Position numbers and translations under genes: made by a program
Assembly: GCA_965230915.1 (NCBI GenBank)
Contig: OZ246395.1
Span: 792,935-856,934, forward strand
Length of the DNA: 64,000 bases
From: an uncultured Candidatus Saccharibacteria bacterium
GTDB lineage: Bacteria > Patescibacteriota > WWE3 > 2-01-FULL-39-13
Reading direction: 5' to 3'
Notes under the pieces: generated by a model
Database searches by the model: none
What the model was told of the DNA's origin: nothing
What the model saw: the letters and a program-made list of their open reading frames with translations, nothing else
Shown: positions 1 through 64,000 of the stretch, piece after piece
Layout: every line of letters begins with the position of its first letter
How positions within the stretch are numbered: position 1 is the first letter of the stretch

Positions 1-68
1 TTTCTGTCAAGCAGCAAAAGGCGAAATTATAAGACTTTTAGAACTTTTAGACTAAACTCGCGTCCTTT

Positions 69-1166
69 CTATAAAACGGCCAATGCAAGGCCAATTAAGC
101 CCGAAATTATCGTAAAAAGCCAAAGTCTTTGAGTAACTTTGGTCTCGGGCCAACCTAATTTTTCAAAATGGTGGTGAATCGGCGCTATCAAGAATATACG
201 TTTACCGGTTAATTTTACTGACCACTGCTGAGATACACTCGAGACGATTTCGATTATAAAAATTGCCCCTATAAATAAAACCGAGACTTCTTCATGTAAA
301 AGTAATGGCAACAAGGCAAAAATTATACCAATAGGCATAGTTCCAACATCAGACATTTCTACTCTAGCCGGATTTATATTGAAATATAAAAAGGCTAATT
401 CAGCCCCTAATAAAATGAAGGCCAAATAGGCGACTTCGTCATAACCCAGGTAGGCGGCTAAAATCCCATAGAAGGCGAAGGCAATGCTATGAGTTCCAGC
501 TGATAGACCATCTAGTCCATCTGTTATTCCAAATGCATTTAAAAAGCCTATGAAATAAACAATCGCAAGTGGGATGTAGATATAAGCGTTTAATTCAAAA
601 GTTCCATATATTGGAAAAGTAATAGTTGCTCCATTATTGTTTGCCATTAGGTAATATACCGGGATTATTGCTAAAACCAGCTGCATTAAAAATTTATAAT
701 GTGCTTTCATTCCTCGTTGTTCGCTTCCCATTACGCGAATGGCCTCTTCGAAGGCCCTCCAAGGAACTAAAATAACATTTTTTACCTTATCAATAGGGCT
801 TGGAACTGGAAAAAGGCTTATTTTGAAACCTCCACTTATTCGAATTGCTTTAAATGTTCGACCTAAGGTGTTGGTGTATTCATCTATTGCTCCAAATATA
901 GCGCCAAATATTGTGATTAAAATAACTGCAGGGTAGTATTCCCAATCGCGCAATATAAGAGTAGCCAAAAGCAAAATTGTGATAACAATTATGGCCCCTC
1001 CCATTATTGGAGTTCCGAACTTTACTTGTTTACCGGGTAATAATGCATCAAGCTCGGCCTTGGAAACTCGACGTATATTGAATTTGTACAAAAATCTAAT
1101 AATAGGGAAAGCTATCAAAAAGGTTACAAAAAATGAAACTAAGGTTATCAGTATATATGACAGCAT
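69..1166 (-). CDS. mraY: Phospho-N-acetylmuramoyl-pentapeptide transferase MraY
   Basis: 365 aa polytopic membrane protein with the MraY signature motifs GLDGL and APIHHHFE. It follows SecF directly on the same strand. Confidence 0.9.
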   Translation of the reverse strand: MLSYILITLVSFFVTFLIAFPIIRFLYKFNIRRVSKAELDALLPGKQVKFGTPIMGGAIIVITILLLATLILRDWEYYPAVILITIFGAIFGAIDEYTNTLGRTFKAIRISGGFKISLFPVPSPIDKVKNVILVPWRAFEEAIRVMGSEQRGMKAHYKFLMQLVLAIIPVYYLMANNNGATITFPIYGTFELNAYIYIPLAIVYFIGFLNAFGITDGLDGLSAGTHSIAFAFYGILAAYLGYDEVAYLAFILLGAELAFLYFNINPARVEMSDVGTMPIGIIFALLPLLLHEEVSVLFIGAIFIIEIVSSVSQQWSVKLTGKRIFLIAPIHHHFEKLGWPETKVTQRLWLFTIISGLIGLALAVL

Positions 1167-1181
1167 AGGATTAAATTAATT

Positions 1182-2060
1182 TTACTTCTTTTTTCGTTTT
1201 GTGAGCAGTAACAAAATCGGAGTAGCAACAAACGGTGACGAATATGTTCCTAAAACTGTACCTATTAACAATGCAACAGCAAACCATTTTATAGTTATTC
1301 CGCCTAAGAGAGCTAAAGCCGTTAACATAAATATAATAGTCATTGAATTATTAAGTGACCTTGGCAAAGTTTCGGTAATAGCTAAATCGATGTTATCTTC
1401 GAATTTTGCACCTGGGAATTGTTTGTTATTTTCACGGATTCTGTCAAAAACAACAATTGTATCGTGCACACTAAAACTTAGTGTTGTTAACACCGCCGTC
1501 ACAAATAATGTATCGACCTCTACATTCATGAAGTGGCCAAAAAGGGAAAATGACCCGATTAATATAAACGTATCGTGGAACATGGCCAAAACAGCGGCAA
1601 GCCCGTATGTTCTATCTTTAAATTGGTATGTAACATACAAAGTAATTAATATAGCGGCAATAATCATCGCGGTTAATGTTTTTATTAAAAGTTCTTTACC
1701 CAAAGTTGGTCCAACGGTTTCAAACCTAACTTCTTCTGATTTAGATAGATCCTCATCAAAAGCAGCTAAAACTTCAGACTTTTTTGCTTCATTAATTGAA
1801 TTGGTCCTTATTATGTATGCGCTATTTTCATTAGAGCGTACAACCGAATAAACGGCAACATCTGAAACAGAAACGGCTGTTTTTTCTATTTTTTCGTTGT
1901 CTAAATTACTTTCATCGGCAAATTTAACTTCTAATAAAGCTCCGCCAACAAAATCAATTGATGGATTTAGTCGCCATAATACAAGTGAAATTGCGGCAAT
2001 TATAATCATTGCTACTGACAATCCTAAAAAATAACTTTTATATTTCATGAAATGAATCAT
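1182..2060 (-). CDS. secF: Protein-export membrane protein SecF
   Basis: 292 aa with a 6-TM SecDF topology and an FDRIREN motif. It lies immediately downstream of secD. Confidence 0.85.
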   Translation of the reverse strand: MIHFMKYKSYFLGLSVAMIIIAAISLVLWRLNPSIDFVGGALLEVKFADESNLDNEKIEKTAVSVSDVAVYSVVRSNENSAYIIRTNSINEAKKSEVLAAFDEDLSKSEEVRFETVGPTLGKELLIKTLTAMIIAAILITLYVTYQFKDRTYGLAAVLAMFHDTFILIGSFSLFGHFMNVEVDTLFVTAVLTTLSFSVHDTIVVFDRIRENNKQFPGAKFEDNIDLAITETLPRSLNNSMTIIFMLTALALLGGITIKWFAVALLIGTVLGTYSSPFVATPILLLLTKRKKK

Positions 2061-2086
2061 ATTTTTATTACGAAAATATCAGCGAA

Positions 2087-3556
2087 TTACTTACTCGCAT
2101 CTATTCGTGCACTCCTTTTTGTATAGAAAACCCTAACTAAGTTTCTCGTTATAAAAACTCCAGTGAATAAGCTAATAAAAATTCCGAGTGCCAATGTAAG
2201 AGCAAATCCGCGAACCGGCCCGGATGTTGGTAAAAATCCCCAATCAAATGGATTGAATAATATAAATGCAGTCATCAAAGTTGCAAAGTTAGCATCGCGA
2301 ATTGAGTCCCATGAACGTCCAAAACCATTTTCTAATGCCAAGCTAAATGGCTTACCTAAACGCAACTCTTCTTTTATACGCTCAAATATAAGAATGTTCG
2401 CATCGACGGCCATACCAATAGAAAGTATGAATCCCGCCAAACCTGGCAAGGTTAAAACAACTGGAATTAGTTTGTATAAAGCTAACGTTAAAAGTCCATA
2501 TATTACTAGTGCGATACTTGCTAGAAAACCTAAACGTCCATAATAAAAGATCATGAATAGAATAACCAAGAATAATCCAACTGCACCAGCAAAAATACTT
2601 TTTTGCACCGATTCCTGACCTAAAGTCGGGCCGATTGTTCGTTGTTCTAAGACTTTAACCGAAACAGGTAAAGCTCCAGCATTTAACTGTGCGGCAATTG
2701 TTTTTGCTTCTTCTGGAGTAAATTGCCCTGTGATTACAGCAACACCATCATTAATAGTTGTCTGAACAGTAGGAGCAATCAATAAATCTTCATCTAAATA
2801 GATTGCCAACTGTTTGCCTATATTGTTTTTAGTAAGTTCTCTGAATTTTTGTGTTCCTTCATTATTAAATTGAAGCTGAATTTCCGGAGCATTTGGAGTT
2901 TGTGAAGTCGACTGTCCAAAAACTACTGCTGCTTTTCTGAGGTCCGCTCCTGTTAAATCGGTTTTATTGTATTGAGGAACTGTAACGGTTTGCTCTTCTT
3001 GATCGCCATTTGCAGGAATCTTGATATCCTGAGGTTCACCCTGGGTTCTAAATTCCAGTTGTGCAACTTGGCCGATTGTTTCTAAAGCTTGCTGAGTATC
3101 GAAAGTTCCAGCTAATTCAACGATTACACGATAATTGGAACCAGTTTGAGATGTCTGAACATTAGCTTCGGAAATTCCCAATAAGTTTACACGGCGTTCA
3201 ATAACATCTTTCAGAGAGTTTAATGCTTGTGGGCGATCGGCTTCAGCAACTTTTGACATGTCGGCGTCTAATAGAATGCTAACTCCGCCGGCGATATCTA
3301 AACCTTGTTTGACTTCAAGATCACGCTGGACTAGTCCTCCAAATAAATTTAGAGAATAACCACCGATATCTTGTTTAAATTGGATTTTTTTGCCTTGTAT
3401 CCAAGATGAAGGTAAAACTTTTGCAATAGAAGAATTTTCTAGATCGTAATTAACGTCTATTGTTTTTCTAGGTAAATCTACAAATATGCAAAAAATGCTT
3501 ATCGAGAGTACCAATAGAAGAACGTATCTTGGATTTGAAAAAAATTCTTTAAACAT
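2087..3556 (-). CDS. secD: Protein-export membrane protein SecD
   Basis: 489 aa with an N-terminal TM segment, a large periplasmic domain and a C-terminal RND-like TM bundle carrying an FERIKEE motif. It is adjacent to secF. Confidence 0.85.
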   Translation of the reverse strand: MFKEFFSNPRYVLLLVLSISIFCIFVDLPRKTIDVNYDLENSSIAKVLPSSWIQGKKIQFKQDIGGYSLNLFGGLVQRDLEVKQGLDIAGGVSILLDADMSKVAEADRPQALNSLKDVIERRVNLLGISEANVQTSQTGSNYRVIVELAGTFDTQQALETIGQVAQLEFRTQGEPQDIKIPANGDQEEQTVTVPQYNKTDLTGADLRKAAVVFGQSTSQTPNAPEIQLQFNNEGTQKFRELTKNNIGKQLAIYLDEDLLIAPTVQTTINDGVAVITGQFTPEEAKTIAAQLNAGALPVSVKVLEQRTIGPTLGQESVQKSIFAGAVGLFLVILFMIFYYGRLGFLASIALVIYGLLTLALYKLIPVVLTLPGLAGFILSIGMAVDANILIFERIKEELRLGKPFSLALENGFGRSWDSIRDANFATLMTAFILFNPFDWGFLPTSGPVRGFALTLALGIFISLFTGVFITRNLVRVFYTKRSARIDASK

Positions 3557-3570
3557 GCTTTAGCTCTTTA

Positions 3571-4155
3571 TTAATGAAAAGAGAGATATTTAGATGTATC
3601 TCCTAAAAGGACTATAGTTGGTGCTATCAAAAATGCAAGAAGAAAAGTATCTCTTCTGCTTTTTAGGTATTCGAACTCTTCTTCGCCTAAAACTGTATAG
3701 TTAATATCGCGCTTTAATTCCTGCTGTGCTGTTTTCACAATTTCATCTAGCACTTCTAAGTTAGCCTGACCAACTACTAATAAATCAAGTTCAGTTTTTT
3801 CTGATTCGCGGCCTTCGGCAAATTCTGTAGAAAGCAATACCAATCTAATTTTGCCTAACTGGTTTTCTTTTGAAACTATACCTTTTCCAACTCCAACCTC
3901 TTTAGAAACCATAGATACTAAATCGTAGTAAAGTGGATAGTCTTTTCTTACTAAATAGTAAAGACGATTTCCACGTTTTTCCTTTTTGATGATCCCGGCT
4001 GATGTTAAACGTTTTAATTCACGACGAACTGCATTTATTTCAGTTCCGACACGGCGGGTAAGCTCGCGAACGTATAAATGCTTTTGTGTTTCGGAGAAAA
4101 GCTCCATTAATATCTTCACACGAACTTCAGAAGTTATTATGTCTTGTAGGTACAT
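3571..4155 (-). CDS. Winged-helix (ArsR/MarR-like) DNA-binding protein with a C-terminal domain of unknown function
   Basis: The N-terminus (VRVKILMELF...YVRELTRRVG...NAVRRELKRL) has a wHTH pattern. The gene is packed tightly with secDF on the same strand. Confidence 0.45.
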   Translation of the reverse strand: MYLQDIITSEVRVKILMELFSETQKHLYVRELTRRVGTEINAVRRELKRLTSAGIIKKEKRGNRLYYLVRKDYPLYYDLVSMVSKEVGVGKGIVSKENQLGKIRLVLLSTEFAEGRESEKTELDLLVVGQANLEVLDEIVKTAQQELKRDINYTVLGEEEFEYLKSRRDTFLLAFLIAPTIVLLGDTSKYLSFH

Positions 4156-4178
4156 GCTCTTAATAGGCAGAAACTAAT

Positions 4179-4370
4179 TTATTTAATTTCGGCAGCAACT
4201 AACTCTATTTTATTACACTGAGGGCAGCGGAAGGCTTTAACAATGAACTTACTCCATAGGAGTTTCATAAGCCATTTATCGGCAGAAGTTGGTTGACTAG
4301 GAATCCATAGTCCACCATGAGCTGCTAATCTTCCTTCTAACATTTCTACATTACATTTTGGACATGTCAT
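4179..4370 (-). CDS. Small zinc-ribbon protein
   Basis: 63 aa with a CPKC...CPQC four-cysteine ribbon pattern. The gap to each neighbouring gene is only 2 nt, which suggests co-transcription. Confidence 0.4.
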   Translation of the reverse strand: MTCPKCNVEMLEGRLAAHGGLWIPSQPTSADKWLMKLLWSKFIVKAFRCPQCNKIELVAAEIK

Positions 4371-4371
4371 T

Positions 4372-5871
4372 TTAATTTCCTCCAGTTGTTGCAGCAGGTG
4401 AGGCAGATTGGTAATTAACTTTATTTTCTGGTTTTACTAATTGAACCCAAATCTGTCCGCGTACAAATTCTACCTCATTTCCTTGTAAATCGGTATACTT
4501 ATCTAGTGTTTCTGCATCTGGTCGTGACCATTTTGCCTGAATAACTTTTCCGTCCTGAAAAATTAATGCGTCACCAGTTCCAAGTAACTGCTGGTACAAA
4601 TGATGTTTGCCATCATTAACAGGAGTTTCTTTCGTGAATCGTACAATAATACTTTTTGCACGGAGTTCCTGATTATTTCCTGCATCAATTTGTTTTACAT
4701 CTCCTTGATATCTTATGTATTCATTCTTATCTTTGTCATAAACCCATTTAACATTAAATCCCGCCATAGTATCCCAGAAGTTATATGTAATTGGAGTTGC
4801 AGCACCAATATCACCGCGGTCTTCTGGCTTCGCATCGTCTTTGAACTTCCATTTATATTTAAGTGGAATATTTTTGTGCCAGCTTTCCTCGACACGAATT
4901 TCTTTTGCCTTATCGTAAATCTTTGGAAGCGCAACATAAGATGTATGTTCAATGGCTAAACCAGCAGCACGGCGAGCGCTATCACGACCGAAAACGCATG
5001 ACGGTGCATCGTCCTGGCAAGCATAATTCCCACCATCAATATTTGGAAGCCCAAGGCTCACAATTCTCGCATAAGCATCTACATCTGGCTCAGTGTCTTT
5101 GGCGCAAGTTCCAGCTGTTTGACATGCAGGGACATGAGCAGCACCCCAGTGCACAAAGTGAGGAAAGTAAGCAGAGGCTAATTCGGCATTGTAATACCTA
5201 GCAGATCTTACAGACATTACTTTGTCCGGAATCTTCGACCAAAAAACTGGCATCATACGTGTGATTCCGCCTTCTTCAACAGCTTCGTAAATGACATCTG
5301 CCTGGGATAATCCGGCGCTCGGCCTGGCATCAACGTAGTTGTTTACCATTACAGTTATTGGTTTTTTATCTTTAAATTTTGCGGCATCTTCGTTGGATAC
5401 ATATGCTCCATTAAGTGGATTTTCCCAACGGTTATTGTCGGTTACAGGAACACTGCCTGTCTCAGTTGGTTCCTCTTTTCCTGGAATTGGAGTTACAAAA
5501 TTCACATTTTCAAAAATATATTTGTAAGCGAAAATCCCTATAAGAAGTGCCAATACAACTGAAAGGACAATAACGATCCATCTATTTTTTGGGTTTTGCA
5601 TAATTTTTTTCGTTGGCTGCATTCGAATTACATCAGCTCTTTGACGTGATGGAAATGGTGCATGCAATGATTTAGCTGGAGTAGGGGATTCTTTAGAATT
5701 TTTTGGTTCTTCATTATTTTCAATAGATTTATCCTCTGGCACACTCCTTACAGATTTTGCAGGTTCATTCGAAGCTAAGTGGCCAAATCCTGATATACCC
5801 ATAGGGCTTGCTGGTTTCGCTGCACCTTCTTCATTTTCACGGGAATAGTTTTTTACGGTTGCCGAGGTCAT
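4372..5871 (-). CDS. Membrane-anchored DUF3048 (YerB-like) domain protein
   Basis: 499 aa with a low-complexity cytoplasmic N-terminus, one TM segment and an extracytoplasmic region. The segment ITVMVNNYVDARP...ITRMMPVF resembles the DUF3048 core from memory. Confidence 0.45.
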   Translation of the reverse strand: MTSATVKNYSRENEEGAAKPASPMGISGFGHLASNEPAKSVRSVPEDKSIENNEEPKNSKESPTPAKSLHAPFPSRQRADVIRMQPTKKIMQNPKNRWIVIVLSVVLALLIGIFAYKYIFENVNFVTPIPGKEEPTETGSVPVTDNNRWENPLNGAYVSNEDAAKFKDKKPITVMVNNYVDARPSAGLSQADVIYEAVEEGGITRMMPVFWSKIPDKVMSVRSARYYNAELASAYFPHFVHWGAAHVPACQTAGTCAKDTEPDVDAYARIVSLGLPNIDGGNYACQDDAPSCVFGRDSARRAAGLAIEHTSYVALPKIYDKAKEIRVEESWHKNIPLKYKWKFKDDAKPEDRGDIGAATPITYNFWDTMAGFNVKWVYDKDKNEYIRYQGDVKQIDAGNNQELRAKSIIVRFTKETPVNDGKHHLYQQLLGTGDALIFQDGKVIQAKWSRPDAETLDKYTDLQGNEVEFVRGQIWVQLVKPENKVNYQSASPAATTGGN

Positions 5872-5885
5872 TCAGTATATTCTAT

Positions 5886-5901
5886 AATCGACTCGTCGAT
5901 T
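5886..5901. promoter_or_regulatory. Perfect 7-bp inverted repeat AATCGAC-TC-GTCGATT, an operator-like site in a divergent promoter region
   Basis: Read directly from the sequence. It overlaps a TATAAT box between the divergent genes 4372..5871(-) and 5928..6218(+). Confidence 0.4.
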
Positions 5902-5927
5902 AAGTCAAAATATTAAACGAGCAAATT

Positions 5928-6218
5928 ATGTCGAAAAATAAAGACAAAAGAAAAGATAAAAAACTCAGACAATCAATTGAAATATTAAAAGCTCAATTAA
6001 AAGATAATATTCAGATTGAAATTAAAACTGATAATTCGGCTGGCTCTATCAAAACTGTAACTAAAGCTAAACCTTCTGATGTTAAGTCAAATTTGGCAAA
6101 GATAAATTTTGTCGAAGATAAATACATAAAACAAGATTTGGTAAAGACAGTTATTTTATCGGCAGGAGCATTCGCTGCAATAATTATTCTTTGGGTTCTT
6201 AACATTACCAGCTTCTAA
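5928..6218 (+). CDS. Small lysine-rich protein with a C-terminal TM anchor
   Basis: 96 aa ORF with a hydrophobic C-terminus and no recognisable family. Confidence 0.3.
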   Translation: MSKNKDKRKDKKLRQSIEILKAQLKDNIQIEIKTDNSAGSIKTVTKAKPSDVKSNLAKINFVEDKYIKQDLVKTVILSAGAFAAIIILWVLNITSF

Positions 6219-7720
6219 TTTTGCAAATAAGACTTATATTGGATCGCCTCTAATAAATGTTCGTTCTTAATTTCTTCTGAACTTTCTATATCAGCTATTG
6301 TTCTAGAAACTTTCAAAATTTTATGCACGCTTCGAGATGAATATTTTTTGTGCAACGTATTTAGCGTTTCAATCGCGTCTTTTTCTAGTGTGCAAACTAA
6401 TTTTATTTCCTCGATAGAAAGGTCAGCATTGTATTTAAATTCTTTATTTAGACTTTTGAATCTTGAGATTTGCTTGTCACGAAGTTTTGTAATTTTATTT
6501 TTAATATTTTGCGACGTCTCGTACAATTCGTTTTTGATTAATTCGCCAGCACTTACGGAATATATATTCAAAAAGATATCTATGCGATCCATAAGTGGAG
6601 TTTTCAATTTATCGAGATATTTTTTGATTTGTTGGTCTGAGCAAACACAATTCATATCAGGGTCACCATAATTTCCACAAGGACAGGGATTCGCACAAAT
6701 AACTAGCAAAAAATCACATGGCAAAGTAGTATTATATTTTTTGCCGAATATTTGAATTGTCTTATCTTCAACTGGTTTTCTTAAGGCATTTACCAATTGG
6801 TTATTAAATTCGGTAAACTCATCTATAAATAAAATTCCCTTATGAGCGAGCGTAATTTCGCCAAGTTTTAAGGGAGTCCCTCCACCCAAAAGCGAGCGGG
6901 CAGATATTGGGTGGTTTACAGTTCTGAAATTTGGAATAAGCGAAAATTTATTTTCTGTTAACGAACTTATCCTCATTACATCTAATAAATCATCCTTCAA
7001 TAGATTAGGAAGAATTGACTGCAAAGCTTGTGCAAGAATAGTCTTACCCGAACCAGCTGATCCGATTAAACAGATATTGTGACGTCCAGTCGCCGCAACT
7101 TCTAAAGCTCGCTTTGCGATTTGCTGGCCACTAATATTTTCAAACAAGGTTTTAAAATGAATTTTACTATTATAATTTTGCACCAGATTATGAAACCTAA
7201 AATTTCTAGTCTGCAAGGCCATAACTAAATCTTTAAGATTTTTGTATGACAGGATTTTTAGATCATCAATAAAACTAATGTCAGATAAATTAGATTCTGG
7301 AACGACAAAAATTTTTTTATTAGATTTTGCTTCAAGTGCTAAAAGAACCGATCCGGAAATTTTATTTATTTCGCCATTAAGTGACAGTTCTCCTGCAAAC
7401 AAAAAATCATTTAATTCGCTCTTAATTATGCCAGCTGCAGCTAAAATCCCAATGGCGACCGGAACGTCGTAAAGTGTACCGCGTTTAGAAATATCAGCAG
7501 GTGCTAAATTTACAACAATTTTTTTACTTGGGAAGTTAAATCCTGAATTCCTAATCGCCGATTTAATACGTTCTCGCGATTCGTTTATCTCTTTAGCAGG
7601 TAACCCGACAATCTCAAACTTAGGGAATCCCCTACTATCTATATTCACTTCTATATTTACCTTTGTTGTTTCAAAACCAGTTATAACCGCAGAATTAATA
7701 TTTTTGAACGACATATTCAA
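6215..7720 (-). CDS. comM: YifB/ComM family Mg-chelatase-like AAA+ ATPase
   Basis: 501 aa with an N-terminal Lon-like/ChlI domain, Walker A (GSAGSGKT), an ATPase core and a C-terminal Cys cluster. Strong family resemblance. Confidence 0.9.
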   Translation of the reverse strand: MNMSFKNINSAVITGFETTKVNIEVNIDSRGFPKFEIVGLPAKEINESRERIKSAIRNSGFNFPSKKIVVNLAPADISKRGTLYDVPVAIGILAAAGIIKSELNDFLFAGELSLNGEINKISGSVLLALEAKSNKKIFVVPESNLSDISFIDDLKILSYKNLKDLVMALQTRNFRFHNLVQNYNSKIHFKTLFENISGQQIAKRALEVAATGRHNICLIGSAGSGKTILAQALQSILPNLLKDDLLDVMRISSLTENKFSLIPNFRTVNHPISARSLLGGGTPLKLGEITLAHKGILFIDEFTEFNNQLVNALRKPVEDKTIQIFGKKYNTTLPCDFLLVICANPCPCGNYGDPDMNCVCSDQQIKKYLDKLKTPLMDRIDIFLNIYSVSAGELIKNELYETSQNIKNKITKLRDKQISRFKSLNKEFKYNADLSIEEIKLVCTLEKDAIETLNTLHKKYSSRSVHKILKVSRTIADIESSEEIKNEHLLEAIQYKSYLQN

Positions 7721-7770
7721 ATAATAAATCTACAAGATTAAATATTTATTAAATTTTAATTAAGGAATGA

Positions 7771-8754
7771 TTACAAATATTTAGCAACGTTGGCGTTATG
7801 TTGATCCAGTGTTTCAGCATAATGAGTTGTACCGTCTTTTCCTGTTATATAAAACCAATATGGGGTTTCTTCGTAGTTGATTACAGCCTGAATCGAATCA
7901 AGTGATGGATTACTTATAGGAGCTGGAGGCAATTCTTTATGAGAGTAAGTATTATATGGAGAATCAATATTCTGCAAGTCATTCCTAGTTACTGTAGGCC
8001 ACCAATCCGCTTCGGTGCCCTTTGCATATTGAACAGTTGCATCGGCTTGCATAGGCCAGCCATTTTGCCATCGTTTAACCAAAATTCCAGCAACTTTAGG
8101 TCGGTCTTTCTTAATATTCATTTCCCTTTCTAAAATTGATGCAATGATTATAGTTTGATCTAAAGTTAGCCCTCGTGATTGTGCTTTCGCAACTAAATCT
8201 GAAGTAACTCTTTTGTCAAAAGTATTTCGCATCCAGGACGCTAAATTATTAGCTGGATAATCTTCTTCGATAATATATGTGTCTGGGAACATGTAGCCTT
8301 CTTTCAGATAAGAACTTTTTGCAAATTCATCTGCAAATTCATCTCCGACCTGTTCGCGAAGATAATCAACGTATTCTTCTGTTCTCCATCCTTCAATAAA
8401 AGTTAGTTTAGTTTCGAATGTTCCATTTTGTAATTCGTCGACCAACTTTACTAAAGTCAGACTTTCATTTGGTATCCGATAGTATCCGGCTTGAATGCTT
8501 TTTTGCTTATTCAAGAATAAGTAGGCTTTTAAAATTAATGGGTTAGAAATAATACCTTCTTTTGTAAAGTAACTAGAAATTTCTTCAACACCCATCCCCC
8601 TTTCGATAGTTATGGTTAGTTGTTTTTCATCTTCACCTAAGGCAATCTGTTTGTGAATTTCACTGTTATAATAAGAGTATCCGATCAGTCCTGCAAAAAC
8701 TAAAATAGCAGCGACAATTGAGAAGATAATCAACAGTAATTTACCGAATTTCAT
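7771..8754 (-). CDS. mltG: Endolytic murein transglycosylase MltG (YceG-like)
   Basis: 327 aa with an N-terminal TM anchor and a YceG-like domain that includes an ASILEREM-type motif. Confidence 0.8.
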   Translation of the reverse strand: MKFGKLLLIIFSIVAAILVFAGLIGYSYYNSEIHKQIALGEDEKQLTITIERGMGVEEISSYFTKEGIISNPLILKAYLFLNKQKSIQAGYYRIPNESLTLVKLVDELQNGTFETKLTFIEGWRTEEYVDYLREQVGDEFADEFAKSSYLKEGYMFPDTYIIEEDYPANNLASWMRNTFDKRVTSDLVAKAQSRGLTLDQTIIIASILEREMNIKKDRPKVAGILVKRWQNGWPMQADATVQYAKGTEADWWPTVTRNDLQNIDSPYNTYSHKELPPAPISNPSLDSIQAVINYEETPYWFYITGKDGTTHYAETLDQHNANVAKYL

Positions 8755-9553
8755 GTCTATGAATGATAGTACCAGAAGCCCTCAAGATGATCTACGTTTT
8801 TTATTAAAAGATAAATATCACTTTTCCGAAATTGATATTGAAAAAATAATACATCACACAGATGAAAACTTATTAACAGAAGAATTAAAAAAAGATATAC
8901 AACTACTAAACTCCGGATATCCTCTTGATTATATTATCGGATTCACAGAATTCTTAGGATTAAAGATAAATTTAAACCACCGGCCACTAATTCCACGACC
9001 TGAAACTGAATATTGGACAGAAAAAATAATCAAATCATTAAGTCATGACAGCCAATTGAATATACTAGATATGTTTTGCGGGTCCGGGTGTATAGGCTTA
9101 ACTTTAATCAAAAATTTCCCAAATTCTAATTGCACCTTTGCAGACGTAAACCCGGATTTCTTATCGCAAACACAACAAAACGCGGAAATAAATAAAATTG
9201 ATACAAGCCGAATTCAACTGATCGAAAGCAATATATTCAGCAGCATATTCGGAACATTCGATTTAATTGTTGCGAATCCCCCCTATGTTTCAAAACACGA
9301 CCAAGTTGGGGAAGGTATAGAGCACGAACCACAAAGTGCGATATTTGCACAAAAAGATGGATTTGAATTAATCGAAAAATTTTTACAAGATGCCTCAAAA
9401 TATATAAATTCGGAAGGCCGCATTTTTATGGAATTTGGAGAAACTCAGAAAGATAAAGTGGAAGAATTATTGCGACTATATAAGTATACGCAATGGGATT
9501 TTCATAAGGATCAATTTGATAAATGGAGATGGGTTGAGATTAAAAGCGGCTAG
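8753..9553 (+). CDS. prmC: Release-factor glutamine N5-methyltransferase PrmC/HemK
   Basis: 266 aa with the NPPY motif (IVANPPYV) and a SAM-binding GxGxG (DMFCGSGCIG). Confidence 0.85.
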   Translation: MSMNDSTRSPQDDLRFLLKDKYHFSEIDIEKIIHHTDENLLTEELKKDIQLLNSGYPLDYIIGFTEFLGLKINLNHRPLIPRPETEYWTEKIIKSLSHDSQLNILDMFCGSGCIGLTLIKNFPNSNCTFADVNPDFLSQTQQNAEINKIDTSRIQLIESNIFSSIFGTFDLIVANPPYVSKHDQVGEGIEHEPQSAIFAQKDGFELIEKFLQDASKYINSEGRIFMEFGETQKDKVEELLRLYKYTQWDFHKDQFDKWRWVEIKSG

Positions 9554-9844
9554 TTATTTTAGATTTTCGGGAAGTTCGGACGCAGAAAAATTCTGGCTCA
9601 AAGTTTTTACAGCTTCTTTCGCTACTTCAATAGACGCCCTACCAAAAACCGTCGCGTATTGATCGACCAACTCACCTAAAACATCAACAGGATTTGCGGC
9701 TGTATCTATTACGGGATTACCATCTGCCCCAAGTCTTAAATGATCAACACTCTGAACTAACTGCATTGATAAGTTTTTTCCTATTATTTTCTCCTGTTCT
9801 TTTGTAATAATAATAACAGCTTGTTGGTACTTTTCAGGAATCAT
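9554..9844 (-). CDS. Hypothetical small soluble protein
   Basis: 96 aa ORF tightly linked to the downstream membrane protein. No family recognised. Confidence 0.3.
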   Translation of the reverse strand: MIPEKYQQAVIIITKEQEKIIGKNLSMQLVQSVDHLRLGADGNPVIDTAANPVDVLGELVDQYATVFGRASIEVAKEAVKTLSQNFSASELPENLK

Positions 9845-9854
9845 ATCTTCTCAA

Positions 9855-10703
9855 TTAATTTGCCTCAGTTAACTTAGCAGGCGCAACACCTAGATTAAAT
9901 AACCCTATTCCCATTATCATGTATGCCAAAATATATAAGTAATCACTAGGGCCACCTGAATAAAATGTTTCCTTATATATATCGTATGTGTAAAAAACAT
10001 CAGCTATATACTGTACAACTAGAGCTAGTAACAACAAAAGCACTTTAGACTTCATTCGACCTCCTAAGATATTTCGGGACAAAAAGAAAGCGAGAATTGC
10101 AAAAGCTAATGAAACAGACTGACCTATTGGGTAACCAATTTCAAGCAAAATAACTACTGGGTCTGGGTGCGAAAAGTCATATGTACTTATAAAGATTCCA
10201 TAGGATACAGCGAACCCAATTGCAACCATTAAAGTTATAAAAAGTAAAGAATAGATTTTAGCACTCGTATCTCTAAGCTTAACTTTGATACCCGCGGCTA
10301 CACTTATAAACCACGTACCTATTATGTAAATAGGTATACTGCCAAAATAGAAAATTTCTCCGAATGAAGGATATGCGACTTCAATATTATATGTATATCT
10401 AAAGAAGGCATAGCTTAGCTGACCTAGAAATTGAAATAGCAAACCCACTGACAAAAAAATTAGAGCTTTCCCAACAATACTGCGGAATCCATCCCACTGC
10501 CGATAAAATGAAAGTCCAAGTAATCCACCTAGCAAAGCAATAATCCCATATGAGTCTGTGTATATACTAAACAAATAGTTATCTTTATCGGGATATTCAA
10601 TATGGAGATAAATGATTGCTAAAGAATAAACAAAAAATAGAAGTACTAATATCCCAAAAGTGACTCTTCTCAATATCATTATCGAATTAGACATTAATTC
10701 CAT
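9855..10703 (-). CDS. Polytopic membrane protein (about 8 TM), unknown function
   Basis: 282 aa, strongly hydrophobic, with periodic TM segments. Confidence 0.4.
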   Translation of the reverse strand: MELMSNSIMILRRVTFGILVLLFFVYSLAIIYLHIEYPDKDNYLFSIYTDSYGIIALLGGLLGLSFYRQWDGFRSIVGKALIFLSVGLLFQFLGQLSYAFFRYTYNIEVAYPSFGEIFYFGSIPIYIIGTWFISVAAGIKVKLRDTSAKIYSLLFITLMVAIGFAVSYGIFISTYDFSHPDPVVILLEIGYPIGQSVSLAFAILAFFLSRNILGGRMKSKVLLLLLALVVQYIADVFYTYDIYKETFYSGGPSDYLYILAYMIMGIGLFNLGVAPAKLTEAN

Positions 10704-10783
10704 TCTATAATCGAAAATTTATTTGTGCAAGAAATCTATTTTTAGGTAGAATTAGGAAAGCAGTTATAGGTTTATTTATAATA

Positions 10784-11701
10784 TTGAAAGATAAAGACCG
10801 ATCCGAAATACCAGATTATCCAATTTTCAAAAAGATTAAATGGGAACATAAGTCCTATATAGAAAAATTTAACACACAATTACTCCCCTATTGTGACTTC
10901 TCCTTCTCGAATTTATATATATGGAAACCGGATGAATTTGAGACAGAGTTATCGACCCTTAATGAAAATTTAATTATTAAAACTAAAAATATACAGACAA
11001 ATAAAATAAATATATCCCTTTTAGGTACTAATTTAATAGTTGAAACTATTAAAATACTACTCGAAGACTTCGGAGAAATATCACTATTCCCGGATGAATT
11101 ACTTAAATTCATACCAAATGAACATTTCAGAATACTAGAAGATCCCAATAATCATGATTACATACTTTCTACTGAAAGAATATCTGCTCTAGAGGGTAAA
11201 CGTTTTTTGAGCAAAAGAAAGCGTATTAATAAATTTCAGAGAGAATATCCTAATAGTAAGGTTATGATTCTTGATAATTCCGATAAAAATAAACTAACTG
11301 AGACTGTATTAGGTGTATTTCAGAAATGGAAATCATCAAAAAAAAACTTCTTAAATTACAATGAACAAACTGAGGTTACTGCCATAAAAAGGCTAATGGA
11401 TATAGCAAATTACAGCGACATTGAAATATGGACACTTGAAATTGATGGTGAAACTAAAGCATTTACAACAATAGAGTATGTGAACAAGGAATACGCTATA
11501 TCTAGTTTCGCTAAATCAGATTTATCCTATCCGGATGCTAATGTATATTTAACATATAAAACAGCTGAATATTTACATAACGTAAAAAACGTAGAGTTTT
11601 TAAACCATGAACAAGATCTAGGCATTATTAATCTTAGGTCGGAGAAATTATCTTGGAGACCAGTTAATTTGTTAAAAAAATATATTATTAAAAATGTCTG
11701 A
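10784..11701 (+). CDS. DUF2156 (MprF C-terminal, FemAB/GNAT-like) domain protein, with a TTG start
   Basis: 305 aa. The motif YCDFSFSNLYIWK resembles the conserved SFxNLYxW of the aminoacyl-tRNA-dependent transferase domain. The start codon reads as TTG. Confidence 0.4.
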   Translation: MKDKDRSEIPDYPIFKKIKWEHKSYIEKFNTQLLPYCDFSFSNLYIWKPDEFETELSTLNENLIIKTKNIQTNKINISLLGTNLIVETIKILLEDFGEISLFPDELLKFIPNEHFRILEDPNNHDYILSTERISALEGKRFLSKRKRINKFQREYPNSKVMILDNSDKNKLTETVLGVFQKWKSSKKNFLNYNEQTEVTAIKRLMDIANYSDIEIWTLEIDGETKAFTTIEYVNKEYAISSFAKSDLSYPDANVYLTYKTAEYLHNVKNVEFLNHEQDLGIINLRSEKLSWRPVNLLKKYIIKNV

Positions 11702-12620
11702 TTGGTTAATATATCCAGCTGTAGCTGCATTTTTATGGGCTTCGGTAAACCACCTTGATAAATATATACTTTCTAAATATTGTAAGGAGAGGGAGGTCGG
11801 AGGGTTAGTAATATTTTCCGGACTTATTGCGGTTCCAATCTTATTACTCCTACTATTAATTGATCCGAATATTATTTTAGGGAAAAGTATTGAATCTATT
11901 ATCTTCGTGGTATTAAGCGGCGCATGTTATATTGCGGCTATAATTCCTTACTTATATGCACTCGATACTGATGATGTATCAACAGTAGCACCACAAATGA
12001 TACTAATACCTGTTATATCTGCGATCTTCGCATATATTTTCCTTAGTGAAACATTAACTTTTATACAATTGCTAGGAACATGTATCACTATTATTGGTTC
12101 TATCCTCATATCCTTAGACATAAGAGATGTACTAAAGACTAGATTTAAATCTAGAGTATTCTTTTTAATGCTTATCTCATCAGTGTTTATGTCTTTAAAT
12201 GTATTTTTCTTTAGGTATGCAGCAGTAGCCGAAGATTTCATTTCTGAAGTTTTTTGGCTTCATTTAGGTTATCTTTTGATAACAATAATTATTTTTATTT
12301 TTATAAAATCGTATCGACAACAATTTATTAAGCTTATAAAAATCAATCCAAAAGGGATAATCTCTATTAATTTTATCAGTGAAGTTACTACAATTGGAGG
12401 AAATCTCTTAGTTCACTATGCAACTTTATTAGCCCCTATAGCGTTAGTAGAAGTAGCTGTTGAGGGTATACAACCCTTTTTTGTTCTAGCAATAAGTATA
12501 ATCATTACAGTTTTTCATCCGAGTTTAGGAAAAGAACACCTCAACTACAAAGAAACATTTTTGAAATTAGGAGCAATCACCTTAATGGCAATCGGAATCA
12601 TCCTAATCAACATATCCTAG
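11694..12620 (+). CDS. EamA/DMT superfamily transporter
   Basis: 308 aa with about 10 TM segments in two repeated halves. Confidence 0.65.
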   Translation: MSDWLIYPAVAAFLWASVNHLDKYILSKYCKEREVGGLVIFSGLIAVPILLLLLLIDPNIILGKSIESIIFVVLSGACYIAAIIPYLYALDTDDVSTVAPQMILIPVISAIFAYIFLSETLTFIQLLGTCITIIGSILISLDIRDVLKTRFKSRVFFLMLISSVFMSLNVFFFRYAAVAEDFISEVFWLHLGYLLITIIIFIFIKSYRQQFIKLIKINPKGIISINFISEVTTIGGNLLVHYATLLAPIALVEVAVEGIQPFFVLAISIIITVFHPSLGKEHLNYKETFLKLGAITLMAIGIILINIS

Positions 12621-12636
12621 TCCTCCATTAGCCAAT

Positions 12637-12678
12637 AAAAAAAGGGCGGTGCAGGTTACCCTGCGACCACCCTTTTTG
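12637..12678. terminator. Bidirectional rho-independent terminator between convergent genes
   Basis: Stem GGGCGGTGCAGG / CCTGCGACCACCC with a ttac loop, flanked by an A-tract and a T-tract. Confidence 0.7.
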
Positions 12679-12693
12679 GATGAATCCTTTAAA

Positions 12694-13422
12694 TTAGTTA
12701 GAGATCTTTTTAAGACCAAATCCTACTAAAATTAATCCTAATGATATAGATCCGGCAAGAATCAAGTTTGCCTTTTCTTTCTGGCTGACTTCTAATGATC
12801 CTCCAGTTACTGGCAATCTCTTTGGAGATTCTTTACCTTTTACCTTTGGTAGTTCGAGACAGAAATTTGCATAGTCTGAATCGTCTACTTTTTCATCGCT
12901 ATTTTCTAACTCACCTTTTGCTTTCGCAATGTTTGTTAAACAGATACGATCGTTTTTTGGAAGATCGCTAGATACTTTAGCTGTAAATTCAAATTCTTTT
13001 GATTCTCCAGCATCTAAAGTGAATTCGTCGAATTCTACTTTAGTGTTGTTATCTTTTCCGTCTCCATCTCCGTTTCTGTATTTAACGAATGAAGGTAATA
13101 TATCTTCTAATTTAATGTTCTCGATTGTAATATCGCCTACGTTTTTTACGACGATACTAAAAGTTATAGTTTCGCCTGCTCTAAATGTATAAGGATGTGA
13201 TCCTCCGCTAGCTTTAATATGATCTTCAAAATCTCCTGTTTCAGGATTTTTGATCTTTTTGTTAACTTCTAGATCTCCTTCTTTATCTTCGATACAAGTT
13301 TCACCACCACCGTACTGATCTACACAAACCTTCTTTGCGTAAGAATTAACGGTACTTATTTGTAGAGCTCCGATGCTTAAGATTAATGCACCAAGAACTT
13401 GCAAGACTTTAATAGTATTCAT
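12694..13422 (-). CDS. Sortase-anchored surface protein (DUF11 repeat, LPVTG sorting signal)
   Basis: Signal peptide, then a DUF11-like segment (ITFSIVVKNVGDITIENIKLEDILP). The C-terminus has LPVTGG followed by a hydrophobic stretch and a KK tail. Confidence 0.7.
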   Translation of the reverse strand: MNTIKVLQVLGALILSIGALQISTVNSYAKKVCVDQYGGGETCIEDKEGDLEVNKKIKNPETGDFEDHIKASGGSHPYTFRAGETITFSIVVKNVGDITIENIKLEDILPSFVKYRNGDGDGKDNNTKVEFDEFTLDAGESKEFEFTAKVSSDLPKNDRICLTNIAKAKGELENSDEKVDDSDYANFCLELPKVKGKESPKRLPVTGGSLEVSQKEKANLILAGSISLGLILVGFGLKKISN

Positions 13423-13465
13423 GGCAGTCTTAGTTTTGGGGCAGAAACTAACAATTAAATATTAA

Positions 13466-13501
13466 TGGGCGTATTATAAACCCTATAGTAGCAGATGTCA
13501 A
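13466..13501 (-). promoter_or_regulatory. Consensus sigma70-like promoter (TTGACA-17-TATAAT) for the LPVTG protein gene
   Basis: On the minus strand the -35 is at 13496-13501 and the -10 at 13473-13478. A CCCTATAG motif sits in the spacer. Confidence 0.55.
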
Positions 13502-16500
13502 GTCTTATAGCGCCTTGACCCATAGAAGCTCAGTATACCATAAATCGTCGACAAAACCGCAAGGAATAGGGCAAATACGAGGTATCCCCCTATTTGCAAT
13601 AACTGCGGCCAGAAAATTATAGCGTAATTTGATATATCCTCTTGATTATCTATATGCCAACCGTTAGCCCAGTTATTATACAAAAAATGGCTTGATTTAG
13701 GCGTTTTACAGAAGCCGGGGGAAACTATCCCTAAAAAACAGCTATTTAGGTCCAATAGTACCCACCCATTATCAAATGATTGATTTAGCACTAAATTAAG
13801 GCCTTTTTCGAGGTTTGCGCCAGTTAGGTCAATATTATATTGATATAAAGCCTTTTTCGTTACGGTAATTTGGTCGGCACTTGTAACTAGGTTATTGCCT
13901 AGATCTTTTATTGCAACCTCTTTAAACCATGCATATGGAAGATACTTAACATCAACGCCATATAGGTTGTTTTGGGTCGGAATTCGCCCAATTGAAGAGT
14001 TATTTAAGCTTATATTTACGCCCCCAGCACTTGTGTACGAAGGCAGTAAATAAGATTCTTTGCCTCCATTTAACCTTTCTTGTAAAAGACATTTACCTAT
14101 ATTTATCCCCCAGAAACAGACGTCGAAGCCCTGGCCGCTCAATTTTTCGGTGTCAAAAGTTACCATATAGCTGGCGTTTGTATTTATAATCGATGATTCT
14201 AAGGTGTCGCAAGAAATAGCGTCTTCTGCATAATATTGATAAGCGTCACGTCCTCCTAAATTGATCAAATCGCGTTTGTAGCTTTTTTCGCTAAATTCGT
14301 CGCAACTTCCTACCTGGGAATTGTATTTTTTACTTCCAGCCAAGTAATTAGATGAAAGTTCATCATACTCGGGTAATTTCACCTTTAGTGGAAAATCCGA
14401 CGCTTTTATTGAAATATTCTTTTCTAATCCCCTTAAGGCTGGATTTAATAATTTACGGACACTTTTAACATCAAATCTTTCGATTTTTATATTTTTGAAT
14501 TGTCCAGATACTGCTGCGTTTTGATCAGTAGAAGCCAGAACCAAAACAAACCTGACAACCTCGGGATGATCTATCAAAACATAATCTTCATATGAGTTAA
14601 ATCCTTCAACCGATAATTCTGGACGACTTTTATATTGTTGGTTATGACACTCACCGGTCTGTGTATCACTTAAACAATACATCGGAACTGCCGCATCGGA
14701 ATTTTTATAATCAAATGAAATTTTATATATTACAGAAGACGAATTACTAATTCGATCTTCGAAATTTAGACACCCTGTTAAGCCATCTTCGGTTTCGAGG
14801 CCGACACTTTTTTCGGATTCATTATAAATTTTGCCGACTCCGCCTTCCCCGCCACTACAGTCAGTTGCAACTGCAGAATATGATGTGTCGCTATAATCAA
14901 AAATTCCGGAATTAGTTTGGCTGAATTCTACAATATCAGATGACTCATCAATTAATCCCTGAAATTTCAAATCATTAGATTTTAATAAAACATTATTTAT
15001 TAGAATTTGGTTTGCTCCGGTTGAAATCGCAGGAAATAAATCTTGCGGAACATTGGTGAAGATTGCATCGCCCTTATTATTGTAAATTTCCGGATATATA
15101 TACTTAACCTGCAATTGAGAGTTCTGCAAACTAAATTCAACCGGAATGGCTTCTCTTCTAGATGCAAATGGAATACTTACCGCATAAGTTTTGTTAGGAT
15201 CACTTTTTGCATCATTTTGTATATTTATTTCAAATTCTTTTGAATCATTTAATTTATTTAAATCGACTGAATCAAAAATATTATTTTGATAATAATCGAC
15301 GACCTTCGCTACATAGTTAGTGTCGTAGTATGAATAATCATCTTCATAATTAATTTCACGAGTGGGAACAATATCTTTTGGAATTTCTATATAATTTTCT
15401 GAAATAGTTGGGTTTCTAAAATCATAAACCTCGATATTTCCGAATGTACTTGAAAGTTTTAGATCTTTAGTTTTGCTTAATAATTGTGAAGTCTCTTTAT
15501 AAAATAAAGATTGAGGAGTATTCGGAGAAATTATGTTTTTATCCAAAATCACATAAGACACATCATATTTCTTTAGCAAATACTGAAGTAACTCTTGATC
15601 TTCGTTATAAATCGCATATTGCAGCTCTGTATAAAATTGCTCATTCGCCGGATGCCATCTATCAAAATCGCGGGTAACAAATGATTGAGCTAAACCAAAC
15701 CACGCAAAACCGGCACCCTGATAGCCTTCGCTCCCCCAATCATAATATTGCCACCCGTATAAACTGTTTGCGGGTAAATATACAATTCTTTTGTTCGGAT
15801 TTTCCTTTTCGAATTTATCAAATAGATTTCGATATTCGATCGGAAACTTAATTTGCATTTCTTTTGAAATTAAATTTCCCGTAAAAAATGGATACATATA
15901 TAAGATTGGCAATGCAATCAAAACCCATAAAATTGTCTTTTTAATTTGCGGAGTTATTTTATTTGTAAGGTCCAGTAAGAAAATAATCCCAACGACAAAG
16001 AATAAGCTGTAGCCGAATTGTAATAAGATAGAAAATTTCGAATATGGAAATCTAAGTCCTTCTCTAAATAGTTCAAAGTGTTCTCGTAAGTAATACCAAA
16101 TCGGAGCCAAAATTCCGTTTGCACCAATAACCATAAAAAGCCATAAACCGAAAACTGGAATTAGCGAGATCAAAACTTTTTTATTTTTTAAAATTGATGC
16201 AACTATCCCAACTATAATAATCGCGAAAAATAAAAGTCCGATAAATAGCACTAACGGATTCGCCATATAACCGCGCCAAAAATCCATTAGGTATCCGTTT
16301 TGTCCTGTTGTGTATTTATAGTCGAGCCACCCAAATAAAAATCCTCTTAAAATCGGAAAATCCAACCATGTTCCCCATTTGGTGCTGTATAAAAATGCTT
16401 CTTCGGAAAATAAACTGTTAATTTTTGATGCCGAGACCGAATCGGAATAGTTTTTTATGTAATATAGATTTGGAAGAATCCAATAGAGATTTAGTAAAAT

Positions 16501-17196
16501 GAATGCTGCTCCAATATATATAGATCGCAACAAAACTTTTATTCGATCATTACTTATTAGTAAGTAAACAAATAAAAACCCTGCAACCGAGCCAATTAGG
16601 GCATAATATAAAACCGGTGCATAACCTTGTGGAGTTCCCAAGAATATAAACAAACACAGCAATAAATAATCTTTTAATTTGGCTTTTCGGATAAATTTTA
16701 AAACATACAAAAATATCCAAGGAAGCACCATGAACTGAGCATTAAACATTTCAAATGGGACAAAGAAGATTTGAAGTGTACCCAGATTAAAGATGTAAAA
16801 AGATGTGGCCAAAAGCGCCAACAAATTTTTATGCGGACGATGTTTAAATAGATATTTACCCAAAAAGTACATTCCCAGCGAACCTATTAAAAGGGTCAAA
16901 AAAAAGTATGAATATCGCAAAATCGAAACCGGCATTACAAAAGAAGCAAGCCATAGATAAATAAATCGTGGAATGTCTGACGCATGAGCGTGTCCACCGG
17001 CTGTACCTAATCCCTGGTATTCGTTCCAAACGCCGAAAAATTGTCTTTGGAAATTTATGCCGAAATTGAATTCATCGCTTAAGCTATCCCAGCCTAAAAG
17101 CCATGTACCAGAAATATGGTTGGCAAAGGCTAATATTAATACGACCACAGAAATGGCAATAGGATATAAAAACCGACGTGGAAGATCCGCCTTCAT
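13498..17196 (-). CDS. Giant GT-C-fold membrane glycosyltransferase-like protein (YfhO/PMT-like N-terminal TM domain plus an ~800-aa extracytoplasmic domain)
   Basis: 1232 aa. The N-terminal ~450 aa carry 12 or more TM helices. The gene is directly downstream of a DPM-synthase-like GT2 gene. Confidence 0.55.
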   Translation of the reverse strand: MKADLPRRFLYPIAISVVVLILAFANHISGTWLLGWDSLSDEFNFGINFQRQFFGVWNEYQGLGTAGGHAHASDIPRFIYLWLASFVMPVSILRYSYFFLTLLIGSLGMYFLGKYLFKHRPHKNLLALLATSFYIFNLGTLQIFFVPFEMFNAQFMVLPWIFLYVLKFIRKAKLKDYLLLCLFIFLGTPQGYAPVLYYALIGSVAGFLFVYLLISNDRIKVLLRSIYIGAAFILLNLYWILPNLYYIKNYSDSVSASKINSLFSEEAFLYSTKWGTWLDFPILRGFLFGWLDYKYTTGQNGYLMDFWRGYMANPLVLFIGLLFFAIIIVGIVASILKNKKVLISLIPVFGLWLFMVIGANGILAPIWYYLREHFELFREGLRFPYSKFSILLQFGYSLFFVVGIIFLLDLTNKITPQIKKTILWVLIALPILYMYPFFTGNLISKEMQIKFPIEYRNLFDKFEKENPNKRIVYLPANSLYGWQYYDWGSEGYQGAGFAWFGLAQSFVTRDFDRWHPANEQFYTELQYAIYNEDQELLQYLLKKYDVSYVILDKNIISPNTPQSLFYKETSQLLSKTKDLKLSSTFGNIEVYDFRNPTISENYIEIPKDIVPTREINYEDDYSYYDTNYVAKVVDYYQNNIFDSVDLNKLNDSKEFEINIQNDAKSDPNKTYAVSIPFASRREAIPVEFSLQNSQLQVKYIYPEIYNNKGDAIFTNVPQDLFPAISTGANQILINNVLLKSNDLKFQGLIDESSDIVEFSQTNSGIFDYSDTSYSAVATDCSGGEGGVGKIYNESEKSVGLETEDGLTGCLNFEDRISNSSSVIYKISFDYKNSDAAVPMYCLSDTQTGECHNQQYKSRPELSVEGFNSYEDYVLIDHPEVVRFVLVLASTDQNAAVSGQFKNIKIERFDVKSVRKLLNPALRGLEKNISIKASDFPLKVKLPEYDELSSNYLAGSKKYNSQVGSCDEFSEKSYKRDLINLGGRDAYQYYAEDAISCDTLESSIINTNASYMVTFDTEKLSGQGFDVCFWGINIGKCLLQERLNGGKESYLLPSYTSAGGVNISLNNSSIGRIPTQNNLYGVDVKYLPYAWFKEVAIKDLGNNLVTSADQITVTKKALYQYNIDLTGANLEKGLNLVLNQSFDNGWVLLDLNSCFLGIVSPGFCKTPKSSHFLYNNWANGWHIDNQEDISNYAIIFWPQLLQIGGYLVFALFLAVLSTIYGILSFYGSRRYKT

Positions 17197-17230
17197 TACT
17201 AAAGTGTACTTTAATTATGGAGATTAGACA

Positions 17231-17265
17231 CGAATCAATCCCTACCAAGCAGGGATTGAAATTCG
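17231..17265. terminator. Stem-loop (CAATCCCT/AGGGATTG, extendable to 13 bp) between the GT2 and GT-C genes; possible attenuator
   Basis: Seen in the sequence. There is no strong U-tract, so read-through is likely. Confidence 0.35.
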
Positions 17266-17269
17266 TTAC

Positions 17270-18046
17270 TTAAGGAAGTACTGCTAATTTAGCTTGTTTT
17301 GTAAGCCCAAATTTAGGCATACTTTCTTTAGCTAATAAGTAACTTAATATGAAAGTGTCTCTGACAGCTTTAAAAATAACTTTTAGATTACTTCCGGTAG
17401 AAGATCCAAATTGTCTTTTATAGTGGTTAACTCCGATTTGTTTAAATTTGTAACCGTTTCTATATGACTTTAATAAAAATTCAGTTGTGACCATAGCCCC
17501 ATCACTAACTAATGGGCTGGCAGCAACAATAACTTCTTTTCTTATTAATTTAAAAGCACAATCAATATCTCTTATTGATCTTGGGAATCCTAAAAAGATT
17601 CTATTCCAGACTTTTAGAGTATCGGCTAACAATTTTCTTTTGAACCCTTCCGCTCTGACTTTTCTATAACCAATAACAAGGTCATTATTTTTAGCAAAAG
17701 GAATGAATTTTGTGATTTCGTTTAAATCAAATTGTAAATCTCCGTCGCTAAAAAATACCCAATCATATTTGGCTTCTTTAAAACCTCTTTTTACGGCTCC
17801 TCCGTATCCTTTGTTTCTTTGAGATACTAATCTCACAGAAGGATATTTCGCCTCTAATTTTTTAGCAATTTCTCTTGTTTTGTCTTTACTACCATCGTTT
17901 ACTAAAACGATCTCGAATTTTTCAGCTACTTTTGGGAAAACTTTTAATGATTCGGCGACTAGTTTTTCTACATTTGCTTCCTCGTTGTATAGAGGAAAGA
18001 AGACTGAAAGTCCTTTAAGTTTTAGGGTAGGTTTACTTACTTTCAT
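17270..18046 (-). CDS. GT2 polyprenol-phosphate sugar synthase (dolichol-phosphate mannosyltransferase-like)
   Basis: 258 aa with the motifs LYNEE, VLVNDGSKDKT and FSDGDLQ typical of the DPM1/Ppm1 family. A -10-like TACCAT box lies 6 nt before the ATG, so the transcript may be leaderless. Confidence 0.8.
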   Translation of the reverse strand: MKVSKPTLKLKGLSVFFPLYNEEANVEKLVAESLKVFPKVAEKFEIVLVNDGSKDKTREIAKKLEAKYPSVRLVSQRNKGYGGAVKRGFKEAKYDWVFFSDGDLQFDLNEITKFIPFAKNNDLVIGYRKVRAEGFKRKLLADTLKVWNRIFLGFPRSIRDIDCAFKLIRKEVIVAASPLVSDGAMVTTEFLLKSYRNGYKFKQIGVNHYKRQFGSSTGSNLKVIFKAVRDTFILSYLLAKESMPKFGLTKQAKLAVLP

Positions 18047-18128
18047 AGACCTATGGTAACAAGCTATAGGGTATGTGTCAAGCCCAAAAGTGGACTTAAA
18101 AATAGCCTATAAATTGAGTGAAATAAGT

Positions 18129-18593
18129 TTATTCTGTGTAGCCTAAGGTACATCCCCACGGACATTTAACGATAACCGGGTAGTAGGCTCCTAGTTCAGT
18201 ATCATTAGGCCTTATAATTGTTGGGATGGCTGCGTCGCCTGTACCAACTGGTTCAATATATTTATTTTCGCTGTAGCTCCAAACAAGAATGTCAGAGTTT
18301 GTTAAAACGTCCCTGTCTCCATCGTAGAAACAGACATCATTTTCAGCTAAAGGTATATTTGTGCCTATCCATTCTCGGCATGGCTTTGTATTTTCTGGCC
18401 CTCTAGTTGTAACTACTGAGCGAGCTGAAGCTTCTAATTTTGAAGCCTTTTCTGTAAGAGCAGAAACTTCTAATTTAAGCTTGTTATTTAGATTGAAATA
18501 ATCGTAAGCAACATACCCTACACCTACTAAAAATAGTGTTACGACGATCGAATAGTATAAATAATAATTTGTATTTATTTTTAGATTAAACAT
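18129..18593 (-). CDS. Small N-terminally anchored extracytoplasmic protein
   Basis: 154 aa with one TM segment and a Cys-containing C-terminal domain. Unknown function. Confidence 0.35.
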   Translation of the reverse strand: MFNLKINTNYYLYYSIVVTLFLVGVGYVAYDYFNLNNKLKLEVSALTEKASKLEASARSVVTTRGPENTKPCREWIGTNIPLAENDVCFYDGDRDVLTNSDILVWSYSENKYIEPVGTGDAAIPTIIRPNDTELGAYYPVIVKCPWGCTLGYTE

Positions 18594-18650
18594 ATTTTTG
18601 AATCCTTCTTAAATTCAACAAATTGCTTTTTTGATTTTAAGAAAAACTGT

Positions 18651-18753
18651 GAAGACGGCGAGAAGAAAGAAGAAGGGGTGTATTTTTTATAGTCGATGTG
18701 ACTGTAAAAAAGTGTCTATTTACACCTCCTTTCTCTTTTTCTCTGCCGTCTTC
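18651..18753. terminator. About 103-bp imperfect inverted repeat (32-nt arms) with a U-tract on the minus strand; terminator of gene A and the left edge of the high-GC block
   Basis: The arms GAAGACGGCGAGAAGAAAGAAGAAGGGGTGTA and TACACCTCCTTTCTCTTTTTCTCTGCCGTCTTC were read directly. Minus-strand CAGTTTTTCTT follows. Confidence 0.55.
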
Positions 18754-18771
18754 GAACGAACACAAACATGA

Positions 18772-19905
18772 CTACCTCACGACATCGGTTGTGGCGATTG
18801 CCAACACCTCGTTGCCGGAGATAACCGCGATGCGCACATGCACGACGTTGCATCCCATGGGGACGGAACAATTCGCGCCAGCGTTCGCTGCGGTTGGTTT
18901 GTTAAGGACTGTATCCCGATTGAGCATATTGCCCGTAACGTGAGACATTCCCGCCCAAATGGCCTGAGGGAGATATTCACCCCACCAGTACCGACCCCAA
19001 ACCGTAAACCCGCTGTCAACGTGTTGATCTTCATACGAAGACGTAACGTTGCCAACGTTAATGATCATGAGCGCGCAACCGTCGCCGGTGTCCTGCTCGC
19101 CGTCACCATCTGTGTCTTTGGTGCTACCAATACAAGTCCCTAACGGGGCGATGTTGTAGTCACCGGTGATGATACGGTAATGCTGCGCCGGAGTGACAAT
19201 GTCACACAACTCTTCCTGCTGGCAAAACGATGATTCGGCCATGCCGTATTCCAAACCTTGAGAGGCTGGGTACGTCAAGTTCGGGTTCACCACGTTGTCA
19301 ACATTCGGAAACTGCTTCCAGATCCCCAAATCCAGGTTATACCAAGGCCAGGCCTTGATATGCTCAGGAGCGAGGTTGGTGTAAGACACCGCCCATTGCC
19401 CTTGTGGCAAATTCGGTAAAACAACTGCTGCTTGCGCTGATGGCGATTGCGGCATCGACGCTTGGGTTAAACCTCCAACTGCTGCGGCACTTACTTCGCC
19501 TGTCGGGCTAGACAGATTAAAAGCATCTGTCGTAGGCACGGCGGCTACCGTCTGCGGCGTTGCTGTCGGAACCAAGATCACCTCGCTCGTAGGCGCGGCT
19601 GCAACTGCTTGCGCGGTTGCCGTTGGAACCAAAACTGGCGCTGCACCATTCGCTAGAGGAGCTTGTTGCGACACACTCGTCGGTGCACTGACTGACGGCA
19701 CTGATCCCCCAGGCTGGTTAGCCGGATTCACAATTGTCGTCGGCGTCGGCGCGACCTCAAGAGTCATAACGCTGCCAAGCTTGGCTTCGGGCTGGTTGGG
19801 CGCTGCTGTCTGGTTAATACTCCATATGGCAAGCCCTCCAATCACGAAGACCAAAATCCCTGTTAACACGATTGTTGCCAATCGGCGTTGCTCAGGTGTA
19901 CTCAT
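18772..19905 (-). CDS. Membrane-anchored exported protein with a Pro/Ala/Thr/Val-rich repeat linker and a Cys-containing C-terminal domain (DTDGDGEQDTGDGC calcium-binding-like motif)
   Basis: 377 aa, GC-rich. The terminal codons have GC-rich third positions. Confidence 0.5.
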   Translation of the reverse strand: MSTPEQRRLATIVLTGILVFVIGGLAIWSINQTAAPNQPEAKLGSVMTLEVAPTPTTIVNPANQPGGSVPSVSAPTSVSQQAPLANGAAPVLVPTATAQAVAAAPTSEVILVPTATPQTVAAVPTTDAFNLSSPTGEVSAAAVGGLTQASMPQSPSAQAAVVLPNLPQGQWAVSYTNLAPEHIKAWPWYNLDLGIWKQFPNVDNVVNPNLTYPASQGLEYGMAESSFCQQEELCDIVTPAQHYRIITGDYNIAPLGTCIGSTKDTDGDGEQDTGDGCALMIINVGNVTSSYEDQHVDSGFTVWGRYWWGEYLPQAIWAGMSHVTGNMLNRDTVLNKPTAANAGANCSVPMGCNVVHVRIAVISGNEVLAIATTDVVR

Positions 19906-19962
19906 TTGTACTTACCTTTCTAAGGGTCTCCCCTTCATACCACTCTCTCGATAAAAAACGGG

Positions 19963-20053
19963 TTAGTTCTTGATAATAGACACATCCAAAAAGCCTAAAT
20001 TAGCCCGATATGATAGGCCTATAAGCTTCCTCGATGTGTCCATCAAGAACTAA
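19963..20053. repeat. Composite hairpin (12-bp perfect outer stem plus an 8-bp inner stem) enclosing a GATATGATAGGCCTATA core
   Basis: 5' arm TTAGTTCTTGAT...GACACATC, 3' arm GATGTGTC...ATCAAGAACTAA. It lies 58 nt upstream of gene A's start. Confidence 0.45.
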
Positions 20054-20289
20054 TATTTTTGTTTGTGTTCGTCATATGAAATCTGCCTTTTCTCAAGAGC
20101 CGTAGCTAAGAGAGTAACAGCGTCATATTATTTGAAAGTGCTTCCTTAAAAGCTAATTTTAAGGAGCTTTAGGCCAACAAGTTAAACTTCTTGGCTCTTT
20201 AGGAATGCCCTTTTTAGACCTCCCGAAAGATGCTCGAATTATACTATAGGACTCGTAAATTGTCAATGGGGGCAAGGGTTTTCTAGCTT

Positions 20290-21594
20290 TTAGGACTTTA
20301 GCTTACCATTAATAGCAGTCATGGTATGTCGGCTATTGTGGCCAATTCCTTTGGCTTGAACCATCGATATTTTTTCGCCAGTAAAGGAGTCATTTGGCTG
20401 ATCTAAAGACATGGCTGTTGGGTAGCTATGTCCAGTTAAGCCAGGATTACTCCATACTGCAGACAGGGGTTGCGGATATTTTATAACAAGTTCACCTTCA
20501 CTCCAAGAGATTCCGTCAGCAGATTTAGAAGCGCAAACTCCTACGTTGGTTTGGAAGGTAGAAATAAACTCACCACGCTTAGTGTTGTAACTAATTCCCG
20601 GCAAGGCGGCATAACCTGCGCCAGGTATAGATGCGGGAGGAGTTATTACTGGCTGCAGATCTGGGGTTTCCCCGGGCTGCATAACTTTAAATCCATCTTT
20701 TGTGTAATGTTCTAATGCTCCAATCGTGTTTCCAATTAATGGCAACCTGGCCATGAAAATTTGATCAACAGTGTTAAATTTAGCTTTTGATTCTTGAGGA
20801 ATCCACTCGATGTAATAAAGCAAAATTTGTTCTTGGCCTGTATTTGAATCTTGAACTTTTATTGCGTGCGGCTGACCCGCTCCTGTAACTTCTCGACCTG
20901 GTTGTGAATGTTCACGTCCAGTAATTAATTGGCCCATCGGCTGGAATGTTTTTCCGTTTTGAGATTGGGCTAGACCAACTGAAGCAGTGAACCCAGCTCC
21001 GTTGCCAGGATTGATATGCTGCTCGTTGTGAGTAAAGCCAAGGTAGCCTCCATTAAACTCAACAACTGAAGTTACTGCACAATATCCGTTTCGATAAGTT
21101 TCGTTTGGATCTCTAGTAATTGCAGGTACAATTGCATTTTGTTCATTAGTTTCTGGTCTAAAACCTTTTTTTGAGTCCCATAGATATGGGAACGATCCTT
21201 GAATGCCAGACATAATTCCTGAAACAAACATGCGTTTTGTTTCGCCATCTTCTGCTGTTATAAATGGAACATGACCATCGGGGGTCCATTCCATTCCGGG
21301 CGTGGCTAGTGCGCGTTCACCGTGTTCAAATTCAAAAAAACTATTTTCGGGAAATTCCAATTCTGTTTCTTGTGCAAGAAATTGTTCGAAAGGTTGTTGT
21401 GGTTCAATCGCGACTTCGGCATCTTGCACAGCCGCTTCTGGTTGATTTTGAGATGACCCAAGCGTAGCTGCTGCCAACGTTGCAACAGCGGTTCTTCCGG
21501 CAAGTTTTAAGAAATCACGTCGTGAATAATTTGGCTCTGGATTTGGGTTTATGGTGTTTATCTGATTATTTTCGTTTTCGTTAGGTTCAACCAT
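20290..21594 (-). CDS. Tat-signal exported protein, paralog 1 of 2 (possible beta-propeller glycosidase-like, unverified)
   Basis: 434 aa with an RRDFLK twin-arginine motif. It is clearly paralogous to 21608..22870 (shared VSGI..G.QGS.PY.W, TGAGQP.AIKV and E..G..WS). Codon usage is native-like. Confidence 0.5.
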   Translation of the reverse strand: MVEPNENENNQINTINPNPEPNYSRRDFLKLAGRTAVATLAAATLGSSQNQPEAAVQDAEVAIEPQQPFEQFLAQETELEFPENSFFEFEHGERALATPGMEWTPDGHVPFITAEDGETKRMFVSGIMSGIQGSFPYLWDSKKGFRPETNEQNAIVPAITRDPNETYRNGYCAVTSVVEFNGGYLGFTHNEQHINPGNGAGFTASVGLAQSQNGKTFQPMGQLITGREHSQPGREVTGAGQPHAIKVQDSNTGQEQILLYYIEWIPQESKAKFNTVDQIFMARLPLIGNTIGALEHYTKDGFKVMQPGETPDLQPVITPPASIPGAGYAALPGISYNTKRGEFISTFQTNVGVCASKSADGISWSEGELVIKYPQPLSAVWSNPGLTGHSYPTAMSLDQPNDSFTGEKISMVQAKGIGHNSRHTMTAINGKLKS

Positions 21595-21607
21595 CTTAAG
21601 AATTATA

Positions 21608-22870
21608 CTAGCCTTTTGTTTTTAGTTTTAGAGCAACCATAGAATGTTGTCTGGCTTGGCCTATTCCGCGAGCCATAAGCATTGTTAAATTTTCACCGGT
21701 AAAATTATCATTAACCTTTGAAAAATCTACTAACGAAGGGTAGCTATAACTTGAGTTCGCAGGGTTTTGCCATACTTCTGAAAGTGGAACTGGATATTTG
21801 ATAATAAGTTCAGCTGAACTCCAATCAAGACCATTTTCAGATTCCGTAGCACAAACTCCAAGATCTGTTTCAAATATAGCTAAAAGTTTTTGACGTTTAG
21901 TGTTGAATGTAACTCCAGCTAAAGCTGAATAATTTGCATTCGCAAGATTTCTTGGATAAATTAAGACCGGCTTAAGATTAGGCATGGCTTTCGCATTTAT
22001 TGTGTTTTTAAATCCACTTTGTGTCCAGCTTTCAACTGCACCTAGTCCATTATTTTGTAATTCTAATTTCGTTAAGTAAATTTCATTTGGAGTAAATTGA
22101 TCTCTCGGGAGCCATTCAGTGTAATAAATATATGCATAGTTTTTGCCAGTATTACGATCTGTAACTTTAATTGCACAAGGCTGACCTGCCCCAGTAACCT
22201 GTCCACCTGGGTAAAGAGTTCGTCTACCTAAAATAGGTGACCCAGCTGCGCGCTCAAATGTTAAACCTCCATCTTTTGAAACGACAATACCAACCGATGC
22301 CCGAAAACCTGCGCCATTTTGAGAAGCCACCCATTCTTCGTCATGAGTAAATCCGAGCAAACCATAATTAGTTTTAATAACTGAAGTTAGCCCCGAATAT
22401 CCATTTCGATAATATTGAGTGTAATCTGATTGATTTCTAGACACACTTGGAGCAAAGCCATTCGGTCCGATATATCTATTAAGACCTTCTGATGGCGACC
22501 AAGTATATGGATAAGAACCTTGAACTCCATTAACAATTCCGGAAACCCACATTAATTTTGAGCCATCGCTTTGTGTAATAAATGGAATTCGCCCATCTGG
22601 GTACCATCCCATTTGTGGCAAATCGACACGGTATTCGGTTTGTTCAAAATCAAAGTAGCTGTTTTCTTGAAATTCTAATTGGGTTTCTTGTTGGGGATAA
22701 AGCTCAAATGGAAATTGAGTTATTTCTTCTTCGTATGACTGTTGCTTATCTAAACCAAATGGAGCAATTAAAGCTGCCCTATGGGACTGATCGGTTAAAG
22801 CTCGAAATGTGTGGCCTAGAAATTCTCGTCTTGATAATTTTATTTCGTTTAAATCGGGTAGTTCTTCCAT
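21608..22870 (-). CDS. Tat-signal exported protein, paralog 2 of 2
   Basis: 420 aa with an SRREFLG motif, colinear with 20290..21594. Confidence 0.5.
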   Translation of the reverse strand: MEELPDLNEIKLSRREFLGHTFRALTDQSHRAALIAPFGLDKQQSYEEEITQFPFELYPQQETQLEFQENSYFDFEQTEYRVDLPQMGWYPDGRIPFITQSDGSKLMWVSGIVNGVQGSYPYTWSPSEGLNRYIGPNGFAPSVSRNQSDYTQYYRNGYSGLTSVIKTNYGLLGFTHDEEWVASQNGAGFRASVGIVVSKDGGLTFERAAGSPILGRRTLYPGGQVTGAGQPCAIKVTDRNTGKNYAYIYYTEWLPRDQFTPNEIYLTKLELQNNGLGAVESWTQSGFKNTINAKAMPNLKPVLIYPRNLANANYSALAGVTFNTKRQKLLAIFETDLGVCATESENGLDWSSAELIIKYPVPLSEVWQNPANSSYSYPSLVDFSKVNDNFTGENLTMLMARGIGQARQHSMVALKLKTKG

Positions 22871-22954
22871 ATTTATGGTTTAGCAGGGTTTTATTTAGAA
22901 TTCTAATTTTAAGGTTTCGATTATTTTTGAAATCCAAATCTTAAAGATAGAATG

Positions 22955-23030
22955 CCCGGGCGGAGAAAGTTGAAAAAGTTTTGATATGCTAAAAAACGCA
23001 TGTCTAGTTTTTCCAAAATTCTCGCCCGGA
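22955..23030. terminator. Composite hairpin (CCCGGGCGGAGAA / TTCTCGCCCGG) enclosing GATATGCT-A6-CGCATGTC, 23 nt after the stop of the 23053 gene
   Basis: Seen in the sequence. The minus strand is U-rich after the stem. Confidence 0.45.
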
Positions 23031-23052
23031 CGGCATCTATGGTTGTACTACG

Positions 23053-23730
23053 TTATGGGTGAGGGATGACGACTATCGTCGAGATCACTTGGACGGATCC
23101 GTCTTGCAACGCAACCGTTGTCGTGATCGGGAAAGTCCCACCCTTCCAATCGAAATCGTGAGGCACGTAGCGATCGTTCGCCGCATAGTCAAACAAATAC
23201 GGATCTGATCCATCACCCCAATCAATCGAATGGCCTTGCAGAGCAACATCGTTCGTCTGAATGTGCAGGACAACCTGGTTATAGGTCGCACCAACAGTCG
23301 GCGTAACGGTGAAGCTGGGATACACTTCGTACGGCTCATCGACAACGATGTTAGATGTGCCGTTAGCGGTCATGGTGTAGTAGCGAACGCTGCCACAGCC
23401 CTTTTCACCCACACAACCGGTTGCCAACATCTTGTTGATCGCCGCCTTGATATTCGACTTCTGCAAGTCGTACGGAAGCCAGCTAAAGCCATAGGTTTTT
23501 TGACCAATGGTTGGCGCCGATGGGCAAGCAAGCACCTCGATAACCTGGCCCGTATTGGCGTCGTCATCTAGGGTCACAGTTTGAGCACCGTTCGCATAGG
23601 CACACGAAAGACTTACGTCTCCCGCGTAAAAATGCGAGGCGGTTTGCGCCTTGACGGGATAAGCCGAAAACAAGACTGCAACCAACGCAACGACTGCAAA
23701 ACCGAACTGCGAAATCAATTTGCGAAACAT
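23053..23730 (-). CDS. Secreted protein with a PKD-like C-terminal domain (WGDGS...HDFDW..G.F.ITTTV)
   Basis: 225 aa with a signal peptide. The region looks GC-rich (~50% by eye) and the 13 terminal codons have 8 G/C third positions. Confidence 0.5.
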   Translation of the reverse strand: MFRKLISQFGFAVVALVAVLFSAYPVKAQTASHFYAGDVSLSCAYANGAQTVTLDDDANTGQVIEVLACPSAPTIGQKTYGFSWLPYDLQKSNIKAAINKMLATGCVGEKGCGSVRYYTMTANGTSNIVVDEPYEVYPSFTVTPTVGATYNQVVLHIQTNDVALQGHSIDWGDGSDPYLFDYAANDRYVPHDFDWKGGTFPITTTVALQDGSVQVISTIVVIPHP

Positions 23731-23926
23731 TGTAGTAAATCCTCTCTTGAAATGGTTTTAGACAAAACAGTACTGCATAAAAACCTCCATATAATGAAGC
23801 TCTTAACGCAGACTGCTTTGACCCACTTAAAAAAGTATCCATAGATATTTAATGTGCGAATATCCAATGAACGATTTGCTCTTTGGATAGTTTAAATTTC
23901 CCTGATATACAGCGAAACTTGAACTA

Positions 23927-24000
23927 CTACCTCAGGATTGTTGTTTTTTCTTATGCTCGCGCATATGAGAAGCTTTAGGCTTCCAACAACCCTGAGGGTA
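23927..24000. terminator. Composite hairpin (CCTCAGGATTGTTG / CAACAACCCTGAGG) enclosing a TTATGCTCGCGCATATGAG inner palindrome and a GAAGC-TTTAG-GCTTC mini-hairpin
   Basis: 11 nt after the stop of gene 24009..25715. Seen in the sequence. Confidence 0.45.
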
Positions 24001-24008
24001 AACCATAT

Positions 24009-25715
24009 TTAGTTGTTAACTACAGCCAAAGGCAGAAAGACGTAGTCTTTCGGCTGATTGGGCTTGAAATTCGGATCGACAACCTGCAGCATAACGCCGC
24101 ATTGCACGTCTCCTGCGGGAGATGTGATTGTGATGTTTGGCGCGTAAGCGGCCTTGCCAGTGTTCGTATCCCACGAGTAATCATGCGTGACGACTCCGTA
24201 ATCAATGCTGCCATTGATGGTCTCGATACGATACGGATCGCCCTGTCCGAAGTTGAGATAATGACTCACTTTCGAACCCTGCATAAGCTGATAGGCGTTG
24301 GCCCATTCGAGCTTGAACTGGAACCGATTAAACGGGTCACCTTCAAGGTGGCGGGCTTCCAACTTGCAAGTCGGCTCAGGCAACTCTTCGTCCATAACGA
24401 CTGCGACTTCACAATTGCGACCCGTGGTCTCGGCGACGATAAACAGCGTCGAGGTATAAACCTTGCCAGGTTCATACGGGTAGGTAAATGTGAAGCTACC
24501 TGTGCCACTGATGGCCGAGGTGATCGTGATGAACTTTGGATCGATCATGCTCTGACCGGAATACAGACTGTGATAATCGGCATCGGGCGAAGCGCCATCC
24601 CAAGAGTAGTCGAAGCGATACGTGACCGGGTCGATCTTTTGGGAAGTCATCGTGCATGTCGCGGGGCTTTCGGTGTCGACGCTTACGACAACCGACTCAT
24701 TCGATTCAACCGGATAAGGGCTGAACCAACTACGCGAAAACACTGTTACTGTTTGGACATCCTGCTTGTTAATACGGAAAGAGACATTGCGTGTTCCAGG
24801 CGTACAAGACAAACCTGTGACCGGCGCGCTCATCGGTTGGGGCTGGCACTCTGATGGATAATCGCTGAATGGCATTCCGCCTGCTGTTATCAGCATTGAG
24901 TTTGCGCCTTCAGGGGCCATCACGGTGACATTGACCAAATCCATGTAGCGGTAAGAACCGGCTTGAACCTGAATGACTGGCTTCGGCACTCGGCACTTTG
25001 GCGCGAGAATGTCTTGCGTCCAAACCACTGTGTTCGTTGAGTCCGAAATCGTTAAGGTGGTTGTTACTAACCCCGTCTCGATAAAATAGGCCTCAACATA
25101 GTTGCCAAACATATTCCCTTCTTCGGGTCCGTCCAACTGCCACTGAAAAATGCCTTGGTGGTTGCCCGCCAGGCCGTTGCAATTGGTGTTGACGAAAGCC
25201 GTATACACGCCAGTGTCGCGAATCTGATATTCCCAGTCCCATTGTGTGGAACTGTTCTGGATCGGATTCACGCCGACGTAAAACGGGGGCCGCACGTCGA
25301 TAGTCACGGGGAAGGTGTAATCCAATCCACCGAAATTATCGTAGTTTAGCCCAGCCTGATATAACGTAAGACCCGCGCCGTAAGCATAGCCGTGAGTAAA
25401 CTGCGGGCTGTCGCCATCGGTGTTCAGATACACGTCAAAAAAGGCTCCATCGCCGAACTCAAAGTTGTGGTATCCAGCTTCAGGAATGGGAGGACAATCC
25501 AATTCCCAACGGAAAACGTTGGGTTCTTGAATGACCTCTTGGTTGTTCACGCATTCGACCCCAGCGGCCTTAGCCGCAAACGGAATGCAAAAAGCGCCAA
25601 ACAAACCTGCTGCAAAAACCAACATCTTGATCAAATTGCGATACATCAGAATCTCTCTTTCTTCATACATTGTTAACAAAATTGGCCGAGCTAAATCTTC
25701 AATATAAAGATCCAA
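24009..25715 (-). CDS. Secreted multi-domain protein with PKD-like repeats
   Basis: The true start is probably the internal Met near 25643 (MYRNLIKMLVFAAG..., a signal peptide preceded by AAAGAGAGA). Its C-terminal domain (CKLEARHLEGDPFN...FGQGD...THDYSWD) is homologous to the C-terminal domain of 27825..28937. Confidence 0.5.
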   Translation of the reverse strand: MDLYIEDLARPILLTMYEEREILMYRNLIKMLVFAAGLFGAFCIPFAAKAAGVECVNNQEVIQEPNVFRWELDCPPIPEAGYHNFEFGDGAFFDVYLNTDGDSPQFTHGYAYGAGLTLYQAGLNYDNFGGLDYTFPVTIDVRPPFYVGVNPIQNSSTQWDWEYQIRDTGVYTAFVNTNCNGLAGNHQGIFQWQLDGPEEGNMFGNYVEAYFIETGLVTTTLTISDSTNTVVWTQDILAPKCRVPKPVIQVQAGSYRYMDLVNVTVMAPEGANSMLITAGGMPFSDYPSECQPQPMSAPVTGLSCTPGTRNVSFRINKQDVQTVTVFSRSWFSPYPVESNESVVVSVDTESPATCTMTSQKIDPVTYRFDYSWDGASPDADYHSLYSGQSMIDPKFITITSAISGTGSFTFTYPYEPGKVYTSTLFIVAETTGRNCEVAVVMDEELPEPTCKLEARHLEGDPFNRFQFKLEWANAYQLMQGSKVSHYLNFGQGDPYRIETINGSIDYGVVTHDYSWDTNTGKAAYAPNITITSPAGDVQCGVMLQVVDPNFKPNQPKDYVFLPLAVVNN

Positions 25716-25875
25716 GTCTTATTTCGACCAATTTTAAATATGGTGCATGTCAAAAACTGAACGCTAGTTTCTGCAAAAGAAAATTTGTTCTAGTTTTCGA
25801 TCATTATTTAAATGTTCTTTTCTATTCAACTTTTATAGATCACCTGATTGTTAACCTGTAAAAATTGAAAAGCTT

Positions 25876-25948
25876 GTCCGGTGGAGTTGATTGTGTTTGA
25901 TATGCTTGCGCATAAAAGTCGAAAATCGACCAATCAACCCCTCCGGAC
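25876..25948. terminator. Long-stem terminator (18-bp arms GTCCGGTGGAGTTGATTG / CAATCAACCCCTCCGGAC) enclosing TTGATATGCTTGCGCATAAAAG and a GTCGA-AAA-TCGAC mini-hairpin
   Basis: 10 nt after the stop of 25962..27185. Minus-strand AAGCUUUUCAAUUUUU follows. Confidence 0.55.
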
Positions 25949-25961
25949 TGTGTGCATTTAG

Positions 25962-27185
25962 CTAGTTGCGCTTGAACGTTGCTCCATACGGGGCGTAAAT
26001 TAGCTGCCCTGTCGGAACTGCAACATTCAGGTCTCCACCATGGTGGAACTCGTTTTCGGTAAAGATCCCGTCGGCGCTGACATACAAGTCAGAATTCGAA
26101 AGAAGATTCTCATTCGTCTTGCATACCGTTCCGGCTGCCATGAACGGACCGCCAATGAAATCGGCACAGTTCAAAGGGTTCCCTTCGAAAGTGAAGATCA
26201 CGGCGGGGCCGGATTCTACCGCTGCTTGCGGAATGAACGTCTTTACCTTTGGCGCGGTTGGCGTCGCACTTGGTGTCGGCGTCGCGCTCGGGGCGGGAGT
26301 CTGCGTAGCAGGCTCATGCTCGATAACGAAGCTTGCACCATATGGCGCGTAAACCCAAACCGGACCTGAGAATTCTCCACCCTTCGAGTGAAATTCGTCT
26401 TCGAAGAAAATCTTGTCATCACTGACGTATACATCACTGTCAGTGCTGACTGTGACCCCTTCGGGAACGAAACAAACCTTACCAACCTCAAGCTGAGTCG
26501 AAACATACAAACGGCAATCGGAAGCGCCTTCCCCTTCGAACGTATAGATCGGAGTTGGCGTTGGCTCAACTGTGTTTGTAGGTTCAACCGTGCTGGTCGG
26601 TTCGACAGTCTGTGTGACGGTCGATGTCGGCTCGGGCGTCGTGCTCGGAGTAGCCGTAACAGTAACCGTTGCGGTCGCTGTCATTGTCGGAGACTCTGTC
26701 GGTACAGGCGTAGAACTCGGCGTCGGACTTTGTGTCGGGGTTTCTGTTACGGGAGGAATGTCAGTCGGTGTTACCGATGAAGTTGCTGTCGGCGTTGGCG
26801 TCGACTTGCGGTCATCAATAACAATCTGAAATGTATCCTCTAGAACAACATTCCCAGGCACCCAATCCAAACCAATGGTGTATGTAATTACCCCATTAGG
26901 CACGTAGGCGTATGCATGCTGAACGCTTGCATCACCTTCCGCATTGAATCGTAAATCCACCTTCTGACCGTCCCCAAAATATAACGTGCGGTAGTGGTCT
27001 TCTTCCTTTGTGGGGGTTGGGACCAAATTCGAACAATTAAAATTGAAGCGATACTGATTAGGTGGGACTTCCACCGGCTTTTGAACCTGACAGTCAGGGG
27101 TATTGTCCGCGGCGGATGCCGTGGCATAACCACCAAATACTGCAGATAAAACCAATGCGCTTGTAATCAAAGCCTTGCGTAACAT
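25962..27185 (-). CDS. Secreted protein with a PKD-like N-domain, a Thr/Pro-rich linker and two tandem ~80-aa C-terminal repeats
   Basis: 407 aa with a signal peptide and YFGDG...HAYAY. Internal repeat: IYTFEGEG...VYAPYGASF versus IFTFEGNP...IYAPYGATF. SD GAAGGAGAG. Confidence 0.55.
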   Translation of the reverse strand: MLRKALITSALVLSAVFGGYATASAADNTPDCQVQKPVEVPPNQYRFNFNCSNLVPTPTKEEDHYRTLYFGDGQKVDLRFNAEGDASVQHAYAYVPNGVITYTIGLDWVPGNVVLEDTFQIVIDDRKSTPTPTATSSVTPTDIPPVTETPTQSPTPSSTPVPTESPTMTATATVTVTATPSTTPEPTSTVTQTVEPTSTVEPTNTVEPTPTPIYTFEGEGASDCRLYVSTQLEVGKVCFVPEGVTVSTDSDVYVSDDKIFFEDEFHSKGGEFSGPVWVYAPYGASFVIEHEPATQTPAPSATPTPSATPTAPKVKTFIPQAAVESGPAVIFTFEGNPLNCADFIGGPFMAAGTVCKTNENLLSNSDLYVSADGIFTENEFHHGGDLNVAVPTGQLIYAPYGATFKRN

Positions 27186-27440
27186 GATTTCTCTCCTTCA
27201 TACGATAGGCCCAAGTCGGGCATAATACATAGATAACAAAATTAGCCAAATAGAGCCTTCGCCCCGTGGACATTTGGGGATAAAAATCAAAGGCTCAACA
27301 TGGCTAACTTTGCCGTGGAGAGAATGTAGCTAAATGCACGTATGACGTGTACTTGGAAAAAGAAATCCCGCGAAGGGAAATGATTTCGCTGTACTTTCAT
27401 ACTATATTAAGGAACTCTATCTCGGGTTAATTCCTTTGAT

Positions 27441-27550
27441 AGTTGAAGAGATTCCCATCCTGCCCAGTTGGAAATCTGCTTCAATCAGCAAACGAATCAA
27501 CGAATAGTTGAAGGGTTTCTCGTCCTGCCCAGTCGAGAAACCGCTTCAAG
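27441..27550. ncRNA. Tandem pair of hairpins with an identical 11-nt loop (TCCTGCCCAGT) and covarying stems; candidate structured RNA or leader element
   Basis: Hairpin 1 (27441-27485): AGTTGAAGAGATTCC...GGAAATCTGCTTCAAT. Hairpin 2 (27506-27550): AGTTGAAGGGTTTCTCG...CGAGAAACCGCTTCAAG. The outer helix is identical, the inner helix differs with compensatory changes, and both have a bulged G at the same position. Confidence 0.5.
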
Positions 27551-27685
27551 CATCCGTCGAACGAACTGCATATTATATATTAAAAAGGAGATTTTTGGCA
27601 GGAAACATTACTGCCTATAGTTAAAAGTTAGGCAAGTAAAGAGAGTGATTAACTCGGGATCCTGTCCATGTATCCCTTTCTTAAT

Positions 27686-27735
27686 CTGGCGATATTATAC
27701 AATTTTCAAACCCCAATGTCAATTGCTATAGGGTA
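27686..27735 (-). promoter_or_regulatory. Consensus promoter TTGACA-17-TATAAT on the minus strand, with an ATACCCTATAG motif directly upstream of the -35
   Basis: -35 at 27716-27721, -10 at 27693-27698, CTATAG at 27725-27730. Transcription from here would run through the tandem hairpins toward gene 25962..27185. Confidence 0.55.
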
Positions 27736-27753
27736 TTGGTAAGCCAAAAGAAA

Positions 27754-27812
27754 AGCCCGGGCTGTTTTTGATCTTTGAGATCTAGAAGCTTTTTGGCTTC
27801 AAACAGTCCGGG
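27754..27812. terminator. Terminator of gene 27825..28937 (stem GCCCGGGCTGTTTTTG / CAAACAGTCCGGGC with a large structured loop and a minus-strand U-tract)
   Basis: 15 nt after the stop codon. Seen in the sequence. Confidence 0.55.
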
Positions 27813-27824
27813 CTAAAACATAAG

Positions 27825-28937
27825 CTAGTTGCGAGAAACTACTCTGGGAACCCACAATTCGAGCTTAGGCCTGTTGGCGGGATGATTCGGGTCAACAATG
27901 TCGACGATTGCCGTACAAACCTTTGGCCCGAAGTCGGAATCGGATGGAACCGTTAATCTCGCCGTATACTGCGCTTTACCGGTTTCTACGTCCCAGGCAT
28001 ATTCGTGCCAAAGCGGCCCGAAATCGATAGCACCTTTGGGGCCGACGTGAAGGTTTTGATCTTCTCCTCCATCGCCGTAGTTAATGGTCGCCATATCAGT
28101 CGCGGCAAACCACGTAACCTGAAATTCCCAATAATTAAATGGAGCGCCTTCTGGATGCCGCGCTTCGAGTGTGCATTCAGGTTCATCACCAGGCTGCCCA
28201 CCCCACGACGGGTCAAGAACGGTAATCTGCTTTTGGCAAATTGCTGGGTCCTGCCCTTGCCGCCCAGGAACCACAACCGTTGCGGTATATACCGAATACC
28301 CACGGAAAACATCCCACGGATAATCGTGGTAGTACTCGCCCCATTCATAATCCGCATTTGGATAACGGATTCCCTCTGCCAGATTCGGACCAGGAGTGTC
28401 ATCTCCCAAATCAAGAAATGGGACACTCCCGTAGGCATTTGTCCAACCAATCTTAAAATCAAAGTGGTTGAACTTATCGCCCTCTCGAACTTCAAATTTG
28501 CAAGTTGGCTCACCGAACGACTTCTGGGTAGTGACTATGGCCTGGCAGGTCGCCGTTTCATTCTCGCCGTACACATACATAGTCGCCGTATAAAGCGTGT
28601 TTGTGATGTACGGGTACGTGTAAGTTACGACGCCGTTCCCAGAGACCCCTGGAACCTCGTACCACGGATAGTAGTCATAAGGGTTTCCAAAGTCGATCGA
28701 GTTGTTATTGTCGGCTTTACCCCCGCTCCACGTATAGGTAAACTGGAAGCGAAAATCCTGAACATCCTTAGCGACAAGCGTGCACTTCGTTTCACTCGCC
28801 CCTGTTGATTGGGCCGCAACATCGGGCTTTTGCACACTAGCATGACTCGGGACTTGGACACAGGCAACAAGCAAAAACAGATAGCCGATTGCTGTAAACA
28901 TGCTGAACAAAAATAACCTAGCAGCACGTCTCTTCAT
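27825..28937 (-). CDS. Secreted protein with tandem PKD-like domains
   Basis: 370 aa with a signal peptide. Motifs YGDGGEDQ...HEYAWDVETGKAQYTARLTV match the PKD consensus. Paralogous to 24009..25715. Confidence 0.55.
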   Translation of the reverse strand: MKRRAARLFLFSMFTAIGYLFLLVACVQVPSHASVQKPDVAAQSTGASETKCTLVAKDVQDFRFQFTYTWSGGKADNNNSIDFGNPYDYYPWYEVPGVSGNGVVTYTYPYITNTLYTATMYVYGENETATCQAIVTTQKSFGEPTCKFEVREGDKFNHFDFKIGWTNAYGSVPFLDLGDDTPGPNLAEGIRYPNADYEWGEYYHDYPWDVFRGYSVYTATVVVPGRQGQDPAICQKQITVLDPSWGGQPGDEPECTLEARHPEGAPFNYWEFQVTWFAATDMATINYGDGGEDQNLHVGPKGAIDFGPLWHEYAWDVETGKAQYTARLTVPSDSDFGPKVCTAIVDIVDPNHPANRPKLELWVPRVVSRN

Positions 28938-29136
28938 CGAAATCCTCTCTTTCTACGAGAAATTTAAGGGAAACAGTTATTTATTGATTTATTCAATGTA
29001 CAAGCATTTAGCTTATAAGCGCATATCATATATCAACCTATAGAAATAATCTATATTTTTATAGGATATCTAAGTTATTTTCTTTAATCTTTTTATAGAT
29101 CATATCGCATTAAAGATCGCCCACTATCCCATAGCG

Positions 29137-29165
29137 TTGACGACTACCCGGTTGAGTTGTAAAAT
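29137..29165 (+). promoter_or_regulatory. Sigma70-like promoter TTGACG-17-TAAAAT for gene 29202
   Basis: Seen in the sequence, and preceded by CCCATAGCG. Confidence 0.5.
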
Positions 29166-29201
29166 AGTAATAATTATTTTTCCTGCTCAGAAACTAAAAA
29201 T

Positions 29202-29963
29202 ATGCAACTTTCTAACATTCTAAAAGTAGGTGCCATAGTAATAAGTGGAATCGCTCTAGCCTTTTTGGCAGGATATGTTATTTTCTCTTATTTCAATAGA
29301 GACGCAGGAATTCAACAAAGCACAACCGTAGCTAATACTCCAGTTAATGTAGAAAGCGATAGTGAAGGCATTTCAGACCAACAAGGCGAAGTTGCAGGAG
29401 TATCTACAGACGATACGAATGGCATAACCACAACTGGAAACACCAATCAGACAACATCTAAACCAGCAGTTTCTGACCCAGATGGAGACGGCATAACTCC
29501 CAGTACCACTGCACCAGCAGCGATTACAGTAACAGAAGAAGACCGCAGAATTTATAGAGACACACACAGAAACGATGAAATTACCTATGTTGAGGCCGAT
29601 GACGGTAACGACGACTCAGAAATAACTTTGAGCCCTACTCCAGAGGTAAATGAAGAAGACGATTACTTCGAATACGTATATACCTTCGAATTTAACAACG
29701 ACGCACAAGATAGATATGAAGATGGATTCACCTATTCTATCGACGGCCAAAGCTGTGATGATTCAGATTTCTTTACTAGCGATAAATACGATTTTAAAGG
29801 AAAAATCGAAGCTGACGATATAGACGATGAAGTTACTATCAAAGTAAGAATCAAAGACGAATATATTGATGATTCTAACGATTTCGAAGATTCATCGTAT
29901 AAATTTGATGGAAAAAACTACACTGTTAAAGGCGATATAAATGTGCCTCAGTGCGAGAATTAA
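29202..29963 (+). CDS. N-terminally anchored, highly acidic surface or extracytoplasmic protein
   Basis: 253 aa with a TM anchor and D/E-rich low-complexity sequence. No family recognised. Confidence 0.45.
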   Translation: MQLSNILKVGAIVISGIALAFLAGYVIFSYFNRDAGIQQSTTVANTPVNVESDSEGISDQQGEVAGVSTDDTNGITTTGNTNQTTSKPAVSDPDGDGITPSTTAPAAITVTEEDRRIYRDTHRNDEITYVEADDGNDDSEITLSPTPEVNEEDDYFEYVYTFEFNNDAQDRYEDGFTYSIDGQSCDDSDFFTSDKYDFKGKIEADDIDDEVTIKVRIKDEYIDDSNDFEDSSYKFDGKNYTVKGDINVPQCEN

Positions 29964-30136
29964 TCAAACCATTTCAAACTTTTCTCGAAGCTAATAAGTT
30001 CCTCGGCACAACCTTTACTGGGAAATTATATGTTTTCAGCCTGCGAAAGCTTCTATAAAAGTTTGAAATTTGTTTAAATAAATCAATAATAACCCACCCA
30101 CCGTATACCCTATAGTATTGACTATTCCGACGAAAA

Positions 30137-30517
30137 ATGCTAATATCATGCGCATATATAACTATCGCAGTTATTAATCGCACACTACGGAGAACTAAAA
30201 TGAGTTTCCCACACAACCCACATCTGGAATTTGCGGCAATTCTGCTGATGACCATTTCAGGTCTGATGGACGGGGTAGCCCTTTTTCAAATAAAAAGGTT
30301 AATATCGCCATTTGGCCTGATAAGCAGAGGTTTGCTAGGTTGTATTGTAGCGGTCCTATATTTGATTTCCGGGGGAAGCCTTCTCGGTACAGTAGTCTGG
30401 GCTATGCTAGGGCTAACTAAATTTGTTGCCTATCTAGCAATTTATGCGAAATTGTTTTACTTCAAAAAGCCGATCATATACCAGATTAGCGACCAAGAAA
30501 CGCTGATCGAACTATAA
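30137..30517 (+). CDS. Small 3-TM membrane protein (the real start may be the internal Met near 30200)
   Basis: ORF with hydrophobic segments, followed by a terminator. Confidence 0.35.
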   Translation: MLISCAYITIAVINRTLRRTKMSFPHNPHLEFAAILLMTISGLMDGVALFQIKRLISPFGLISRGLLGCIVAVLYLISGGSLLGTVVWAMLGLTKFVAYLAIYAKLFYFKKPIIYQISDQETLIEL

Positions 30518-30539
30518 GATAACCAGTTTTAGATGCTTT

Positions 30540-30590
30540 AAGCCGGGAGGCATTGAATCTATCAAGATACAATGTCGCCCGGCTTTTTTT
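30540..30590 (+). terminator. Rho-independent terminator (AGCCGGG...CCCGGCT plus a T7 run)
   Basis: Its T-tract overlaps the annotated recJ ATG at 30591, which suggests recJ actually starts at 30615. Confidence 0.5.
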
Positions 30591-32279
30591 ATGCTGTGCT
30601 ACTATTCCACTAGTATGTCTTCTTATAGTTGGAATCTTCTTCACAAATCTAAAATCGAAAACATTTCGGAACTCGAAAGTATCCTGTTAAAAAATCGTGA
30701 AATCGAAGATACTGAAAAATTCCTTAATCCTACTCCACCGAATAAATTATTAGACGAAAATCCGCAATTAAAAGAAAAATTCCTGATCGCAAAAAAAATA
30801 ATTTTGGACGCAATTGAAAAAGAGCTTCCAATAATTATTCACGGTGATTATGATGTAGATGGCCAAACGGCGACTGCGATTTTATGGCGAACAATTTACA
30901 ACGACTTGCAGTATAAAAATGTTTTTCCGTATATTCCAAATCGTTTTGATGAAGGTTATGGAGTTTCACTCGAAAGTTTGAAAGGCATTCGCAAATTACT
31001 GCAAGAAAAAAATTTTGCAGAGAATTGTGAGGCGCTTTTAATAACTGTTGATTGTGGAATTACTTCGAATAAAGAAATTGCATATGCACGCGAAAATAAT
31101 TTTCAAGTTGTGTTAACCGATCATCACCATGCATCAGAAAATTTGCCAGATGCAAATATTGTTGTTCACACCGACAAAGCAACTGGTGCTGGAATTTCAT
31201 GGTTATTATCAAACCAATTAAATGAAACAGAAGATAAATATTTAGAACTTGCGGCACTCGGAACAATTTGTGATTTACAACCTCTCGTTGGTATTAATCG
31301 TTCAATTGCAAAATATGGAATTAACAAACTAAATAATTCCGATTTAGCATTTGTTGAAGCAATAAAAGAGTCAGCTGCAATTACTACACGATTAGATACT
31401 TATGAAATTGGTTGGGTAATTGGCCCGCGTTTGAATGCAACGGGCCGTTTAGAAAGTGCAATGGATTCATTGCGTTTGCTTTGTAGCGATTCCCCTACTC
31501 AAGCAAAAGATTTAGCAAATCAGTTAACTGAAATAAATAAAACGCGTCAAAATCAAACTGAAGCGAATTTATTAAACGCAATTTCAGAGTTTAAAGATGT
31601 CGAGGCAACAGCGATTCCAAATTTTATTGTTACTTCTAACGAGAATTATCACGAAGGAGTTATAGGTTTGGTTGCTGGAAAATTAGTACAAACTTATTAC
31701 CGCCCTGCTATTGCGATTTCAATTTCAAAAGATGGCAAAGCCAAAGGTTCCGCACGTTCAATTAAAGGAATTTCAATCGTCGAAACTTTAAAACAACTTG
31801 AGCATTTATTTATAAATGTTGGCGGACACGACATGGCCGCAGGATTTTCGATTGAAACACAAAATATAGAAAAATTAAAAGATGAACTTGCAAAAGTTGA
31901 AGTTGTAAAATCCGATGAAGTTTTTACAAAACAAATTGATATCGATGCAGAAATTTCGCACAATTTAATTTCATTTGAAACTTTTGATGAACTTCAAAAT
32001 TTAAAACCATTTGGAATGGGAAACGCCGAACCAGTTTTTCTGATAAAGAATATGAAAGTTTTTAATATAAGTATTTTTGGTAAAGAAAATTCACACATTA
32101 AATTTTTTGTTACAGATGAAAATGGCGAAGAGTATTCTGCTTTGGCGTTTAGTCGTCGTGATTTACAGGAAGCTGCAAATATCGGAGACAAGATTGATGT
32201 TGTTGCAACACTTTCGAAAAATGTTTGGAATGGAAAGACTTCGTTGGAACTTAAAGTGAAGGATGTGAAAGAAAGTTAA
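30591..32279 (+). CDS. recJ: Single-stranded-DNA-specific exonuclease RecJ (the start is probably at 30615)
   Basis: DHH motifs (IIIHGDYDVDGQTA, VVLTDHHH) and a DHHA1 GGH motif (NVGGHDMAAG). Confidence 0.85.
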   Translation: MLCYYSTSMSSYSWNLLHKSKIENISELESILLKNREIEDTEKFLNPTPPNKLLDENPQLKEKFLIAKKIILDAIEKELPIIIHGDYDVDGQTATAILWRTIYNDLQYKNVFPYIPNRFDEGYGVSLESLKGIRKLLQEKNFAENCEALLITVDCGITSNKEIAYARENNFQVVLTDHHHASENLPDANIVVHTDKATGAGISWLLSNQLNETEDKYLELAALGTICDLQPLVGINRSIAKYGINKLNNSDLAFVEAIKESAAITTRLDTYEIGWVIGPRLNATGRLESAMDSLRLLCSDSPTQAKDLANQLTEINKTRQNQTEANLLNAISEFKDVEATAIPNFIVTSNENYHEGVIGLVAGKLVQTYYRPAIAISISKDGKAKGSARSIKGISIVETLKQLEHLFINVGGHDMAAGFSIETQNIEKLKDELAKVEVVKSDEVFTKQIDIDAEISHNLISFETFDELQNLKPFGMGNAEPVFLIKNMKVFNISIFGKENSHIKFFVTDENGEEYSALAFSRRDLQEAANIGDKIDVVATLSKNVWNGKTSLELKVKDVKES

Positions 32280-32353
32280 AAAAGCACCCTACGAAAGTAG
32301 AAAATAAATTCCTAAATTCGTAGGGTTCGACACTGCGCTTTAGCGTTTACTTA

Positions 32354-32494
32354 TGCGTGCTTTATGAGCACATAGACAAGCATGCCTGCGACAATCACCA
32401 ACTCGGCAATGCAAAACCACAAGCCAACGTTGGTCTCAACCTCAATTTCGTGAATCTGGTTGAGAGCTTTGCGTCTCATCCACTGATACATGTG
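32354..32494 (-). CDS. Possible 46-aa single-TM micro-protein (MYQWMRRKALNQIHEIEVETNVGLWFCIAELVIVAGMLVYVLIKHA)
   Basis: I translated this from the minus strand by hand. It is not in the ORF track because it is under 60 aa. It lies 25 nt downstream of 32520..32963 in the same high-GC patch. Confidence 0.25.
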
Positions 32495-32519
32495 GCAGCT
32501 CCCTTTCCTTATGGCTGCT

Positions 32520-32963
32520 TTACTTTCGTAAATTACTCAGATAAAGCTCGGGCGCTTCACCTGCCTCCACGCGAAATGGTTTTTCACCATCCCAGCCGCA
32601 ATGCCATGCACCGCCTTCGTCCGGAAGCTCATACAACACTACGGGCCAATAGTTGCTGAACCCCTCCTTCTGGCTGGGCCAATATTTGTGCATGATGCGC
32701 AAAGTTTCGTCGTCCGGAATCGCAAAGACAGGAGTACCGTCGCCTGGGTCAAACCATGCGTGGGCGACGTCTTTAGTCTGGATTAGAAACTCAACTTCGC
32801 TCGGGTCTTCCAAGCTTGGCTCTATGACTTCTTCGAGCACGGCAACAAGACAGTGATCATCATTGCCCGCCAGCGCAGTCGCAGTCTGAGCAAAAAATGG
32901 TGTTACTACCAAACTCACGGCTGTAGCAATTCCAAAAACAGCGTTCAAAATACCCTTAGACAT
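32520..32963 (-). CDS. Small secreted protein in a high-GC patch
   Basis: 147 aa with a signal peptide. The promoter TTGACT-17-TACAAT is on the minus strand (-35 at 33038-33043, -10 at 33015-33020). Confidence 0.45.
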   Translation of the reverse strand: MSKGILNAVFGIATAVSLVVTPFFAQTATALAGNDDHCLVAVLEEVIEPSLEDPSEVEFLIQTKDVAHAWFDPGDGTPVFAIPDDETLRIMHKYWPSQKEGFSNYWPVVLYELPDEGGAWHCGWDGEKPFRVEAGEAPELYLSNLRK

Positions 32964-33073
32964 TTCTTAATCCTCTCTTCATACAGTTTATTGGGTTGGT
33001 ATAGAACGGGCGTAATTGTAGGGTTTAAAATACTATAAGTCAACCGCTAACGGGCTTTTTGTAGATTGCTCTA

Positions 33074-33700
33074 TTAGTCGATAAAGTGAATCGACTTTCT
33101 TATGTTCTCGGCATTTTCATTTTCAGCATATTCAACCACGATCCATTTATCGGTCGATGGAGACTGCATTAAATAAATTTTATTTACCCCAGTTGTCGGA
33201 CCAGATTTAACTTCATATGCTGCCATATAAGCATCTTTTGTACCTTCAATTTTAACTTTCTCTGGTTCATTCACAAAATCGCCACCCATACTTGGATCCA
33301 TTTCATCTAATTTTAATTGGATAAACTGAATCGGATTATCAATTTCAACTGGCTTATAAATTACCAAAGCAGAAAATTCCTGACCTACCCGAGGTTCAAC
33401 GGCCATAATATAGTGGTCGCCATTATCTTGAATAAAATAACCAGGATGCATAAAGTAATAACCTTCACCATCGACTTGTTCCCAATCTTTGTAAACTGCG
33501 AGGTCGGCTGGAAGTTCTTCGCCCTCTGCAAGTTCGATTTCTTCTTCGTTATTTGTATTTTGAGATTCTGTTTCTTGCATCGATCCGCCAAATTCAGAAT
33601 CGATTGGTTGCTGCATTTTGTTGCGAGCATTCATGTAATATAAGATGCCGGAGATTCCAGCTATTAGGACTATTATGAGGAGCAGGTTAATTGTTTTCAT
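33074..33700 (-). CDS. N-terminally anchored extracytoplasmic protein, unknown function
   Basis: 208 aa with one TM segment and native low-GC composition. Confidence 0.45.
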   Translation of the reverse strand: MKTINLLLIIVLIAGISGILYYMNARNKMQQPIDSEFGGSMQETESQNTNNEEEIELAEGEELPADLAVYKDWEQVDGEGYYFMHPGYFIQDNGDHYIMAVEPRVGQEFSALVIYKPVEIDNPIQFIQLKLDEMDPSMGGDFVNEPEKVKIEGTKDAYMAAYEVKSGPTTGVNKIYLMQSPSTDKWIVVEYAENENAENIRKSIHFID

Positions 33701-33792
33701 GCCCTCATCCTACATGGATAATTTGAATGAGTAAACCCTAAAACTAAACCATATATACAAGTACAAATATTTTAACTATTATTAAATTTAAG

Positions 33793-34203
33793 ATGAGTGC
33801 TGATCTGGCTGAACATGAACTCCCCTTTCTAGCAAAATGGCCTAAATGGCTTCGATGGCTTTTATTCCTACCATTAGGAATTATTTCTGGTATGTTAGGA
33901 TCAGCCTTTATTCATCTAACACAATGGTTTATGGGCTTTGGTAGCGAGACTCCATATGTAGTTTTTCTAAGTAATGGAGCTTTTGGATATGTCTTCTTAT
34001 ATGTCTCTTCTATAATGGCTCCTAAAAATCATTTTACCGTATCAATAATTTTATTTGCGTTATCTTGCATACTATATGGGATATCATTCCTAAGCATATT
34101 AAATGGTAACTACGCAGTTAGTATTATAGTTGACTCATTAGGTCTTATAGGAGCCCTTTTAGGCTCAGGCATTGTAGTTTATTCTTTAAAAGAAAGTGAA
34201 TAA
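33793..34203 (+). CDS. Small 4-TM membrane protein
   Basis: 136 aa hydrophobic ORF. Confidence 0.4.
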   Translation: MSADLAEHELPFLAKWPKWLRWLLFLPLGIISGMLGSAFIHLTQWFMGFGSETPYVVFLSNGAFGYVFLYVSSIMAPKNHFTVSIILFALSCILYGISFLSILNGNYAVSIIVDSLGLIGALLGSGIVVYSLKESE

Positions 34204-34220
34204 ACTTTTATCATACCTGC

Positions 34221-34345
34221 TATAATTTCCCTATAGCAATGATCCTTATGACACGGGGGAGCTAGTTCGAAAACTGAGACATAAGCTGCTTCGGGCTAAC
34301 AGCCGAAGAAGCGAGGTGGCACCGCGCAATTTAGCGTCCTCGCAA
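34221..34345 (+). promoter_or_regulatory. Candidate T-box leader (Asp specifier) upstream of aspS
   Basis: A TATAAT box at 34221-34226. A Stem-I-like helix CTTATG...CATAAG has GAC-A at the specifier position (34278-34281). A strong hairpin at 34286-34313 follows, then the T-box sequence AGCGAGGTGGCACCGCG at 34310-34326. This folds as a canonical antiterminator: A1 GAGG/CCUC, 7-nt bulge UGGCACC, A2 GCGC-AAUUUA-GCGU. I could not find a clear downstream terminator or SD sequestrator. Confidence 0.45.
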
Positions 34346-34432
34346 GTTTATCAATTTACTTGATAATCATGCGAAGAAAGGCTTGGCCACAACCTATTCC
34401 ACTTCTCAGAGATTATCCAAAACAAGTTATTT

Positions 34433-35722
34433 ATGGAACGAACACACATAAAAGATGTTCCAACAATGGTCGGTGAGACCGTAAAAATATCTGGCTTCGT
34501 ACACGCCATTCGAAACCAGGGCAGTATCAAGTTTATTATTTTGCGCGATGTGACCGGGCTTATACAGTCGGTCATTTTAAAGAGCTCCCCTGCTTTTGCA
34601 GTGGTCGATGAACTTTCGCTAGAATCAGTCATCGAAATTGAAGGCTTGGCTAAAGCTGAAAAACAGGCTCCTGGAGGGTTCGAAATTGAAGCTCAGAATA
34701 TAAATATTCTTTCAAAAGCTGCGCCCGAACTCCCTATTCCAGTTGTTACTGAAAAAGGTGGAGAGGAAACCAACCAGCCACAAAGATTAGATTATCGCTG
34801 GATCGATTTGCGAAAACCTGAAAATACAAAGATTTTTAAAGTTTGGACTGCGCTTGAAAGAGGAGCACGCGATTATTTTTTGAACAATGGATTCATTCAA
34901 TTTTATTCTCCGGCATTAATGAATGCGGCATCCGAAGGTGGATCTGAATTTTTTACTGTAAATTATTTTGATAGAAAAGCATATCTATCTCAGTCTCCAC
35001 AATTTTACAAACAAATGGCGATGGCTGCCGGCTTTGAAAAAGTTTTTGCAGTAGGGCCAGTTTTTAGAGCTGAACCATCTTTTACTACTCGTCATATGAC
35101 TGAATTTACCGGCTGGGACTTTGAAATCAGCTATGTAAATTCTCATCACGATGTTATGGATGCCGAAGAAGGAATGTTAGTCGAAGGTTTTAAAGCATTA
35201 AAAGAAACTGAAATGCCAGATTTGGAAATTCCTAGTCGTCCTTTTCCGAGATTAACAATGGTCGAAGCTAAAAAGAAATTAGCCGAAGCTGGAATTAAAT
35301 CTGAAAAAGAACACGACCTTTCACCAGAAGAAGAAAGAGAAATTTGCCGAATCGTAAAAGAAGAAACAGCTAGTGATTTTGTTTTTGTAACCGATTACCA
35401 TATTTCGATTCGACCTTTCTATCATATGCGACACGCTGATATGCCTGATCGTACAAAGAGCTTTGACCTTTTATATAAAGGTATTGAAATTACAACCGGT
35501 GCTCAACGAGAACATCGCGTTGGAATTTTAGAAAAACAGGCGGTTGAAAAAGGCGTCGAACTTGAAAGTATCAAAGAGTACATTAACTTCTTTAGATTTG
35601 GAATGCCTCCACATGGAGGTGGTGGTATAGGACCTGGAAGAATTGTTATGCAGCTTTTAGATTTGGCGAATATTCGCGAAGCGACTTTCTTGCCAAGAGA
35701 TGTTAAGAGATTGACACCTTGA
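34433..35722 (+). CDS. aspS: Aspartyl-tRNA synthetase, archaeal/eukaryal short type (possibly non-discriminating)
   Basis: 429 aa with an N-terminal OB anticodon-binding domain. Class II motif 2 (FRAEPSFTTRHMTEF) and motif 3 (GGGGIGPGRIVM) are present. The bacterial GAD insertion is absent. Confidence 0.85.
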   Translation: MERTHIKDVPTMVGETVKISGFVHAIRNQGSIKFIILRDVTGLIQSVILKSSPAFAVVDELSLESVIEIEGLAKAEKQAPGGFEIEAQNINILSKAAPELPIPVVTEKGGEETNQPQRLDYRWIDLRKPENTKIFKVWTALERGARDYFLNNGFIQFYSPALMNAASEGGSEFFTVNYFDRKAYLSQSPQFYKQMAMAAGFEKVFAVGPVFRAEPSFTTRHMTEFTGWDFEISYVNSHHDVMDAEEGMLVEGFKALKETEMPDLEIPSRPFPRLTMVEAKKKLAEAGIKSEKEHDLSPEEEREICRIVKEETASDFVFVTDYHISIRPFYHMRHADMPDRTKSFDLLYKGIEITTGAQREHRVGILEKQAVEKGVELESIKEYINFFRFGMPPHGGGGIGPGRIVMQLLDLANIREATFLPRDVKRLTP

Positions 35723-35729
35723 TTTTTGA

Positions 35730-35784
35730 GCAAGGATTTTTTATGCGGTTAGCCATGCTGCTAACAAGCGTAAAAAATCCTTGC
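35730..35784. terminator. Nested bidirectional terminator (14-bp outer stem GCAAGGATTTTTTA/TAAAAAATCCTTGC enclosing a TTAGC/GCTAA inner hairpin)
   Basis: Between convergent aspS and the cupredoxin gene. Seen in the sequence. Confidence 0.6.
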
Positions 35785-35825
35785 GAAAACCCTGGCTAAC
35801 CACGCAAAAAACTTTGTTCAAAGAA

Positions 35826-36218
35826 TTATTTGTCTGTAACGATCACACTCCCCTTCATATTTGGATGAAGGCTACAAGTGTAAGTAAAAGATCCAACCTT
35901 ATTAAAAGTTAATATTTTTGATTCACCGGGATTTAATATTCCTGTATACCAACTGCTATCATCAGAAGTCGCACTATGCTGAACCGAATCATTGTTTGTC
36001 CATTTTATAGTTTGTCCAACCTTAATTGTTACCACCGATGGGCCAAAAGCAAAATTTTGAATGTTTACGTCAGCGTCAGCTTTTTGCTCGACCTGCTCTG
36101 ACTGCGAATTATTTTGTTCTACATTACTCGAAGACATTTGAGGCCTCATTTTAAAATACCAATATCCTGCTCCACCTAAAACTATTAACAAAATTAGAAC
36201 AATAAGCAATTTATTCAT
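35826..36218 (-). CDS. Membrane-anchored type-1 blue copper protein (amicyanin/plastocyanin-like cupredoxin)
   Basis: 130 aa. The C-terminal copper site CSLHPNM matches the amicyanin C-x2-H-x2-M spacing, with an upstream His at VQHSAT. Confidence 0.7.
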   Translation of the reverse strand: MNKLLIVLILLIVLGGAGYWYFKMRPQMSSSNVEQNNSQSEQVEQKADADVNIQNFAFGPSVVTIKVGQTIKWTNNDSVQHSATSDDSSWYTGILNPGESKILTFNKVGSFTYTCSLHPNMKGSVIVTDK

Positions 36219-36304
36219 AGTTTCATTTTATGCATTCATTCACAAAGGTCAAATGAACTTGCAATTTATTTCGGTTCAAATATACTTAACTAAGTTAAAT
36301 AACT

Positions 36305-36778
36305 TTGTTAATGAATTATATGGATCAAGATCAGACCTTAAGAATGCATAATTTAGGAATAATTCAAGGATACTCATATCGAGTTCTAGAAAATCATTTA
36401 GGCATCTTACTTAAAAAATATAATTTGCTAATTCCTGAATGGAAATTACTCGGGCTCATATTCGAAAACCCCAATTTAAAAATCACCCAACTCGCAAGCC
36501 AACTAAAAGTAGAAATTCCATTTATAACCCGTCTTGTAAATTCACTTACAAAAAAGCAAATGGTAAAAAAAGTGACACGCAACAAAGATTTACGAATACA
36601 GCTAGTTGAACTTACAGAAGAAACAAAAGTATTATTGCCTAAACTAGAAATCGAAGTCGGGATATTAATGAGAAATTTATTAGAAGGAATAACTTCGGAA
36701 GAACGAAGCGCATACATGAATGTATTACAAACTGTTATTAATAATGCAAAAAAAATAGAAAGATCAGAAGAACTTTAA
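36305..36778 (+). CDS. MarR-family transcriptional regulator
   Basis: 157 aa with a central wHTH ([28 protein letters not shown]). Confidence 0.7.
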
Positions 36779-36824
36779 AGCCATACTAAGTGTAATAAAT
36801 TTTATTTTAGGAGGTGATATACAA

Positions 36825-37502
36825 GTGAAAAAAGGAAACACAACAATGTACATTGTAATCGGAGTTGTTGCAGTTGCAGTTATAGCTCTTCTATTTATGA
36901 GAAACAATAATTCAGCAATGAAAGATAATTCAGATTCAATGAAGTCAGATGATTCAGCAATGATGAACGACGACTCTATGAATGATGATTCAATGATGGA
37001 TGATTCAATGATGGACGATTCGAGTTCAGATAATTCAAATAATAATATGGAAAATGGCGTAATGGTTGGAGGAGCAATGATGACTCCAGATAAAGATATA
37101 GTCGATAATGCTGTAAATTCTAATGACCATACAACTTTAGTTGCAGCTGTTAAGGCCGCAGGTTTAGTTGATACATTAAAGGGAGATGGACCATTTACGG
37201 TTTTTGCTCCAACAAATGATGCGTTTAACAAACTTCCTGCTGGTACTGTAGAAGATTTAGTTAAGCCAGAAAATAAAGATATGTTAACTAAAATTCTTAC
37301 TTACCATGTAGTATCTGGAAGATATACATCAGATATGTTGAAAGATGGAATGCAGTTAAAAACTGTTGAAGGAGAAATGCTAACTTTCAATGAGAAAGAT
37401 GGCCAGTGGTGGATTAATGGATCAGCAATGATCACAACCGCTGATGTAATTTCTAGCAATGGAGTTACATACGTAATAGATACTGTTTTGATGCCTAAGT
37501 AA
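36825..37502 (+). CDS. Membrane-anchored fasciclin (FAS1) domain protein with an N-terminal DDSMM low-complexity repeat
   Basis: FAS1 core [21 protein letters not shown]...LTYHVVSG. Confidence 0.8.
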
Positions 37503-37673
37503 CGCCTTCGCTAACGCTACGGCTATCTTTTTTGACTATATCCTTCAGATAAATCAAAAAAGTAATTCCTTGGCTAACGCGAAATAAGTTAGGTAATACA
37601 GCTGGCTCTTCTGCAGGAGAGCTGGCTAAGTGCGTGATTAAAATTCCCAAACTAACGTTATAATCTATTAGTT

Positions 37674-38141
37674 ATGAACCTCACTGAAAGAATTGTTGAT
37701 TTTTTAACCAAAAATAAAGTTGAATACAAACTTTCTCACCATGAAGCCGTTCGCACAAGCGAAGAGGCGGCAAGGGTACGCGGGAATAAACCTGAAGAAG
37801 GCGCAAAGGCGTTGGTTTTTTGGGCCGATAGCTCACCTGTTCAAATTGTTATTCAAGGAAATTTAAAAGTCGACAAAGAAAAATTCAAAAATTTATTCGG
37901 TTTTAGTAAATTAAAAATGGTTTCTGCCGAAGAATTAAAACAAGTTAGTTCTGTTGAACCGGGGGCTGTTCCTCCATTTGGAAATCTTTTCGAGCCACCG
38001 ATAAAAGTGTTCTGCAACGAAGGATTTAGTGATACCATTGAATTTAATGCCGGTGACCACCGCATAAGTATCCAGATGAAATATAAAGATTGGCTGGATC
38101 TAGTAAATCCTAGTATTGGTGACTATGGAGAAAGAGCATAA
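37674..38141 (+). CDS. YbaK/ProX-type aminoacyl-tRNA deacylase domain protein
   Basis: 155 aa with the GAVPPFG motif. A TATAAT box lies 9-11 nt before the ATG, so the leader is short. Confidence 0.65.
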   Translation: MNLTERIVDFLTKNKVEYKLSHHEAVRTSEEAARVRGNKPEEGAKALVFWADSSPVQIVIQGNLKVDKEKFKNLFGFSKLKMVSAEELKQVSSVEPGAVPPFGNLFEPPIKVFCNEGFSDTIEFNAGDHRISIQMKYKDWLDLVNPSIGDYGERA

Positions 38142-39402
38142 AAGCAAACATAAAGTCCACAAAGTAAAAAAAGAAAATCAATTTTCTGAAGCTTCTACCG
38201 AACAACCGCATGAGAAACCTGTACCCGAGGTAACCCCGCAAATTCAAGAAGTTCATACTGAAAGAATCATAAAGGAGAAAAGCTCTACTGTTCCGATTTC
38301 TGCAACCGAAACTAAAACAGAGACTTTAAGTGTTAAAGAAGAAACAAGCACAGTTCACCATTCACCTAATACTTCGGAACTGGGGCAATTTCCTAAAAAG
38401 TCAAAAGATAAGATAAAGAAAAAAGATCAATTTGTAATACCTTTTTATATTTTTGTACTAGTACTTTTTACTCTATCTTTTGCTATTGGAGGACTGGCAG
38501 CAAAATTTATTCCCAATAATGCATTTGATGCGCTAAAAAGCTTGAATAAGATTTATAAAAACGAACCGGTAGCTGAAGTAGTTGAAGAAGCTACAGTTTC
38601 ATCCATACCAGTTGAACCAATAAATGAAATTGAACCACCTAGAATTTTACAAACTCAACCGCCAGAAATAAGCGCTAAGGCATATGGAATTTACACCTTC
38701 GAAAAAGGCGAATATAAAAAAATGACAGACAAGAATCCTGACGTTATGCTGCCAATGGCATCAGTAACAAAAGTTATGACTGCACTTGTTGCATTAGAAA
38801 ATTATGATTTAGATAAACCGGTTGTAATTCCGGCAAATTGCGTTGGTATAAACGCGAGTAGCGTTGGATTCAGACCAAACGATGTTCTGTCACTTCAAGA
38901 CGTTTTATATGGACTTCTAGTTAAATCAGGTGCAGATGCAGCCTGTGCAATTGCAAACATTGATAACGAAGCTGACTTTATTACAAAAATGAATCAAAAA
39001 GCTGCTGAACTTGGAATGACCAACACCAAATTTACAAATGCGATTGGGTTAGATAATAGTGATGCACATGTTTCAGATATTAACGATTTGAAAATTTTAG
39101 TTACGGCGGCACTAAAATATGGGTCGTTCAGAAAAATTGTTGGAACCGAAGACATTACAATAACTTCTAAATCGACCGGCGCCAGATACAATGTCCGTAA
39201 TACAAATGATTTATTATTCTCGATTCCAGGGACTGTCGGTATTAAAACTGGCTTCACGGACAGTGCAGGAGAATGCCTCGCCTATTTATATCAGAACAAA
39301 GATCAGGAAATATTAATTATTGTTTTGGGGTCGGCTGACCGATTCGGAGATACTTCGAAACTTTTGAATTGGGCTAAAGCTGAACTTTCAGAACAGAATT
39401 AG
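38116..39402 (+). CDS. D-alanyl-D-alanine carboxypeptidase (S11/PBP5 family) with a long disordered N-terminal region and a TM anchor
   Basis: SxxK (ASVTK), an SxN-like motif (KSGAD) and KTG (IKTGFT). Confidence 0.75.
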   Translation: MVTMEKEHKSKHKVHKVKKENQFSEASTEQPHEKPVPEVTPQIQEVHTERIIKEKSSTVPISATETKTETLSVKEETSTVHHSPNTSELGQFPKKSKDKIKKKDQFVIPFYIFVLVLFTLSFAIGGLAAKFIPNNAFDALKSLNKIYKNEPVAEVVEEATVSSIPVEPINEIEPPRILQTQPPEISAKAYGIYTFEKGEYKKMTDKNPDVMLPMASVTKVMTALVALENYDLDKPVVIPANCVGINASSVGFRPNDVLSLQDVLYGLLVKSGADAACAIANIDNEADFITKMNQKAAELGMTNTKFTNAIGLDNSDAHVSDINDLKILVTAALKYGSFRKIVGTEDITITSKSTGARYNVRNTNDLLFSIPGTVGIKTGFTDSAGECLAYLYQNKDQEILIIVLGSADRFGDTSKLLNWAKAELSEQN

Positions 39403-40720
39403 AATTTGAAATTGCCGAACGAATTATTTTATAAATATCGTAATCAAATTTGTTCATTTTTCCGTCATTAACTAAGCACCATTTATCAACTATAAATGTA
39501 CTTTGTCCATTTTCATTCTGTTCTCGAATTTCGATTGAAGTCTCAAAAGGCCAGTCTTCGATCGCGGATTTTTTGAAGGCTTTAGCAAAACGTTTATTAT
39601 ATTCAGCAGGATTTTCTTTGTTTACACACGCCCCATTGCACCGACCCAAGTGATATCTAAAACATGAAGTTACGGCTTTTTCGGTTCCTAAAAGTTTGTT
39701 ACACAAATTATTTTCTGCAGAAACATAATCAAGATTTTCTTTGCATTCTTTGATCGACGAAAAAATTCCCAATAACTTTTCGTTTTTATTAATCTTTATA
39801 CTTTTTACACGTTCAAAATTTGTAGTTAAGTATCCGTTTTCATTTTCTATTTGCTTTAATAAAACCATTTCAGTTTTTCGACGGAGTTTTCTATTATATA
39901 TAGGCATTAATTCTTTTACTAGATCAGATTCAAGAATTAGTGCCGAAATTTCACCTGCTGTTGGAATAGCTTTAATATCATTTATCTGATTGTTGATTCT
40001 CAATTCTTTTGAAGAATCTTTATCGTATAAGTGGCTCTTTACTCGCTTTTTTATATTTTTGCTTTTGCCAACGTAAAGTGGATTTGAATTTTTATCATAG
40101 AAAATATAAACACCAGGACATTCTGGTAAATCACTGATTGTTGATTCATCTAAATCATATGGAATATTCGAATTTTCGATACATCTTAAAATTGCATCGT
40201 TAACGGCTTCTTCTCCTAAATCTTTTTTGGCGTGATCTATAAACTGGTGTAGTACAAAAGCATCATCATAAGCGCGATGGCGGTTTTCACACTCGAACCC
40301 AAAATACTCGATAACTCTAGATAAATTATGCTTTCCCATTTTGGGATACAAGATTCTCGATAGTCTAACAGTACAAAAATACGGATTACTAAATGGTCTA
40401 TCTATTCTGCGAAATTCTGCGCGTATATGTGAAAGGTCAAACGCAACATTGTGTGCAACAAAAACAGCATCACGCAGTATTTCCTCTACTCTATCGGCAA
40501 TTTCATAAAATTCAGGAGCAAATTCTAGTTCATCCGGATTTATGTTCGTGTAATTTTGAATAAAAGGTGAAACGTAAGTATTTGGATTAAGCAGTGACTT
40601 AAATTCATCAACAATTTTCCCATTTTCTACACGTATTATTGCGATTTCAATGATTCTGTCTTTACCTGGATGATACCCAGTGGTTTCAGTGTCCACAAAG
40701 GCATAAGTATTAGGCAGCAT
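39374..40720 (-). CDS. DnaQ-like 3'-5' exonuclease fused to a GIY-YIG nuclease domain with a UvrC-like Cys cluster (Cho-like)
   Basis: Exo motifs FVDTETTG, HNVAFD and HRAYDDA. GIY-YIG: PGVYIFYDKNSNPLYVGKS. The C-terminal cluster has 4 Cys. Confidence 0.75.
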   Translation of the reverse strand: MLPNTYAFVDTETTGYHPGKDRIIEIAIIRVENGKIVDEFKSLLNPNTYVSPFIQNYTNINPDELEFAPEFYEIADRVEEILRDAVFVAHNVAFDLSHIRAEFRRIDRPFSNPYFCTVRLSRILYPKMGKHNLSRVIEYFGFECENRHRAYDDAFVLHQFIDHAKKDLGEEAVNDAILRCIENSNIPYDLDESTISDLPECPGVYIFYDKNSNPLYVGKSKNIKKRVKSHLYDKDSSKELRINNQINDIKAIPTAGEISALILESDLVKELMPIYNRKLRRKTEMVLLKQIENENGYLTTNFERVKSIKINKNEKLLGIFSSIKECKENLDYVSAENNLCNKLLGTEKAVTSCFRYHLGRCNGACVNKENPAEYNKRFAKAFKKSAIEDWPFETSIEIREQNENGQSTFIVDKWCLVNDGKMNKFDYDIYKIIRSAISNSNSVLKVQL

Positions 40721-40793
40721 ATTTTGGAATATATCACGTATGTGCTAAGTAGCCAAACTTTTACCGAAGATACATAAATTGATTGAAACGAAG

Positions 40794-40839
40794 GGGCCGG
40801 ACGCAACTTGTGAAAATTATAAAAAGTTGCGTCCGGCCC
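40794..40839 (-). terminator. Perfect 16-bp stem terminator (GGGCCGGACGCAACTT / AAGTTGCGTCCGGCCC)
   Basis: A U-rich run follows on the minus strand. It terminates transcripts coming from the 41.1-kb region. Confidence 0.7.
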
Positions 40840-41100
40840 AACTGCTAGCGGCGAAGGAGCATAATCAACCTTGCCAGCCAGGGAGGTGAACTTACAAACC
40901 TGGGAAGCGTGGCTTCAGAAACAAATAACGTCGGAACAATCCTTACGCTGGTCTTTCGCGCAAGAATCTTGTTATGCCGTGAGTCAACACGGGGACGACT
41001 CGTTCTTTGAACCATATTAGTCGGCATATCCGCAAAACCTTTCCGCCTTATCGAAGGCTTACAAAAAATCCCAACGCATGTTGAGAATTAGAAATATTTT
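40840..41100 (-). ncRNA. Candidate ~300-nt GC-rich small RNA, or a 3'UTR, of unknown family
   Basis: The region looks about 50% GC by eye in a low-GC genome. The minus-strand promoter TTGATT-17-AAAATA (approximately 41095-41125) and the strong terminator at 40794-40839 delimit it. The only ORF here is a 60-aa Arg-rich frame (40845..41027) of doubtful reality. Confidence 0.3.
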
Positions 41101-41128
41101 AAATTTATTTACAGGAAAATCAATAAGA

Positions 41129-42697
41129 TTACGGCAGACTATAAATTATATAGTTTGAATTCTCAAACAAATTTGTTTTAGGTGAATTGTGAATATCGAA
41201 GTCATTTGATTCATAATCACGATCATCTTTTACATCTATATAATAGTCTTTTTCTGGCAATCCTGACTCGTGTATTGAATTAATATAAAACATCAAACGC
41301 GGATATTTTATGTTTGTATTAAATGTTGGAGTTGTTGATTTATCTATAACTGAATTTAAGTCGCTATCTAGCATGTCTAGTGAACGATAATAAGGAAAGC
41401 CAAAAATCCCACGTACTACCTCCCCTTGTGAAATACCTTGATACATTTTGCCAAAAATATAATTTCCCAACTGCCAAGGATATTCAAGTTTATTTTCAAT
41501 ATAAGCATGATAATTAAAAGAAATTGAAGATACTACTAAAATAGCCAGTAAGCCCAATTTAATATATTTACTTTTGATTCTATTTAATTGCAAAGCAGCT
41601 ATAAAAGTTAAAGGAAGATATGCATTATAAATATGAGTTAGCGGTTTTCCGATAACTAAAACGTAAATTGTAAAAGAAATTAGGAACCACAAATGGATAT
41701 ATTTTTTAATTGTGCGTATATCTTTATTAATAAATATTAAATACATTAAATAGCTTGAAACTAAAGTCGAAAGTAAAATTAGTGGTTTATATGGATGTTC
41801 AACAAAATACCTCGAAATAACCAGTAAAATTAAGACTACCAATGCAGATCTATAACAAAGCAAATTTTTACTTTGTAATTTCCAAAACGAGACAATTGCT
41901 AAAACCCCAACGATTACTAGATATTCCTTTGAAAAGTATATCGAAGATAATTTCTCGCTGTAAAAAACTGAGTCATAACTAAATTCGGCTATGGTCCTAT
42001 CGTGCAATATATATGAAAGTGTATATTTAAAGTTCTCATTAAATGTATATGGAATATAAAAAATCAGCGCAATCGAAAAACTAGCAAAATAAATCAAATA
42101 GTTCTTTATTTTGTCCGATTTTGAAAACAAAATTATTGACTGAACAATTAACAAAGTTAACGCATCATAGTGAAAAAGGAATGCAGCAGCAATTGAAATT
42201 CCACTGAGGACTAAATATTTTCTATCTAGTTTCTTCAAAAAATATAAAAAGAAGTAAGTCGAGACGAGTACTAAAAGCAGCTTAAAAGATTGATATTGAA
42301 CTATTCTAGAAAAGGCAATAAAAAAGCCATTTAGCGCTGCGATTGTTAGAGCGTAAAATCCAACTTTGGAATTAAAATATTTTTTCGCAATAATATAGAA
42401 AAAAAATACAGAGAAAAAACCGGCAACTGCAAATGGTAGGCGATAGTGAAACTCCATATCATTATTAGCCTTATCGAAAAATTCACTAGTCCATACAACT
42501 AAATATTGACCTGGTCCTTTGGAATTACCCAACAAAAAATTTATAAAACTGGGAGCGTCTCTATACGCAAATGGCTTTACTTCATCACCCTGTAGATCTG
42601 AATATCCTAAAGAAGTGAATCTAAAGTATGCCGCAACAATTAAGAATAAAGTTACGGTAACAAAATTGAAATTAATTTTTTTTAAATTAATAAACAT
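41129..42697 (-). CDS. GT-C family membrane glycosyltransferase (PMT/ArnT-like)
   Basis: 522 aa with more than 10 TM segments. A DE motif (QGDEVKP) in the first extracytoplasmic loop is characteristic of PMT/ArnT families. Confidence 0.6.
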   Translation of the reverse strand: MFINLKKINFNFVTVTLFLIVAAYFRFTSLGYSDLQGDEVKPFAYRDAPSFINFLLGNSKGPGQYLVVWTSEFFDKANNDMEFHYRLPFAVAGFFSVFFFYIIAKKYFNSKVGFYALTIAALNGFFIAFSRIVQYQSFKLLLVLVSTYFFLYFLKKLDRKYLVLSGISIAAAFLFHYDALTLLIVQSIILFSKSDKIKNYLIYFASFSIALIFYIPYTFNENFKYTLSYILHDRTIAEFSYDSVFYSEKLSSIYFSKEYLVIVGVLAIVSFWKLQSKNLLCYRSALVVLILLVISRYFVEHPYKPLILLSTLVSSYLMYLIFINKDIRTIKKYIHLWFLISFTIYVLVIGKPLTHIYNAYLPLTFIAALQLNRIKSKYIKLGLLAILVVSSISFNYHAYIENKLEYPWQLGNYIFGKMYQGISQGEVVRGIFGFPYYRSLDMLDSDLNSVIDKSTTPTFNTNIKYPRLMFYINSIHESGLPEKDYYIDVKDDRDYESNDFDIHNSPKTNLFENSNYIIYSLP

Positions 42698-42702
42698 AAA
42701 CC

Positions 42703-44244
42703 TTGTATTTGTGTATTCACTGTTTTACATTTGTTTTACAAATGTTTCTTGCAAAACAAACTCAATTTATTAAATACCCGTTAATATTAGCAGCAATCTT
42801 TATTTCAATATATATAGGACAGTATATTAATTTCTTTAATAATGATGACTGGGTTCATTATAAAACTGTAGAAAACTTCTTAAATGGAGATTTTAATTTA
42901 CATCCATATATTGGTTCTACTTTTTATACACAAGGCTTAATGGCTTTTATTTTTGCAAAGCTATTTGGCGAAAACAATATACCTGTTCTTACTTTAATTA
43001 TTTCTGCATTAAATATTTTCGTTTTCTGGGAAATCTTAAACTTATTGTCTGCCAAAAATATTAAATTAAAAATACTTTCGATTATACTTTTAGTTCTTAA
43101 TCCTTTATATTTATATTCTTCTGTAGGATTCATGACTGAAAATTTTGTGATTTTCTTTTTGTTGCTCGCAATTTACTTTCACATTAAGTTCAGGCATACA
43201 AACTTGATTCATTCATATTTGTTTACTGTTCTTGGGTTTTTTGTAAAACAGTACAGTATTTTTCTTGGTGCGGCCACAATAGTACATGCAATATTTAGAA
43301 AAAAATGGCATCTTGTAGTTCTACATTTTACTTTAGCTGTTAGCTTACTTTTATTTTATTATTTTTTATTTCCGAAAAACGAAATTTTGTCCGGACAATC
43401 AGTTCAAATTGCTAAATTACTAGACATAAAATCTATCATTTCATCAGCCCTAAATATATTTTTGTACTTAAATTTTTTTACAATTCCATTAGCAGTAATT
43501 TTTGGAATGCGAACAAAAGCAAATAAAGTTTATACATTCATTTTATCTTTAGTAATTTTTGTGACATATATATATTTACTACCAATACATGACTTTCCAT
43601 CAATTGGAAATGTATTCACTCAAAAGGGATTATTTCCAGACATAGTCGGAAACAAAAGCCAGTGGGCCGGGTACTATAAATTTTTTACATTTACGTTTTA
43701 CCTATCTGCTCTTACCGCGTCGATTGTAATTTCACGACTGGTTTTAGATTTAAAAAATGTATTCTTTAAGAATAGATTTTTATTTATCGGATTTTTCATT
43801 TATTTTGGCCTATGTCTAATACTTCCGAATTTCTATGATCGATATATTCTTCCACTACTAATTTTGTGGATTCCACTTATGTTTTCGTCTAGCTTCAACT
43901 TCAAAATTAAATTGCCTGTATTAGCGATTATTACGGCATGGCTTTTTATATATGGTTTTTTTAACTATTTATATATTGTTGAATACATTGCCAGAAATAT
44001 TGAAATAGAAAATGCCACACAAGAATTGGTTTTAAAAGGAGTTCCACGAGCAAACATAGTAGCAAACCGGGCACACAATAATTATTACGGTAATTCTCCG
44101 GACAGGACCGAATATTTTTTTAATTTCGATAACCCAAAAACTCTTGGCCAGGAATCTGCAACACTCGAAAAAACTTTACAGATTAATTTTCCGTTAAATA
44201 TTTTTATTTCGAAAGAAATTTACTTGTATAAAATTCAAAAATGA
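42703..44244 (+). CDS. GT-C-like polytopic membrane protein (putative glycosyltransferase); the start is probably the internal Met near 42742
   Basis: 513 aa with many TM segments and an NDDW motif in loop 1. It sits in a cluster with two other GT-C-like genes. Confidence 0.45.
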   Translation: MYLCIHCFTFVLQMFLAKQTQFIKYPLILAAIFISIYIGQYINFFNNDDWVHYKTVENFLNGDFNLHPYIGSTFYTQGLMAFIFAKLFGENNIPVLTLIISALNIFVFWEILNLLSAKNIKLKILSIILLVLNPLYLYSSVGFMTENFVIFFLLLAIYFHIKFRHTNLIHSYLFTVLGFFVKQYSIFLGAATIVHAIFRKKWHLVVLHFTLAVSLLLFYYFLFPKNEILSGQSVQIAKLLDIKSIISSALNIFLYLNFFTIPLAVIFGMRTKANKVYTFILSLVIFVTYIYLLPIHDFPSIGNVFTQKGLFPDIVGNKSQWAGYYKFFTFTFYLSALTASIVISRLVLDLKNVFFKNRFLFIGFFIYFGLCLILPNFYDRYILPLLILWIPLMFSSSFNFKIKLPVLAIITAWLFIYGFFNYLYIVEYIARNIEIENATQELVLKGVPRANIVANRAHNNYYGNSPDRTEYFFNFDNPKTLGQESATLEKTLQINFPLNIFISKEIYLYKIQK

Positions 44245-45503
44245 GACTTGATCATTTAAGCCGGAATCTAATTTTAATAGTAACAATATTATTCTTCTTT
44301 TTTGCTGTAGGAGTAGCCACACACCCGGCTTCGGACAACGACGCATCACGTTTAGCTGGAATAATTTCTGTAGCACAAAAAAATATGTTATCGATTGATA
44401 AAACTCCATATAGCAAAGTTGGCGATCGCGTAGTTTATGAAGATATAAGTTATTCCTCAAAACCTCCGGTTCTACATGTAATTACTGGCCTTATTATTAA
44501 AGCAGCGTTTGAAATAAAACCTGCACTTCTTGAAAATAATGTAGCAATATACCGCGCATCTACAATGCTAATAAATACATTTCCGATTGTATTAATATAT
44601 GTATGTTTTTACTTTTTGATGCGTAATTTGAAAATACGAACATTATATGCACATTTGACTTCGTTATTTCTAATATTTGGGACACTTATATTCACATATT
44701 CAAAATACTTAACAAACCATATTTTCGAAGCTTTATTACAAATTACTTTGTTTTTTATTTTAGTAAAGTTCAAAACGACAAAACTAAATTGTGTGTTGAT
44801 TGGAATTTTTATTTCTGCTCTTTTTGCAATTGATATAACAAATGGTGTTATTGTTGTCCCTGCAACAATTTTATGGTTAATGTATTACCACAAAATCAAA
44901 TTTATAGATTTAGTGTGGATATTTTTGGGTGCAGTTCCATTTTTAATAACACATTTTTATTTAAGCTATGTTCAGTTTGAAAATTTTTTGCCTCCACAAT
45001 TATTTCCGGAAACTTACTTATCGTATCCTGGGTCAAAATGGGTCGGTGAATTAAAAGGTTTTGAAGCCCTAGATCAACCATTAATTATCAGATTTTTTAA
45101 TTACACATTCGGAACTCACGGATTATTTTTATATCACCCAATTCTTTTAATTCCATTTTTTATTAAAAAAAACTGGAAAGACCCACTTTGGCTTTATACG
45201 TTTGCCGTAGTCTTGGGATATATATTATTTAATACTGTAATGCAGAAAAATTATGCAGGATCGGCATTTGGACCAAGAAGATTCTTACCTTTGATTCCGA
45301 TTCTTTATTATTTTGTGATTAAAAATTTGGGTGAGTACCGACAAACATTTAGCAGAGAAATTAGGATTTTAATATTAATTGCATTTGCTTCGACGGCCTT
45401 TATTTCTTTTATTGGCTATAAAAACCCATGGAATAATTATTCTGTGAAAATTAACTCGCATGAAGTTTACTTCCCTATTCTCTACACTATAGAGCATCAC
45501 TAA
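44241..45503 (+). CDS. GT-C-like polytopic membrane protein (putative glycosyltransferase)
   Basis: 420 aa with many TM segments. It overlaps the upstream gene by 4 nt, as expected for an operon. Confidence 0.45.
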   Translation: MRLDHLSRNLILIVTILFFFFAVGVATHPASDNDASRLAGIISVAQKNMLSIDKTPYSKVGDRVVYEDISYSSKPPVLHVITGLIIKAAFEIKPALLENNVAIYRASTMLINTFPIVLIYVCFYFLMRNLKIRTLYAHLTSLFLIFGTLIFTYSKYLTNHIFEALLQITLFFILVKFKTTKLNCVLIGIFISALFAIDITNGVIVVPATILWLMYYHKIKFIDLVWIFLGAVPFLITHFYLSYVQFENFLPPQLFPETYLSYPGSKWVGELKGFEALDQPLIIRFFNYTFGTHGLFLYHPILLIPFFIKKNWKDPLWLYTFAVVLGYILFNTVMQKNYAGSAFGPRRFLPLIPILYYFVIKNLGEYRQTFSREIRILILIAFASTAFISFIGYKNPWNNYSVKINSHEVYFPILYTIEHH

Positions 45504-45509
45504 AAGGCC

Positions 45510-45561
45510 GAGGTTTCGAATTAGCTTTTATTAATGAACTATTTGGCTAATTCGAAACCTC
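45510..45561. terminator. Perfect 16-bp bidirectional terminator (GAGGTTTCGAATTAGC / GCTAATTCGAAACCTC)
   Basis: Seen between convergent genes. Confidence 0.7.
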
Positions 45562-45571
45562 AATTTGGTCT

Positions 45572-45783
45572 TTACGAATATCTTTGCATCGAATATGGAT
45601 GCCGCGGGCACATGTGGCAATCCATTGCGCGAATGCAAATTGTTCCAGGTTGATGCAAGCACTCTTCAACTTTGACACTATCAGGGCTGATAATTCCGAT
45701 AGGTATACCCGATGGTCGTGTTGCATATGGCGCATCTTCAGCATCTAAAACAGCTTCCTTAGGCAAATTTATCGTCAACAACA
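45572..45783 (-). CDS. 70-aa Cys/His-rich putative metal-binding protein in a high-GC patch
   Basis: The true start is a minus-strand ATG preceded by AAGGAGG (MLLTINLPKE...). The pattern C-x7-C-x5-C-x2-C plus three His is present. It has its own promoter and terminator. Confidence 0.4.
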
Positions 45784-45876
45784 TGAGATCCTCCTTCGAG
45801 GGGTGAAAAAAGGAAACGGATAGTGTAAGTGTAAAGACCCACAAATATTCTAGCAAAAATGTTATAAAATTTAGAA

Positions 45877-46707
45877 GTGGGAAAATTTCAAATTATCATT
45901 TTAATTTTAATAGTTTTTGTTTTAGTAGCTTTTATTGCAACATATGCTCGCAAACCAACAAACATTCGCGACTGGGAAGTCGGAATGGGAAAATTTCCTG
46001 AAATACAAATTTCGGGAGATGGAAAAAATATCACAATAAAAAATCTTCGCAATTATAACTACTCAAAAGAAGGCATAATATCACAAGATTATTTAGAAAA
46101 AACTTACAATTTAGATAACTTAGAAAAAGTCTGGTTCTTAATAGAGCCCTTCTCTTTTTGGGACGGCATAGCTCATACATACTTTATTTTTGATTTTACC
46201 GACCAAGAGCCTATCGCTTTTTCGGTTGAAGCACGTCGCGTAAAAGGCTCAAAATATAATGCATTTGCTGGAATATTTAATCAATACGAATTAATTTATA
46301 CATGGGGAACCGAACACGATTTTACTGGTCGGAGAATTTATAAAGATAATGGAAATGTTTATATGTATCCGTTAAAAGTTAACAAGGATTTTGCTCAAAA
46401 ATTATTTTTAGAAAGTGCAAAATCTACGGAGGAACTTCGAAACAACCCACGTTTTTACAATACGATTACAAGTAACTGCACAAATAATTTGGCAAAAATC
46501 GCAAACGAAGTAAAACCTGGATCAATTCCATTTCACTATGCGTTATATTTTCCGGGATATTCTCCCAAACTTTTATATAACTTAGGATATTTTGATAGCA
46601 ATTTGAGTTTTGATGAGCTAAAGGAAAAATCTTATATTTCGAATATCGTTAACAAAATTTATAATGATCCAAATTTCACACAAGAATTAAGGGAAAATTT
46701 AAATTAA
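45877..46707 (+). CDS. N-terminally anchored protein, unknown function (possible DUF4105-like)
   Basis: 276 aa with one TM segment and an SNCTNN motif. Family assignment is uncertain. Confidence 0.4.
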   Translation: MGKFQIIILILIVFVLVAFIATYARKPTNIRDWEVGMGKFPEIQISGDGKNITIKNLRNYNYSKEGIISQDYLEKTYNLDNLEKVWFLIEPFSFWDGIAHTYFIFDFTDQEPIAFSVEARRVKGSKYNAFAGIFNQYELIYTWGTEHDFTGRRIYKDNGNVYMYPLKVNKDFAQKLFLESAKSTEELRNNPRFYNTITSNCTNNLAKIANEVKPGSIPFHYALYFPGYSPKLLYNLGYFDSNLSFDELKEKSYISNIVNKIYNDPNFTQELRENLN

Positions 46708-46794
46708 AAAGCTTGGGAACAGAAAGTGATCTGAAAAAATGGCGAAATAAATCTCGCGAAAATTTCAGGACTTTCTGTTCCCGTTATCAAACTT

Positions 46795-47583
46795 CTAGTC
46801 TGTGTTCTCCAGCGCCGGCAAGTACAACTTGGACTGCACGACTCGCGTGTAGCTGAAGTAACCTCCCATCGGGCTGTAGCTCTGTTCGAGCACGCGGATC
46901 GTAACTGTGTACAATCCATCATCCTCGAAAATCAAAAGCATCGGGTCGGTCGCCACACTGCCACCTACTGGAACCGTAACATCCTTCAAATCAAAATGGA
47001 TGTCATTATCGGCCCCCGGGGGGTCAACAGTAACGACGACTTCTTCGGTGAATGGCTTGGGTCCCTGATTTGTGAGCCAAACTTCAAAGGTCATGGCCTC
47101 GTTGGTGCGGTCGATCTCGTGAACCAAAAAAGGCGTAACGCCTTCTTTCTTAACCAAAGGAACCTCGCGCGCCAACAAGGTGGACTCACCTGCACGCAGG
47201 GTAAAACCTACGTAAACATCGTCCATAATAAACTCCGGATAAACCGTCGCCGTATATGCGCCGGTCGGGCACACAATACCCTGTTCATCCTTGGCGTCGT
47301 ACTGGCATTCCTCGGGCCAATCCAAAAAGGAAAGATCGGTCTGCAATACGATTGGGTCACCTGCATCGTTCCCGCCACTAAAGGCAATGACCGCGGGTTG
47401 CCCCTCGACCATGTAGGCCTTGCCGTTGGCAAGATTAATCGAAGATGGCCCAGGGCCTACAACTTGTGCAGCAACCCCCTTACACCAGCAGATATACAAA
47501 AATCCGCCGGCCAGAAAGGCAATTAGGACACAAGCTCGGATAAATCGGTAACGCATTTCCATCGTTCTCTCCTTCATACACAT
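46795..47583 (-). CDS. Secreted protein with very high GC3 (foreign codon usage), unknown function
   Basis: 262 aa with a signal peptide. The terminal codons almost all end in G or C. The minus-strand promoter CCTATAGTGTTGACT-18-TAATTAT is near 47650-47690. Confidence 0.5.
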   Translation of the reverse strand: MCMKERTMEMRYRFIRACVLIAFLAGGFLYICWCKGVAAQVVGPGPSSINLANGKAYMVEGQPAVIAFSGGNDAGDPIVLQTDLSFLDWPEECQYDAKDEQGIVCPTGAYTATVYPEFIMDDVYVGFTLRAGESTLLAREVPLVKKEGVTPFLVHEIDRTNEAMTFEVWLTNQGPKPFTEEVVVTVDPPGADNDIHFDLKDVTVPVGGSVATDPMLLIFEDDGLYTVTIRVLEQSYSPMGGYFSYTRVVQSKLYLPALENTD

Positions 47584-47691
47584 GAACCGCTAGATATTTG
47601 AATATAACTGTACAAAATGAAAAAGCTGAATTAGCCCTTTCTGGGGCATAATTATGTCAGAAAATCGCGGGAAGTCAACACTATAGGCTGA

Positions 47692-48414
47692 CTATTCTTC
47701 CGGGTGAGGCTCAATAATTTCTGATTTTATCTTATGCATAAGTTCGCGAGTACGTATATCACCCAAATCATTTACTACAAATTTAATCGTGAAAATTGCC
47801 CCTAAAATTGACCCTATAAAATCTGCTAAAAGATCGTTCATAGTGTCGTGATAAGCGTCTTCGACCAAAGATCCCTGATATACAACCCAATCTGGAAAGT
47901 AATTTATTCGCAAAAATTCAAGGCCATATTCTATAATCTCCCAAATTCCACCAATCCCCATGGCAATTAATATAGTAAGAAGAAAAAGGGTTCGTTTAGA
48001 AGCCAATAGTCGACCCGTTCGATTCATTGTAAAAATAACTGTATAAGAAATAGCTGCTATTAGGAGCACCATTGTAAAATGGGCGAATTTATCGAAATAT
48101 GGCGTGGTGTAATATAAGTCGAGAATCTCACCCAAATAGTATTGAATAAAAACAATAAAAAATAGCATTAATTCAATCTCAATAGGGAAGTCTTTAATAC
48201 GGTCTTTAGTAAAAACTGCAGGTGCAGCAATTACAAGTGCTGCGACCAAGGTCATAAAACCAATTTCCCAATCGCCTGAAATAATTGTGATAACGGAGAC
48301 TACAAATACGAAAACTCGCATAAACCACAATAATATGATTTTCCAGGTTTCCACATTTTTGGATTCATTTGGCTTTATAAATATCTTTTTTATCGGCTCT
48401 ATAATGATTTTCAT
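47692..48414 (-). CDS. Polytopic membrane protein, unknown function
   Basis: 240 aa with 6-7 TM segments. Confidence 0.45.
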   Translation of the reverse strand: MKIIIEPIKKIFIKPNESKNVETWKIILLWFMRVFVFVVSVITIISGDWEIGFMTLVAALVIAAPAVFTKDRIKDFPIEIELMLFFIVFIQYYLGEILDLYYTTPYFDKFAHFTMVLLIAAISYTVIFTMNRTGRLLASKRTLFLLTILIAMGIGGIWEIIEYGLEFLRINYFPDWVVYQGSLVEDAYHDTMNDLLADFIGSILGAIFTIKFVVNDLGDIRTRELMHKIKSEIIEPHPEE

Positions 48415-48453
48415 AGCGACTTAATTATATATAGGTAATGAAATTTCTCAAAT

Positions 48454-48972
48454 TTGACTTGTGGTAGATTTCGTATCACAATTATTATAAATATGAAAAA
48501 TTTCCTGTCCAAAGTCCTGTTAGCAACTCTTGTAATTTTTTCTTTATCAGCAGGTTCTGCATTAGCAGCTTCCCTTACATTAACAAAAATCGGGTCACTA
48601 GATGTAGGTGGAAAGAAAATCTCAGGCCAATGGACATATGTATCCACAAATCCAACACTATATGGAACCGCTCCAGCTGGAGCTAGAGTTACCATCGTAA
48701 TCGACGGTACCGAAGCTCGCGAAGTAGCTGACGAAGAAGGTAATTGGCACCACTATTCAGAAAAGCTTACAAAAGGTAATCATGATATTAATATTTCCAT
48801 CGACGGCGAATCATTTGCGTTTAAGCTAAATACAGGCGGAGAAGCAGTCGAAACTACAGCTTCAGCAAATGGAGTTCCAGTTACTGGATCCTCTGATGTA
48901 TTTTTATACATGGCAATTTCTTCCGTGCTACTAATCGCAGGAGGATCACTCTTCTTACATAAAAGAAGATAA
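48454..48972 (+). CDS. Secreted protein with a sortase-like sorting signal (VPVTG, hydrophobic stretch, KRR)
   Basis: 172 aa with a signal peptide. The C-terminus is NGVPVTGSS...LLIAGGSLFLHKRR. Confidence 0.5.
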   Translation: MTCGRFRITIIINMKNFLSKVLLATLVIFSLSAGSALAASLTLTKIGSLDVGGKKISGQWTYVSTNPTLYGTAPAGARVTIVIDGTEAREVADEEGNWHHYSEKLTKGNHDINISIDGESFAFKLNTGGEAVETTASANGVPVTGSSDVFLYMAISSVLLIAGGSLFLHKRR

Positions 48973-48981
48973 TCTCAGATT

Positions 48982-49938
48982 TTAATTGGCTAATATATAT
49001 TTGTTAACTTCCCAAACTATAAATAGTGCGTAAATAGAAAGTAATACTATTCCTTCTGCTCGTGATAAGTTATTTTTCGATTTAGTAAATATAAAAAAAA
49101 GCCCCAAGCCAGTTAAGGTAAATATAAATGTTGGAATAAAATTCGTAGTAGTTAGAATTTCCCCGGTATTTAGTAATGTGAAAATTCCAAATAATAATGT
49201 ATTTGTGGCAGCGGAGCCCAAATAGTCTCCAAATGCGACTTCTTTCTTTTTAAGGATTACTGACTTTACCGCTAAAGTAAGCTCGGGCAGATTAGTTCCC
49301 AATGATAGAGCCATAAGGCTAATCAAATATGGGGAAATATCTAAAAGTTCTGCAAATATTACGGTTTTATTAACGATTATATTACTAGATATAAAAACGA
49401 GAATTATTCCCCCAATGATTCTAAAAATATCGTTAAGTGAATATGAATTTAAATTAAAAAGTTTTGTATTTCCTAGGTTTAGTATCCCTTCCCGTTTTAG
49501 AACGAAGAATATCAAAATAAAATATATACCTAAAAGTAATAGACCTTCTTCGTAAGTGACTTTTTTATCGAGTATCAAAATAGATGGAGCAAGTATTACA
49601 AAAAGGCAAAATAAGATTGTAAATTGGTCGAGATTATGATCAATTCGAATTCCATTGCCCAATGCGGCTAAAAGCGGAATTACCAACAAAAACAGCAAGA
49701 TTATTCCACCAAGTAAGTTTCCTACAAAAATTTCAGCCCTACCTTCAGCAATTGATGCTAAACCAACCGCAAATTCAGGTGTTGAAGTTAAGATTCCCAG
49801 AACAATAAACGAAACGGCGAATGATGATACTTTGATATTTTTGGATATTTTATCGATGGATTTAACAATGAGCCCTGTCCCAAGCCATATAAGGACAAAA
49901 GCAAAAATATAAATGGACAGGTCTAATATTAAGAGCAT
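48982..49938 (-). CDS. CaCA-family sodium/calcium antiporter (YrbG-like)
   Basis: 318 aa with two alpha-repeat motifs (GNGIRIDHN / GTNLPELT). Confidence 0.8.
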   Translation of the reverse strand: MLLILDLSIYIFAFVLIWLGTGLIVKSIDKISKNIKVSSFAVSFIVLGILTSTPEFAVGLASIAEGRAEIFVGNLLGGIILLFLLVIPLLAALGNGIRIDHNLDQFTILFCLFVILAPSILILDKKVTYEEGLLLLGIYFILIFFVLKREGILNLGNTKLFNLNSYSLNDIFRIIGGIILVFISSNIIVNKTVIFAELLDISPYLISLMALSLGTNLPELTLAVKSVILKKKEVAFGDYLGSAATNTLLFGIFTLLNTGEILTTTNFIPTFIFTLTGLGLFFIFTKSKNNLSRAEGIVLLSIYALFIVWEVNKYILAN

Positions 49939-50039
49939 TATATAAATTATAACTGGAAAAATTTATTTAGGGAGTAAAAATTTGCTAGCAGGAAAACTGG
50001 ATAGAAAGAAACACTTTCCAGTTTTCCTGCTACTGCGGG

Positions 50040-50225
50040 TTAGGTTGCCTTACCGGCCTTAGCTGTAGCTAACGGATACCAAATATCCCCGGTAGGACCT
50101 CTGCCCCATCTGGAGTTAAGAACATACGGGCCTTGGGCAGCTTGTGCCACAGGCTTATCCCTTGCTTCCTTTGCCTCATCAGACACATTCCGATCACTGT
50201 CTTTTCCATTTGTCGCCGTTGACAC
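50040..50225 (-). CDS. Small basic protein (about 61 aa, GTG start after AAGGAGA) in a high-GC patch
   Basis: I chose the GTG start from the SD position. The region looks GC-richer than its flanks by eye. Confidence 0.25.
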   Translation of the reverse strand: MSTATNGKDSDRNVSDEAKEARDKPVAQAAQGPYVLNSRWGRGPTGDIWYPLATAKAGKAT

Positions 50226-50321
50226 TTGTTTCTCTCCTTCGAGAATTGATCGACTCAAACCCACTGGTTTAAGTTTGTATATTTTAGCACAATTAAATAC
50301 CTCCGCCACACCATACTATAG

Positions 50322-50349
50322 GTTGACATCCTGGGTTTTTGTCTTATAC
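50322..50349 (+). promoter_or_regulatory. Promoter TTGACA-16-TATACT preceded by CATACTATAGG
   Basis: Seen in the sequence. It drives the small ORF at 50377. Confidence 0.5.
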
Positions 50350-50376
50350 TTATGCGCAATTGGATTGGGACGGAAA

Positions 50377-50574
50377 GGAATGACCATGAACGCCTTGCTT
50401 CGTTTGCTTGGGAAACCTCAGACGGATAAAGTAGGCAATGAATTTCCGTACCATATTATCGACCACCAAGGCCAGACCTGCGTGGTCAACTCAAAAACGG
50501 GCGAAATATTAAGGCCAAAAAAAGGCGAATCGCTAAACGAACTAATTGCCCGTTTTGAAGCCAAGACAAAATAG
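50377..50574 (+). CDS. Small 65-aa protein (MTMNALLRLLGKPQ...)
   Basis: Internal Met of ORF 50275..50574. It lies downstream of the promoter. Confidence 0.3.
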   Translation, partial: GMTMNALLRLLGKPQTDKVGNEFPYHIIDHQGQTCVVNSKTGEILRPKKGESLNELIARFEAKTK

Positions 50575-50676
50575 ACGGAACCTATCCTGTTCCCCCATTT
50601 GTCCCAATCCAAGGCTTCTTTAAAACAACAAGGCCTATAATCTTTTTAAACTTTTTTGTATAATTCTCAATAATAA

Positions 50677-51975
50677 ATGGGCAATATCAACAAAAACCAA
50701 CTGATTACAATTTCTAACAAAATTCTAAAAAACGATCCTATAAATCCGGAAGAAATTTCAGATATTTTAAATTTCGAGTTAAGTGAAAAAGACAGCTCAT
50801 TTATTTCATTTTTAAAAAGATATGCAGTACCCCTATCTTTAACTGCCGGAGCAATTATTGCGATTTTTCACCCCGAATTTGAAGTTGTTACAACAAACTT
50901 GCCGGAATGGACCAACCTTCACCCTAGGCTTCAGGATGGGCTAAATTATTTATGGAGCATAATTGGTGACCCGGTTGAAGAAAATAATATTTTATACCAT
51001 CTGCCTAATGTATTTTTATACGGATTCGGAATTCTTGGAATTAAAACCCTTGTAGACAAGATAAACCACAAAACCTGGATCGAAAAAATTCTAAAAGCTC
51101 AAACAATACTTCAAGAAAATATTTCGTATGGGAATTTAAAACTCAATATGAAAAAAGGGCACTCACTTTTATTTATTGGGAATGGTGACTTTATCGGTGC
51201 ACAATTTGCAATGGATAACCTAAAAAATACAATTACAATTTCGTCAATAAAACCAAGATATACAAATATCTGGAATAAATATGATATCGCAACTCAATAC
51301 GAAGAATTAAAAGCAACAATAGAAAGATGTGATATTGAAAGTGTAGGCGAATATATTTTCTTTCCGGTTAAAGATGATCAGGTATTTTTGCCAAATGAAA
51401 CAGCATATGATTTGTCTCCACATAAACTTGATATTATTTGTCAAAATATTCGGAATATAGAAAAAGATTTTAGTCTTACAGAACGACGAATAATTATAAT
51501 CGGAGACAAATTTCATAAAAGTCTAGTTCAATCAGAAGACCAAGAAAATGAAATTGAAAATAGCCAAGATATTATTTCATTAGAATCAATCAGCAAAAGA
51601 TATAAGAATATTACACTGCTTGACCCTTCTGATATCGCATTAGAAAAGATAATCAAACTGGCAAACGGAAGAAAAATTATATTTCGTGCAACAAAAGATG
51701 GAATTAAGGAATACAAAAGAAGATTTTACGATCGCTTACACGAGCTAGGTTACAAACAGAATGCATCAAAAAAAGGAATTTTAACGATCGGTTACGATTT
51801 ATTTGAAGACCAAACCGAACAACAGACATTAAGTCACAAAGATGATTACCTTCCCGTAGTACTTTCTAAAGATGTAAAAGATGGGCTTATAAGAAATGGA
51901 TATAAAAATGAAGAATTCTTGTATGTCCCCGAAGTTGTTTTAGAAAAACTCTCCCAAATAGCCGACGAACAATAA
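50677..51975 (+). CDS. Hypothetical 432-aa soluble protein
   Basis: Long ORF with native composition. No family recognised. Confidence 0.45.
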   Translation: MGNINKNQLITISNKILKNDPINPEEISDILNFELSEKDSSFISFLKRYAVPLSLTAGAIIAIFHPEFEVVTTNLPEWTNLHPRLQDGLNYLWSIIGDPVEENNILYHLPNVFLYGFGILGIKTLVDKINHKTWIEKILKAQTILQENISYGNLKLNMKKGHSLLFIGNGDFIGAQFAMDNLKNTITISSIKPRYTNIWNKYDIATQYEELKATIERCDIESVGEYIFFPVKDDQVFLPNETAYDLSPHKLDIICQNIRNIEKDFSLTERRIIIIGDKFHKSLVQSEDQENEIENSQDIISLESISKRYKNITLLDPSDIALEKIIKLANGRKIIFRATKDGIKEYKRRFYDRLHELGYKQNASKKGILTIGYDLFEDQTEQQTLSHKDDYLPVVLSKDVKDGLIRNGYKNEEFLYVPEVVLEKLSQIADEQ

Positions 51976-51981
51976 AAGGAG

Positions 51982-52027
51982 AGGCAGGTAAGGTTTCTTT
52001 TTTTGGAAGAAATGATCTTACCTGCCT
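51982..52027 (+). terminator. Terminator AGGCAGGTAAG...CTTACCTGCCT
   Basis: Seen directly after the 50677 gene. Confidence 0.6.
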
Positions 52028-52176
52028 TTCTACATACGGGAATCATAACGGCTACCGATCGGAATCTGGCTTGTTGTAAAGCATCTTGGATCTCCTTTGC
52101 GTTAAAGGACCGAACGTTTGCGGCGATGTATGCGCGTACAAATCGGATTATACAAAAATAGGGATATAATGCAAAC

Positions 52177-52869
52177 ATGTGGAAAAAATTTGTCTACGAC
52201 GACATAACATCAGAATTAATCACAAAATTTAATCACGAACAGAAGGCTCTCCAAAAAAATATAATTCTTAAAAAGCCTGATCATTCGCCTAAAATTATCG
52301 CTGGCTGCGATAGTGCATTTTTAGAAGACTATATAATTTCTATTTTTGTAATGTTCGAATACCCTTCTCTTAAAGAAGTTGAAATTAAATTTCACTACTC
52401 GAAAGTGGAATTTCCATATATTCCAGGATACCTATCCTTTCGCGAACTTCCCAATTTAATAGAGACTTACAAAAAAATAGAAAATAAACCTGATTTGGTA
52501 ATGGTCGATGGAAATGGAATTATGCATCCACGAAGACTTGGCATTGCAACTCATTTAGGAATTACACTAAATGTTCCAACTTTCGGCGTTGCAAAAAATA
52601 AATTATTTGGAAAATGTGAAATACCAAACGAAATAAAAGGTTCGTATACATTTGTGAAAGATAAAGATGAGATTATTGGCCTTGCCCTAAGATCAAAAGA
52701 TAAAGTAAAACCAATTTATATTTCACCCGGACATTTATGCGATTTAGAAACTTCATTAGAAATAACTATGGAAACTTTAAGAAAGTATAAATTACCAGAA
52801 CCTACAAGAATTGCTGATAAGTATTCAAAAGAATACAAAAAGTTTATTGACTCAAAAAAATTTGATTAG
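52177..52869 (+). CDS. nfi: Endonuclease V
   Basis: 230 aa with DGNGIMHPRRLGIATHLGI and PTFGVAKN motifs. A TATAAT box lies 6 nt before the ATG, so the transcript may be leaderless. Confidence 0.85.
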   Translation: MWKKFVYDDITSELITKFNHEQKALQKNIILKKPDHSPKIIAGCDSAFLEDYIISIFVMFEYPSLKEVEIKFHYSKVEFPYIPGYLSFRELPNLIETYKKIENKPDLVMVDGNGIMHPRRLGIATHLGITLNVPTFGVAKNKLFGKCEIPNEIKGSYTFVKDKDEIIGLALRSKDKVKPIYISPGHLCDLETSLEITMETLRKYKLPEPTRIADKYSKEYKKFIDSKKFD

Positions 52870-52975
52870 TTTATTTGAAACAATAAAAATAAAAACCGAC
52901 GCTTTCTTTTTTGTGTTAACCAGTAAACTGGTAAGAAAGCGCCGGGGACTTCTTGTCGCGGCATAGAAGCTAGGC

Positions 52976-53359
52976 TTATTCCCTGATTTCTTTTTGCAGC
53001 CAAAAAGCCAATCGGGTAATGCTATCACGCACTCCTGATAACAGATTGAAAGTGACCGATCTTGTCACTAGCCTAGGCAGAAAAATGCCGGCAAATGGCA
53101 CGATGCTAAACATTATCAGCAGACCGCTGATTATCACCCCAAACCCTTGCATTCTGCTTACGTTAGGCAAACCGAAGTTCACCGTAACATCGTAAATGCG
53201 CTCATATATTTCATACGAATTAAGCGTATAAATTTTGCAAGCGACCCATACGGCAGCAGCCAAACCAGTCATGTAAAACCATGTGGCAAAGTATAAAAAC
53301 CTCACCTTTACCATCCAATTGTGCCGAAAAACCGCATAAAACATAGTAAAGCTAAGCAT
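52976..53359 (-). CDS. Small 4-TM membrane protein
   Basis: 127 aa hydrophobic ORF. Confidence 0.4.
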   Translation of the reverse strand: MLSFTMFYAVFRHNWMVKVRFLYFATWFYMTGLAAAVWVACKIYTLNSYEIYERIYDVTVNFGLPNVSRMQGFGVIISGLLIMFSIVPFAGIFLPRLVTRSVTFNLLSGVRDSITRLAFWLQKEIRE

Positions 53360-53449
53360 TCCTACTCACTTTCTATTACATGATTTGAATTGATTGGTGG
53401 GCAGATTATACATTATATTGGGGTAAATTCAAAACTATGGGATGTGGGG

Positions 53450-54892
53450 TTATATTTCTCTTAATGTTCCGTCTATCAAATTCACAACCTTAGTCATACC
53501 TACTCTTTCAACAAAAAAGCGGTCATGTGAAACCAAGAAAAGGGTGCCTTTAAAATTGCGCAAACTTTCTTCGATAACTTCAGTTGTATCGATATCTAAG
53601 TGGTTTGTAGGCTCGTCTAAAATTAATAGATCGTAATCGTTGTAAGCAAAGATTGCGAAAGCATATCGTGCACGCTGTCCAGGGCTCAAAAACTTAATCG
53701 GACGAGCGAGGTCATCTTTGGTAAACATATATTTTCGTAAAAAGCCAAATGCTTTATCGTAATCGCTACCGGTAGCTTCTAAAAAGTTATTTAAAAGATT
53801 TTTGTTAGAATCGAGAGCATGCTGAGTTTGCGCAAAATATCCGACTTTGATATTTGCGCCTAAAGTTATTTGACCCGCCGTAATTGGAACTTCCTGCATG
53901 ATCAGTTTAACCATAGTAGATTTACCTGCACCGTTTGGTCCAAATAACCAAACTTTTTCTCCGCCGCGAACTTCGAATGATAAATTTCTGAAAACTTCTT
54001 TTTTACCATAAGATTTCGAAACATTATCAAAGCGAATCATTAATTTATGTTCACTTACTTTTGTATCGAAATTAACCTTTACCATTTTCTTATTTACGTA
54101 TTTTTCTTTGGCAACAGAAGTAACTTCACGATCCATACGTTTTTTGGCGCTACTTATAGCTCGACCACGCTTTTTTCCATCTTTAATTTTGTGGACATTT
54201 TCGATTAATTTTTCGAGTTGTGCCTTTTTCTTTAAAAACTCAATATATTCCTGATTCCATTTGCCGATTAATTTTAATTTTTCTTCGCGGTAATAATCGT
54301 AATTGCCGACAAATCGAATCAATTTTTTATTTTCGATTTCCCAAATTTCATCGACGGTATTATTTAAAAATTCGCGGTCATGTGAAATCATTACAACAGT
54401 TTTTGGAAGATGCTTAATATATTTTTCAAACCACAAAATTCCCTCTATATCTAAATGGTTTGTCGGCTCGTCTATTAACAGGATTGTCGGCTCTTGCAAT
54501 AAAACTTCGATCAACTTCAGTTTCATTTTTTGCCCTTCACTCATAGTTTTAATTTCCTGATATGGATCGTAGTTATCAAATTTTAATTGATTTATTAAAA
54601 TTTCGGCCCGGTACATTTCCCAGTCATTGTCTAGAAGTGATTCGACAAATTCTCCGGCCATTACATTTGGAAAAGAAAATTCTTGAGGAATATAACCAAT
54701 AGTTTCATCTTCGACGACAATTAAGCCGGATGTAATTTCTTCTTGCTGGGCGATTAACTTGAGCAAGGTGGTTTTACCGCAACCATTGCGGCCAACAATT
54801 CCGATTTTTTTGTTCTCACCCATGGTGAACTCGAGCCCGTCTAAGACGGGCTCTCCTATGTATGTTTTGACGATTTTTCGTCCAGATATCAT
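53450..54892 (-). CDS. ABC-F family ATPase (two tandem NBDs, no TMD)
   Basis: Two Walker A motifs (GRNGCGKTT, GPNGAGKST) and two ABC signatures (LSEGQKMKL, LSPGQRARY). Confidence 0.8.
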   Translation of the reverse strand: MISGRKIVKTYIGEPVLDGLEFTMGENKKIGIVGRNGCGKTTLLKLIAQQEEITSGLIVVEDETIGYIPQEFSFPNVMAGEFVESLLDNDWEMYRAEILINQLKFDNYDPYQEIKTMSEGQKMKLKLIEVLLQEPTILLIDEPTNHLDIEGILWFEKYIKHLPKTVVMISHDREFLNNTVDEIWEIENKKLIRFVGNYDYYREEKLKLIGKWNQEYIEFLKKKAQLEKLIENVHKIKDGKKRGRAISSAKKRMDREVTSVAKEKYVNKKMVKVNFDTKVSEHKLMIRFDNVSKSYGKKEVFRNLSFEVRGGEKVWLFGPNGAGKSTMVKLIMQEVPITAGQITLGANIKVGYFAQTQHALDSNKNLLNNFLEATGSDYDKAFGFLRKYMFTKDDLARPIKFLSPGQRARYAFAIFAYNDYDLLILDEPTNHLDIDTTEVIEESLRNFKGTLFLVSHDRFFVERVGMTKVVNLIDGTLREI

Positions 54893-54930
54893 TCCGCCTA
54901 TTATATATCAGGCGCAATATCAATGGAATT

Positions 54931-55335
54931 TTATACTTCGGGTTCGTTGGAGACGATCGCTATCAGTTTTACAATTCCCCAAGCTATAAGTGGATACACC
55001 AATAGAGCTACCAAAGTAGATGGCTCTAAAATAGAGGTTGTTTCAACACCTTGTGTTGTTGCAGTGCGAAATATTCCTGCGAATGGCAACATAAAGGGAT
55101 ATGTTAATGAATAGATCAAGCTAACAAATCCACTTGCAGGATTTGCTCCGACTAATTTAAATAGAAATCGGAAAATTAGCATAAACTCCAATACTCCAAA
55201 AATGAAATAAATTAAATTTTGGAGAGAATAAGAACTTTTTACATTTGTTTTTGTTGTTTGGTTAACAACTCTCTCGTGTGTTGGTGCTACATCACTACTT
55301 ACTGAAGTGACGGTTTGTTTTTGTACTTCTGCCAT
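54931..55335 (-). CDS. YggT/Ycf19-family membrane protein
   Basis: 134 aa. The segment FRFLFKLVGANPASGFVSLIYSLTYPFMLPF resembles the YggT core. Confidence 0.45.
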   Translation of the reverse strand: MAEVQKQTVTSVSSDVAPTHERVVNQTTKTNVKSSYSLQNLIYFIFGVLEFMLIFRFLFKLVGANPASGFVSLIYSLTYPFMLPFAGIFRTATTQGVETTSILEPSTLVALLVYPLIAWGIVKLIAIVSNEPEV

Positions 55336-55399
55336 ATTTGTTCTTTTGCATTAGCAAAGCTAGTGATTTTATATAAAGTCGCGTCAAAAATTAATTAAA

Positions 55400-55717
55400 C
55401 TAATCGTCTGTTTTCATTTTTATTGTTTCTTCTATTTCGTGGTCTATATCTGACATATTCGAATCAAGCTTTTCTATATCACCTTTTGTATTATTTTCAT
55501 CTGCTTGAAGCTGTTTATCTTTAGAATTTAAATCATCAAGTATGGCTTGCGATGTTCTAATTTGATCATTAATTGTACTTCTGCTTGATTGAATTTGCTC
55601 GAAATCCTTGGAAAGCTTTGACCTTTGTGTGTAAAGATCAGATTTTCTTTCTTCGAGTTCTGCAAGCTTTGTATCCTTTTCTGCTCTTGTCATGAGTATA
55701 TTGTGGCTTAAAACCAA
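55400..55717 (-). CDS. Coiled-coil protein
   Basis: 105 aa with a heptad-like charged repeat. Confidence 0.35.
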   Translation of the reverse strand: MVLSHNILMTRAEKDTKLAELEERKSDLYTQRSKLSKDFEQIQSSRSTINDQIRTSQAILDDLNSKDKQLQADENNTKGDIEKLDSNMSDIDHEIEETIKMKTDD

Positions 55718-55798
55718 TAAAATTCAGTTAAAAATTTGTAAGAAGGGTGTAAGAGAAAAGAGGCTAGATTAAACTAGCCTCTACGAATTTCTAAAAAA

Positions 55799-56161
55799 TT
55801 AGCTTTCTTTCCAGGGGGTCATTAGTTGGAAATAATTTCCATCTAGGTCAGCAAAGGTTGCGATCCACATGTCATTTCCCATTTCATAAGGTTCCTTAAC
55901 GACAGTCGCGCCAGCGGACTTAATTCTTTCGAATTCACCTTTAACATCATCAGTATCTAAATTAAACATTATTCGACCTGGTTCTTTTGCCATTCCATTT
56001 ACTTCTGAATGTCGCATTATTCCAAGGAATGTGTTTCCAACCATCCAACCTTTCGAATCGCCGTCAGACATAGTTGGCTCAACATTCACAACTTTTTGAT
56101 AAAACTCCCCCAGTTCTTTTGGCTGACTTGTTCCGATTACAATTGAACTTAGATTTAACAT
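55799..56161 (-). CDS. VOC (glyoxalase/bleomycin-resistance) family protein
   Basis: 120 aa with a single beta-alpha-beta-beta-beta module pattern. Confidence 0.6.
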   Translation of the reverse strand: MLNLSSIVIGTSQPKELGEFYQKVVNVEPTMSDGDSKGWMVGNTFLGIMRHSEVNGMAKEPGRIMFNLDTDDVKGEFERIKSAGATVVKEPYEMGNDMWIATFADLDGNYFQLMTPWKES

Positions 56162-56183
56162 ATTATTTTTCCTTATAAATTAT

Positions 56184-56600
56184 TTAACTTGAACTAATAT
56201 TAAACATCCAATGGATTCCATATTTATCTTTAAGCATTCCAAATTTATCGCCCCATGGAGCTGGCGCCAGTTGAACGTAAACTTCTCCGCCTTCTGAAAG
56301 TTTATTATAAATTCCAGTAATTTTTTCTGAGTCGTCTCCAGCGATGCTCAATTTTACGTTGTCACCAACTATTGGAGGATTGGCAGGCATAGGGTTGTGA
56401 TCCATTTCGTCGCTAGCCATGAATGATAGAGTTCCATTCTCTAACGAAGCATGCATAACCTTGTCAGGGGCATCTTGATATGGAGTTGTTTTGAGTTCTC
56501 CTCCCATAACTGACTTGTAAAATTCCATGGCTTCTTTGCAATTACCATTGAACATAAGGTAGGGTGATAGTACTGATGTCATATGTCCCGAGTATAGCAC
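56184..56600 (-). CDS. PhnB-like VOC family protein
   Basis: 138 aa with the motif SPYLMFNGNCKEAMEFY. Confidence 0.65.
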   Translation of the reverse strand: MLYSGHMTSVLSPYLMFNGNCKEAMEFYKSVMGGELKTTPYQDAPDKVMHASLENGTLSFMASDEMDHNPMPANPPIVGDNVKLSIAGDDSEKITGIYNKLSEGGEVYVQLAPAPWGDKFGMLKDKYGIHWMFNISSS

Positions 56601-56623
56601 CTAAATTCTATTGGATAATGGAC

Positions 56624-57316
56624 CTATTGAATGAATTGATGGTTTTTTACTTTAGCAGTAATTCTTGAATCAATAGATGGAGCATCTCCAGGTTCTGCAC
56701 CTTCAGCCAATTTTACAATTTCCGCAACTACAAGATAGTCTGCACCGGTGTCACCGGGATCCTTAACTCCTACCTGCCTTACATTAACCCCATTACCTAA
56801 CATTAAGGCATCTTTTTGTGTAAGATTTCCGTCTTTATACTGGAACAATAGTACATAAGTACTTCTCAACCCGTTTTGATCCGAAACATTTAATATACCT
56901 AATAAGTCCTTTCCATCACCGGTTTCACGCTCGGCATAATACGAATTGGAAAGATAAACTCCTGCAGATTCACCGCCTTCGACCGGGAACCCATTGACCA
57001 AAGTTATATTTACATCATCCTGACCAGGAATCCAAATAGTTGCATTTGGGAGCTGAGCTATTGCAAGTTCTGACCCTGTTGAATACCCATTCTCACCTAC
57101 GACGCTTAAGTCGGGAGCGACATTTTCGTTATCAGTAATCTCTTCAGTTATAGCTTTACTATACTGACTCATTTGATTATTTGCATTTTGGTTAGGCATG
57201 CCTAGGTAGTTTTGAAAAGGAAGATTTGGAATATTTCCCTGCATTTTTTGATATGCCAGGAAACCACTAAAAACTATCACGATCAGAATAATCCATAGGG
57301 TGAGTTTTTTATTCAT
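56624..57316 (-). CDS. N-terminally anchored extracytoplasmic protein
   Basis: 230 aa with one TM segment. Confidence 0.45.
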   Translation of the reverse strand: MNKKLTLWIILIVIVFSGFLAYQKMQGNIPNLPFQNYLGMPNQNANNQMSQYSKAITEEITDNENVAPDLSVVGENGYSTGSELAIAQLPNATIWIPGQDDVNITLVNGFPVEGGESAGVYLSNSYYAERETGDGKDLLGILNVSDQNGLRSTYVLLFQYKDGNLTQKDALMLGNGVNVRQVGVKDPGDTGADYLVVAEIVKLAEGAEPGDAPSIDSRITAKVKNHQFIQ

Positions 57317-57363
57317 AAATTTATGCTATCTCATATAGATTCTCTTGACAATACTAGGTAGCT

Positions 57364-57391
57364 TGACTTTAGATTTGCACACTCTATGATC
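57364..57391 (+). promoter_or_regulatory. Promoter TTGACT-16-TATGAT
   Basis: Seen 20 nt upstream of the 57411 ATG. Confidence 0.5.
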
Positions 57392-57410
57392 AATCTAATA
57401 TTTAATTCCC

Positions 57411-58532
57411 TTGAGTATGAATGGCTTTGAGGTTGAATTAGGAAAATATTATAGGCAAACCCCTGGAAAGATCATCTTTAACAATGGATCCACGCTGAAT
57501 CAGCTCGCTAATGACATATGGGAAGACCTCGGTTATAAAAATATGGATCCAAGTTCCCTTTCGAGAATACTTAAAGGCGAACGACTTTTTACATTCGAAC
57601 AGCTATCATCATTTTGCAAAATATTAAAACTTACTGATAGCGAATCAAAGCAGCTCCACGAAAAACTAACACTAGAAAAGAATGCCAGACTAAAAATCCC
57701 TATTTTAAAAGATACTCCATATATCGATATTGAGTTCGCGAATAATTATATAAATCAGATACATTCTGTCACGCGTACGGGTAACCCTAAAATTGCAATG
57801 GCCATGTCAGAAAATCTAAACGAGTGGCTTTCACGGAGAATTAATTCCACAGAAACCATTGAATTAATCCTCAAATCAAGCCTCGAAGAATCCATCGCAA
57901 AAAACATCATATTTAAACCAAAAGAATATCTAAAATTCGCAAAGAATAAATCTAACTTCTTATTTAAAATCTCTCATAAAAAGGTTGATAAAAAATATAC
58001 ATCATATATTTATTTTTTACTTGCGATTGCAAATTATATAAATAAAAACCATAAAGCTTCGATTCATAATTATAAAAAGGCTTTAGAATTAATGGAGGAT
58101 CCAAATCTTAGAATCCACTCTCTTAGGGATATCTGTATTGAATACACCAATCTTGGTGAGTTTTCAGAATTCAAAAAGGCTGAGAAGCTTTTATTAGCCG
58201 AAATTGAAAAAGGTCAATTTACAGATATTAATGAAGTTTGCTGTGCATATGAAGGAATCGCAAGATCCGAACGGTTTATGAATGAAAGTAAAGCGACTGC
58301 CTTATTACATAAGGCTAACAAAATTTATGAAGACAAAATAAAAGGGAGTAACAATCTGGAAAGCGTAATTAAAATTCAACTATTAAAATCAGAATCTGAA
58401 ATATACAAAGCGACAAATCCGAATGATAAAAATTTAATAAGAAGGCCTGCACTTCAGGCTCTGGAGGTTTCAAAAGCAAACCAATATGAAAGGTACACTA
58501 AAAACCTAATTGATTTGATTAATTCTATTTAG
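57411..58532 (+). CDS. HTH (XRE-like) plus helical-repeat regulator, RNPP/Rgg-like architecture
   Basis: 373 aa. The N-terminal segment LNQLANDIWEDLG...SRILKGER.FTFEQLSSFCKILKLT resembles HTH_XRE. The rest is predicted helical and TPR-like. Confidence 0.4.
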   Translation: MSMNGFEVELGKYYRQTPGKIIFNNGSTLNQLANDIWEDLGYKNMDPSSLSRILKGERLFTFEQLSSFCKILKLTDSESKQLHEKLTLEKNARLKIPILKDTPYIDIEFANNYINQIHSVTRTGNPKIAMAMSENLNEWLSRRINSTETIELILKSSLEESIAKNIIFKPKEYLKFAKNKSNFLFKISHKKVDKKYTSYIYFLLAIANYINKNHKASIHNYKKALELMEDPNLRIHSLRDICIEYTNLGEFSEFKKAEKLLLAEIEKGQFTDINEVCCAYEGIARSERFMNESKATALLHKANKIYEDKIKGSNNLESVIKIQLLKSESEIYKATNPNDKNLIRRPALQALEVSKANQYERYTKNLIDLINSI

Positions 58533-59349
58533 TTGCTGTTAATAGCAAATTGCATGTTTGTTCTCGAAGATCTCTGTTATTTGATCCCCATATCTGATAG
58601 TCAGCATATATGTCCCTTAAATTATCTACTTCTGGGTATTTTGTAATATCAATATTTTGAAACCCAGATGAATGAAGGCTTAATAAATAAGAATCTATAG
58701 ATATTGGATAATAATTTTCGCGTACTTCGTGTTCCCAATTTTCTAAGTAATAACTTTTATGTATAAATTCAAAAATTGAAGTTAAATTTGAGATGTATCT
58801 ATTATTTCCTGTTCGAAAAAATTCGTGGTCAGGCCGAAGTTTGCAAAAATCTCTGAATAAAATATTTTTAATAGGATTATTAATTGTAAGATAACCCAAA
58901 GTCGAATCATTTTTAAATCCGTCACTTATGACTAAACGACCTCCGGGTTTTAATGTGGAATAAATTCGATTAAATAAAACCCCCATGCTGCCAATTCCAC
59001 AAAAAGAAATTATTTCATGCAAAGTAGAGCACATAACTACATTGTCAAAAGTTTCATATGGAAAATTAAATTGCATTAAATCTTCGTTAACGAATGTTGC
59101 ATTTGGAATTCTTTTATCAACTGCAACCTGAAAAAGCTGTTCAGATAATTCAACTCCGACTAAATCGGTAGCGCTTATACTAGATTGTCTGATTTCTTCG
59201 AATAAAGTTCCCGAGGCCGAGCCTAAATCCAGAACGCTTCCGTCTTGAAGATTTGAAACGATTCGGTCACGAAGATAATCGCGATGTTCTTCTGATTCTA
59301 AATAATCATTTATATAGTGTTGTACTTGGTCTTGTGATCTGCCTTCCAT
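58525..59349 (-). CDS. Class I SAM-dependent methyltransferase
   Basis: Motif I VLDLGSASGTL. Confidence 0.7.
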   Translation of the reverse strand: MEGRSQDQVQHYINDYLESEEHRDYLRDRIVSNLQDGSVLDLGSASGTLFEEIRQSSISATDLVGVELSEQLFQVAVDKRIPNATFVNEDLMQFNFPYETFDNVVMCSTLHEIISFCGIGSMGVLFNRIYSTLKPGGRLVISDGFKNDSTLGYLTINNPIKNILFRDFCKLRPDHEFFRTGNNRYISNLTSIFEFIHKSYYLENWEHEVRENYYPISIDSYLLSLHSSGFQNIDITKYPEVDNLRDIYADYQIWGSNNRDLREQTCNLLLTATK

Positions 59350-59429
59350 ATTGGAATGAAGGATATATTATTCTAAGGGAAAGTCTTTGACAGTCGTGTC
59401 AATAAAAAAGTGTTCCAAGCTCAGTTTTT

Positions 59430-60680
59430 TTAACGCAACAATAAAGTTGCGAGTCCTAAAAATACCAAAAATCCCAGCACATCGGTCGCGGTCGTAATAA
59501 AAATAGTCGCCGACGAAGCGGGATCTTTACCTATAGATTTCATAACAAGAGGAATAAGCGTTCCAAAAAAGGCTGCAACTAATAAATTAGCTATCATAGC
59601 AACTGCCAGCACCAGTCCAATCATAAAATCACGATTGAGAACCATAACAACAGTAAATACTAATAAACCGTTTATTACACCATTTGCCAAGCCCGAAGTT
59701 AGTTCAGCAAGAAGAGGTTTTAGGAAATTTTGAAAGGTAATCTGCTTAAGAGAAATTCCCCTTACCATTACAGCAAGTGTCTGAGTTGCAGCATTTCCAC
59801 CCATGCCGGCCACAATAGGCATATAAACAGCCAAAAGTACATATTTGTCTAAAGTAGACTGAAACAAACCAACTGTAAAAGAGGCTAAAAAGGCTGTTCC
59901 TAAGTTAATAATTAGCCATTTGTATCGTGATTTGAATTTCAGCCGAGCTGGGTCAGTAATGTCTTCCTCATCTCTAATACCGGCAAAATCATAAAGCGAA
60001 GCGCTTTCCTGCTCTTTAAGGACTTTTAAAACATCATCAGAATATATAATTCCGAGCGCATTACTTTTGTCATCGAGTACTACTAATTTGCTATGTGGAT
60101 GGCTACGGAATTTTTCTATGACTTCGTCACTACTAATTCCATGATGAATAGTTTTGATTGGTTTAATATATTTCCCTATTTTTTCGCTAGGTCTTGCAAA
60201 ACCGAGTTCGTATCCCGGAACGTACCCTGCGACTTTACCTTGAGATAACACAACAATCTCGGGAGGTTTTCCTGTTCGCTTTTCATGAAGCTTAAATTTA
60301 TTAGCGATATCTTCTACCGTTTCATCAACATCGACTTGTATATAATTTAGCGACATTAAGCCGCCGGCAGTTTTTTCATCAAACTTTAAGAGAATTTCAA
60401 TTTCACTTTGTATATTTACTGACATTTCTTTAAGGAGTCGTTCTTGGGTTCTAGAATCGAAAAGTTGAAGGACATCAGTAGCGTCATCAGGATCTAAAGC
60501 TTCTAAAAGAGATATAACCTGATCTTTTGGAAGCCCACGCAGAATCTGATATTGTAATGGCTTTCTTAATTGCAAAAAAACTTCAGTACGTTTGTCTTGG
60601 GGAATATTTAAAAAGATTTGGGAACGCTCATCGCGATTTCGACGGAGTGAGCTAACATATTGAGAAATAACATTATCCAT
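59430..60680 (-). CDS. mgtE: Magnesium transporter MgtE
   Basis: 416 aa with an N-domain, tandem CBS domains and a C-terminal 5-TM domain carrying GGNAATQTLAV. Confidence 0.85.
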   Translation of the reverse strand: MDNVISQYVSSLRRNRDERSQIFLNIPQDKRTEVFLQLRKPLQYQILRGLPKDQVISLLEALDPDDATDVLQLFDSRTQERLLKEMSVNIQSEIEILLKFDEKTAGGLMSLNYIQVDVDETVEDIANKFKLHEKRTGKPPEIVVLSQGKVAGYVPGYELGFARPSEKIGKYIKPIKTIHHGISSDEVIEKFRSHPHSKLVVLDDKSNALGIIYSDDVLKVLKEQESASLYDFAGIRDEEDITDPARLKFKSRYKWLIINLGTAFLASFTVGLFQSTLDKYVLLAVYMPIVAGMGGNAATQTLAVMVRGISLKQITFQNFLKPLLAELTSGLANGVINGLLVFTVVMVLNRDFMIGLVLAVAMIANLLVAAFFGTLIPLVMKSIGKDPASSATIFITTATDVLGFLVFLGLATLLLR

Positions 60681-60908
60681 AATTATAGCTTTATCAAAGT
60701 AGTGCTGTAGTTAAAATTTTATCAATTTTTAACAAATAAAACATGTATTAATGTATAGATTAAGCAAATTAGAAAATTGACTAGCGTATCGGCTAAGGCT
60801 CACAAGGTTCTCGTTTCAAGTCTACCGTAAATTATTTTGGGGCAAAATACTTTATGATAAACTGCCTATATAGTCACCAAAACAGATAGCCTCCAACTTA
60901 TTTTTATA

Positions 60909-61298
60909 TTGTTGCTTGTTTCGCTTATTGCGCCCCTACTTTTAATTCCAATAGAAAGAGCCTTAAATTATCCTTATATATTGGAGGAATTAGTTAAAAC
61001 CTTTATTGTTTTTTATGTATTAAAAATACCAACAAAACCGCTACAAACTACAATCGCATTATTATCTGGATTTCTGTTCGCATTTTCCGAAAGCATATTC
61101 TATATATCAAATTCTTTTGGCCAGTGGGATATTTCTAGTTTTGCAATTAGGTTTATACTTCCCACGGCTCTGCATATGGCAACCGTATACATAATTTTAG
61201 TATTCGGAAGAATAAGTTCAAAAATTCTGATTTGCGGATTATTCCTTGCTATCATTATCCATTATGGATATAACTATTTTGTATTATCCACATTATGA
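60909..61298 (+). CDS. Small 4-TM membrane protein
   Basis: 129 aa. It overlaps the downstream gene by 4 nt. Confidence 0.4.
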   Translation: MLLVSLIAPLLLIPIERALNYPYILEELVKTFIVFYVLKIPTKPLQTTIALLSGFLFAFSESIFYISNSFGQWDISSFAIRFILPTALHMATVYIILVFGRISSKILICGLFLAIIIHYGYNYFVLSTL

Positions 61299-62245
61299 TC
61301 AATAAGAAGACACTAATACTTATAGCTTTGCTCGCTACATCGGTCGGTATTAACATTTATCAATATTTCTATTTCCCAAACAAAACCGACAGCGACACAC
61401 CAAAGAATAATAAACCTATTTATAAACTTATCGACCCAATAAACCAACCAATCATAGATTCAAATATTGATAACCAAACTATTATTCTTCATTTTAACGA
61501 ACTAAAGCCACAAGTAGAAAGCGAGATAGAAAAATACAACGAAAAATCCCACACCGGCATTTTTCTACAAGATATAAAAACGGGCGCATGGCTTGGAATC
61601 AATGAACGGGAAGGCTTCTTTCCTGCAAGCCTTCTTAAAGTCCCAATTATGTTAGCTATACTAAAGAAAGTAGATAGAAATGAAATTACCCTAGAAGACA
61701 CAATAATTCTAGAAGAATCTGATATAGACCAAAATGCCGGGGATCTATATGAAATAGGTGTCGGAGCAGAACTAACCGTCTGGGATCTTATAAAAGCTAT
61801 GATACTTTCTTCTGATAACACGGCTAAAAATGCCCTTAAGCGTCAGCTAACAGAGGCGGAGCTAAACGCCGTTTTCACACATGTAGGTATTCCCAATCCA
61901 TACCTACCCGAAAATGATCAAACTGTGACCCCCCGAGGTTATACACGATTACTAAAGAGCATATATTATGCGTCCTTTCTTTCTCCAGAATTATCCGAAA
62001 AAGCTATGGATATTATGACCGACACCGAAATGGAAAACCTCATATCAGCACGTATTCCCTCAGAAGTTCAAGTCGCACACAAGTTTTCTGAAAGACCTGA
62101 TGGACTTGGTGATTGCGGAATAATTTATCATCCTAAAAACCCATATTTGATTTGTATTTTGACTAAAGAGATGGAAGTTCCAAAAGCGAAAGCTCTAATT
62201 AGCAGCCTTTCTGAAATAGTCTACAATTACGTATCTTCCCAGTAG
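61295..62245 (+). CDS. Class A beta-lactamase-like serine hydrolase (membrane-anchored)
   Basis: SxxK (ASLLK) and SDN (SSDNTA) are present. The KTG motif is not canonical. Confidence 0.5.
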   Translation: MINKKTLILIALLATSVGINIYQYFYFPNKTDSDTPKNNKPIYKLIDPINQPIIDSNIDNQTIILHFNELKPQVESEIEKYNEKSHTGIFLQDIKTGAWLGINEREGFFPASLLKVPIMLAILKKVDRNEITLEDTIILEESDIDQNAGDLYEIGVGAELTVWDLIKAMILSSDNTAKNALKRQLTEAELNAVFTHVGIPNPYLPENDQTVTPRGYTRLLKSIYYASFLSPELSEKAMDIMTDTEMENLISARIPSEVQVAHKFSERPDGLGDCGIIYHPKNPYLICILTKEMEVPKAKALISSLSEIVYNYVSSQ

Positions 62246-62247
62246 AA

Positions 62248-63969
62248 TTATTCTGTGGGATTAACGTATTCTTTATAAACCCACCCTTGAACACTATTAG
62301 GCAATAATATTTGAGCCCAATCTCCCTGTTCAAAAATAAGAGGATATTCGGCAGTCACGTACAGCGTTTTTATTATTCTTGAATTTGCGTCACCACTTTC
62401 TCTTATATTTAAACCGGAATCCGAAGGAGGAACAAGCTGAACTTTCTGCATGGTCCCGGAAACACTCTTAAGAGGCGTTACATAGCTCGAAGAAACCCAT
62501 CCTTCGGTTAGGTCTTTAAGAAGAATCTTATACCATCCTGCTTGAACTTCAGAAAACGGATAAGTTTCACCGGGATAAACTTTTGTAATAACATTTCCAC
62601 CTAGTGCGGGCTTATCCCTAACGTTTAGCCATTCAGTAGGAGTCTGCTTAATAAGAAGCAATTTCTGATATTCGGTGTGTGCACCTAAAACAATTGATCT
62701 TTCTTCCGGATCAGTATTTTTTTCAGTTTTGACAATTTCATCTGTAGAATCTTTTGATTCAGTCGACTCCGTAGACTCCCTTAATTCGGCCGAGGCAGTA
62801 GAATCAGACGGTAATGTTTTAGCCATTTCTTGTTCAGTACGTATAATATCTTCTGCTGTCTTTTTGGCTGATTCATTCATTTTTTCAACTTCCATAGCAA
62901 GTTTTTCTTCCGACGTTAATTCTTGAGATTGAGGTGCCTCGTGATCGACAATAATCGAAGAATCCTTTTCATGCGTAAAATAGATCTTCATTATTAAAGC
63001 CGCCCCTGCAATAGACAAAATAGATGTAGAAATAACAAGAATTACCAGTAATGTTTTCTTTGAAACTCCTCTTATACTATTAAAAATTGTGACGAAAGGC
63101 GATAAAACTTTACTAATTATTAATTTGAGAGAACTGATAACAAATACTAATACAGCAGTAAACCTCTTTATTAATCCTGATAGGATAGAGGATATTATAT
63201 GATGAGGCATTGGTGTTGGAATCTCGATTGTTTTTTCAACAAGATTGCTGGCCTGTTTGGACTTACTTGTTTTAACAGTTTTAGCTGTAGAAAGTTTAAG
63301 AACTTTAACTTTCCAAAGTTGATAATAGAATGTCCCAAGGGCACCCATACCAAAAATTAAAACCAAAACGATTCCCCAAGTTGCAAAGGTCTGAATTCCA
63401 CCGACAGATGCTATAAAATTGTTGCTCGCACCGGAATTCATGACAAGGTCTTTCATTCCTAATATATTTGCCTGAACGGCTTTCATATCTTCGACATTCT
63501 CACGATAAGCCATAATATGGTCTTGAGGAGTTGCATTATTGTCTTTCTGTTTTCTTGCAATTTTGTCTAAGCGGGTATTTACATCTGTTTTTAAGGTCAA
63601 GCCTTGTGCAAAATATGGAGTATCCTTTAGACCACTAGACATTTCTTCAGCCTGCTGCTTTAATGATGCAATCTCATCTTCAGAAATCACCCAAATATCT
63701 TTTATCTCAACCGATCTTGAAACCGATTCTCCAACCTGCAATGTAATATCTGCTGTAACATAGTACTGTTCGGTTGTAGTATCGTAATTTAGATCAAGTC
63801 CTCCTAAATCCATAATGTATTCCTGCTTAACTTCTTTAGGCAGAAATGCTTTGAATGGAATCGTTTGCGTAGTTGAGTCAGAAGGATTAACTAGGACGAA
63901 TTTTATTATGACTGAACCCCATTCCATAACAACTTTAACAATCGGCTCGTTAACGGTTTTTTCCAACAA
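62248..63969 (-). CDS. Membrane protein with two C-terminal bacterial SH3 (SH3b) domains
   Basis: 573 aa with central TM segments. The C-terminal GWVSSSYV and GWVYKEYV modules are typical of SH3_3. Confidence 0.5.
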   Translation of the reverse strand: MLEKTVNEPIVKVVMEWGSVIIKFVLVNPSDSTTQTIPFKAFLPKEVKQEYIMDLGGLDLNYDTTTEQYYVTADITLQVGESVSRSVEIKDIWVISEDEIASLKQQAEEMSSGLKDTPYFAQGLTLKTDVNTRLDKIARKQKDNNATPQDHIMAYRENVEDMKAVQANILGMKDLVMNSGASNNFIASVGGIQTFATWGIVLVLIFGMGALGTFYYQLWKVKVLKLSTAKTVKTSKSKQASNLVEKTIEIPTPMPHHIISSILSGLIKRFTAVLVFVISSLKLIISKVLSPFVTIFNSIRGVSKKTLLVILVISTSILSIAGAALIMKIYFTHEKDSSIIVDHEAPQSQELTSEEKLAMEVEKMNESAKKTAEDIIRTEQEMAKTLPSDSTASAELRESTESTESKDSTDEIVKTEKNTDPEERSIVLGAHTEYQKLLLIKQTPTEWLNVRDKPALGGNVITKVYPGETYPFSEVQAGWYKILLKDLTEGWVSSSYVTPLKSVSGTMQKVQLVPPSDSGLNIRESGDANSRIIKTLYVTAEYPLIFEQGDWAQILLPNSVQGWVYKEYVNPTE

Positions 63970-64000
63970 TTGACGATTTATATCCGAGACAGCTTGAAGT

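Follow-up and report, generated by a model that had tools for sequence, protein, structure and literature searches.

A CCTATAG box at predicted strong promoters of secreted- and surface-protein genes in an uncultivated CPR bacterium, a possible operator

Operators of the LexA, Fur, phage Arc/Mnt and MetJ type are short promoter-enriched words that overlap or abut the -35 hexamer, the spacer, the -10 hexamer or the start site; their positions vary, they are sometimes duplicated, they are conserved at orthologous promoters and they define a subset of genes. One MetJ-type box measures 8 bp. Sites of NarL/LuxR-type regulators consist of a 7-bp asymmetric unit (TACYYMT in the NarL consensus), found singly or paired, in either orientation and at variable promoter positions. 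[quoted passage not shown] Spx acts at a -44 AGCA element and GcrA at methylated GANTC; we know of no cofactor of this kind in CPR bacteria. DNA uptake sequences occur about once per kb genome-wide, including coding DNA, and frequently form inverted pairs that serve as terminators.

The box under study, CCTATAG or sometimes CCCATAG (CC[T/C]ATAG), comes from an uncultivated, small-genome CPR bacterium and shares with the repressor operators all the properties listed above, but it differs from them in its length of 7–8 bp, in being mostly asymmetric and in its fixed distance of 2–3 nt from -35 when upstream. The 8-bp palindrome CCTATAGG, formed occasionally, has the size of one MetJ-type box; no known operator of matching sequence was found in the literature. 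With NarL/LuxR-type sites the box has in common the heptamer, the pairing and the freedom of orientation and position, the sequence being unrelated; no response regulator was identified. Its commonest slot coincides with the proximal UP subsite (-46 to -38) and it accompanies the strongest promoters; unlike the UP element, it is a GC-flanked specific heptamer that occurs reversed and within the spacer as well, and it is missing at the rpoB promoter. The Spx and GcrA words are likewise short and stand beside or inside a subset of sigma-70-type promoters, with different sequence and spacing.

The material comprised the window (the whole 64-kb stretch of DNA analysed) and about 116 kb from relatives (7.8 kb intergenic and 108 kb coding), a small sample of about 180 kb in total. 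The preliminary description had considered the motif to exceed chance, and an unbiased k-mer scan of the window's intergenic DNA bears this out, CCTATAG ranking first among 7-mers with 9 observed against 1.06 expected (order-2 Markov model, z 7.4). Ten copies in the window are intergenic and two coding (12435 and 59530; binomial P 1e-8), an approximately 40-fold difference in density; the overall density is 0.19 per kb (12 copies in 64 kb), that of coding DNA 0.035 per kb, and about 80% of copies fall within the approximately 10% of DNA that is intergenic. In the relatives, 11 intergenic against 8 coding copies correspond to an approximately 19-fold difference (P 6e-9). For CCCTATAG the count is 6 and the expectation 1.03; none of 100 shuffles gave as many as 6. 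The arrangement CC[CT]ATAG-N2-3-TTGA is found 5 times against 0.10 expected, and TTGA follows within 0–4 nt in 5 of 12 intergenic copies against 0.44 expected (P 4e-5). None of the one-mismatch controls CCAATAG, CCGATAG, CCTTTAG and CCTGTAG is enriched in intergenic DNA, and the bare hexamer CTATAG, with 15 copies in the whole window against 11.2 expected, is not significant alone. The signal is thus the CC-flanked form and its location, not bare CTATAG. The consensus is A-C/N-CCTATAG-T, roughly 13 bits of a GC-containing, base-specific heptamer, in which C, C and G are invariant and the 3' T is preferred; the box frequently reads CCTATAGT, around the palindromic core CTATAG. The exact 11-mer ATACCCTATAG occurs three times (18064, 27726, 30105), with AAACCCTATAG at 13478, and CCTATAGTAT, the reverse complement of ATACTATAGG, also three times (20244, 30109, 50316). 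Among 2.9 million viral contigs, 31 hits were obtained against 27 and 20 for composition-matched controls; there is no general link between the word and consensus promoters, so the link is lineage-specific.

The copies in the window are listed below; promoters and gene starts are predictions, the promoters being assigned from consensus, and a slash within a sequence marks a direct junction.

13482–13488, minus strand: CTATAGG on the promoter strand, in the spacer of TTGACA-17-TATAAT (13501–13473, minus), 3 nt before -10; the promoter drives a DUF11/CLIPPER LPVTG surface-protein gene (12694–13422), and position and orientation are unchanged in orthologous promoters L092 1816 and L093 350.
13504–13510, minus strand: variant CTATAAG on the promoter strand (gcgCTATAAGacTTGACA), 2 nt upstream of -35 of promoter 13501–13473, making a double site with the preceding copy.
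18064–18070, minus strand: CCTATAG in the spacer of TTGACA-17-TACCAT (18081–18053, minus), 5 nt before -10; a leaderless promoter predicted for a GT2 glycosyltransferase gene (17270–18046). The arrangement recurs in orthologue L009 2810, and L007 4795/4822 is a double site.
20244–20250, minus strand: CCTATAG flush with -10 (CCTATAG/TATAAT) in the perfect promoter 20266–20238 (minus), followed by a 339-nt leader and a high-GC3 secreted-protein gene (18772–19905); orthologue L009 4923 reads CCTATAG/TACAAT.
27614–27620, plus strand: CCTATAG within a leader, 12 nt upstream of a weaker promoter-like CTGCCA-18-TATAAT (27601–27572, minus), inverted relative to the 27726 copy; its role is uncertain.
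27726–27732, minus strand: CCTATAG (ATACCCTATAG), 3 nt upstream of -35 in the perfect promoter 27722–27694 (minus), which precedes a conserved 540-nt leader and a high-GC3 secreted-protein gene (25962–27185) and probably also serves the high-GC3 secreted-protein genes 24009–25715 and 23053–23730. The box is kept in orthologous promoters L007 8469 and L009 8264.
29037–29043, minus strand: CTATAGG with TTGATA immediately after it (minus), about 100 nt upstream of a high-GC3 gene (27825–28937); no good -10 was found for this copy.
29128–29134, plus strand: variant CCCATAG, 2 nt upstream of TTGACG-17-TAAAAT (29137–29165, plus), before the gene of a 253-aa membrane-anchored acidic protein (29202–29963); the orthologues are L007 9148 (CCCATAGcgTTGACT) and L009 9089 (CCTATAGtcTTGACT), with diverged spacers.
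30109–30115, plus strand: CCTATAG (ATACCCTATAG), 2 nt upstream of TTGACT-17-TAATAT (30118–30146, plus), upstream of a small membrane-protein ORF and recJ (30591–32279).
Promoter 33015–33043, minus strand: degenerate TTATAG (TTGACTTATAGT) starting inside or next to -35 of TTGACT-17-TACAAT, upstream of a high-GC3 secreted-protein gene (32520–32963); a weak member of the family.
34230–34236, plus strand: CCTATAG, 3 nt after TATAAT, at the predicted 5' end of the T-box-like, sub-threshold leader of aspS (34433–35722); identical in L007 and L003, CCCAACAG in L010. This copy may be part of the aspS leader and not of the box family.
47681–47687, minus strand: CCTATAG, 2 nt upstream of TTGACT-16-CATAAT (47678–47651, minus), predicted for a high-GC3 secreted-protein gene (46795–47583).
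50316–50322, plus strand: CTATAGG, in reverse orientation, flush with TTGACA-16-TATACT (50323–50350, plus), upstream of a 64-aa high-GC3 ORF starting at 50380.
53435–53441, minus strand: variant CCCATAG, 2 nt upstream of TTGAAT-16-TATAAT (53432–53405, minus), predicted for a high-GC3 membrane-protein gene (52976–53359).

All eight copies located in the preliminary description are present within a few nt, exact CCTATAG lying at 13482 (+), 18064 (-), 20244 (-), 27726 (-), 30109 (+), 34230 (+), 47681 (-) and 50316 (-). Two further copies that it had called degenerate, at 29036 and 29129, also exist, but the former is an exact CCTATAG (29037) and the latter the CCCATAG variant (29128). It had missed 27614 (CCTATAG), 53435 (CCCATAG-N2-TTGAAT), the CTTATAG-type variants at 13504 and 33037, and both coding copies.

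Nearly all intergenic copies lie inside predicted sigma-70-type promoters. Copies upstream of -35 number about 17, those in the spacer or adjoining -10 about 8, and one falls on a putative start site. Twelve of the 17 upstream copies stand exactly 2–3 nt from -35 (approximately -45 to -38), with a strong orientation bias. The second commonest slot, in four promoters, is flush with -10 (CCYATAG/TAYAAT), whereas spacer copies are found in mid-spacer at differing helical phases. Most copies follow the orientation of transcription, and both orientations occur (reverse at the DUF11-gene and 50316 promoters). Four promoters (L007 4817, L007 8469, L009 4944 and W13501) carry two copies as direct repeats 25–27 bp apart. 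An extended -10 (TGn or TRTG, with TG at -15/-14) is absent, copies flush with -10 giving TAG/TATAAT. All three perfect TTGACA-17-TATAAT promoters of the window carry the box, as do the perfect 12/12 promoters elsewhere (two in L009 and two in L010), and among intergenic promoters scoring at least 10/12 it is present in 4 of 4 in L007 and 4 of 4 in L009. At 16 of 60 genes there is only a -10 hexamer, 4–11 nt before the start codon, indicating that a separate promoter class exists.

Orthologous promoters in relatives were compared, as the preliminary description had suggested: across three groups of orthologues, each drawn from three genomes and made up of non-independent observations, the box is 94% conserved, -35 89%, -10 96%, and the remaining promoter positions 37%. 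Each orthologous promoter retains its own slot and orientation between genomes, and CCCATAG replaces CCTATAG at some of them. Judged by sequence conservation, the box is a promoter-associated cis element conserved as strongly as -35 and -10.

The promoters with the box belong to secreted, surface and envelope genes, as labelled from signal peptides and from domain hits that are weak. The box accompanies the whole of a fast-evolving gene class of unusual composition (GC3 0.47–0.60, against 0.20–0.33), and it is found at all high-GC3 secreted-protein genes or operons of the window, L007, L009 and L010. Other targets are the LPVTG surface protein and the GT2 gene, which is followed by the gene of a 1232-aa membrane protein. 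In three relatives, the conserved rpoB promoter TTGACA-17-TATATT has no box, nor do the promoters of the DUF3048 gene (window and L092) and of the cupredoxin gene (window). In approximately 52 kb of housekeeping loci (L092–L094), the sole copy is that of the DUF11 gene (L092, L093). The box is not a universal part of promoters; since the rpoB promoter and several other -35-containing promoters lack it, it is confined to a subset.

With moderate confidence, we regard the box as the operator of a putative lineage-specific regulator, probably a repressor that would occlude very strong promoters. From the observed enrichment, promoter location, orthologue conservation, subset restriction and gene-class association we infer binding by a protein other than RNA polymerase, repression and a signal that relieves it. 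The putative regulator would act directly on near-consensus sigma-70-type promoters, and its regulon would consist chiefly of secreted and surface-anchored proteins and of proteins that modify the envelope. All copies lie on or against a region of the predicted promoter that RNA polymerase has to contact (approximately -45 to -38, the spacer from -24 to -13, or the start site), and because promoters at or near consensus need no activator, occlusion would be the likeliest action. The presence of the box at all perfect 12/12 promoters fits strong promoters under negative control, and this control might be lifted in certain circumstances, for example when a cell living as an epibiont contacts its host. 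The use of several slots, both orientations and double copies is typical of operators and untypical of an element read by the polymerase. Of the roles proposed in the preliminary description, a regulator binding site is for these reasons, and for the absence of the box at rpoB, a better fit than a UP-like element, even though no candidate for the cognate DNA-binding protein was found. The window's only regulator gene, of the MarR type (36305–36778), lacks the box at its promoter, and the sites bound by MarR proteins are longer. Further points run against the operator reading: a length of 7–8 bp is short for the site of a classical dimeric helix-turn-helix repressor, and simple occlusion requires neither the 2–3 nt spacing nor the orientation bias, both of which suggest that the box stands in a defined geometric relation to RNA polymerase.

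In the main rival explanation, which is possible but less likely, RNA polymerase itself or a cofactor bound to it reads the box as part of the promoter. The reader would be a lineage-specific alpha C-terminal domain or sigma surface, or a cofactor like Spx or GcrA, and the box together with TTGACA and TATAAT would define a high-output class, within a genome where the majority of genes would have -10-only, leaderless promoters. The upstream copies, mostly transcription-oriented and at -45 to -38, agree with such an element, as do the second slot adjoining -10, the other sigma-contacted hexamer, the conservation equal to that of -35 and -10, the occurrence of the box at all intergenic promoters of at least 10/12 in L007 and L009 and at the two perfect promoters of L010, and the separate class of genes with only a -10. 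Mid-spacer copies at differing helical phases and reverse copies would nevertheless not be tolerated by a rigid contact with the polymerase, and the strong, conserved rpoB promoter, like others with a -35, does without the box. A UP-like element is conceivable, with 12 of 17 upstream copies at 2–3 nt from -35, but UP elements are generally described as A/T tracts (PMC12641261) and the box is a GC-containing heptamer of about 13 bits.

It is improbable that CTATAG is a DNA-methylation site whose modification in promoters tunes transcription, as at CcrM/GcrA or Dam-sensitive promoters. CTATAG is a 6-bp palindrome, as are the targets of many methyltransferases, and it tolerates both orientations and variable positions within promoters; GcrA-type control is described as using short methylation sites at variable promoter positions (PMC4647560). 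Against this, the frequent variant CCCATAG, which is not palindromic, takes the place of CCTATAG at orthologous promoters. Methylation would account neither for the asymmetric CC flank nor for the preferred 3' T, and CTATAG is neither avoided nor enriched in the window. No DNA methyltransferase was seen, the window's two methyltransferase genes appearing to be of the HemK/PrmC and small-molecule types.

Still less probable are boxes serving as crossover sites of a site-specific recombinase that would invert promoters in surface-protein phase variation. Fast-evolving surface and secreted proteins would be suitable targets, and promoter 27722–27694 is flanked by the inverted copies 27614 and 27726, but no other promoter is bracketed inversely, the other pairs are direct repeats, arms of only 7 bp would make a very short recombinase site, the neighbourhood showed no recombinase gene, and orthologous promoters share their orientation in all sampled genomes.

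A DNA-uptake signal, proposed in the preliminary description on account of comM (a ComM/YifB-like gene at 6215–7720) and akin to the box as a short over-represented word, is rejected, since the copies are few, mostly intergenic and locked to -35 and -10 rather than spread through genes, with none paired in terminators (the sole nearby terminator-like hairpin, 27745–27765, has no box), and so is a chance or compositional artefact, which the shuffle, Markov and one-mismatch controls and the replication in relatives rule out. A stop codon, contained in one frame per strand, would make coding copies at most one-third fewer, not 40-fold.

The reverse complement of the box, CTATAGG(G), is identical to -5 to +2/+3 of the T7, K11 and SP6 promoters, part of the T7-type initiation region …CACTATAGGGAGA. 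Promoters of this kind are conserved over approximately 17–23 bp (-17 to +6). In the copies described here the 12 nt upstream are unrelated and only CTATAGG(G) is shared, so the resemblance is coincidental.

The preliminary description reported a recurrent intergenic 11-mer beside promoter hexamers; every copy listed there is present in the window, and the exact 11-mer ATACCCTATAG recurs three times. CCCTATAG is found six times where 1.03 copies are expected, a count reached in 0 of 100 shuffles. In an unbiased ranking of all intergenic words against an order-2 Markov model, in which that motif was ignored, CTATAG takes first place among the 6-mers of the window and CCTATAG/CTATAGG among the 7-mers (9 copies versus 1.06 expected, z 7.4). 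CCTATAG occurs 10 times in intergenic DNA of the window versus twice in coding DNA, a 42-fold difference in density (P 1e-8), with two doubtful overlapping short ORFs at ~50.0–50.6 kb taken as non-coding in this count. The variant CCCATAG is also enriched in intergenic DNA, and CCTATAGT has 12 intergenic copies versus 1 coding copy, whereas the one-mismatch controls show no enrichment (intergenic/coding copies in the window: CCAATAG 1/21, CCGATAG 0/8, CCTTTAG 1/17, CCTGTAG 0/6). The bare hexamer CTATAG is not significant across the entire window; the signal is the CC-flanked form plus its location. The flanks preferred by this word, hereafter the box, are roughly A-C/N-CCTATAG-T.

The window (~35% GC, ~90% coding, no tRNA genes) belongs to a CPR/Patescibacteria bacterium with a small genome and encodes SecDF, a ComM-like gene, YceG, RecJ, a non-discriminating AspRS, endonuclease V, MgtE and one MarR regulator, as well as many proteins without a family match. 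Among named relatives, the nearest is a MAG that bears the label 'uncultured Candidatus Saccharibacteria' (loci L001 and L094; RecJ 77%, SecD 82% identical), and more distant ones, at RecJ ~52%, carry the label WWE3. Syntenic loci were gathered via RecJ and SecD homologues and comprise L007 and L092 (one 72-kb contig, RecJ 79%), L009 and L093 (RecJ 70%), L010 (RecJ 53%), and L094 and L001; the WWE3-like loci L011–L013, with just 0.3–1.1 kb of intergenic DNA, were left out of the motif test. A RecJ-based search of genome and metagenome collections yielded few usable loci (L001, L004–L006). The total sample is ~180 kb from roughly five lineages; ORFs are from a simple caller, and gene starts are predicted, as are promoters and start sites. 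In the relatives, where orthologous box sites are non-independent observations, CCTATAG has 11 intergenic versus 8 coding copies in 7.8 kb versus 108 kb (P 6e-9), and CCCATAG has 5 versus 4 (P 1e-4).

The intergenic copies of the window sit in predicted sigma-70-type promoters, and the box is found in all three perfect matches to TTGACA-17-TATAAT (13501, 20266 and 27722). In the commonest slot (27726, 29128, 30109, 47681 and 53435) the box has the orientation of transcription and lies 2–3 nt upstream of TTGAC; CC[CT]ATAG-N2-3-TTGA is observed five times in the window versus 0.10 expected. TTGA follows within 0–4 nt in 5 of the 12 intergenic copies of the window versus 0.44 expected (P 4e-5), and in 8 of 15 in the relatives (P 1e-8).

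Further positions of the box within predicted promoters of the window
20244, flush with the -10 (CCTATAG adjoining TATAAT)
18064, mid-spacer, forward
13482, mid-spacer, reversed
50316 and 29037, flush with the -35, reverse orientation
34230, just past TATAAT, at the predicted 5' end of the aspS leader, which is T-box-like but below threshold

Among intergenic promoters matching at least 10 of the 12 consensus positions, the box is carried by 4/4 in L007 and 4/4 in L009, and both perfect promoters of L010 have it. Four promoters (L007 4817, L007 8469, L009 4944 and the window promoter at 13501) carry the box twice, ahead of the -35 and again flush with the -10, the copies being 25–27 bp apart.

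At orthologous promoters of the relatives the box is kept, each promoter retaining its own slot. CTATAGG stands 3 nt before the -10 of the DUF11/CLIPPER gene promoter in three genomes, CC[CT]ATAG-N2-TTGAC is kept at the promoter of a 253-aa gene, again in three genomes, and the box remains 3 nt before the -35 at the promoter of a 407-aa operon. CCTATAG and CCCATAG replace one another at the same promoter. Pairwise identity within these three orthologue sets is 94% at the box, 89% at the -35 and 96% at the -10, versus 37% at all other promoter positions.

Box promoters drive genes for an LPVTG surface protein of the sortase type, for a GT2 glycosyltransferase and, after it, a 1232-aa membrane protein, for an acidic membrane-anchored protein, and for a small membrane protein with recJ behind it. 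Most of the target proteins have no match in Pfam or NCBIfam, and an AlphaFold model of a 147-aa target, built without an alignment, reached a pLDDT of 43.6, too low for use. Gene composition is bimodal in GC3, and box promoters also drive every gene of the high-GC3 class (0.47–0.60, versus 0.20–0.33 in all other genes), the members of which encode secreted or membrane proteins without a family match and are characterized by long leaders and GAGAGGA ribosome-binding sites.

Genes of the high-GC3 class
Window, first part: 18772–19905, 23053–23730, 24009–25715, 25962–27185, 27825–28937
Window, second part: 32520–32963, 46795–47583, 50380–50574, 52976–53359
Relatives: L007 5008–6330 and 6836–7963; L009 3507–7622; L010 1–568

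High-GC3 orthologues are 34–40% identical versus 70–77% for RecJ and SecD, and the high GC3 is kept in the relatives despite this fast protein evolution. Codon optimisation of highly expressed genes is excluded as its source, since G- and C-ending codons both rise in the class and rpoB, rpoC and rpsL are low in GC3; the class is therefore not simply that of highly expressed genes. The product of 27825–28937 (minus strand) is a 370-aa secreted protein made of three internal repeats, related to that of 24009–25715 and matching also L009 6036–7622, with no detectable homologue but itself among 5.8 billion clustered proteins. The tandem paralogues 20290–21594 and 21608–22870 (minus strand; ~430 aa, no family match) carry twin-arginine-like signal peptides (RRDFLK, RREFLG) and have normal GC3 though set between high-GC3 genes. 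The products of 12694–13422 (minus strand, with a DUF11/CLIPPER repeat) and 48454–48972 (plus strand) end with LPVTG/VPVTG, then hydrophobic residues and a basic tail; these are cell-wall sorting signals of the sortase type, here in a CPR genome.

Not every promoter carries the box. It is absent from the rpoB promoter (TTGACA-17-TATATT, conserved in L092–L094) and from those of the DUF3048 and cupredoxin genes, and the sole box in the ~52 kb of the housekeeping loci L092–L094 is that of the DUF11 gene (L092, L093). In 16 of 60 genes, a TATAAT-like hexamer (5 or 6 of 6 matches) ends 4–11 nt before the start codon, usually with no -35 and no Shine-Dalgarno sequence (for example 5871(-), 21594(-), 36218(-), 49938(-), 52177(+) and 54892(-)). 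Such genes are probably leaderless, and the short distance from -10 to start, together with the lack of a Shine-Dalgarno sequence, suggests that leaderless mRNAs are widespread. A Shine-Dalgarno sequence is absent from most genes of the window.

The box is a directional, partly palindromic word of 7–8 bp, always lying where RNA polymerase has to contact the DNA. Its variable slots, both orientations, doubling, conservation promoter by promoter and restriction to a coherent near-consensus subset point to a putative operator of a regulon-specific factor, an assignment to which we give about even confidence. Repression by occlusion would be the simplest action of such an operator, because the core hexamers are near consensus and need no help. 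No candidate for a box-binding protein was found. The tight spacing of the upstream copies, 2–3 nt from the -35 and biased in orientation, and the copies flush with a hexamer would also fit a polymerase, or a cofactor bound to it, for which the box is one component of a special class of promoters, a possible but lesser candidate. More tentatively, and in our opinion unlikely, CCYATAG with consensus -35 and -10 might define a second expression tier, with a lineage-specific polymerase domain or cofactor as its reader and with fast-evolving, compositionally separate secreted or host-interaction genes as its exclusive targets. Just as doubtful is the accompanying division of the genome, in which tier genes would be twice as high in GC3 as the others and would have Shine-Dalgarno sites and leaders that are long and structured, with the remainder -10-only, leaderless and AT-rich. 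Methylation-based control of the promoters is improbable, being weakened by the CCCATAG variant, which is not palindromic, and invertible promoters, which would fit only the pair 27614/27726, are highly improbable. The DNA-uptake signal considered in the preliminary description is, like chance, scarcely credible, as both are contradicted by the density, the location and the controls.

Several other readings were rejected. A T7-like promoter lacks conservation at the upstream positions; a sigma-B-type -10 (GGGTAT, the reverse complement of ATACCC) has no GTTTAA at the right distance, and ATAC occurs at just 3–4 sites. No partner element stands at a fixed distance on either side of the box, against its use as a -10 or a -35 by an alternative sigma factor; TATAGT as the -10 of a tandem upstream promoter has no -35 partner, and the spacers and flanks are unrelated, which rejects a mobile promoter cassette.

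The link between the box and consensus promoters is lineage-specific. A scan of 2.9 million viral contigs (IMG/VR) for CCTATAG-N2-3-TTGACW-N17-TATAAT returned 31 loci versus 27 and 20 for two composition-matched controls, so that the viral matches are background; 13 of the 31 come from one phage family. In thirteen related phage contigs, an identical perfect promoter, CCTATAGAACTTGACA-N17-TATAAT, lies upstream of a conserved gene (contigs with this promoter: L014, L016, L019–L021, L026, L030, L032–L034, L038, L043). It is one conserved promoter of these phages and has no relation to the CPR box family, as the match count equals that of the composition-matched controls.

To our knowledge, almost nothing has been established about transcriptional regulation in CPR/Patescibacteria, which are uncultivated and have few recognisable regulators. 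The sole CPR entry in a 49-species survey of start sites is Nanosynbacter lyticus, with 188 sites (PMC12641261). Literature searches returned T7-primer noise and general promoter papers, none of which describes the box word or any other regulatory motif tied to promoters in CPR bacteria. A regulon operator or accessory promoter element is familiar in kind; what is new is the instance, the lineage in which it occurs and its link to a class of secreted-protein genes that composition sets apart. A conserved, promoter-locked word offers a starting point for the study of a regulon in a CPR lineage: it predicts co-controlled genes for fast-evolving secreted and surface proteins, plausible host-interaction factors, and provides a bait sequence toward its regulator. 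A two-class genome architecture accompanies it: leaderless AT-rich genes versus those with box, consensus hexamers, long leader and high GC3.

Rfam at gathering thresholds gave no match in the entire window, and a permissive scan of 19.8–34.5 kb gave only the weak T-box. This T-box-like leader (34108–34344, plus strand; RF00230, 29.4 bits, E 0.0026, gathering score 93 bits) lies upstream of aspS (34433–35722), contains GAGGTGGCACCGCG and has comparable counterparts in L007 and L010. The box at 34230 may be part of the leader RNA rather than of the box family, because L010 reads CCCAACAG there.

Downstream of the 27722 promoter lies a conserved leader RNA of ~500 nt (window ~27190–27693, minus strand; L007 7964–8440; L009 7623–8230), without an Rfam match. 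It begins AAGGGAUACAUGGACAGGAUCCC and includes two tandem long hairpins (dG -25.7, z -5.3; dG -18.8, z -2.7) with the identical loop ACUGGGCAGGA and stems that differ but mutually compensate; their GGA-in-loop form presumably resembles CsrA/RsmA binding sites. Between two genes on the minus strand, 408 bp devoid of genes (40721–41128, no Rfam match) contain a long hairpin that is nearly perfect (GGGGCCGGACGCAACTTGTG...CAAGTTGCGTCCGGCCCC region) and may act as a terminator or belong to a non-coding RNA. Upstream of the box promoter at 50316, a long perfect hairpin occupies 49985–50030 (GCAGGAAAACTGGA...TCCAGTTTTCCTGC), within DNA of 0.47 GC that also includes the doubtful overlapping ORFs 50040–50309 and 50275–50574.

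The next most enriched intergenic word, TGGCTAA(C), has 8 copies versus 1.1 expected (12628, 27242, 27301, 35749, 35793, 37571, 37623 and 45544), often beside A/T runs between convergent genes and once as an inverted pair (35749/35793), and may be part of terminators. In turn, CAGAAACT/AGTTTCTG has 4 intergenic copies versus 0.24 expected (4168, 13442, 25766 and 29188), located in either orientation in short 5' untranslated regions, 10–35 nt before start codons.

Follow-up and report, generated by a model that had tools for sequence, protein, structure and literature searches.

The DNA analysed here, a 64-kb window (the whole stretch that we examined) of a 945-kb Saccharibacteria-like genome, contains a block of genes, all on the minus strand, that is punctuated by long hairpins, which raises the question of whether these hairpins belong together and what they do at the ends of the genes. 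The window is bacterial, with genes such as SecD, RecJ and AsnRS, and no tRNA or tmRNA genes were found in it.

Five long hairpins and their positions

The original prediction described five long hairpins bounding the genes of the block; all five were present (H1–H5; Table 1), and their location at the gene boundaries was also supported. On the minus (coding) strand each was more stable than every one of its 200 dinucleotide shuffles (0/200 as stable; z-scores of −10.4 for H1, −6.9 for H2, −6.1 for H3, −7.6 for H4 and −4.9 for H5), with free energies of −32 to −37 kcal/mol for H2–H5. Three of the hairpins had been said to begin shortly after a stop codon; we found that four do so, H2, H3, H4 and H5 lying 21, 11, 13 and 12 nt past the stop codons of g23053, g24009, g25962 and g27825, respectively, and that H1 does not. 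On the coding strand, H2–H5 each form a stable and GC-rich stem-loop directly 3' of an ORF. Long hairpins 3' of genes are the norm in this genome; other genes of the window end in simple long hairpins that carry U-tracts. Scans of the window for sliding-window free energy and for closed multibranch structures were too noisy to be of use, since GC-rich coding sequence and chance multibranch folds dominated.

Table 1. Positions of the hairpins, adjacent genes and promoters in the window, with their counterparts in related loci.
Feature	Position	Strand	Description	Counterpart
H5	about 27754–27812/27814	minus	three-way-junction hairpin 3' of g27825; fold −32.2 kcal/mol	
H4	25876–25948	minus	three-way-junction hairpin 3' of g25962	L007 6693–6782
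H3	23930–23997	minus	three-way-junction hairpin 3' of g24009	L008 1712–1778
H2	22954–23031	minus	long hairpin 3' of g23053	L007 ~7648–7722
H1	19963–20053	minus	91-nt hairpin; U6 begins 3 nt later	
g27825	27825–28937	minus	370 aa, secreted/surface, three tandem Ig/FN3-like beta-sandwich domains; upstream of H5	
g25962	25962–27185	minus	407 aa, secreted, Thr/Pro-rich linkers; upstream of H4	
g24009	24009–25715	minus	568-aa ORF; upstream of H3	
g23053	23053–23730	minus	225 aa, secreted; upstream of H2	L007, 230 aa, 34% identical
Promoter	27694–27722	minus	sigma-70-type TTGACA-17-TATAAT, 12/12; 32 nt downstream of H5; starts ~500-nt g25962 leader	L008 1894–1972 (82% identity); L007 4441–4469
Promoter	20238–20266	minus	TTGACA-17-TATAAT, 12/12 consensus; starts leader ending in H1	conserved in L007

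A family of three-way-junction hairpins

H3, H4 and H5 (59–73 nt) follow a common plan, in which a closing stem of 13–18 bp (P1) carries two mini-hairpins of 4–5 bp and an A-rich 3' junction, with P2 stacked directly on the 5' arm of P1, then a linker of 2–6 nt, then P3. In H3 a 14-bp P1 encloses P2 (GAAGC-CUAAA-GCUUC), P3 (UAUGC-GCGA-GCAUA, with a GNRA loop) and the junction AGAAAAAA; H4 has an 18-bp P1, P2 GUCGA-UUU-UCGAC, P3 UAUGC-GCAA-GCAUA, likewise capped by a GNRA loop, and the junction UCAAACA; and in H5 the P1 arms GCCCGGACUGUUU/AAACAGCCCGGGC hold P2 GAAGC-CAAAAA-GCUUC and P3 GAUCU-CAA-AGAUC, the stem being followed by UUUUCUUUU. The A-rich junction is 2 nt long in H5 and 7–10 nt in the other members. 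This anatomy is shared by H3, H4, H5 and two sequences from related loci (L007 6696–6767 and L008 1712–1778). The mini-hairpins of the original prediction are thereby confirmed, two in each of H3, H4 and H5, where they form the three-way junction, and one in H2.

A covariance model (R1) built from H3 and its L008 ortholog only had as its best matches, besides that pair, H4 (38.3 bits, E-value 6.3e-7), H5 (37.8 bits, 8.5e-7) and the L007 ortholog of H4 (0.006); reverse-strand self-hits came next, and ordinary hairpins appeared only at E-values of 0.07 or more. A rebuilt model (R2) identified no further family members in the 64-kb window and ~93 kb of related loci, and neither model matched H1 or H2 (none at E ≤ 1). 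As MAFFT alignments of the hairpins were structurally inconsistent, we used iterative covariance-model alignment instead. In the five sequences so aligned, 18 of 24 pairs had changes on both sides, a number reached by none of 500 shuffles, and 95.8% of cells were paired as compared with 31–49% when the partners were slid. H3, H4 and H5 are a true small family of homologous branched RNA structures. The proposed family of five is thus reduced to these three, with H2 at most loosely related and H1 different. H5, which had not been counted among the carriers of the shared core, is nevertheless a structural homolog, the sequence of its P3 having been wholly replaced through compensatory change; and the outer stems, predicted all to differ, do so and covary.

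The core itself, TATGC-NNNN-GCATA, occurs exactly twice in the window (against ~0.07 expected, an estimate from base composition), and both copies, in H3 and H4, are within the block. Of the four hairpins to which it had been ascribed, H2 has a part, sharing ATGC..GCAT and the 10-mer GCATATCAAA with H4, and H1 has only GATATG, a likeness that we took to be chance because the interior of H1 is not kept in the relative's H1 ortholog.

Folding favours the RNA strand. H3 folds at −37.3 kcal/mol on the minus strand versus −30.1 on the plus strand and H1 at −46.9 versus −33.1, and among nine hairpins compared the coding strand was clearly more stable in five and clearly less stable in one. All four P3 loops on AUGC stems are of the GNRA type (GCGA or GCAA), but only when read on the coding strand, to which the G-U pairs are likewise specific.

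In H2 an outer stem in two segments encloses a single inner hairpin (GACAUGC-N8-GCAUAUC); although H2 has GCAUAUCAAA in common with H4, it lies outside the family defined by the covariance models. Compensatory changes are seen in its L007 ortholog, and it is probably a similar terminator hairpin, with only one stem inside. H1 is something else, located in a 5' leader and outside the 3' family: it lies 236 nt past the stop codon of g20290 and 57 nt upstream of the start codon of g18772, where a conserved leader or ncRNA of ~290 nt ends; leader, stem and U-tract are kept in L007 (7755–8100). It would be a separate terminator-like hairpin closing this conserved leader.

The adjacent genes, their promoters and leaders

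The genes preceding H3, H4 and H5 are distantly related paralogs, whose products are secreted proteins of the tandem Ig/FN3-like kind. Both g25962 (over its N-terminal 126 aa) and g27825 are paralogous to g24009, and an AlphaFold model of the g27825 protein (pLDDT 75) gave Foldseek matches to FnIII/Ig tandem arrays; searches of this protein against Pfam and NCBIfam gave no match. The database entry for g24009 (protein P0001) has 545 aa, its start being at 25646. Its family is lineage-specific, with 9 relatives among 1.84 billion representatives; a word-based homolog search with g24009 returned the query itself only, and looking up g27825 and P0001 by exact match gave no result.

A consensus promoter and a long leader precede at least two individual genes of the block, g25962 and g18772. 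The genes that end in three-way-junction elements have 5' leaders that are conserved and repeat-containing, with three hairpins bearing UGGRCAGGA loops. Promoter prediction gave no strong candidate between H4 and g24009, H3 and g23053, or H2 and g21608, and H4, H3 and H2 may therefore sit inside a longer transcript.

Conservation and origin

One contig (L006, from Logan) was 100% identical to the window and hence uninformative for comparison. The hairpins are kept where the coding DNA is not. Between the window and L008, 68 nt of the H3 core show 90% identity, with the proteins at 39%; the H4 region is 73% identical to that of L007, with proteins at ~40%. Housekeeping genes of the window and L007 share 66–71% DNA identity, and the orthologous hairpins are at syntenic positions in this diverged relative. 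Orthologs were also seen on two JGI contigs (sample 3300050046), one further JGI contig and one ENA contig. RecJ-anchored synteny scans of genome and metagenome contigs yielded partial contigs only, without the block side. At least one ordinary terminator, that after g12694, is also kept in L007.

It had been suggested that the core moved in with the genes. The hairpin-bearing intergenic regions have a GC content of 0.35–0.41, which is genome-like, and the coding sequences a GC3 of 0.52–0.60; as the hairpins have this normal GC and hold syntenic positions in a relative so diverged, we infer that foreign genes did not bring them in, and a recent horizontal transfer of hairpins together with genes was rejected because the hairpins carry the normal GC of the genome. 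The coding parts are hypervariable and mosaic, e.g., the N-terminus of the protein P0005 resembles that of g24009 and its C-terminus that of g25962. Which type of hairpin is present goes with the type of C-terminal domain next to it, a pattern that vertical co-inheritance would produce.

Possible functions

Based on their position and anatomy, and on known intrinsic terminators and 3' stem-loop stabilisers, we consider H3–H5 to be, probably, structured 3'-UTR elements that terminate transcription and stabilise the message, inherited with the duplicated genes. The mini-hairpins would fold first and draw the distant P1 arms together, and P1 with the U-rich tract behind it could then halt RNA polymerase. 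H5 shows this most clearly; it had been called an intrinsic terminator and does look canonical, being the only one with a canonical U-tract directly after the stem (UUUUCUUUU, followed by the perfect promoter). The tails of H4 (AAGCUUUUCAAUUUUU) and H3 (UAGUAGUUCAAGUUU) are moderately U-rich, with 5–6 U in the next 12 nt, in keeping with the weaker U-runs predicted for them, and these two hairpins may merely pause the polymerase or terminate partially. A simple terminator scan of the window flagged none of the long hairpins. The very stable structure would then block 3'-to-5' exonucleases, and the upstream message would thereby be stabilised, and insulated from the next transcription unit. The family likeness would reflect common descent, gene and terminator having been duplicated together, with selection on pairing letting the stems drift by compensatory change.

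Branching and a GNRA cap make the form unusual, and Rfam has no counterpart of it; as a plain terminator needs no conserved branched apex, GNRA-capped P3 or A-rich junction, their conservation hints at an additional or different function. The three-way junction could be a dedicated cis-regulatory or processing signal of the 3'-UTR with termination secondary, a reading that we regard as possible but unlikely. It might be the site of a lineage-specific RNA-binding protein or RNase (e.g., RNase III on a P1-P2 coaxial stack), or it might instead give rise to a 3'-UTR-derived small RNA, and it might act with the conserved long 5' leaders. Such a signal would account for the P3 stem, GNRA loop and A-rich junction, more than a terminator calls for, being retained in paralogs and orthologs alike, and is consistent with the restriction of the element to one gene family, with the conserved, repeat-containing 5' leaders of the same genes and with the weak U-tracts of H3 and H4. 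However, the sequence of P3 is evidently not strictly required since H5 replaces it by compensatory change, the position, GC-clamped stem and U-rich tails suit terminators, and ordinary terminators in this lineage are conserved too. More speculatively still, the 3' elements and the repeat-bearing 5' leaders might be one post-transcriptional control module, an 'address' recognised by a protein or RNA on the mRNAs of a surface-protein family that is hypervariable and GC3-rich; the module would stay constant while the coding sequences diversify or are exchanged; we think this rather doubtful.

A role in the DNA itself is very improbable: as boundaries for recombination or for cassettes, the hairpins would be folded single-strand sites resembling integron attC that let hypervariable coding modules be swapped between conserved flanks. 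The resemblance lies in an array of orphan genes in one orientation, each followed by an imperfect palindrome of 60–90 nt (57–141 nt for attC) whose structure is kept rather than its sequence, and the hypervariable, mosaic coding sequences (as in P0005), the conserved flanks and a GC3 raised in the coding sequences only would suit such exchange. Against this, neither the block nor its immediate surroundings showed a domain of an integrase or any other recombinase, and the hairpin ends (GUCCGG../..CCGGAC, GCCCGG../..CCGGGC and CCUCAGG../..CCUGAGG) have no RYYYAAC/GTTRRRY (R''/R') core sites and no AAC...GTT. The attC sites use single-stranded DNA of the bottom strand, whereas the G-U pairs and GNRA loops here are specific to the coding strand and point to mRNA; in addition, at least two block genes, g25962 and g18772, are each preceded by a consensus promoter and a long leader, and the hairpin type follows that of the adjacent C-terminal domain.

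The remaining suggestion, a REP/BIME- or MITE-like mobile repeat inserted downstream of genes, is already largely refuted: the hairpins are imperfect extragenic palindromes at gene 3' ends, some with common short strings, but REP elements are ~35 nt long, conserved in sequence and dispersed in many copies, whereas here the 64 kb contain only three members, each within the block and 3' of one of the paralogs, and ~93 kb of related loci contain none except at the orthologous sites (the two together being the scope of the copy search); the arms differ wholly in sequence throughout the outer stems, there are no terminal inverted repeats and no target duplications or other flanking direct repeats, and orthologous copies keep their positions in diverged genomes. 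Pfam scans of ~20 window proteins showed no transposase. A hammerhead-like ribozyme was rejected, as the junctions contain no conserved hammerhead-type core, and so was the 'hairpin rule' of giant viruses, the window being bacterial.

Comparison with known systems

Like intrinsic terminators, H3–H5 present a GC-clamped hairpin 11–21 nt past the stop codon (a range that includes H2) with a U-rich stretch next, followed in the case of H5 by a promoter. They differ from them in being branched, with two inner hairpins on a three-way junction, in the weak U-tracts of H3 and H4, and in that their structure and part of their sequence are kept, with covariation, across paralogs and genomes, which is not known to be typical of terminators. 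Among the 3' stem-loops that stabilise mRNAs are the 'positive retroregulator' of Bacillus thuringiensis cry1Aa and the intercistronic REP hairpins of E. coli malE-malF. The likeness is in a very stable hairpin 3' of, or between, highly expressed genes for secreted proteins, a hairpin that would be expected to block 3' exonucleases, and H3 and H4 too may lie within a longer transcript; the difference is that H3–H5 are branched and make up a small family peculiar to its lineage, instead of being one element or a repeat spread over the genome. With Rfam families they share the character of a structured RNA, a three-way junction supported by covariation; the whole window gave no match at gathering thresholds, and region 19800–28000 nothing relevant at E ≤ 10.

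Saccharibacteria are tiny epibiotic bacteria, and to our knowledge almost nothing is known of their gene-expression signals; our literature search for terminators or 3' motifs of Saccharibacteria or Patescibacteria found none. Here, lineage-specific, fast-evolving surface proteins have coding parts that have diverged beyond recognition at the DNA level, and untranslated ends that stay constant, namely a branched 3' hairpin supported by covariation and long structured 5' leaders. If the hairpins are terminators only, they are a well-documented case of terminator form and evolution in this phylum and a usable engineering part; if they are more than that, they are a candidate new cis-acting RNA motif tied to surface variation in host-dependent bacteria.

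Gene content and organization of the block

The window has an overall GC content of 37% and a bacterial gene content (SecD, a Mg-chelatase-like protein, an AsnRS-type tRNA synthetase, RecJ and an ABC ATPase), and the nearest genome match to its RecJ, at 77% identity, was to that of an uncultured Candidatus Saccharibacteria MAG. The seven block genes, named by window coordinate, are all on the minus strand, and read 5' to 3' together with the hairpins H1 to H5 in the order g27825, H5, g25962, H4, g24009, H3, g23053, H2, g21608, g20290, H1, g18772 and the hairpin at 18651-18753. Searches of Pfam, NCBIfam and PDB sequences identified no matches to the seven block proteins other than a TAT signal in g20290. 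The proteins g24009, g25962 and g27825 are distant paralogs (29-32% identity), g20290 and g21608 form a pair of tandem paralogs (43-45% identity), and g24009 had only nine relatives when 1.84 billion representatives were searched in full with HMMER. In the AlphaFold model of g27825 (pLDDT 75) three beta-sandwich domains come after an N-terminal helix, with structural matches to tandem FnIII/Ig arrays; based on this model, block proteins of the g24009, g25962 and g27825 type are predicted to be secreted or surface proteins. The C-terminal tails of g24009 (..FLPLAVVNN), g27825 (..WVPRVVSRN) and g46795 (..YLPALENTD), the last a secreted protein encoded outside the block, are alike and may be a putative sorting signal; a sortase gene is located near the homologous locus in the related loci L011 and L012.

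Hairpins at gene ends

All five hairpins of the original prediction were found in their places in the window sequence, and as an observation it was for the most part borne out. Each was folded as minus-strand RNA and compared with 200 shuffles, none of which (0/200 for each hairpin) was as stable as the real sequence. All five fold on the plus strand too, with H1, H3 and H4 clearly weaker there, and for nine hairpins compared between strands the coding strand was clearly more stable in five, about equal in three and weaker in one. H5 is directly followed by the tail UUUUCUUUU and, 32 nt beyond the hairpin, by a perfect TTGACA-17-TATAAT promoter. Other long stable hairpins lie 3' of many genes outside the block, so the block hairpins are gene-end signals in the usual style of this genome. 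H3, H4 and H5 differ from the others in having a conserved branched apex.

Among these other hairpins, that at 46715-46782 is a composite nested structure separating g46795 from a gene convergent with it; its tail, AAGCUUUUUAAUUU, resembles that of H4, and a covariance-model search did not place it in the three-way-junction family. The hairpin upstream of g23053 is strongly strand-specific (-18.1 kcal/mol on the plus strand) and rich in G-U pairs on the minus strand.

Coordinates of hairpins, promoters, leaders and high-GC3 coding regions in the window and in related loci (energies in kcal/mol)
Feature	Window	Strand	Energy	z	Related loci	Position
H5	27754-27812	minus	-32.2	-4.9		12 nt after g27825 stop
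H4	25876-25948	minus	-37.2	-7.6	L007 6693-6782	13 nt after g25962 stop
H3	23930-23997	minus	-37.3	-6.1		11 nt after g24009 stop
H2	22954-23031	minus	-37.0	-6.9	L007 ~7648-7722	21 nt after g23053 stop
H1	19963-20053	minus	-46.9	-10.4	L007 ~7990-8060 (then U6)	236 nt after g20290 stop, 57 nt before g18772 start codon
Hairpin, ~100 nt	18651-18753	minus	-45		L007 9215-9320	3' of g18772
Hairpin	23741-23856	minus	-39.3			upstream of g23053
Gene-end hairpin	near 12640
Gene-end hairpin	30540-30585					then U7
Gene-end hairpin	35725-35790
Gene-end hairpin	40794-40839
Gene-end hairpin	45510-45561
Gene-end hairpin	46715-46782		-32			between convergent genes
Gene-end hairpin	49986-50032
Gene-end hairpin	51978-52031
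P0010 hairpin					L012 10960-11060	3' of P0010
Promoter	27722-27694					beyond H5
Promoter (12/12)	20266-20238					upstream of H1
Conserved structured region	19960-20231	minus			L007 7790-8075	promoter to H1 + U6
UGGRCAGGA-loop leader hairpins	27446-27576, 27655-27680	minus			L007 4670-4790; L008 1-30, 1950-1976
High-GC3 coding	18772-19905, 23053-28937, 46795-47583				L007 5083-9198; L008 262-1695
g46795	46795-47583					outside block
P0005					L007 5083-6669

A three-way-junction family

On the coding strand H3, H4 and H5 share a closing stem (P1) of 13-18 bp and two mini-hairpins: P2 (stems GAAGC in H3, GUCGA in H4 and GAAGC in H5), which stacks directly on the P1 5' arm, and P3 (UAUGC-GCGA-GCAUA, UAUGC-GCAA-GCAUA and GAUCU-CAA-AGAUC, respectively), with a P2-P3 linker of 2-3 nt and an A-rich junction in common. 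To avoid circularity, a covariance model was built solely from two sequences, H3 and an ortholog of it from a second genome; run over both strands of 99 kb, it identified as its best other hits H4 (38.3 bits, E 6e-7), H5 (37.8 bits, E 8.5e-7) and the H4 ortholog in the related locus L007 (22.2 bits, E 0.006); below these ranked reverse-strand self-hits, and no ordinary terminator hairpin had an E value under 0.07. With a model rebuilt from four members the score of the L007 ortholog rose to 32.2 bits, and a search of the window and 13 related loci added no members. In the five-member alignment 95.8% of cells were paired, versus 31-49% when partners were slid by 1-3 columns, 18 of the 24 pairs had changes on both sides, and none of 500 shuffles reached the observed pairing and covariation values; as this alignment is fitted to the covariance model and holds five sequences, these figures are supportive rather than final. 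H3, H4 and H5 are thus, with support from covariation, a small real family of three-way-junction 3'-UTR hairpins belonging to a lineage-specific surface-protein family. The predicted family of five thereby contracts to these three, as H1 and H2 were never matched by either model.

The core that the original prediction placed in four hairpins is exact in H3 and H4. The motif TATGC-NNNN-GCATA, which is the P3 hairpin, occurs exactly twice in the window, in these two (~0.07 expected by a base-composition estimate), and its coding-strand loop is GCGA or GCAA, with GCAA in both orthologs, giving a GNRA loop in four of four; GNRA loops are present on the coding strand only. H2 has ATGC..GCAT and the exact 10-mer GCAUAUCAAA in common with H4, two of the three exact window copies of which occupy equivalent positions within a hairpin, a post hoc observation that suggests a possible common origin; we regard H2 as a terminator hairpin that is only loosely related. 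H1 has only GATATG, which we treated as chance because the interior of H1 is unconserved in its ortholog.

Conservation in related loci

L007, a 16.7-kb stretch of a 32-kb Logan contig found via the proteins of the representative search, is syntenic with the window (gene order RecJ, 263 aa, 256 aa, P0005, 230 aa, 367 aa, 152 aa, GT2, 1235 aa, 243 aa) and has three block genes. Its housekeeping genes are 58-80% identical to those of the window in protein and 66-71% in DNA; the block coding sequences gave no DNA matches between the two (proteins 34-42% identical). Non-coding matches of 70-73% were found at the g25962-type leader, at H4 plus ~70 nt beyond, at the leader before H1 and at the hairpin after g18772, and the L007 orthologs of H4, H2 and H1 all have compensatory changes. 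In the locus L008 an H3 ortholog, with 90% identity across 68 nt, comes after P0006 (39% identical to g24009). Hairpin type tracks the type of the neighboring C-terminal domain: P0005, whose C-terminus is of the g25962 type, has a hairpin of the H4 type, which fits co-inheritance of gene 3' end and hairpin. P0005 is a mosaic, its residues 1-322 resembling the g24009 N-terminus (40% identity), 331-430 the repeated Ig-like domain and 451-528 the g25962 C-terminus (37%), a composition that indicates domain shuffling within the family. Conservation between the two loci extends to an ordinary terminator after g12694, outside the block, so constraint on terminators seems to be general in this lineage.

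In a more distant relative (L012, also L011, L013 and L014) a long composite hairpin lies 3' of the distant homolog P0010, with outer stem CCUGGUAAAG/CUUUACCAGG, inner hairpin UUGGC..GCCAA and a U-rich tail; it did not match the three-way-junction model. Counterparts to g21608/g20290 (43-60% identical) occur in the same order on a contig from JGI sample 3300050046 (221-aa protein, 189-nt gap, 417-aa protein, 427-aa protein), the gap probably holding an H2 ortholog. Orthologs of g27825 and g23053 are likewise present in this sample.

H1 and the leaders

H1 lies downstream of a second perfect promoter, its U6 starting 3 nt after the stem, and closes a conserved 5' leader: a structured region of ~290 nt before g18772 in which promoter, several hairpins, H1 and U-tract are kept in L007. 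This region, which is absent from Rfam, could be an attenuator, a riboswitch-like leader or an sRNA gene. The g25962 leader (~500 nt) has three minus-strand hairpins with loops (A/C)UGG(G/A)CAGGA, two of them in tandem, ~17 bp and framed by UUGAAG...CUUCAACUA. TGGRCAGGA occurs four times in the window (0.55 expected), three times within this leader, and upstream of P0005 and P0006 the motif is kept along with much of the leader. Rfam gave no match to these hairpins, whose GGA-in-loop pattern recalls CsrA-type sites by analogy. The hairpin 3' of g18772, conserved in L007, holds a Shine-Dalgarno-like AAAGGAGGUGU in its 5' arm, paired with a pyrimidine-rich arm resembling the 16S rRNA 3' end.

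Function of the 3' elements

Position, a GC-clamped stem, U-rich tails, strand-specific features and, after H5, a promoter together point to an element of the mRNA 3' end, most likely functioning in intrinsic termination and protection against 3' exonucleases. Two observations suggest a role beyond this. H3 and H4 have weak tails, and promoter prediction gave no strong promoter after H4, H3 or H2; these three may lie within a longer transcript, terminating it in part or stabilising it. The main rival to the termination reading is a protein- or RNase-recognition role, in favor of which P3, the GNRA loop and the A-rich junction are conserved beyond the needs of termination.

Origin and comparison with known elements

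The original prediction also proposed that the shared core could be a signal moved in with the genes, or a REP/MITE-like element. Secreted-protein genes have a GC3 of 0.45-0.60 versus 0.20-0.31 in other genes (g18772, g23053, g24009, g25962 and g27825 0.52-0.59, window neighbors 0.22-0.31; L007 block genes 0.47-0.53, others 0.20-0.29; P0006 0.45; g46795 0.60), and their untranslated flanks have normal GC. This contrast persists at the locus across diverged relatives. Possible explanations are GC-biased conversion driven by recombination, or selection on mRNA; we reject recent transfer as the cause. The intergenic regions holding the hairpins have a genome-like GC of 0.35-0.41, which argues against their arrival with the genes: the hairpins are native to the locus and have long resided there. 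The mobile reading fails likewise, as REP/BIME, MITE and attC elements were each rejected on defining features that were tested (the number and spread of copies in the window and 13 related loci, conservation of the arms, core sites, an associated recombinase, cassettes lacking promoters). Rfam returned no match, and the closest functional analogues of H3, H4 and H5 are intrinsic terminators and 3' stem-loop stabilisers.

What the first reader, a model, noticed from the sequence alone, without database searches (positions are those of the whole stretch)
23053..28937. Paralogous family of four secreted PKD-like proteins
The four genes share PKD-type motifs: WGDGS...HDFDW..G.F.ITTTV; NFGQGD...THDYSWD..GKAAYAPNITITS; YFGDG...HAYAY; YGDGG...HEYAWDVETGKAQYTARLTV. 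The C-terminal domains of 24009..25715 and 27825..28937 are clearly homologous (CKLEARHLEGDPFN versus CTLEARHPEGAPFN). The protein from 25962..27185 also carries a TP-rich linker and two ~80-aa tandem C-terminal repeats. Arrays of diverged Ig/PKD-like secreted proteins are typical of adhesins and surface-variation loci.
Basis: partly seen in the sequence, partly recalled or inferred. Interest (0 to 1): 0.6.

Follow-up and report, generated by a model that had tools for sequence, protein, structure and literature searches.

The report
Divergent PKD-like secreted surface protein paralogs
Four neighbouring genes of a small-genome (probably CPR) bacterium encode exported proteins that share a rare, very divergent PKD/Ig-like beta-sandwich domain. 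They belong to a conserved cell-envelope gene neighbourhood and look highly expressed, which suggests surface-coat or attachment proteins rather than a programmed variation locus.

Summary
All four minus-strand genes (A 23053-23730, B 24009-25646, C 25962-27185, D 27825-28937) carry the same ~95-aa domain: 1, 3, 1 and 3 copies. A profile built only from outside homologues hits exactly these four among 348 six-frame ORFs.

No window protein reaches any Pfam PKD model. The link to PKD is remote but real: hhalign gives 92.8% probability, and AlphaFold gives a seven-strand all-beta domain at pLDDT 95. No solved structure matches closely (TM 0.52 or less).

The family is rare, with 24 hits among 1.84 billion cluster representatives. 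One named member is from Candidatus Chisholmbacteria.

- I found no repeats, cassettes or switch that would indicate programmed variation. dS among paralogues is saturated.
- In at least four lineages these genes sit beside homologues of the window's unannotated 1232-aa polytopic membrane protein.
- Genes A-D and H have twice the GC3 of their neighbours (0.52-0.60 against 0.22-0.33), and this recurs in other lineages.
- Consensus promoters precede C and H. The C leader carries conserved tandem hairpins.

Best reading: abundant exported envelope proteins, either coat or adhesive. This function is inferred, not shown.

The parts
23053..23730 (-). Gene A (225 aa). Signal peptide residues 1-28 (23647-23730). 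Cys-containing N-terminal domain of unknown type (23323-23646). One PKD-like domain, residues 137-225 (23056-23322).
   Evidence: external profile E=1e-8; 34% identical orthologue in L001
24009..25646 (-). Gene B (545 aa from ATG 25646). Signal peptide 25566-25646. PKD-like domain 1 (Cys pair on strands A and B), 25275-25562. Unknown ~200-aa middle region, 24666-25274. PKD-like domains 2 and 3, 24378-24665 and 24057-24377. C-terminal tail YVFLPLAVVNN, 24012-24056.
   Evidence: (P0001, 545 aa)
25962..27185 (-). Gene C (407 aa). Signal peptide 27111-27185. PKD-like domain 26793-27101. Thr/Pro-rich linker 26553-26792. ~80-aa two-Cys repeat 1, 26316-26552. Second linker with KTFIPQAAV, 26208-26315. 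Repeat 2, 25965-26207.
   Evidence: (E=2e-11)
27825..28937 (-). Gene D (370 aa). N-terminal signal region 28839-28937, with a possible lipobox LVAC or an SPase I site SHA|S. Three tandem PKD-like domains: 28512-28793, 28185-28511, 27873-28184. Tail LELWVPRVVSRN, 27828-27872.
   Evidence: (domain 3 model, pLDDT 95.3)
27186..27722 (-). Promoter and ~500-nt conserved leader of gene C. Consensus TTGACA-17-TATAAT at 27722-27694. Hairpin with a GGACAGG loop, 27656-27676. Tandem hairpins 27504-27560 and 27439-27495 with invariant loop UGGGCAGGA.
   Evidence: z=-5.0; 74% identity to the L001 leader; 6 of 18 pairs with compensatory changes
22945..23045 (-). Stable stem-loop structure just after the stop codon of gene A (terminator-like).
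   Evidence: MFE -37.0, z=-6.9
23920..24000 (-). Y-shaped 3' structure after gene B: a long outer stem enclosing two hairpins, the second being AUGC-GNRA-GCAU.
   Evidence: z=-6.9
25868..25950 (-). Y-shaped 3' structure after gene C, same architecture as the one after B.
   Evidence: z=-7.6
27735..27822 (-). Y-shaped 3' structure after gene D, followed by a U-rich run (terminator-like).
   Evidence: I13; z=-5.0
18772..20266 (-). Gene H (18772-19905, 377 aa): N-terminal membrane anchor, TP-rich linker, conserved C-terminal domain. It has its own consensus promoter (20266-20238) and a ~330-nt conserved leader. It shares the high GC3 of A-D and co-occurs with PKD-like genes in other lineages.
   Evidence: (40% identical homologue in L009/L010)
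20290..22870 (-). Genes E (20290-21594) and F (21608-22870): twin-arginine-signal paralogues, 43% identical, with normal GC3. A homologue follows the large membrane protein in L005.
   Evidence: (TIGR01409)
13498..17196 (-). 1232-aa membrane protein. About 10 TM helices in the first 440 aa, a ~750-aa outside region and a C-terminal TM helix. No family match. Homologues sit next to PKD-like genes in L005, L009/L010 and L011.
17270..18046 (-). GT2 glycosyltransferase of the polyprenyl-phosphate-sugar synthase type (ArnC/PpgS/Dpm1-like), next to the 1232-aa protein.
12694..13422 (-). DUF11/CLIPPER-domain protein at the edge of the neighbourhood. Also present in L001 and L009.

Best explanation
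Shown:
- A, B, C and D are paralogous, separately transcribed genes for proteins with Sec-type signal regions.
- All four carry the same ~95-aa seven-strand all-beta module that usually has two conserved cysteines. It is a remote, lineage-restricted relative of the PKD domain, consensus xPxC..FN..F..W..G...FGDG...G...HDYxY..GG..YT..L.V...C..V.I.
- It is combined with unrelated modules: the N-domain of A, the middle region of B, and the TP linker plus two 80-aa repeats of C.
- The family has no catalytic domain recognisable in Pfam, NCBIfam or PDB sequences.
- It is often followed by a short hydrophobic motif (phi-x-phi-[YF]-L-P-phi-phi), either between domains or at the extreme C-terminus.

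Inferred:
- After export the modules fold outside the cell, probably with one disulfide each.
- They act as structural or binding elements of the cell surface (a coat, fibrils or attachment proteins) of a small-genome CPR bacterium of the Microgenomates group.
- They work together with the neighbouring conserved envelope genes. These are the membrane-anchored protein H, the 1232-aa polytopic membrane protein with its polyprenyl-phosphate-sugar GT2, the Tat-exported E/F proteins and a DUF11 protein.
- The TP-rich linkers would be natural glycosylation sites if the large protein is a GT-C-type transferase.
- Consensus promoters, long conserved leaders, strong 3' structures and a gene-specific GC3-rich codon usage that recurs across lineages suggest very high expression, as expected of major surface proteins.
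- Diversity arises by ordinary duplication, domain shuffling and gene gain or loss between genomes, not by a programmed switch.
For: - Paralogy and shared domain.
- Export: N-terminal signal regions, similar RBS and start regions, and even Cys counts in the mature parts.
- PKD relation: and 55 (UniRef names family member P0028 from Ca. Chisholmbacteria 'PKD domain-containing protein').
- Fold: (pLDDT 95.3, seven strands). In one search the best-scoring structural matches are Ig-like sandwiches, with probability 0.98 to the PKD-containing 7kv7.
- No enzyme domain.
- Motif after domains: 13 occurrences against 1.9 +/- 1.4 in shuffles.
- Conserved neighbourhood in at least four lineages.
- Membrane architecture of the large protein. 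GT2 type.
- GC3 of H, A, B, C, D is 0.52-0.60 against 0.22-0.33 for 25 other genes. The same contrast appears in L001, L005 and L009.
- 12/12 consensus promoters occur only before the C and H leaders. Conserved leaders. 3' structures.
- Modular shuffling: P0006 combines the N-terminal and middle parts of B, one C-terminal PKD-like domain and one C-type repeat.
- Literature context: CPR surface proteins with PKD and DUF11 domains are proposed to mediate host attachment (PMC8080830). S-layers have been reported in some CPR species (PMC13293708).
Against: - No window protein reaches any Pfam PKD model, even at E<=1.
- Foldseek finds no solved structure at E<=1e-3, and the best TM-scores are 0.45-0.52. 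The PKD assignment therefore rests on profile-profile and transitive evidence.
- Export and disulfides are inferred from sequence only.
- High expression is inferred from promoters and codon bias. No ribosomal-protein genes lie in the window to calibrate GC3 against expression.
- The GC3 contrast is absent in L007 and weak in L011.
- The large membrane protein has no detectable similarity to any GT-C family.
- The Chisholmbacteria homologue (L007) has no such neighbour.
- No anchoring signal (LPXTG or similar) was found. The lipobox of D is not conserved in its orthologue P0003.
Confidence: 0.6

Rival explanations
1. These are host-attachment adhesins. The proteins are displayed on the episymbiont's surface and bind host cell-wall or S-layer components through their Ig-like modules. 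Divergence between genomes reflects adaptation to hosts.
For: - PKD-like exported modules.
- Island genes are 34-48% identical between window and L001, against 58-80% for the flanking genes. Gene content also differs.
- CPR literature assigns PKD and DUF11 surface proteins to attachment.
Against: - The proteins are short, with 1-3 domains and no stalk of many repeats.
- No wall or membrane anchor was recognised.
- No ligand-binding domain was identified.
- The high-expression signals and the link to a large membrane machine would fit a structural coat equally well or better.
- This partly overlaps with the best explanation rather than excluding it.
Confidence: 0.3
2. This is a programmed surface-variation (phase or antigenic variation) locus. 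The paralogues would act as cassettes exchanged by recombination, inversion or a diversity-generating retroelement.
For: - Four diverged paralogues lie in a row.
- Gene content differs between related genomes.
Against: - No long direct or inverted DNA repeats link the paralogues or flank their promoters. The only long repeats are the E/F paralogy and the tandem leader hairpins.
- Paralogous domains are 21-41% identical and dS is saturated or undefined.
- Each gene is complete, with its own RBS, signal peptide and terminator-like structure.
- No template/variable repeat pair was found.
Confidence: 0.04
3. This is a horizontally acquired foreign island. The GC-rich genes would be recent imports from a higher-GC donor with no integrated role in this cell.
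For: - GC is 0.51-0.55 and GC3 is 0.52-0.60 for H and A-D, in a genome of about 0.34 GC.
- Family members occur on contigs of 0.40-0.53 GC.
Against: - The same genes sit at the same locus with the same GC3 excess in L001, although the orthologues are only 34-40% identical. The bias has therefore persisted far beyond the time that amelioration would take.
- Normal-GC3 genes E and F lie between H and A.
- The GC3 excess of PKD-like and H-like genes recurs in unrelated lineages L005 and L009.
- No phage or mobile-element signatures were found.
Confidence: 0.08
4. These are accessory modules of secreted enzymes or glycan-binding proteins. As in collagenases, chitinases and SusE/SGBP-like proteins, the PKD-like domains would only space or orient an unrecognised catalytic or carbohydrate-binding part: the middle region of B, the N-domain of A or the C-terminal repeats of C.
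For: - PKD domains commonly play this role.
- The best-probability structural hit is a Bacteroides surface glycan-binding protein (7kv7).
- About 200-aa regions of unknown function exist in A and B.
- Tat-exported E/F-like proteins lie nearby. Their L005 homologue has a weak BNR/Asp-box match.
Against: - D and most outside family members consist of nothing but the PKD-like domains.
- No enzyme family matches in Pfam, NCBIfam or PDB sequences.
Confidence: 0.12

Closest known systems
PKD domain (Pfam PF00801 / PF18911, clan E-set; e.g. Methanosarcina surface-layer protein 1L0Q, ColG/ColH collagenase PKD domains)
   Same: - Size of about 90 aa and seven beta strands.
- The core motif order: FGDG, then HxY, then G..YTv.LtV.
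- Occurrence in tandem in exported microbial surface proteins.
- Profile-profile probability of 92.8%.
- PKD chains dominate the weak PDB hits.
   Different: - It fails every Pfam PKD model for the window proteins.
- It has a conserved Cys pair (start of strand A to strand G, or A to B in the N-terminal subtype), an N-terminal xPxC..FN..F..W segment, and longer loops (95-110 aa).
- No solved PKD structure superposes better than TM of about 0.48.
- It has a recurrent phi-L-P-phi-phi motif after the domain.
Other bacterial Ig-like surface repeats (Big_2/Big_9, DUF11/CLIPPER, cadherin-like, BACON)
   Same: - Beta-sandwich repeats of exported envelope proteins.
- The weakest hits of the family profile fall on such domains.
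- A DUF11 protein is part of the same neighbourhood.
   Different: - There is no significant sequence match of the window proteins to any of them.
- Those families usually form long arrays in giant proteins. Here the proteins have 1-4 domains.
S-layer or major surface-protein genes of monoderm bacteria (general knowledge: strong promoters, long stabilising 5' leaders, strong terminators, biased codon usage, glycosylation loci nearby)
   Same: - Consensus promoters, leaders of about 330-500 nt with stable hairpins, and strong 3' structures.
- A gene-specific codon bias.
- An adjacent GT2 and a large membrane protein.
   Different: - No SLH, CWB2 or other S-layer anchoring domain is present.
- No evidence of lattice formation or abundance exists.
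- The resemblance is circumstantial.
Three-component extracytoplasmic glycosylation systems (polyprenyl-phosphate GT2 + flippase + GT-C such as CsbB/YfhO; recalled from general knowledge, used as a lead only)
   Same: - A GT2 of the polyprenyl-phosphate-sugar synthase type lies next to a large protein with about 10 N-terminal TM helices, a big outside domain and invariant acidic residues (D37, E42) in the first loop.
- Candidate substrates with TP-rich linkers lie nearby.
   Different: - The 1232-aa protein matches no GT-C, YfhO or PMT model or structure.
- No flippase was identified.
- The GT2 is not adjacent in L005, L009 or L011.

Membership tests
PKD domain (Pfam PF00801 PKD / PF18911 PKD_4) | Sequence scores at or above the Pfam gathering threshold of a PKD model | tested here: not met
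   hmmscan of A, B, C and D gave no PKD hit, even at E<=1. Intermediate family members score below threshold: P0010 PKD_4 3e-4, P0013 PKD 4e-3, P0008 0.013, P0005 0.08. Only the distant P0021 and P0023 pass.
PKD domain (Pfam PF00801 PKD / PF18911 PKD_4) | Remote homology to PKD detectable by profile-profile comparison | tested here: met
   hhalign compared the 44-domain family alignment (without P0021) with PKD_4 domains of P0023 and P0009. Probability was 92.8%, E 3.9e-7, with 55 aligned columns across FGDG...HxY...YT.tltV. In the PDB profile search 10 of 13 weak hits are PKD domains.
PKD domain (Pfam PF00801 PKD / PF18911 PKD_4) | Core motif order: (W)DFGDG, then HxY, then G.Y.V.L.V | tested here: met
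   The consensus of 44 domains is FGDG...HDYxY..GG...YT....V. It is present in all four window genes. It is degenerate in D1 and B4, which lack the FGDG motif (FGNP in D1).
PKD domain (Pfam PF00801 PKD / PF18911 PKD_4) | Seven-strand Ig-like beta-sandwich that superposes on solved PKD structures | tested here: inconclusive
Sec-exported / cell-surface protein | N-terminal signal peptide (positive n-region, hydrophobic h-region, small-x-small cleavage site) | tested here: met
   By inspection and hydropathy. A: MFRK...VKA|Q. B: MYRN...AKA|A. C: MLRK...ASA|A. D: MKRR...LVAC or SHA|S. Maximum 15-residue hydropathy is 2.0-2.6. Cys counts in the mature parts are even. No dedicated predictor was available.
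Sortase-anchored (LPXTG) or lipoprotein surface proteins | C-terminal LPXTG-type motif plus TM helix plus basic tail, or a conserved lipobox | tested here: not met
   The C-termini end 2-4 residues after the phi-L-P-phi-phi motif, with no TM helix. D has an LVAC lipobox-like site, but its orthologue P0003 has AAFC.
Programmed variation locus (cassette recombination, invertible promoter, DGR) | Near-identical DNA repeats between cassettes, inverted repeats flanking a promoter, or a template/variable repeat pair | tested here: not met
   The repeat finder on 17000-30600 returned only the E/F paralogy, the tandem leader hairpins and short matches at chance level. dS between paralogous domains is saturated.
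GT-C glycosyltransferase (for the neighbouring 1232-aa protein) | Sequence or structural similarity to a GT-C family; polytopic N-terminal domain with conserved acidic residues in the first outside loop | tested here: inconclusive
   The architecture fits: about 10 TM helices plus a large outside domain plus a C-terminal TM helix, with invariant D37 and E42 after TM1. There is no Pfam, NCBIfam or PDB sequence match.

The most novel reading that the evidence does not exclude
A-D, together with H, would be the major, very highly expressed surface-coat (S-layer-type) proteins of a Microgenomates-group CPR bacterium. They would be built from a lineage-specific Cys-bridged PKD-like module. A conserved, so far unannotated ~1000-1230-aa GT-C-like membrane protein would assemble or glycosylate them, working with a polyprenyl-phosphate GT2 and Tat-exported E/F proteins. 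The short phi-L-P-phi-phi tail would serve as an attachment or strand-complementation signal. A novel leader RNA whose tandem hairpins display GG(G/A)CAGG(A) loops would set expression of the C/B-type genes.
Probability: 0.15. Interest if true: 0.7.

Novelty: new variant of a known kind. Interest (0 to 1): 0.45.

Why it matters
CPR bacteria depend on contact with other cells, yet the proteins that make up their surfaces are almost all unannotated 'hypotheticals'. This locus offers three usable things.

- It defines a rare PKD-related domain family that standard models miss.
- It links that family to a recurrent set of envelope genes: a large polytopic membrane protein, H-like anchors, Tat-exported E/F proteins and DUF11.
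- It shows a simple genomic signature, a gene-specific GC3 excess with consensus promoters and long leaders. That signature could flag the most expressed surface genes in AT-rich CPR genomes.

If the coat or glycosylation reading is right, it gives concrete candidates for the CPR S-layer or attachment apparatus. If not, the result is still a well-delimited but fairly ordinary family of exported Ig-like proteins.

Tried and rejected
- Pfam, NCBIfam and PHROGs on A-D and their neighbours gave no family. The exceptions were a Tat signal in E and GT2 hits.
- Sequence search of A, B, C and E against PDB found nothing meaningful.
- Single-sequence AlphaFold of full-length D failed (pLDDT 37.8). Only the domain with a 44-row alignment folded.
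- Word-indexed homologue searches found B only as itself. The 44-domain alignment found nothing.
- The RecJ anchor in genome contigs returned only distant genomes: Saccharibacteria at 30% and a Clostridia MAG.
- Both metagenome scans returned nothing. These were the hairpin pattern and the G-protein anchor.
- Rfam found no family, either at gathering thresholds over the whole window or in E-value mode on the C leader, apart from one chance miRNA hit.
- dN/dS among paralogous domains is not usable. dS is undefined or saturated in 7 of 10 pairs.
- I first took the 3' Y-shaped structures to be a family-specific element. Folding the 110 nt after all 55 genes showed that long, very stable 3' stems are common in this genome. 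Only the AUGC-GNRA-GCAU sub-hairpin is specific to B- and C-type genes.
- A literature search for the LP motif gave only unrelated peptides.
- I rejected a prophage or defence-island origin. There are no phage families, tRNAs or repeats.

Full report
**What is there.**
The region holds four minus-strand genes.
- A: 23053-23730, 225 aa.
- B: 24009-25715 as an ORF. Its likely start is ATG 25646, giving the 545-aa protein P0001.
- C: 25962-27185, 407 aa.
- D: 27825-28937, 370 aa.

All four proteins begin with a basic n-region, a hydrophobic core and a small-x-small site: MFRK...VKA|Q, MYRN...AKA|A, MLRK...ASA|A, MKRR...LVAC/SHA|S. They share an RBS region ((G)AAAGAGAGGATTT) and have even numbers of cysteines in the mature part. 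This fits Sec export and extracytoplasmic disulfides, but I inferred it by inspection only.

**Is the similarity more than chance?**
- BLASTP links the C-terminal two domains of B to the three domains of D (E=8e-29).
- It links the N-terminal domain of B to that of C (E=2e-8). A has no significant pairwise match.
- Five clear domain copies (D1-3, B4-5) align with invariant Cys4, F21, W25, G56, Y62, Y73 and Cys90.
- A profile of these five, run against 1.84 billion cluster representatives, found only 24 proteins at E<=1e-3.
- A profile built only from 27 domains of those outside proteins was then run against all 348 six-frame ORFs of the window. It hit exactly the four genes: D three times, B three times (including its N-terminal domain), C residues ~29-131 (E=2e-11) and A residues ~137-225 (E=1e-8). 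The next ORF scored E=0.46.

The shared unit is a ~95-aa domain present in 1, 3, 1 and 3 copies.

The other parts differ between genes.
- A has a Cys-containing N-domain.
- B has a ~200-aa middle region, shared with P0004 and P0006.
- C has a Thr/Pro-rich linker and two ~80-aa two-Cys repeats.

**Is it PKD?**
No Pfam or NCBIfam model matches any of the four proteins, even at E<=1. Several independent lines still point to a remote PKD relationship.
- The tail of the family search reaches proteins with bona fide Pfam PKD_4 domains (P0021 from Deinococcus lacus, P0023). Intermediate members give sub-threshold PKD hits.
- UniRef already names the Candidatus Chisholmbacteria member P0028 'PKD domain-containing protein'.
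- A profile search of PDB sequences gives only weak hits, but 10 of 13 are PKD domains aligned on FGDG...HxY...YTv.LtV.
- hhalign of the 44-domain family alignment against PKD_4 domains of P0023 and P0009 gives 92.8% probability and E 3.9e-7.
- AlphaFold2 of D domain 3 with the 44-row alignment gives pLDDT 95.3 and seven strands.

Foldseek finds no solved structure at E<=1e-3. The top matches are assorted Ig-like sandwiches at TM 0.45-0.52, including a PKD-containing Bacteroides glycan-binding protein at probability 0.98. I therefore call it a divergent, Cys-bridged PKD-like module, not a member of the Pfam families.

**A short motif.**
A hydrophobic motif, phi-x-phi-[YF]-L-P-phi-phi, follows the domain in many members. 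Examples are YVFLPLAVVNN at the end of B, LELWVPRVVSRN at the end of D, KTFIPQAAV in C, and IYLPLI or VFLPII between domains in outside members. It occurs 13 times in 20 proteins, against 1.9 +/- 1.4 in shuffled sequences. It is not followed by a membrane helix, so it is not a sortase-type signal. Its role is unexplained.

**Relatives and locus dynamics.**
- The same chromosomal position, between RecJ/G and H-I-GT2, is occupied differently in related genomes.
- L001 has one B/C-hybrid gene (P0006) plus an A-like gene. It has no D, E or F.
- A JGI contig has a D orthologue (P0003) divergent from the G-like gene, as in the window.
- Island proteins are 34-48% identical between window and L001, against 58-80% for the flanks.
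- No repeats, inverted repeats or cassettes would support programmed variation.
- Synonymous divergence among paralogues is saturated.
- Variation is therefore evolutionary (duplication, shuffling, gain and loss), not a switch.

**Context that changes the picture.**
In four further, mutually distant contigs, a gene made only of these domains lies next to a ~960-1090-aa protein. That protein is homologous to the window's 1232-aa protein at 13498-17196 (35-37% identity, E<=1e-116).
- L009/L010: a DUF11 protein and a homologue of the C-terminal domain of H lie upstream.
- L011: the PKD-like gene directly precedes the large protein.
- L005: the large protein is followed by a Tat-signal protein homologous to E and F.

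The large protein has about 10 TM helices in its first 440 residues, a ~750-aa outside part and a C-terminal helix. It has invariant GWD37...E42F after the first helix. It matches no Pfam, NCBIfam or PDB sequence. In the window it is adjacent to a GT2 of the polyprenyl-phosphate-sugar synthase type. A GT-C-like role is therefore a lead from architecture and adjacency only.

**Expression signals.**
- H, A, B, C and D have GC3 of 0.52-0.60. Twenty-five other genes of the window have 0.22-0.33, including E and F, which lie between H and A, and the adjacent I and G.
- The same contrast holds in L001 (0.47-0.53 against 0.20-0.29), in L005 (0.76) and in L009 (0.67 and 0.71). It is absent in L007 and weak in L011.
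- It persists in orthologues that are only 34-40% identical and recurs in unrelated lineages. A one-off transfer is therefore unlikely and a gene-specific constraint is more likely. Expression-linked codon bias is my preferred reading, but it is an inference: no ribosomal genes lie in the window for calibration.
- The only two 12/12 consensus promoters in 17-30.6 kb precede the ~500-nt leader of C and the ~330-nt leader of H.
- Both leaders are conserved with L001 at 72-74% nucleotide identity.
- Each of A-D is followed by a very stable 3' structure (z -5 to -7.6). Such long stems are common in this genome.

**Conclusion.**
The four genes are a real paralogous family of exported proteins built on a rare PKD-related module. 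They are embedded in a conserved CPR envelope neighbourhood. The most likely role is structural or adhesive surface material produced in large amounts. The coat and glycosylation details are hypotheses.

The finding is a new variant of a known kind. It is modestly interesting in itself, and more so for the conserved neighbourhood, the codon-bias signature and the leader RNA.

Literature context:
- PKD- and DUF11-bearing surface proteins of the CPR bacterium Vampirococcus are proposed to mediate host interaction (PMC8080830).
- S-layers have been reported for some CPR species (PMC13293708).

Noticed in passing
window 27186-27722 (-); L001 4389-5082 (+); L002 1-32 and 1894-1972: There is a conserved ~500-nt leader upstream of gene C, starting at a perfect TTGACA-17-TATAAT promoter. 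It carries tandem 57-nt hairpins (27504-27560 and 27439-27495) with an invariant UGGGCAGGA loop, and a third hairpin (27656-27676) with a GGACAGG loop. The leader is 74% identical to the one upstream of P0006 in L001. Across four hairpin copies, 6 of 18 pairs show compensatory changes. No Rfam family matches. The GGA-in-loop hairpins resemble CsrA-type binding sites, but that resemblance is from memory and untested. In L002 leader pieces flank the B-like gene on both sides.
   Followed up: partly
window 19906-20266 (-); L001 7830-8003: The second perfect consensus promoter (20266-20238) is followed by a ~330-nt leader before gene H. The leader is 72% identical to the region upstream of the H-like gene in L001 and contains a GAUGGACACAU...GGAUGUGUCU hairpin.
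   Followed up: partly
window 18772-19905 and 23053-28937; L001, L005, L009: GC3 of H, A, B, C and D is 0.52-0.60, against 0.22-0.33 for all other genes examined. The anomaly is gene-specific and recurs for PKD-like and H-like genes in distant lineages. It could serve as a marker of highly expressed surface genes in AT-rich CPR genomes.
   Followed up: yes
window 13498-17196 (-); L001 10718-14425; L005 2665-5673; L009 3997-7065; L010 2752-6015; L011 949-3825: This is a conserved family of ~960-1235-aa membrane proteins. Each has about 10 N-terminal TM helices, a large outside domain and a C-terminal TM helix, with invariant GWD...EF after TM1. There is no Pfam, NCBIfam or PDB match. The genes sit next to PKD-like genes in several lineages and next to a polyprenyl-phosphate GT2 in the window. 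The family is a possible unrecognised GT-C-like enzyme.
   Followed up: partly
window 20290-21594 and 21608-22870 (-); L005 5670-6842: E and F are tandem twin-arginine-signal paralogues, 43% identical, with no known family. Their only database homologues are another tandem pair on a 4.2-kb JGI contig. In addition, a 390-aa Tat protein follows the large membrane protein in L005; it has a weak BNR/Asp-box hit.
   Followed up: partly
window 22945-23045, 23920-24000, 25868-25950, 27735-27822 (-); L001 6688-6775; L002 1706-1784: Very stable 3' structures lie right after the stop codons of A-D. Those after B, C and D are Y-shaped, with a long outer stem enclosing two hairpins. The sub-hairpin AUGC-GNRA-GCAU occurs only after B- and C-type genes. 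Long 3' stems are a general habit of this genome, with a median MFE of -19.6 and many genes below -35 kcal/mol.
   Followed up: yes
C-termini of B (24012-24056) and D (27828-27872); C 26208-26315; many outside family members: The short motif phi-x-phi-[YF]-L-P-phi-phi recurs right after PKD-like domains, either between domains or 2-4 residues from the C-terminus. It occurs 13 times against about 2 expected. It has no following TM helix and no known sorting signal matches it.
   Followed up: partly
L009 2772-3002; L011 1-~110: A small ORF sits just upstream of the PKD-like gene in two distant lineages. It ends in a conserved C(S/A)QSSRYQ...GATVWYPV...Y..CL.EKG sequence. I saw no counterpart in the window.
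   Followed up: no
L005 2048-2598: A ParE/YafQ-type toxin-antitoxin pair is inserted between the PKD-like gene P0005 and the large membrane protein gene. This interrupts an adjacency that is otherwise conserved.
   Followed up: no
window 29202-29963 (+): Gene G encodes an N-terminally anchored, acidic 253-aa protein with two Cys. It is conserved at 46% identity in L001, and a G-like gene is also present on the P0003 contig. It always lies between RecJ and the first PKD-like gene, has normal GC3, and its function is unknown.
   Followed up: no
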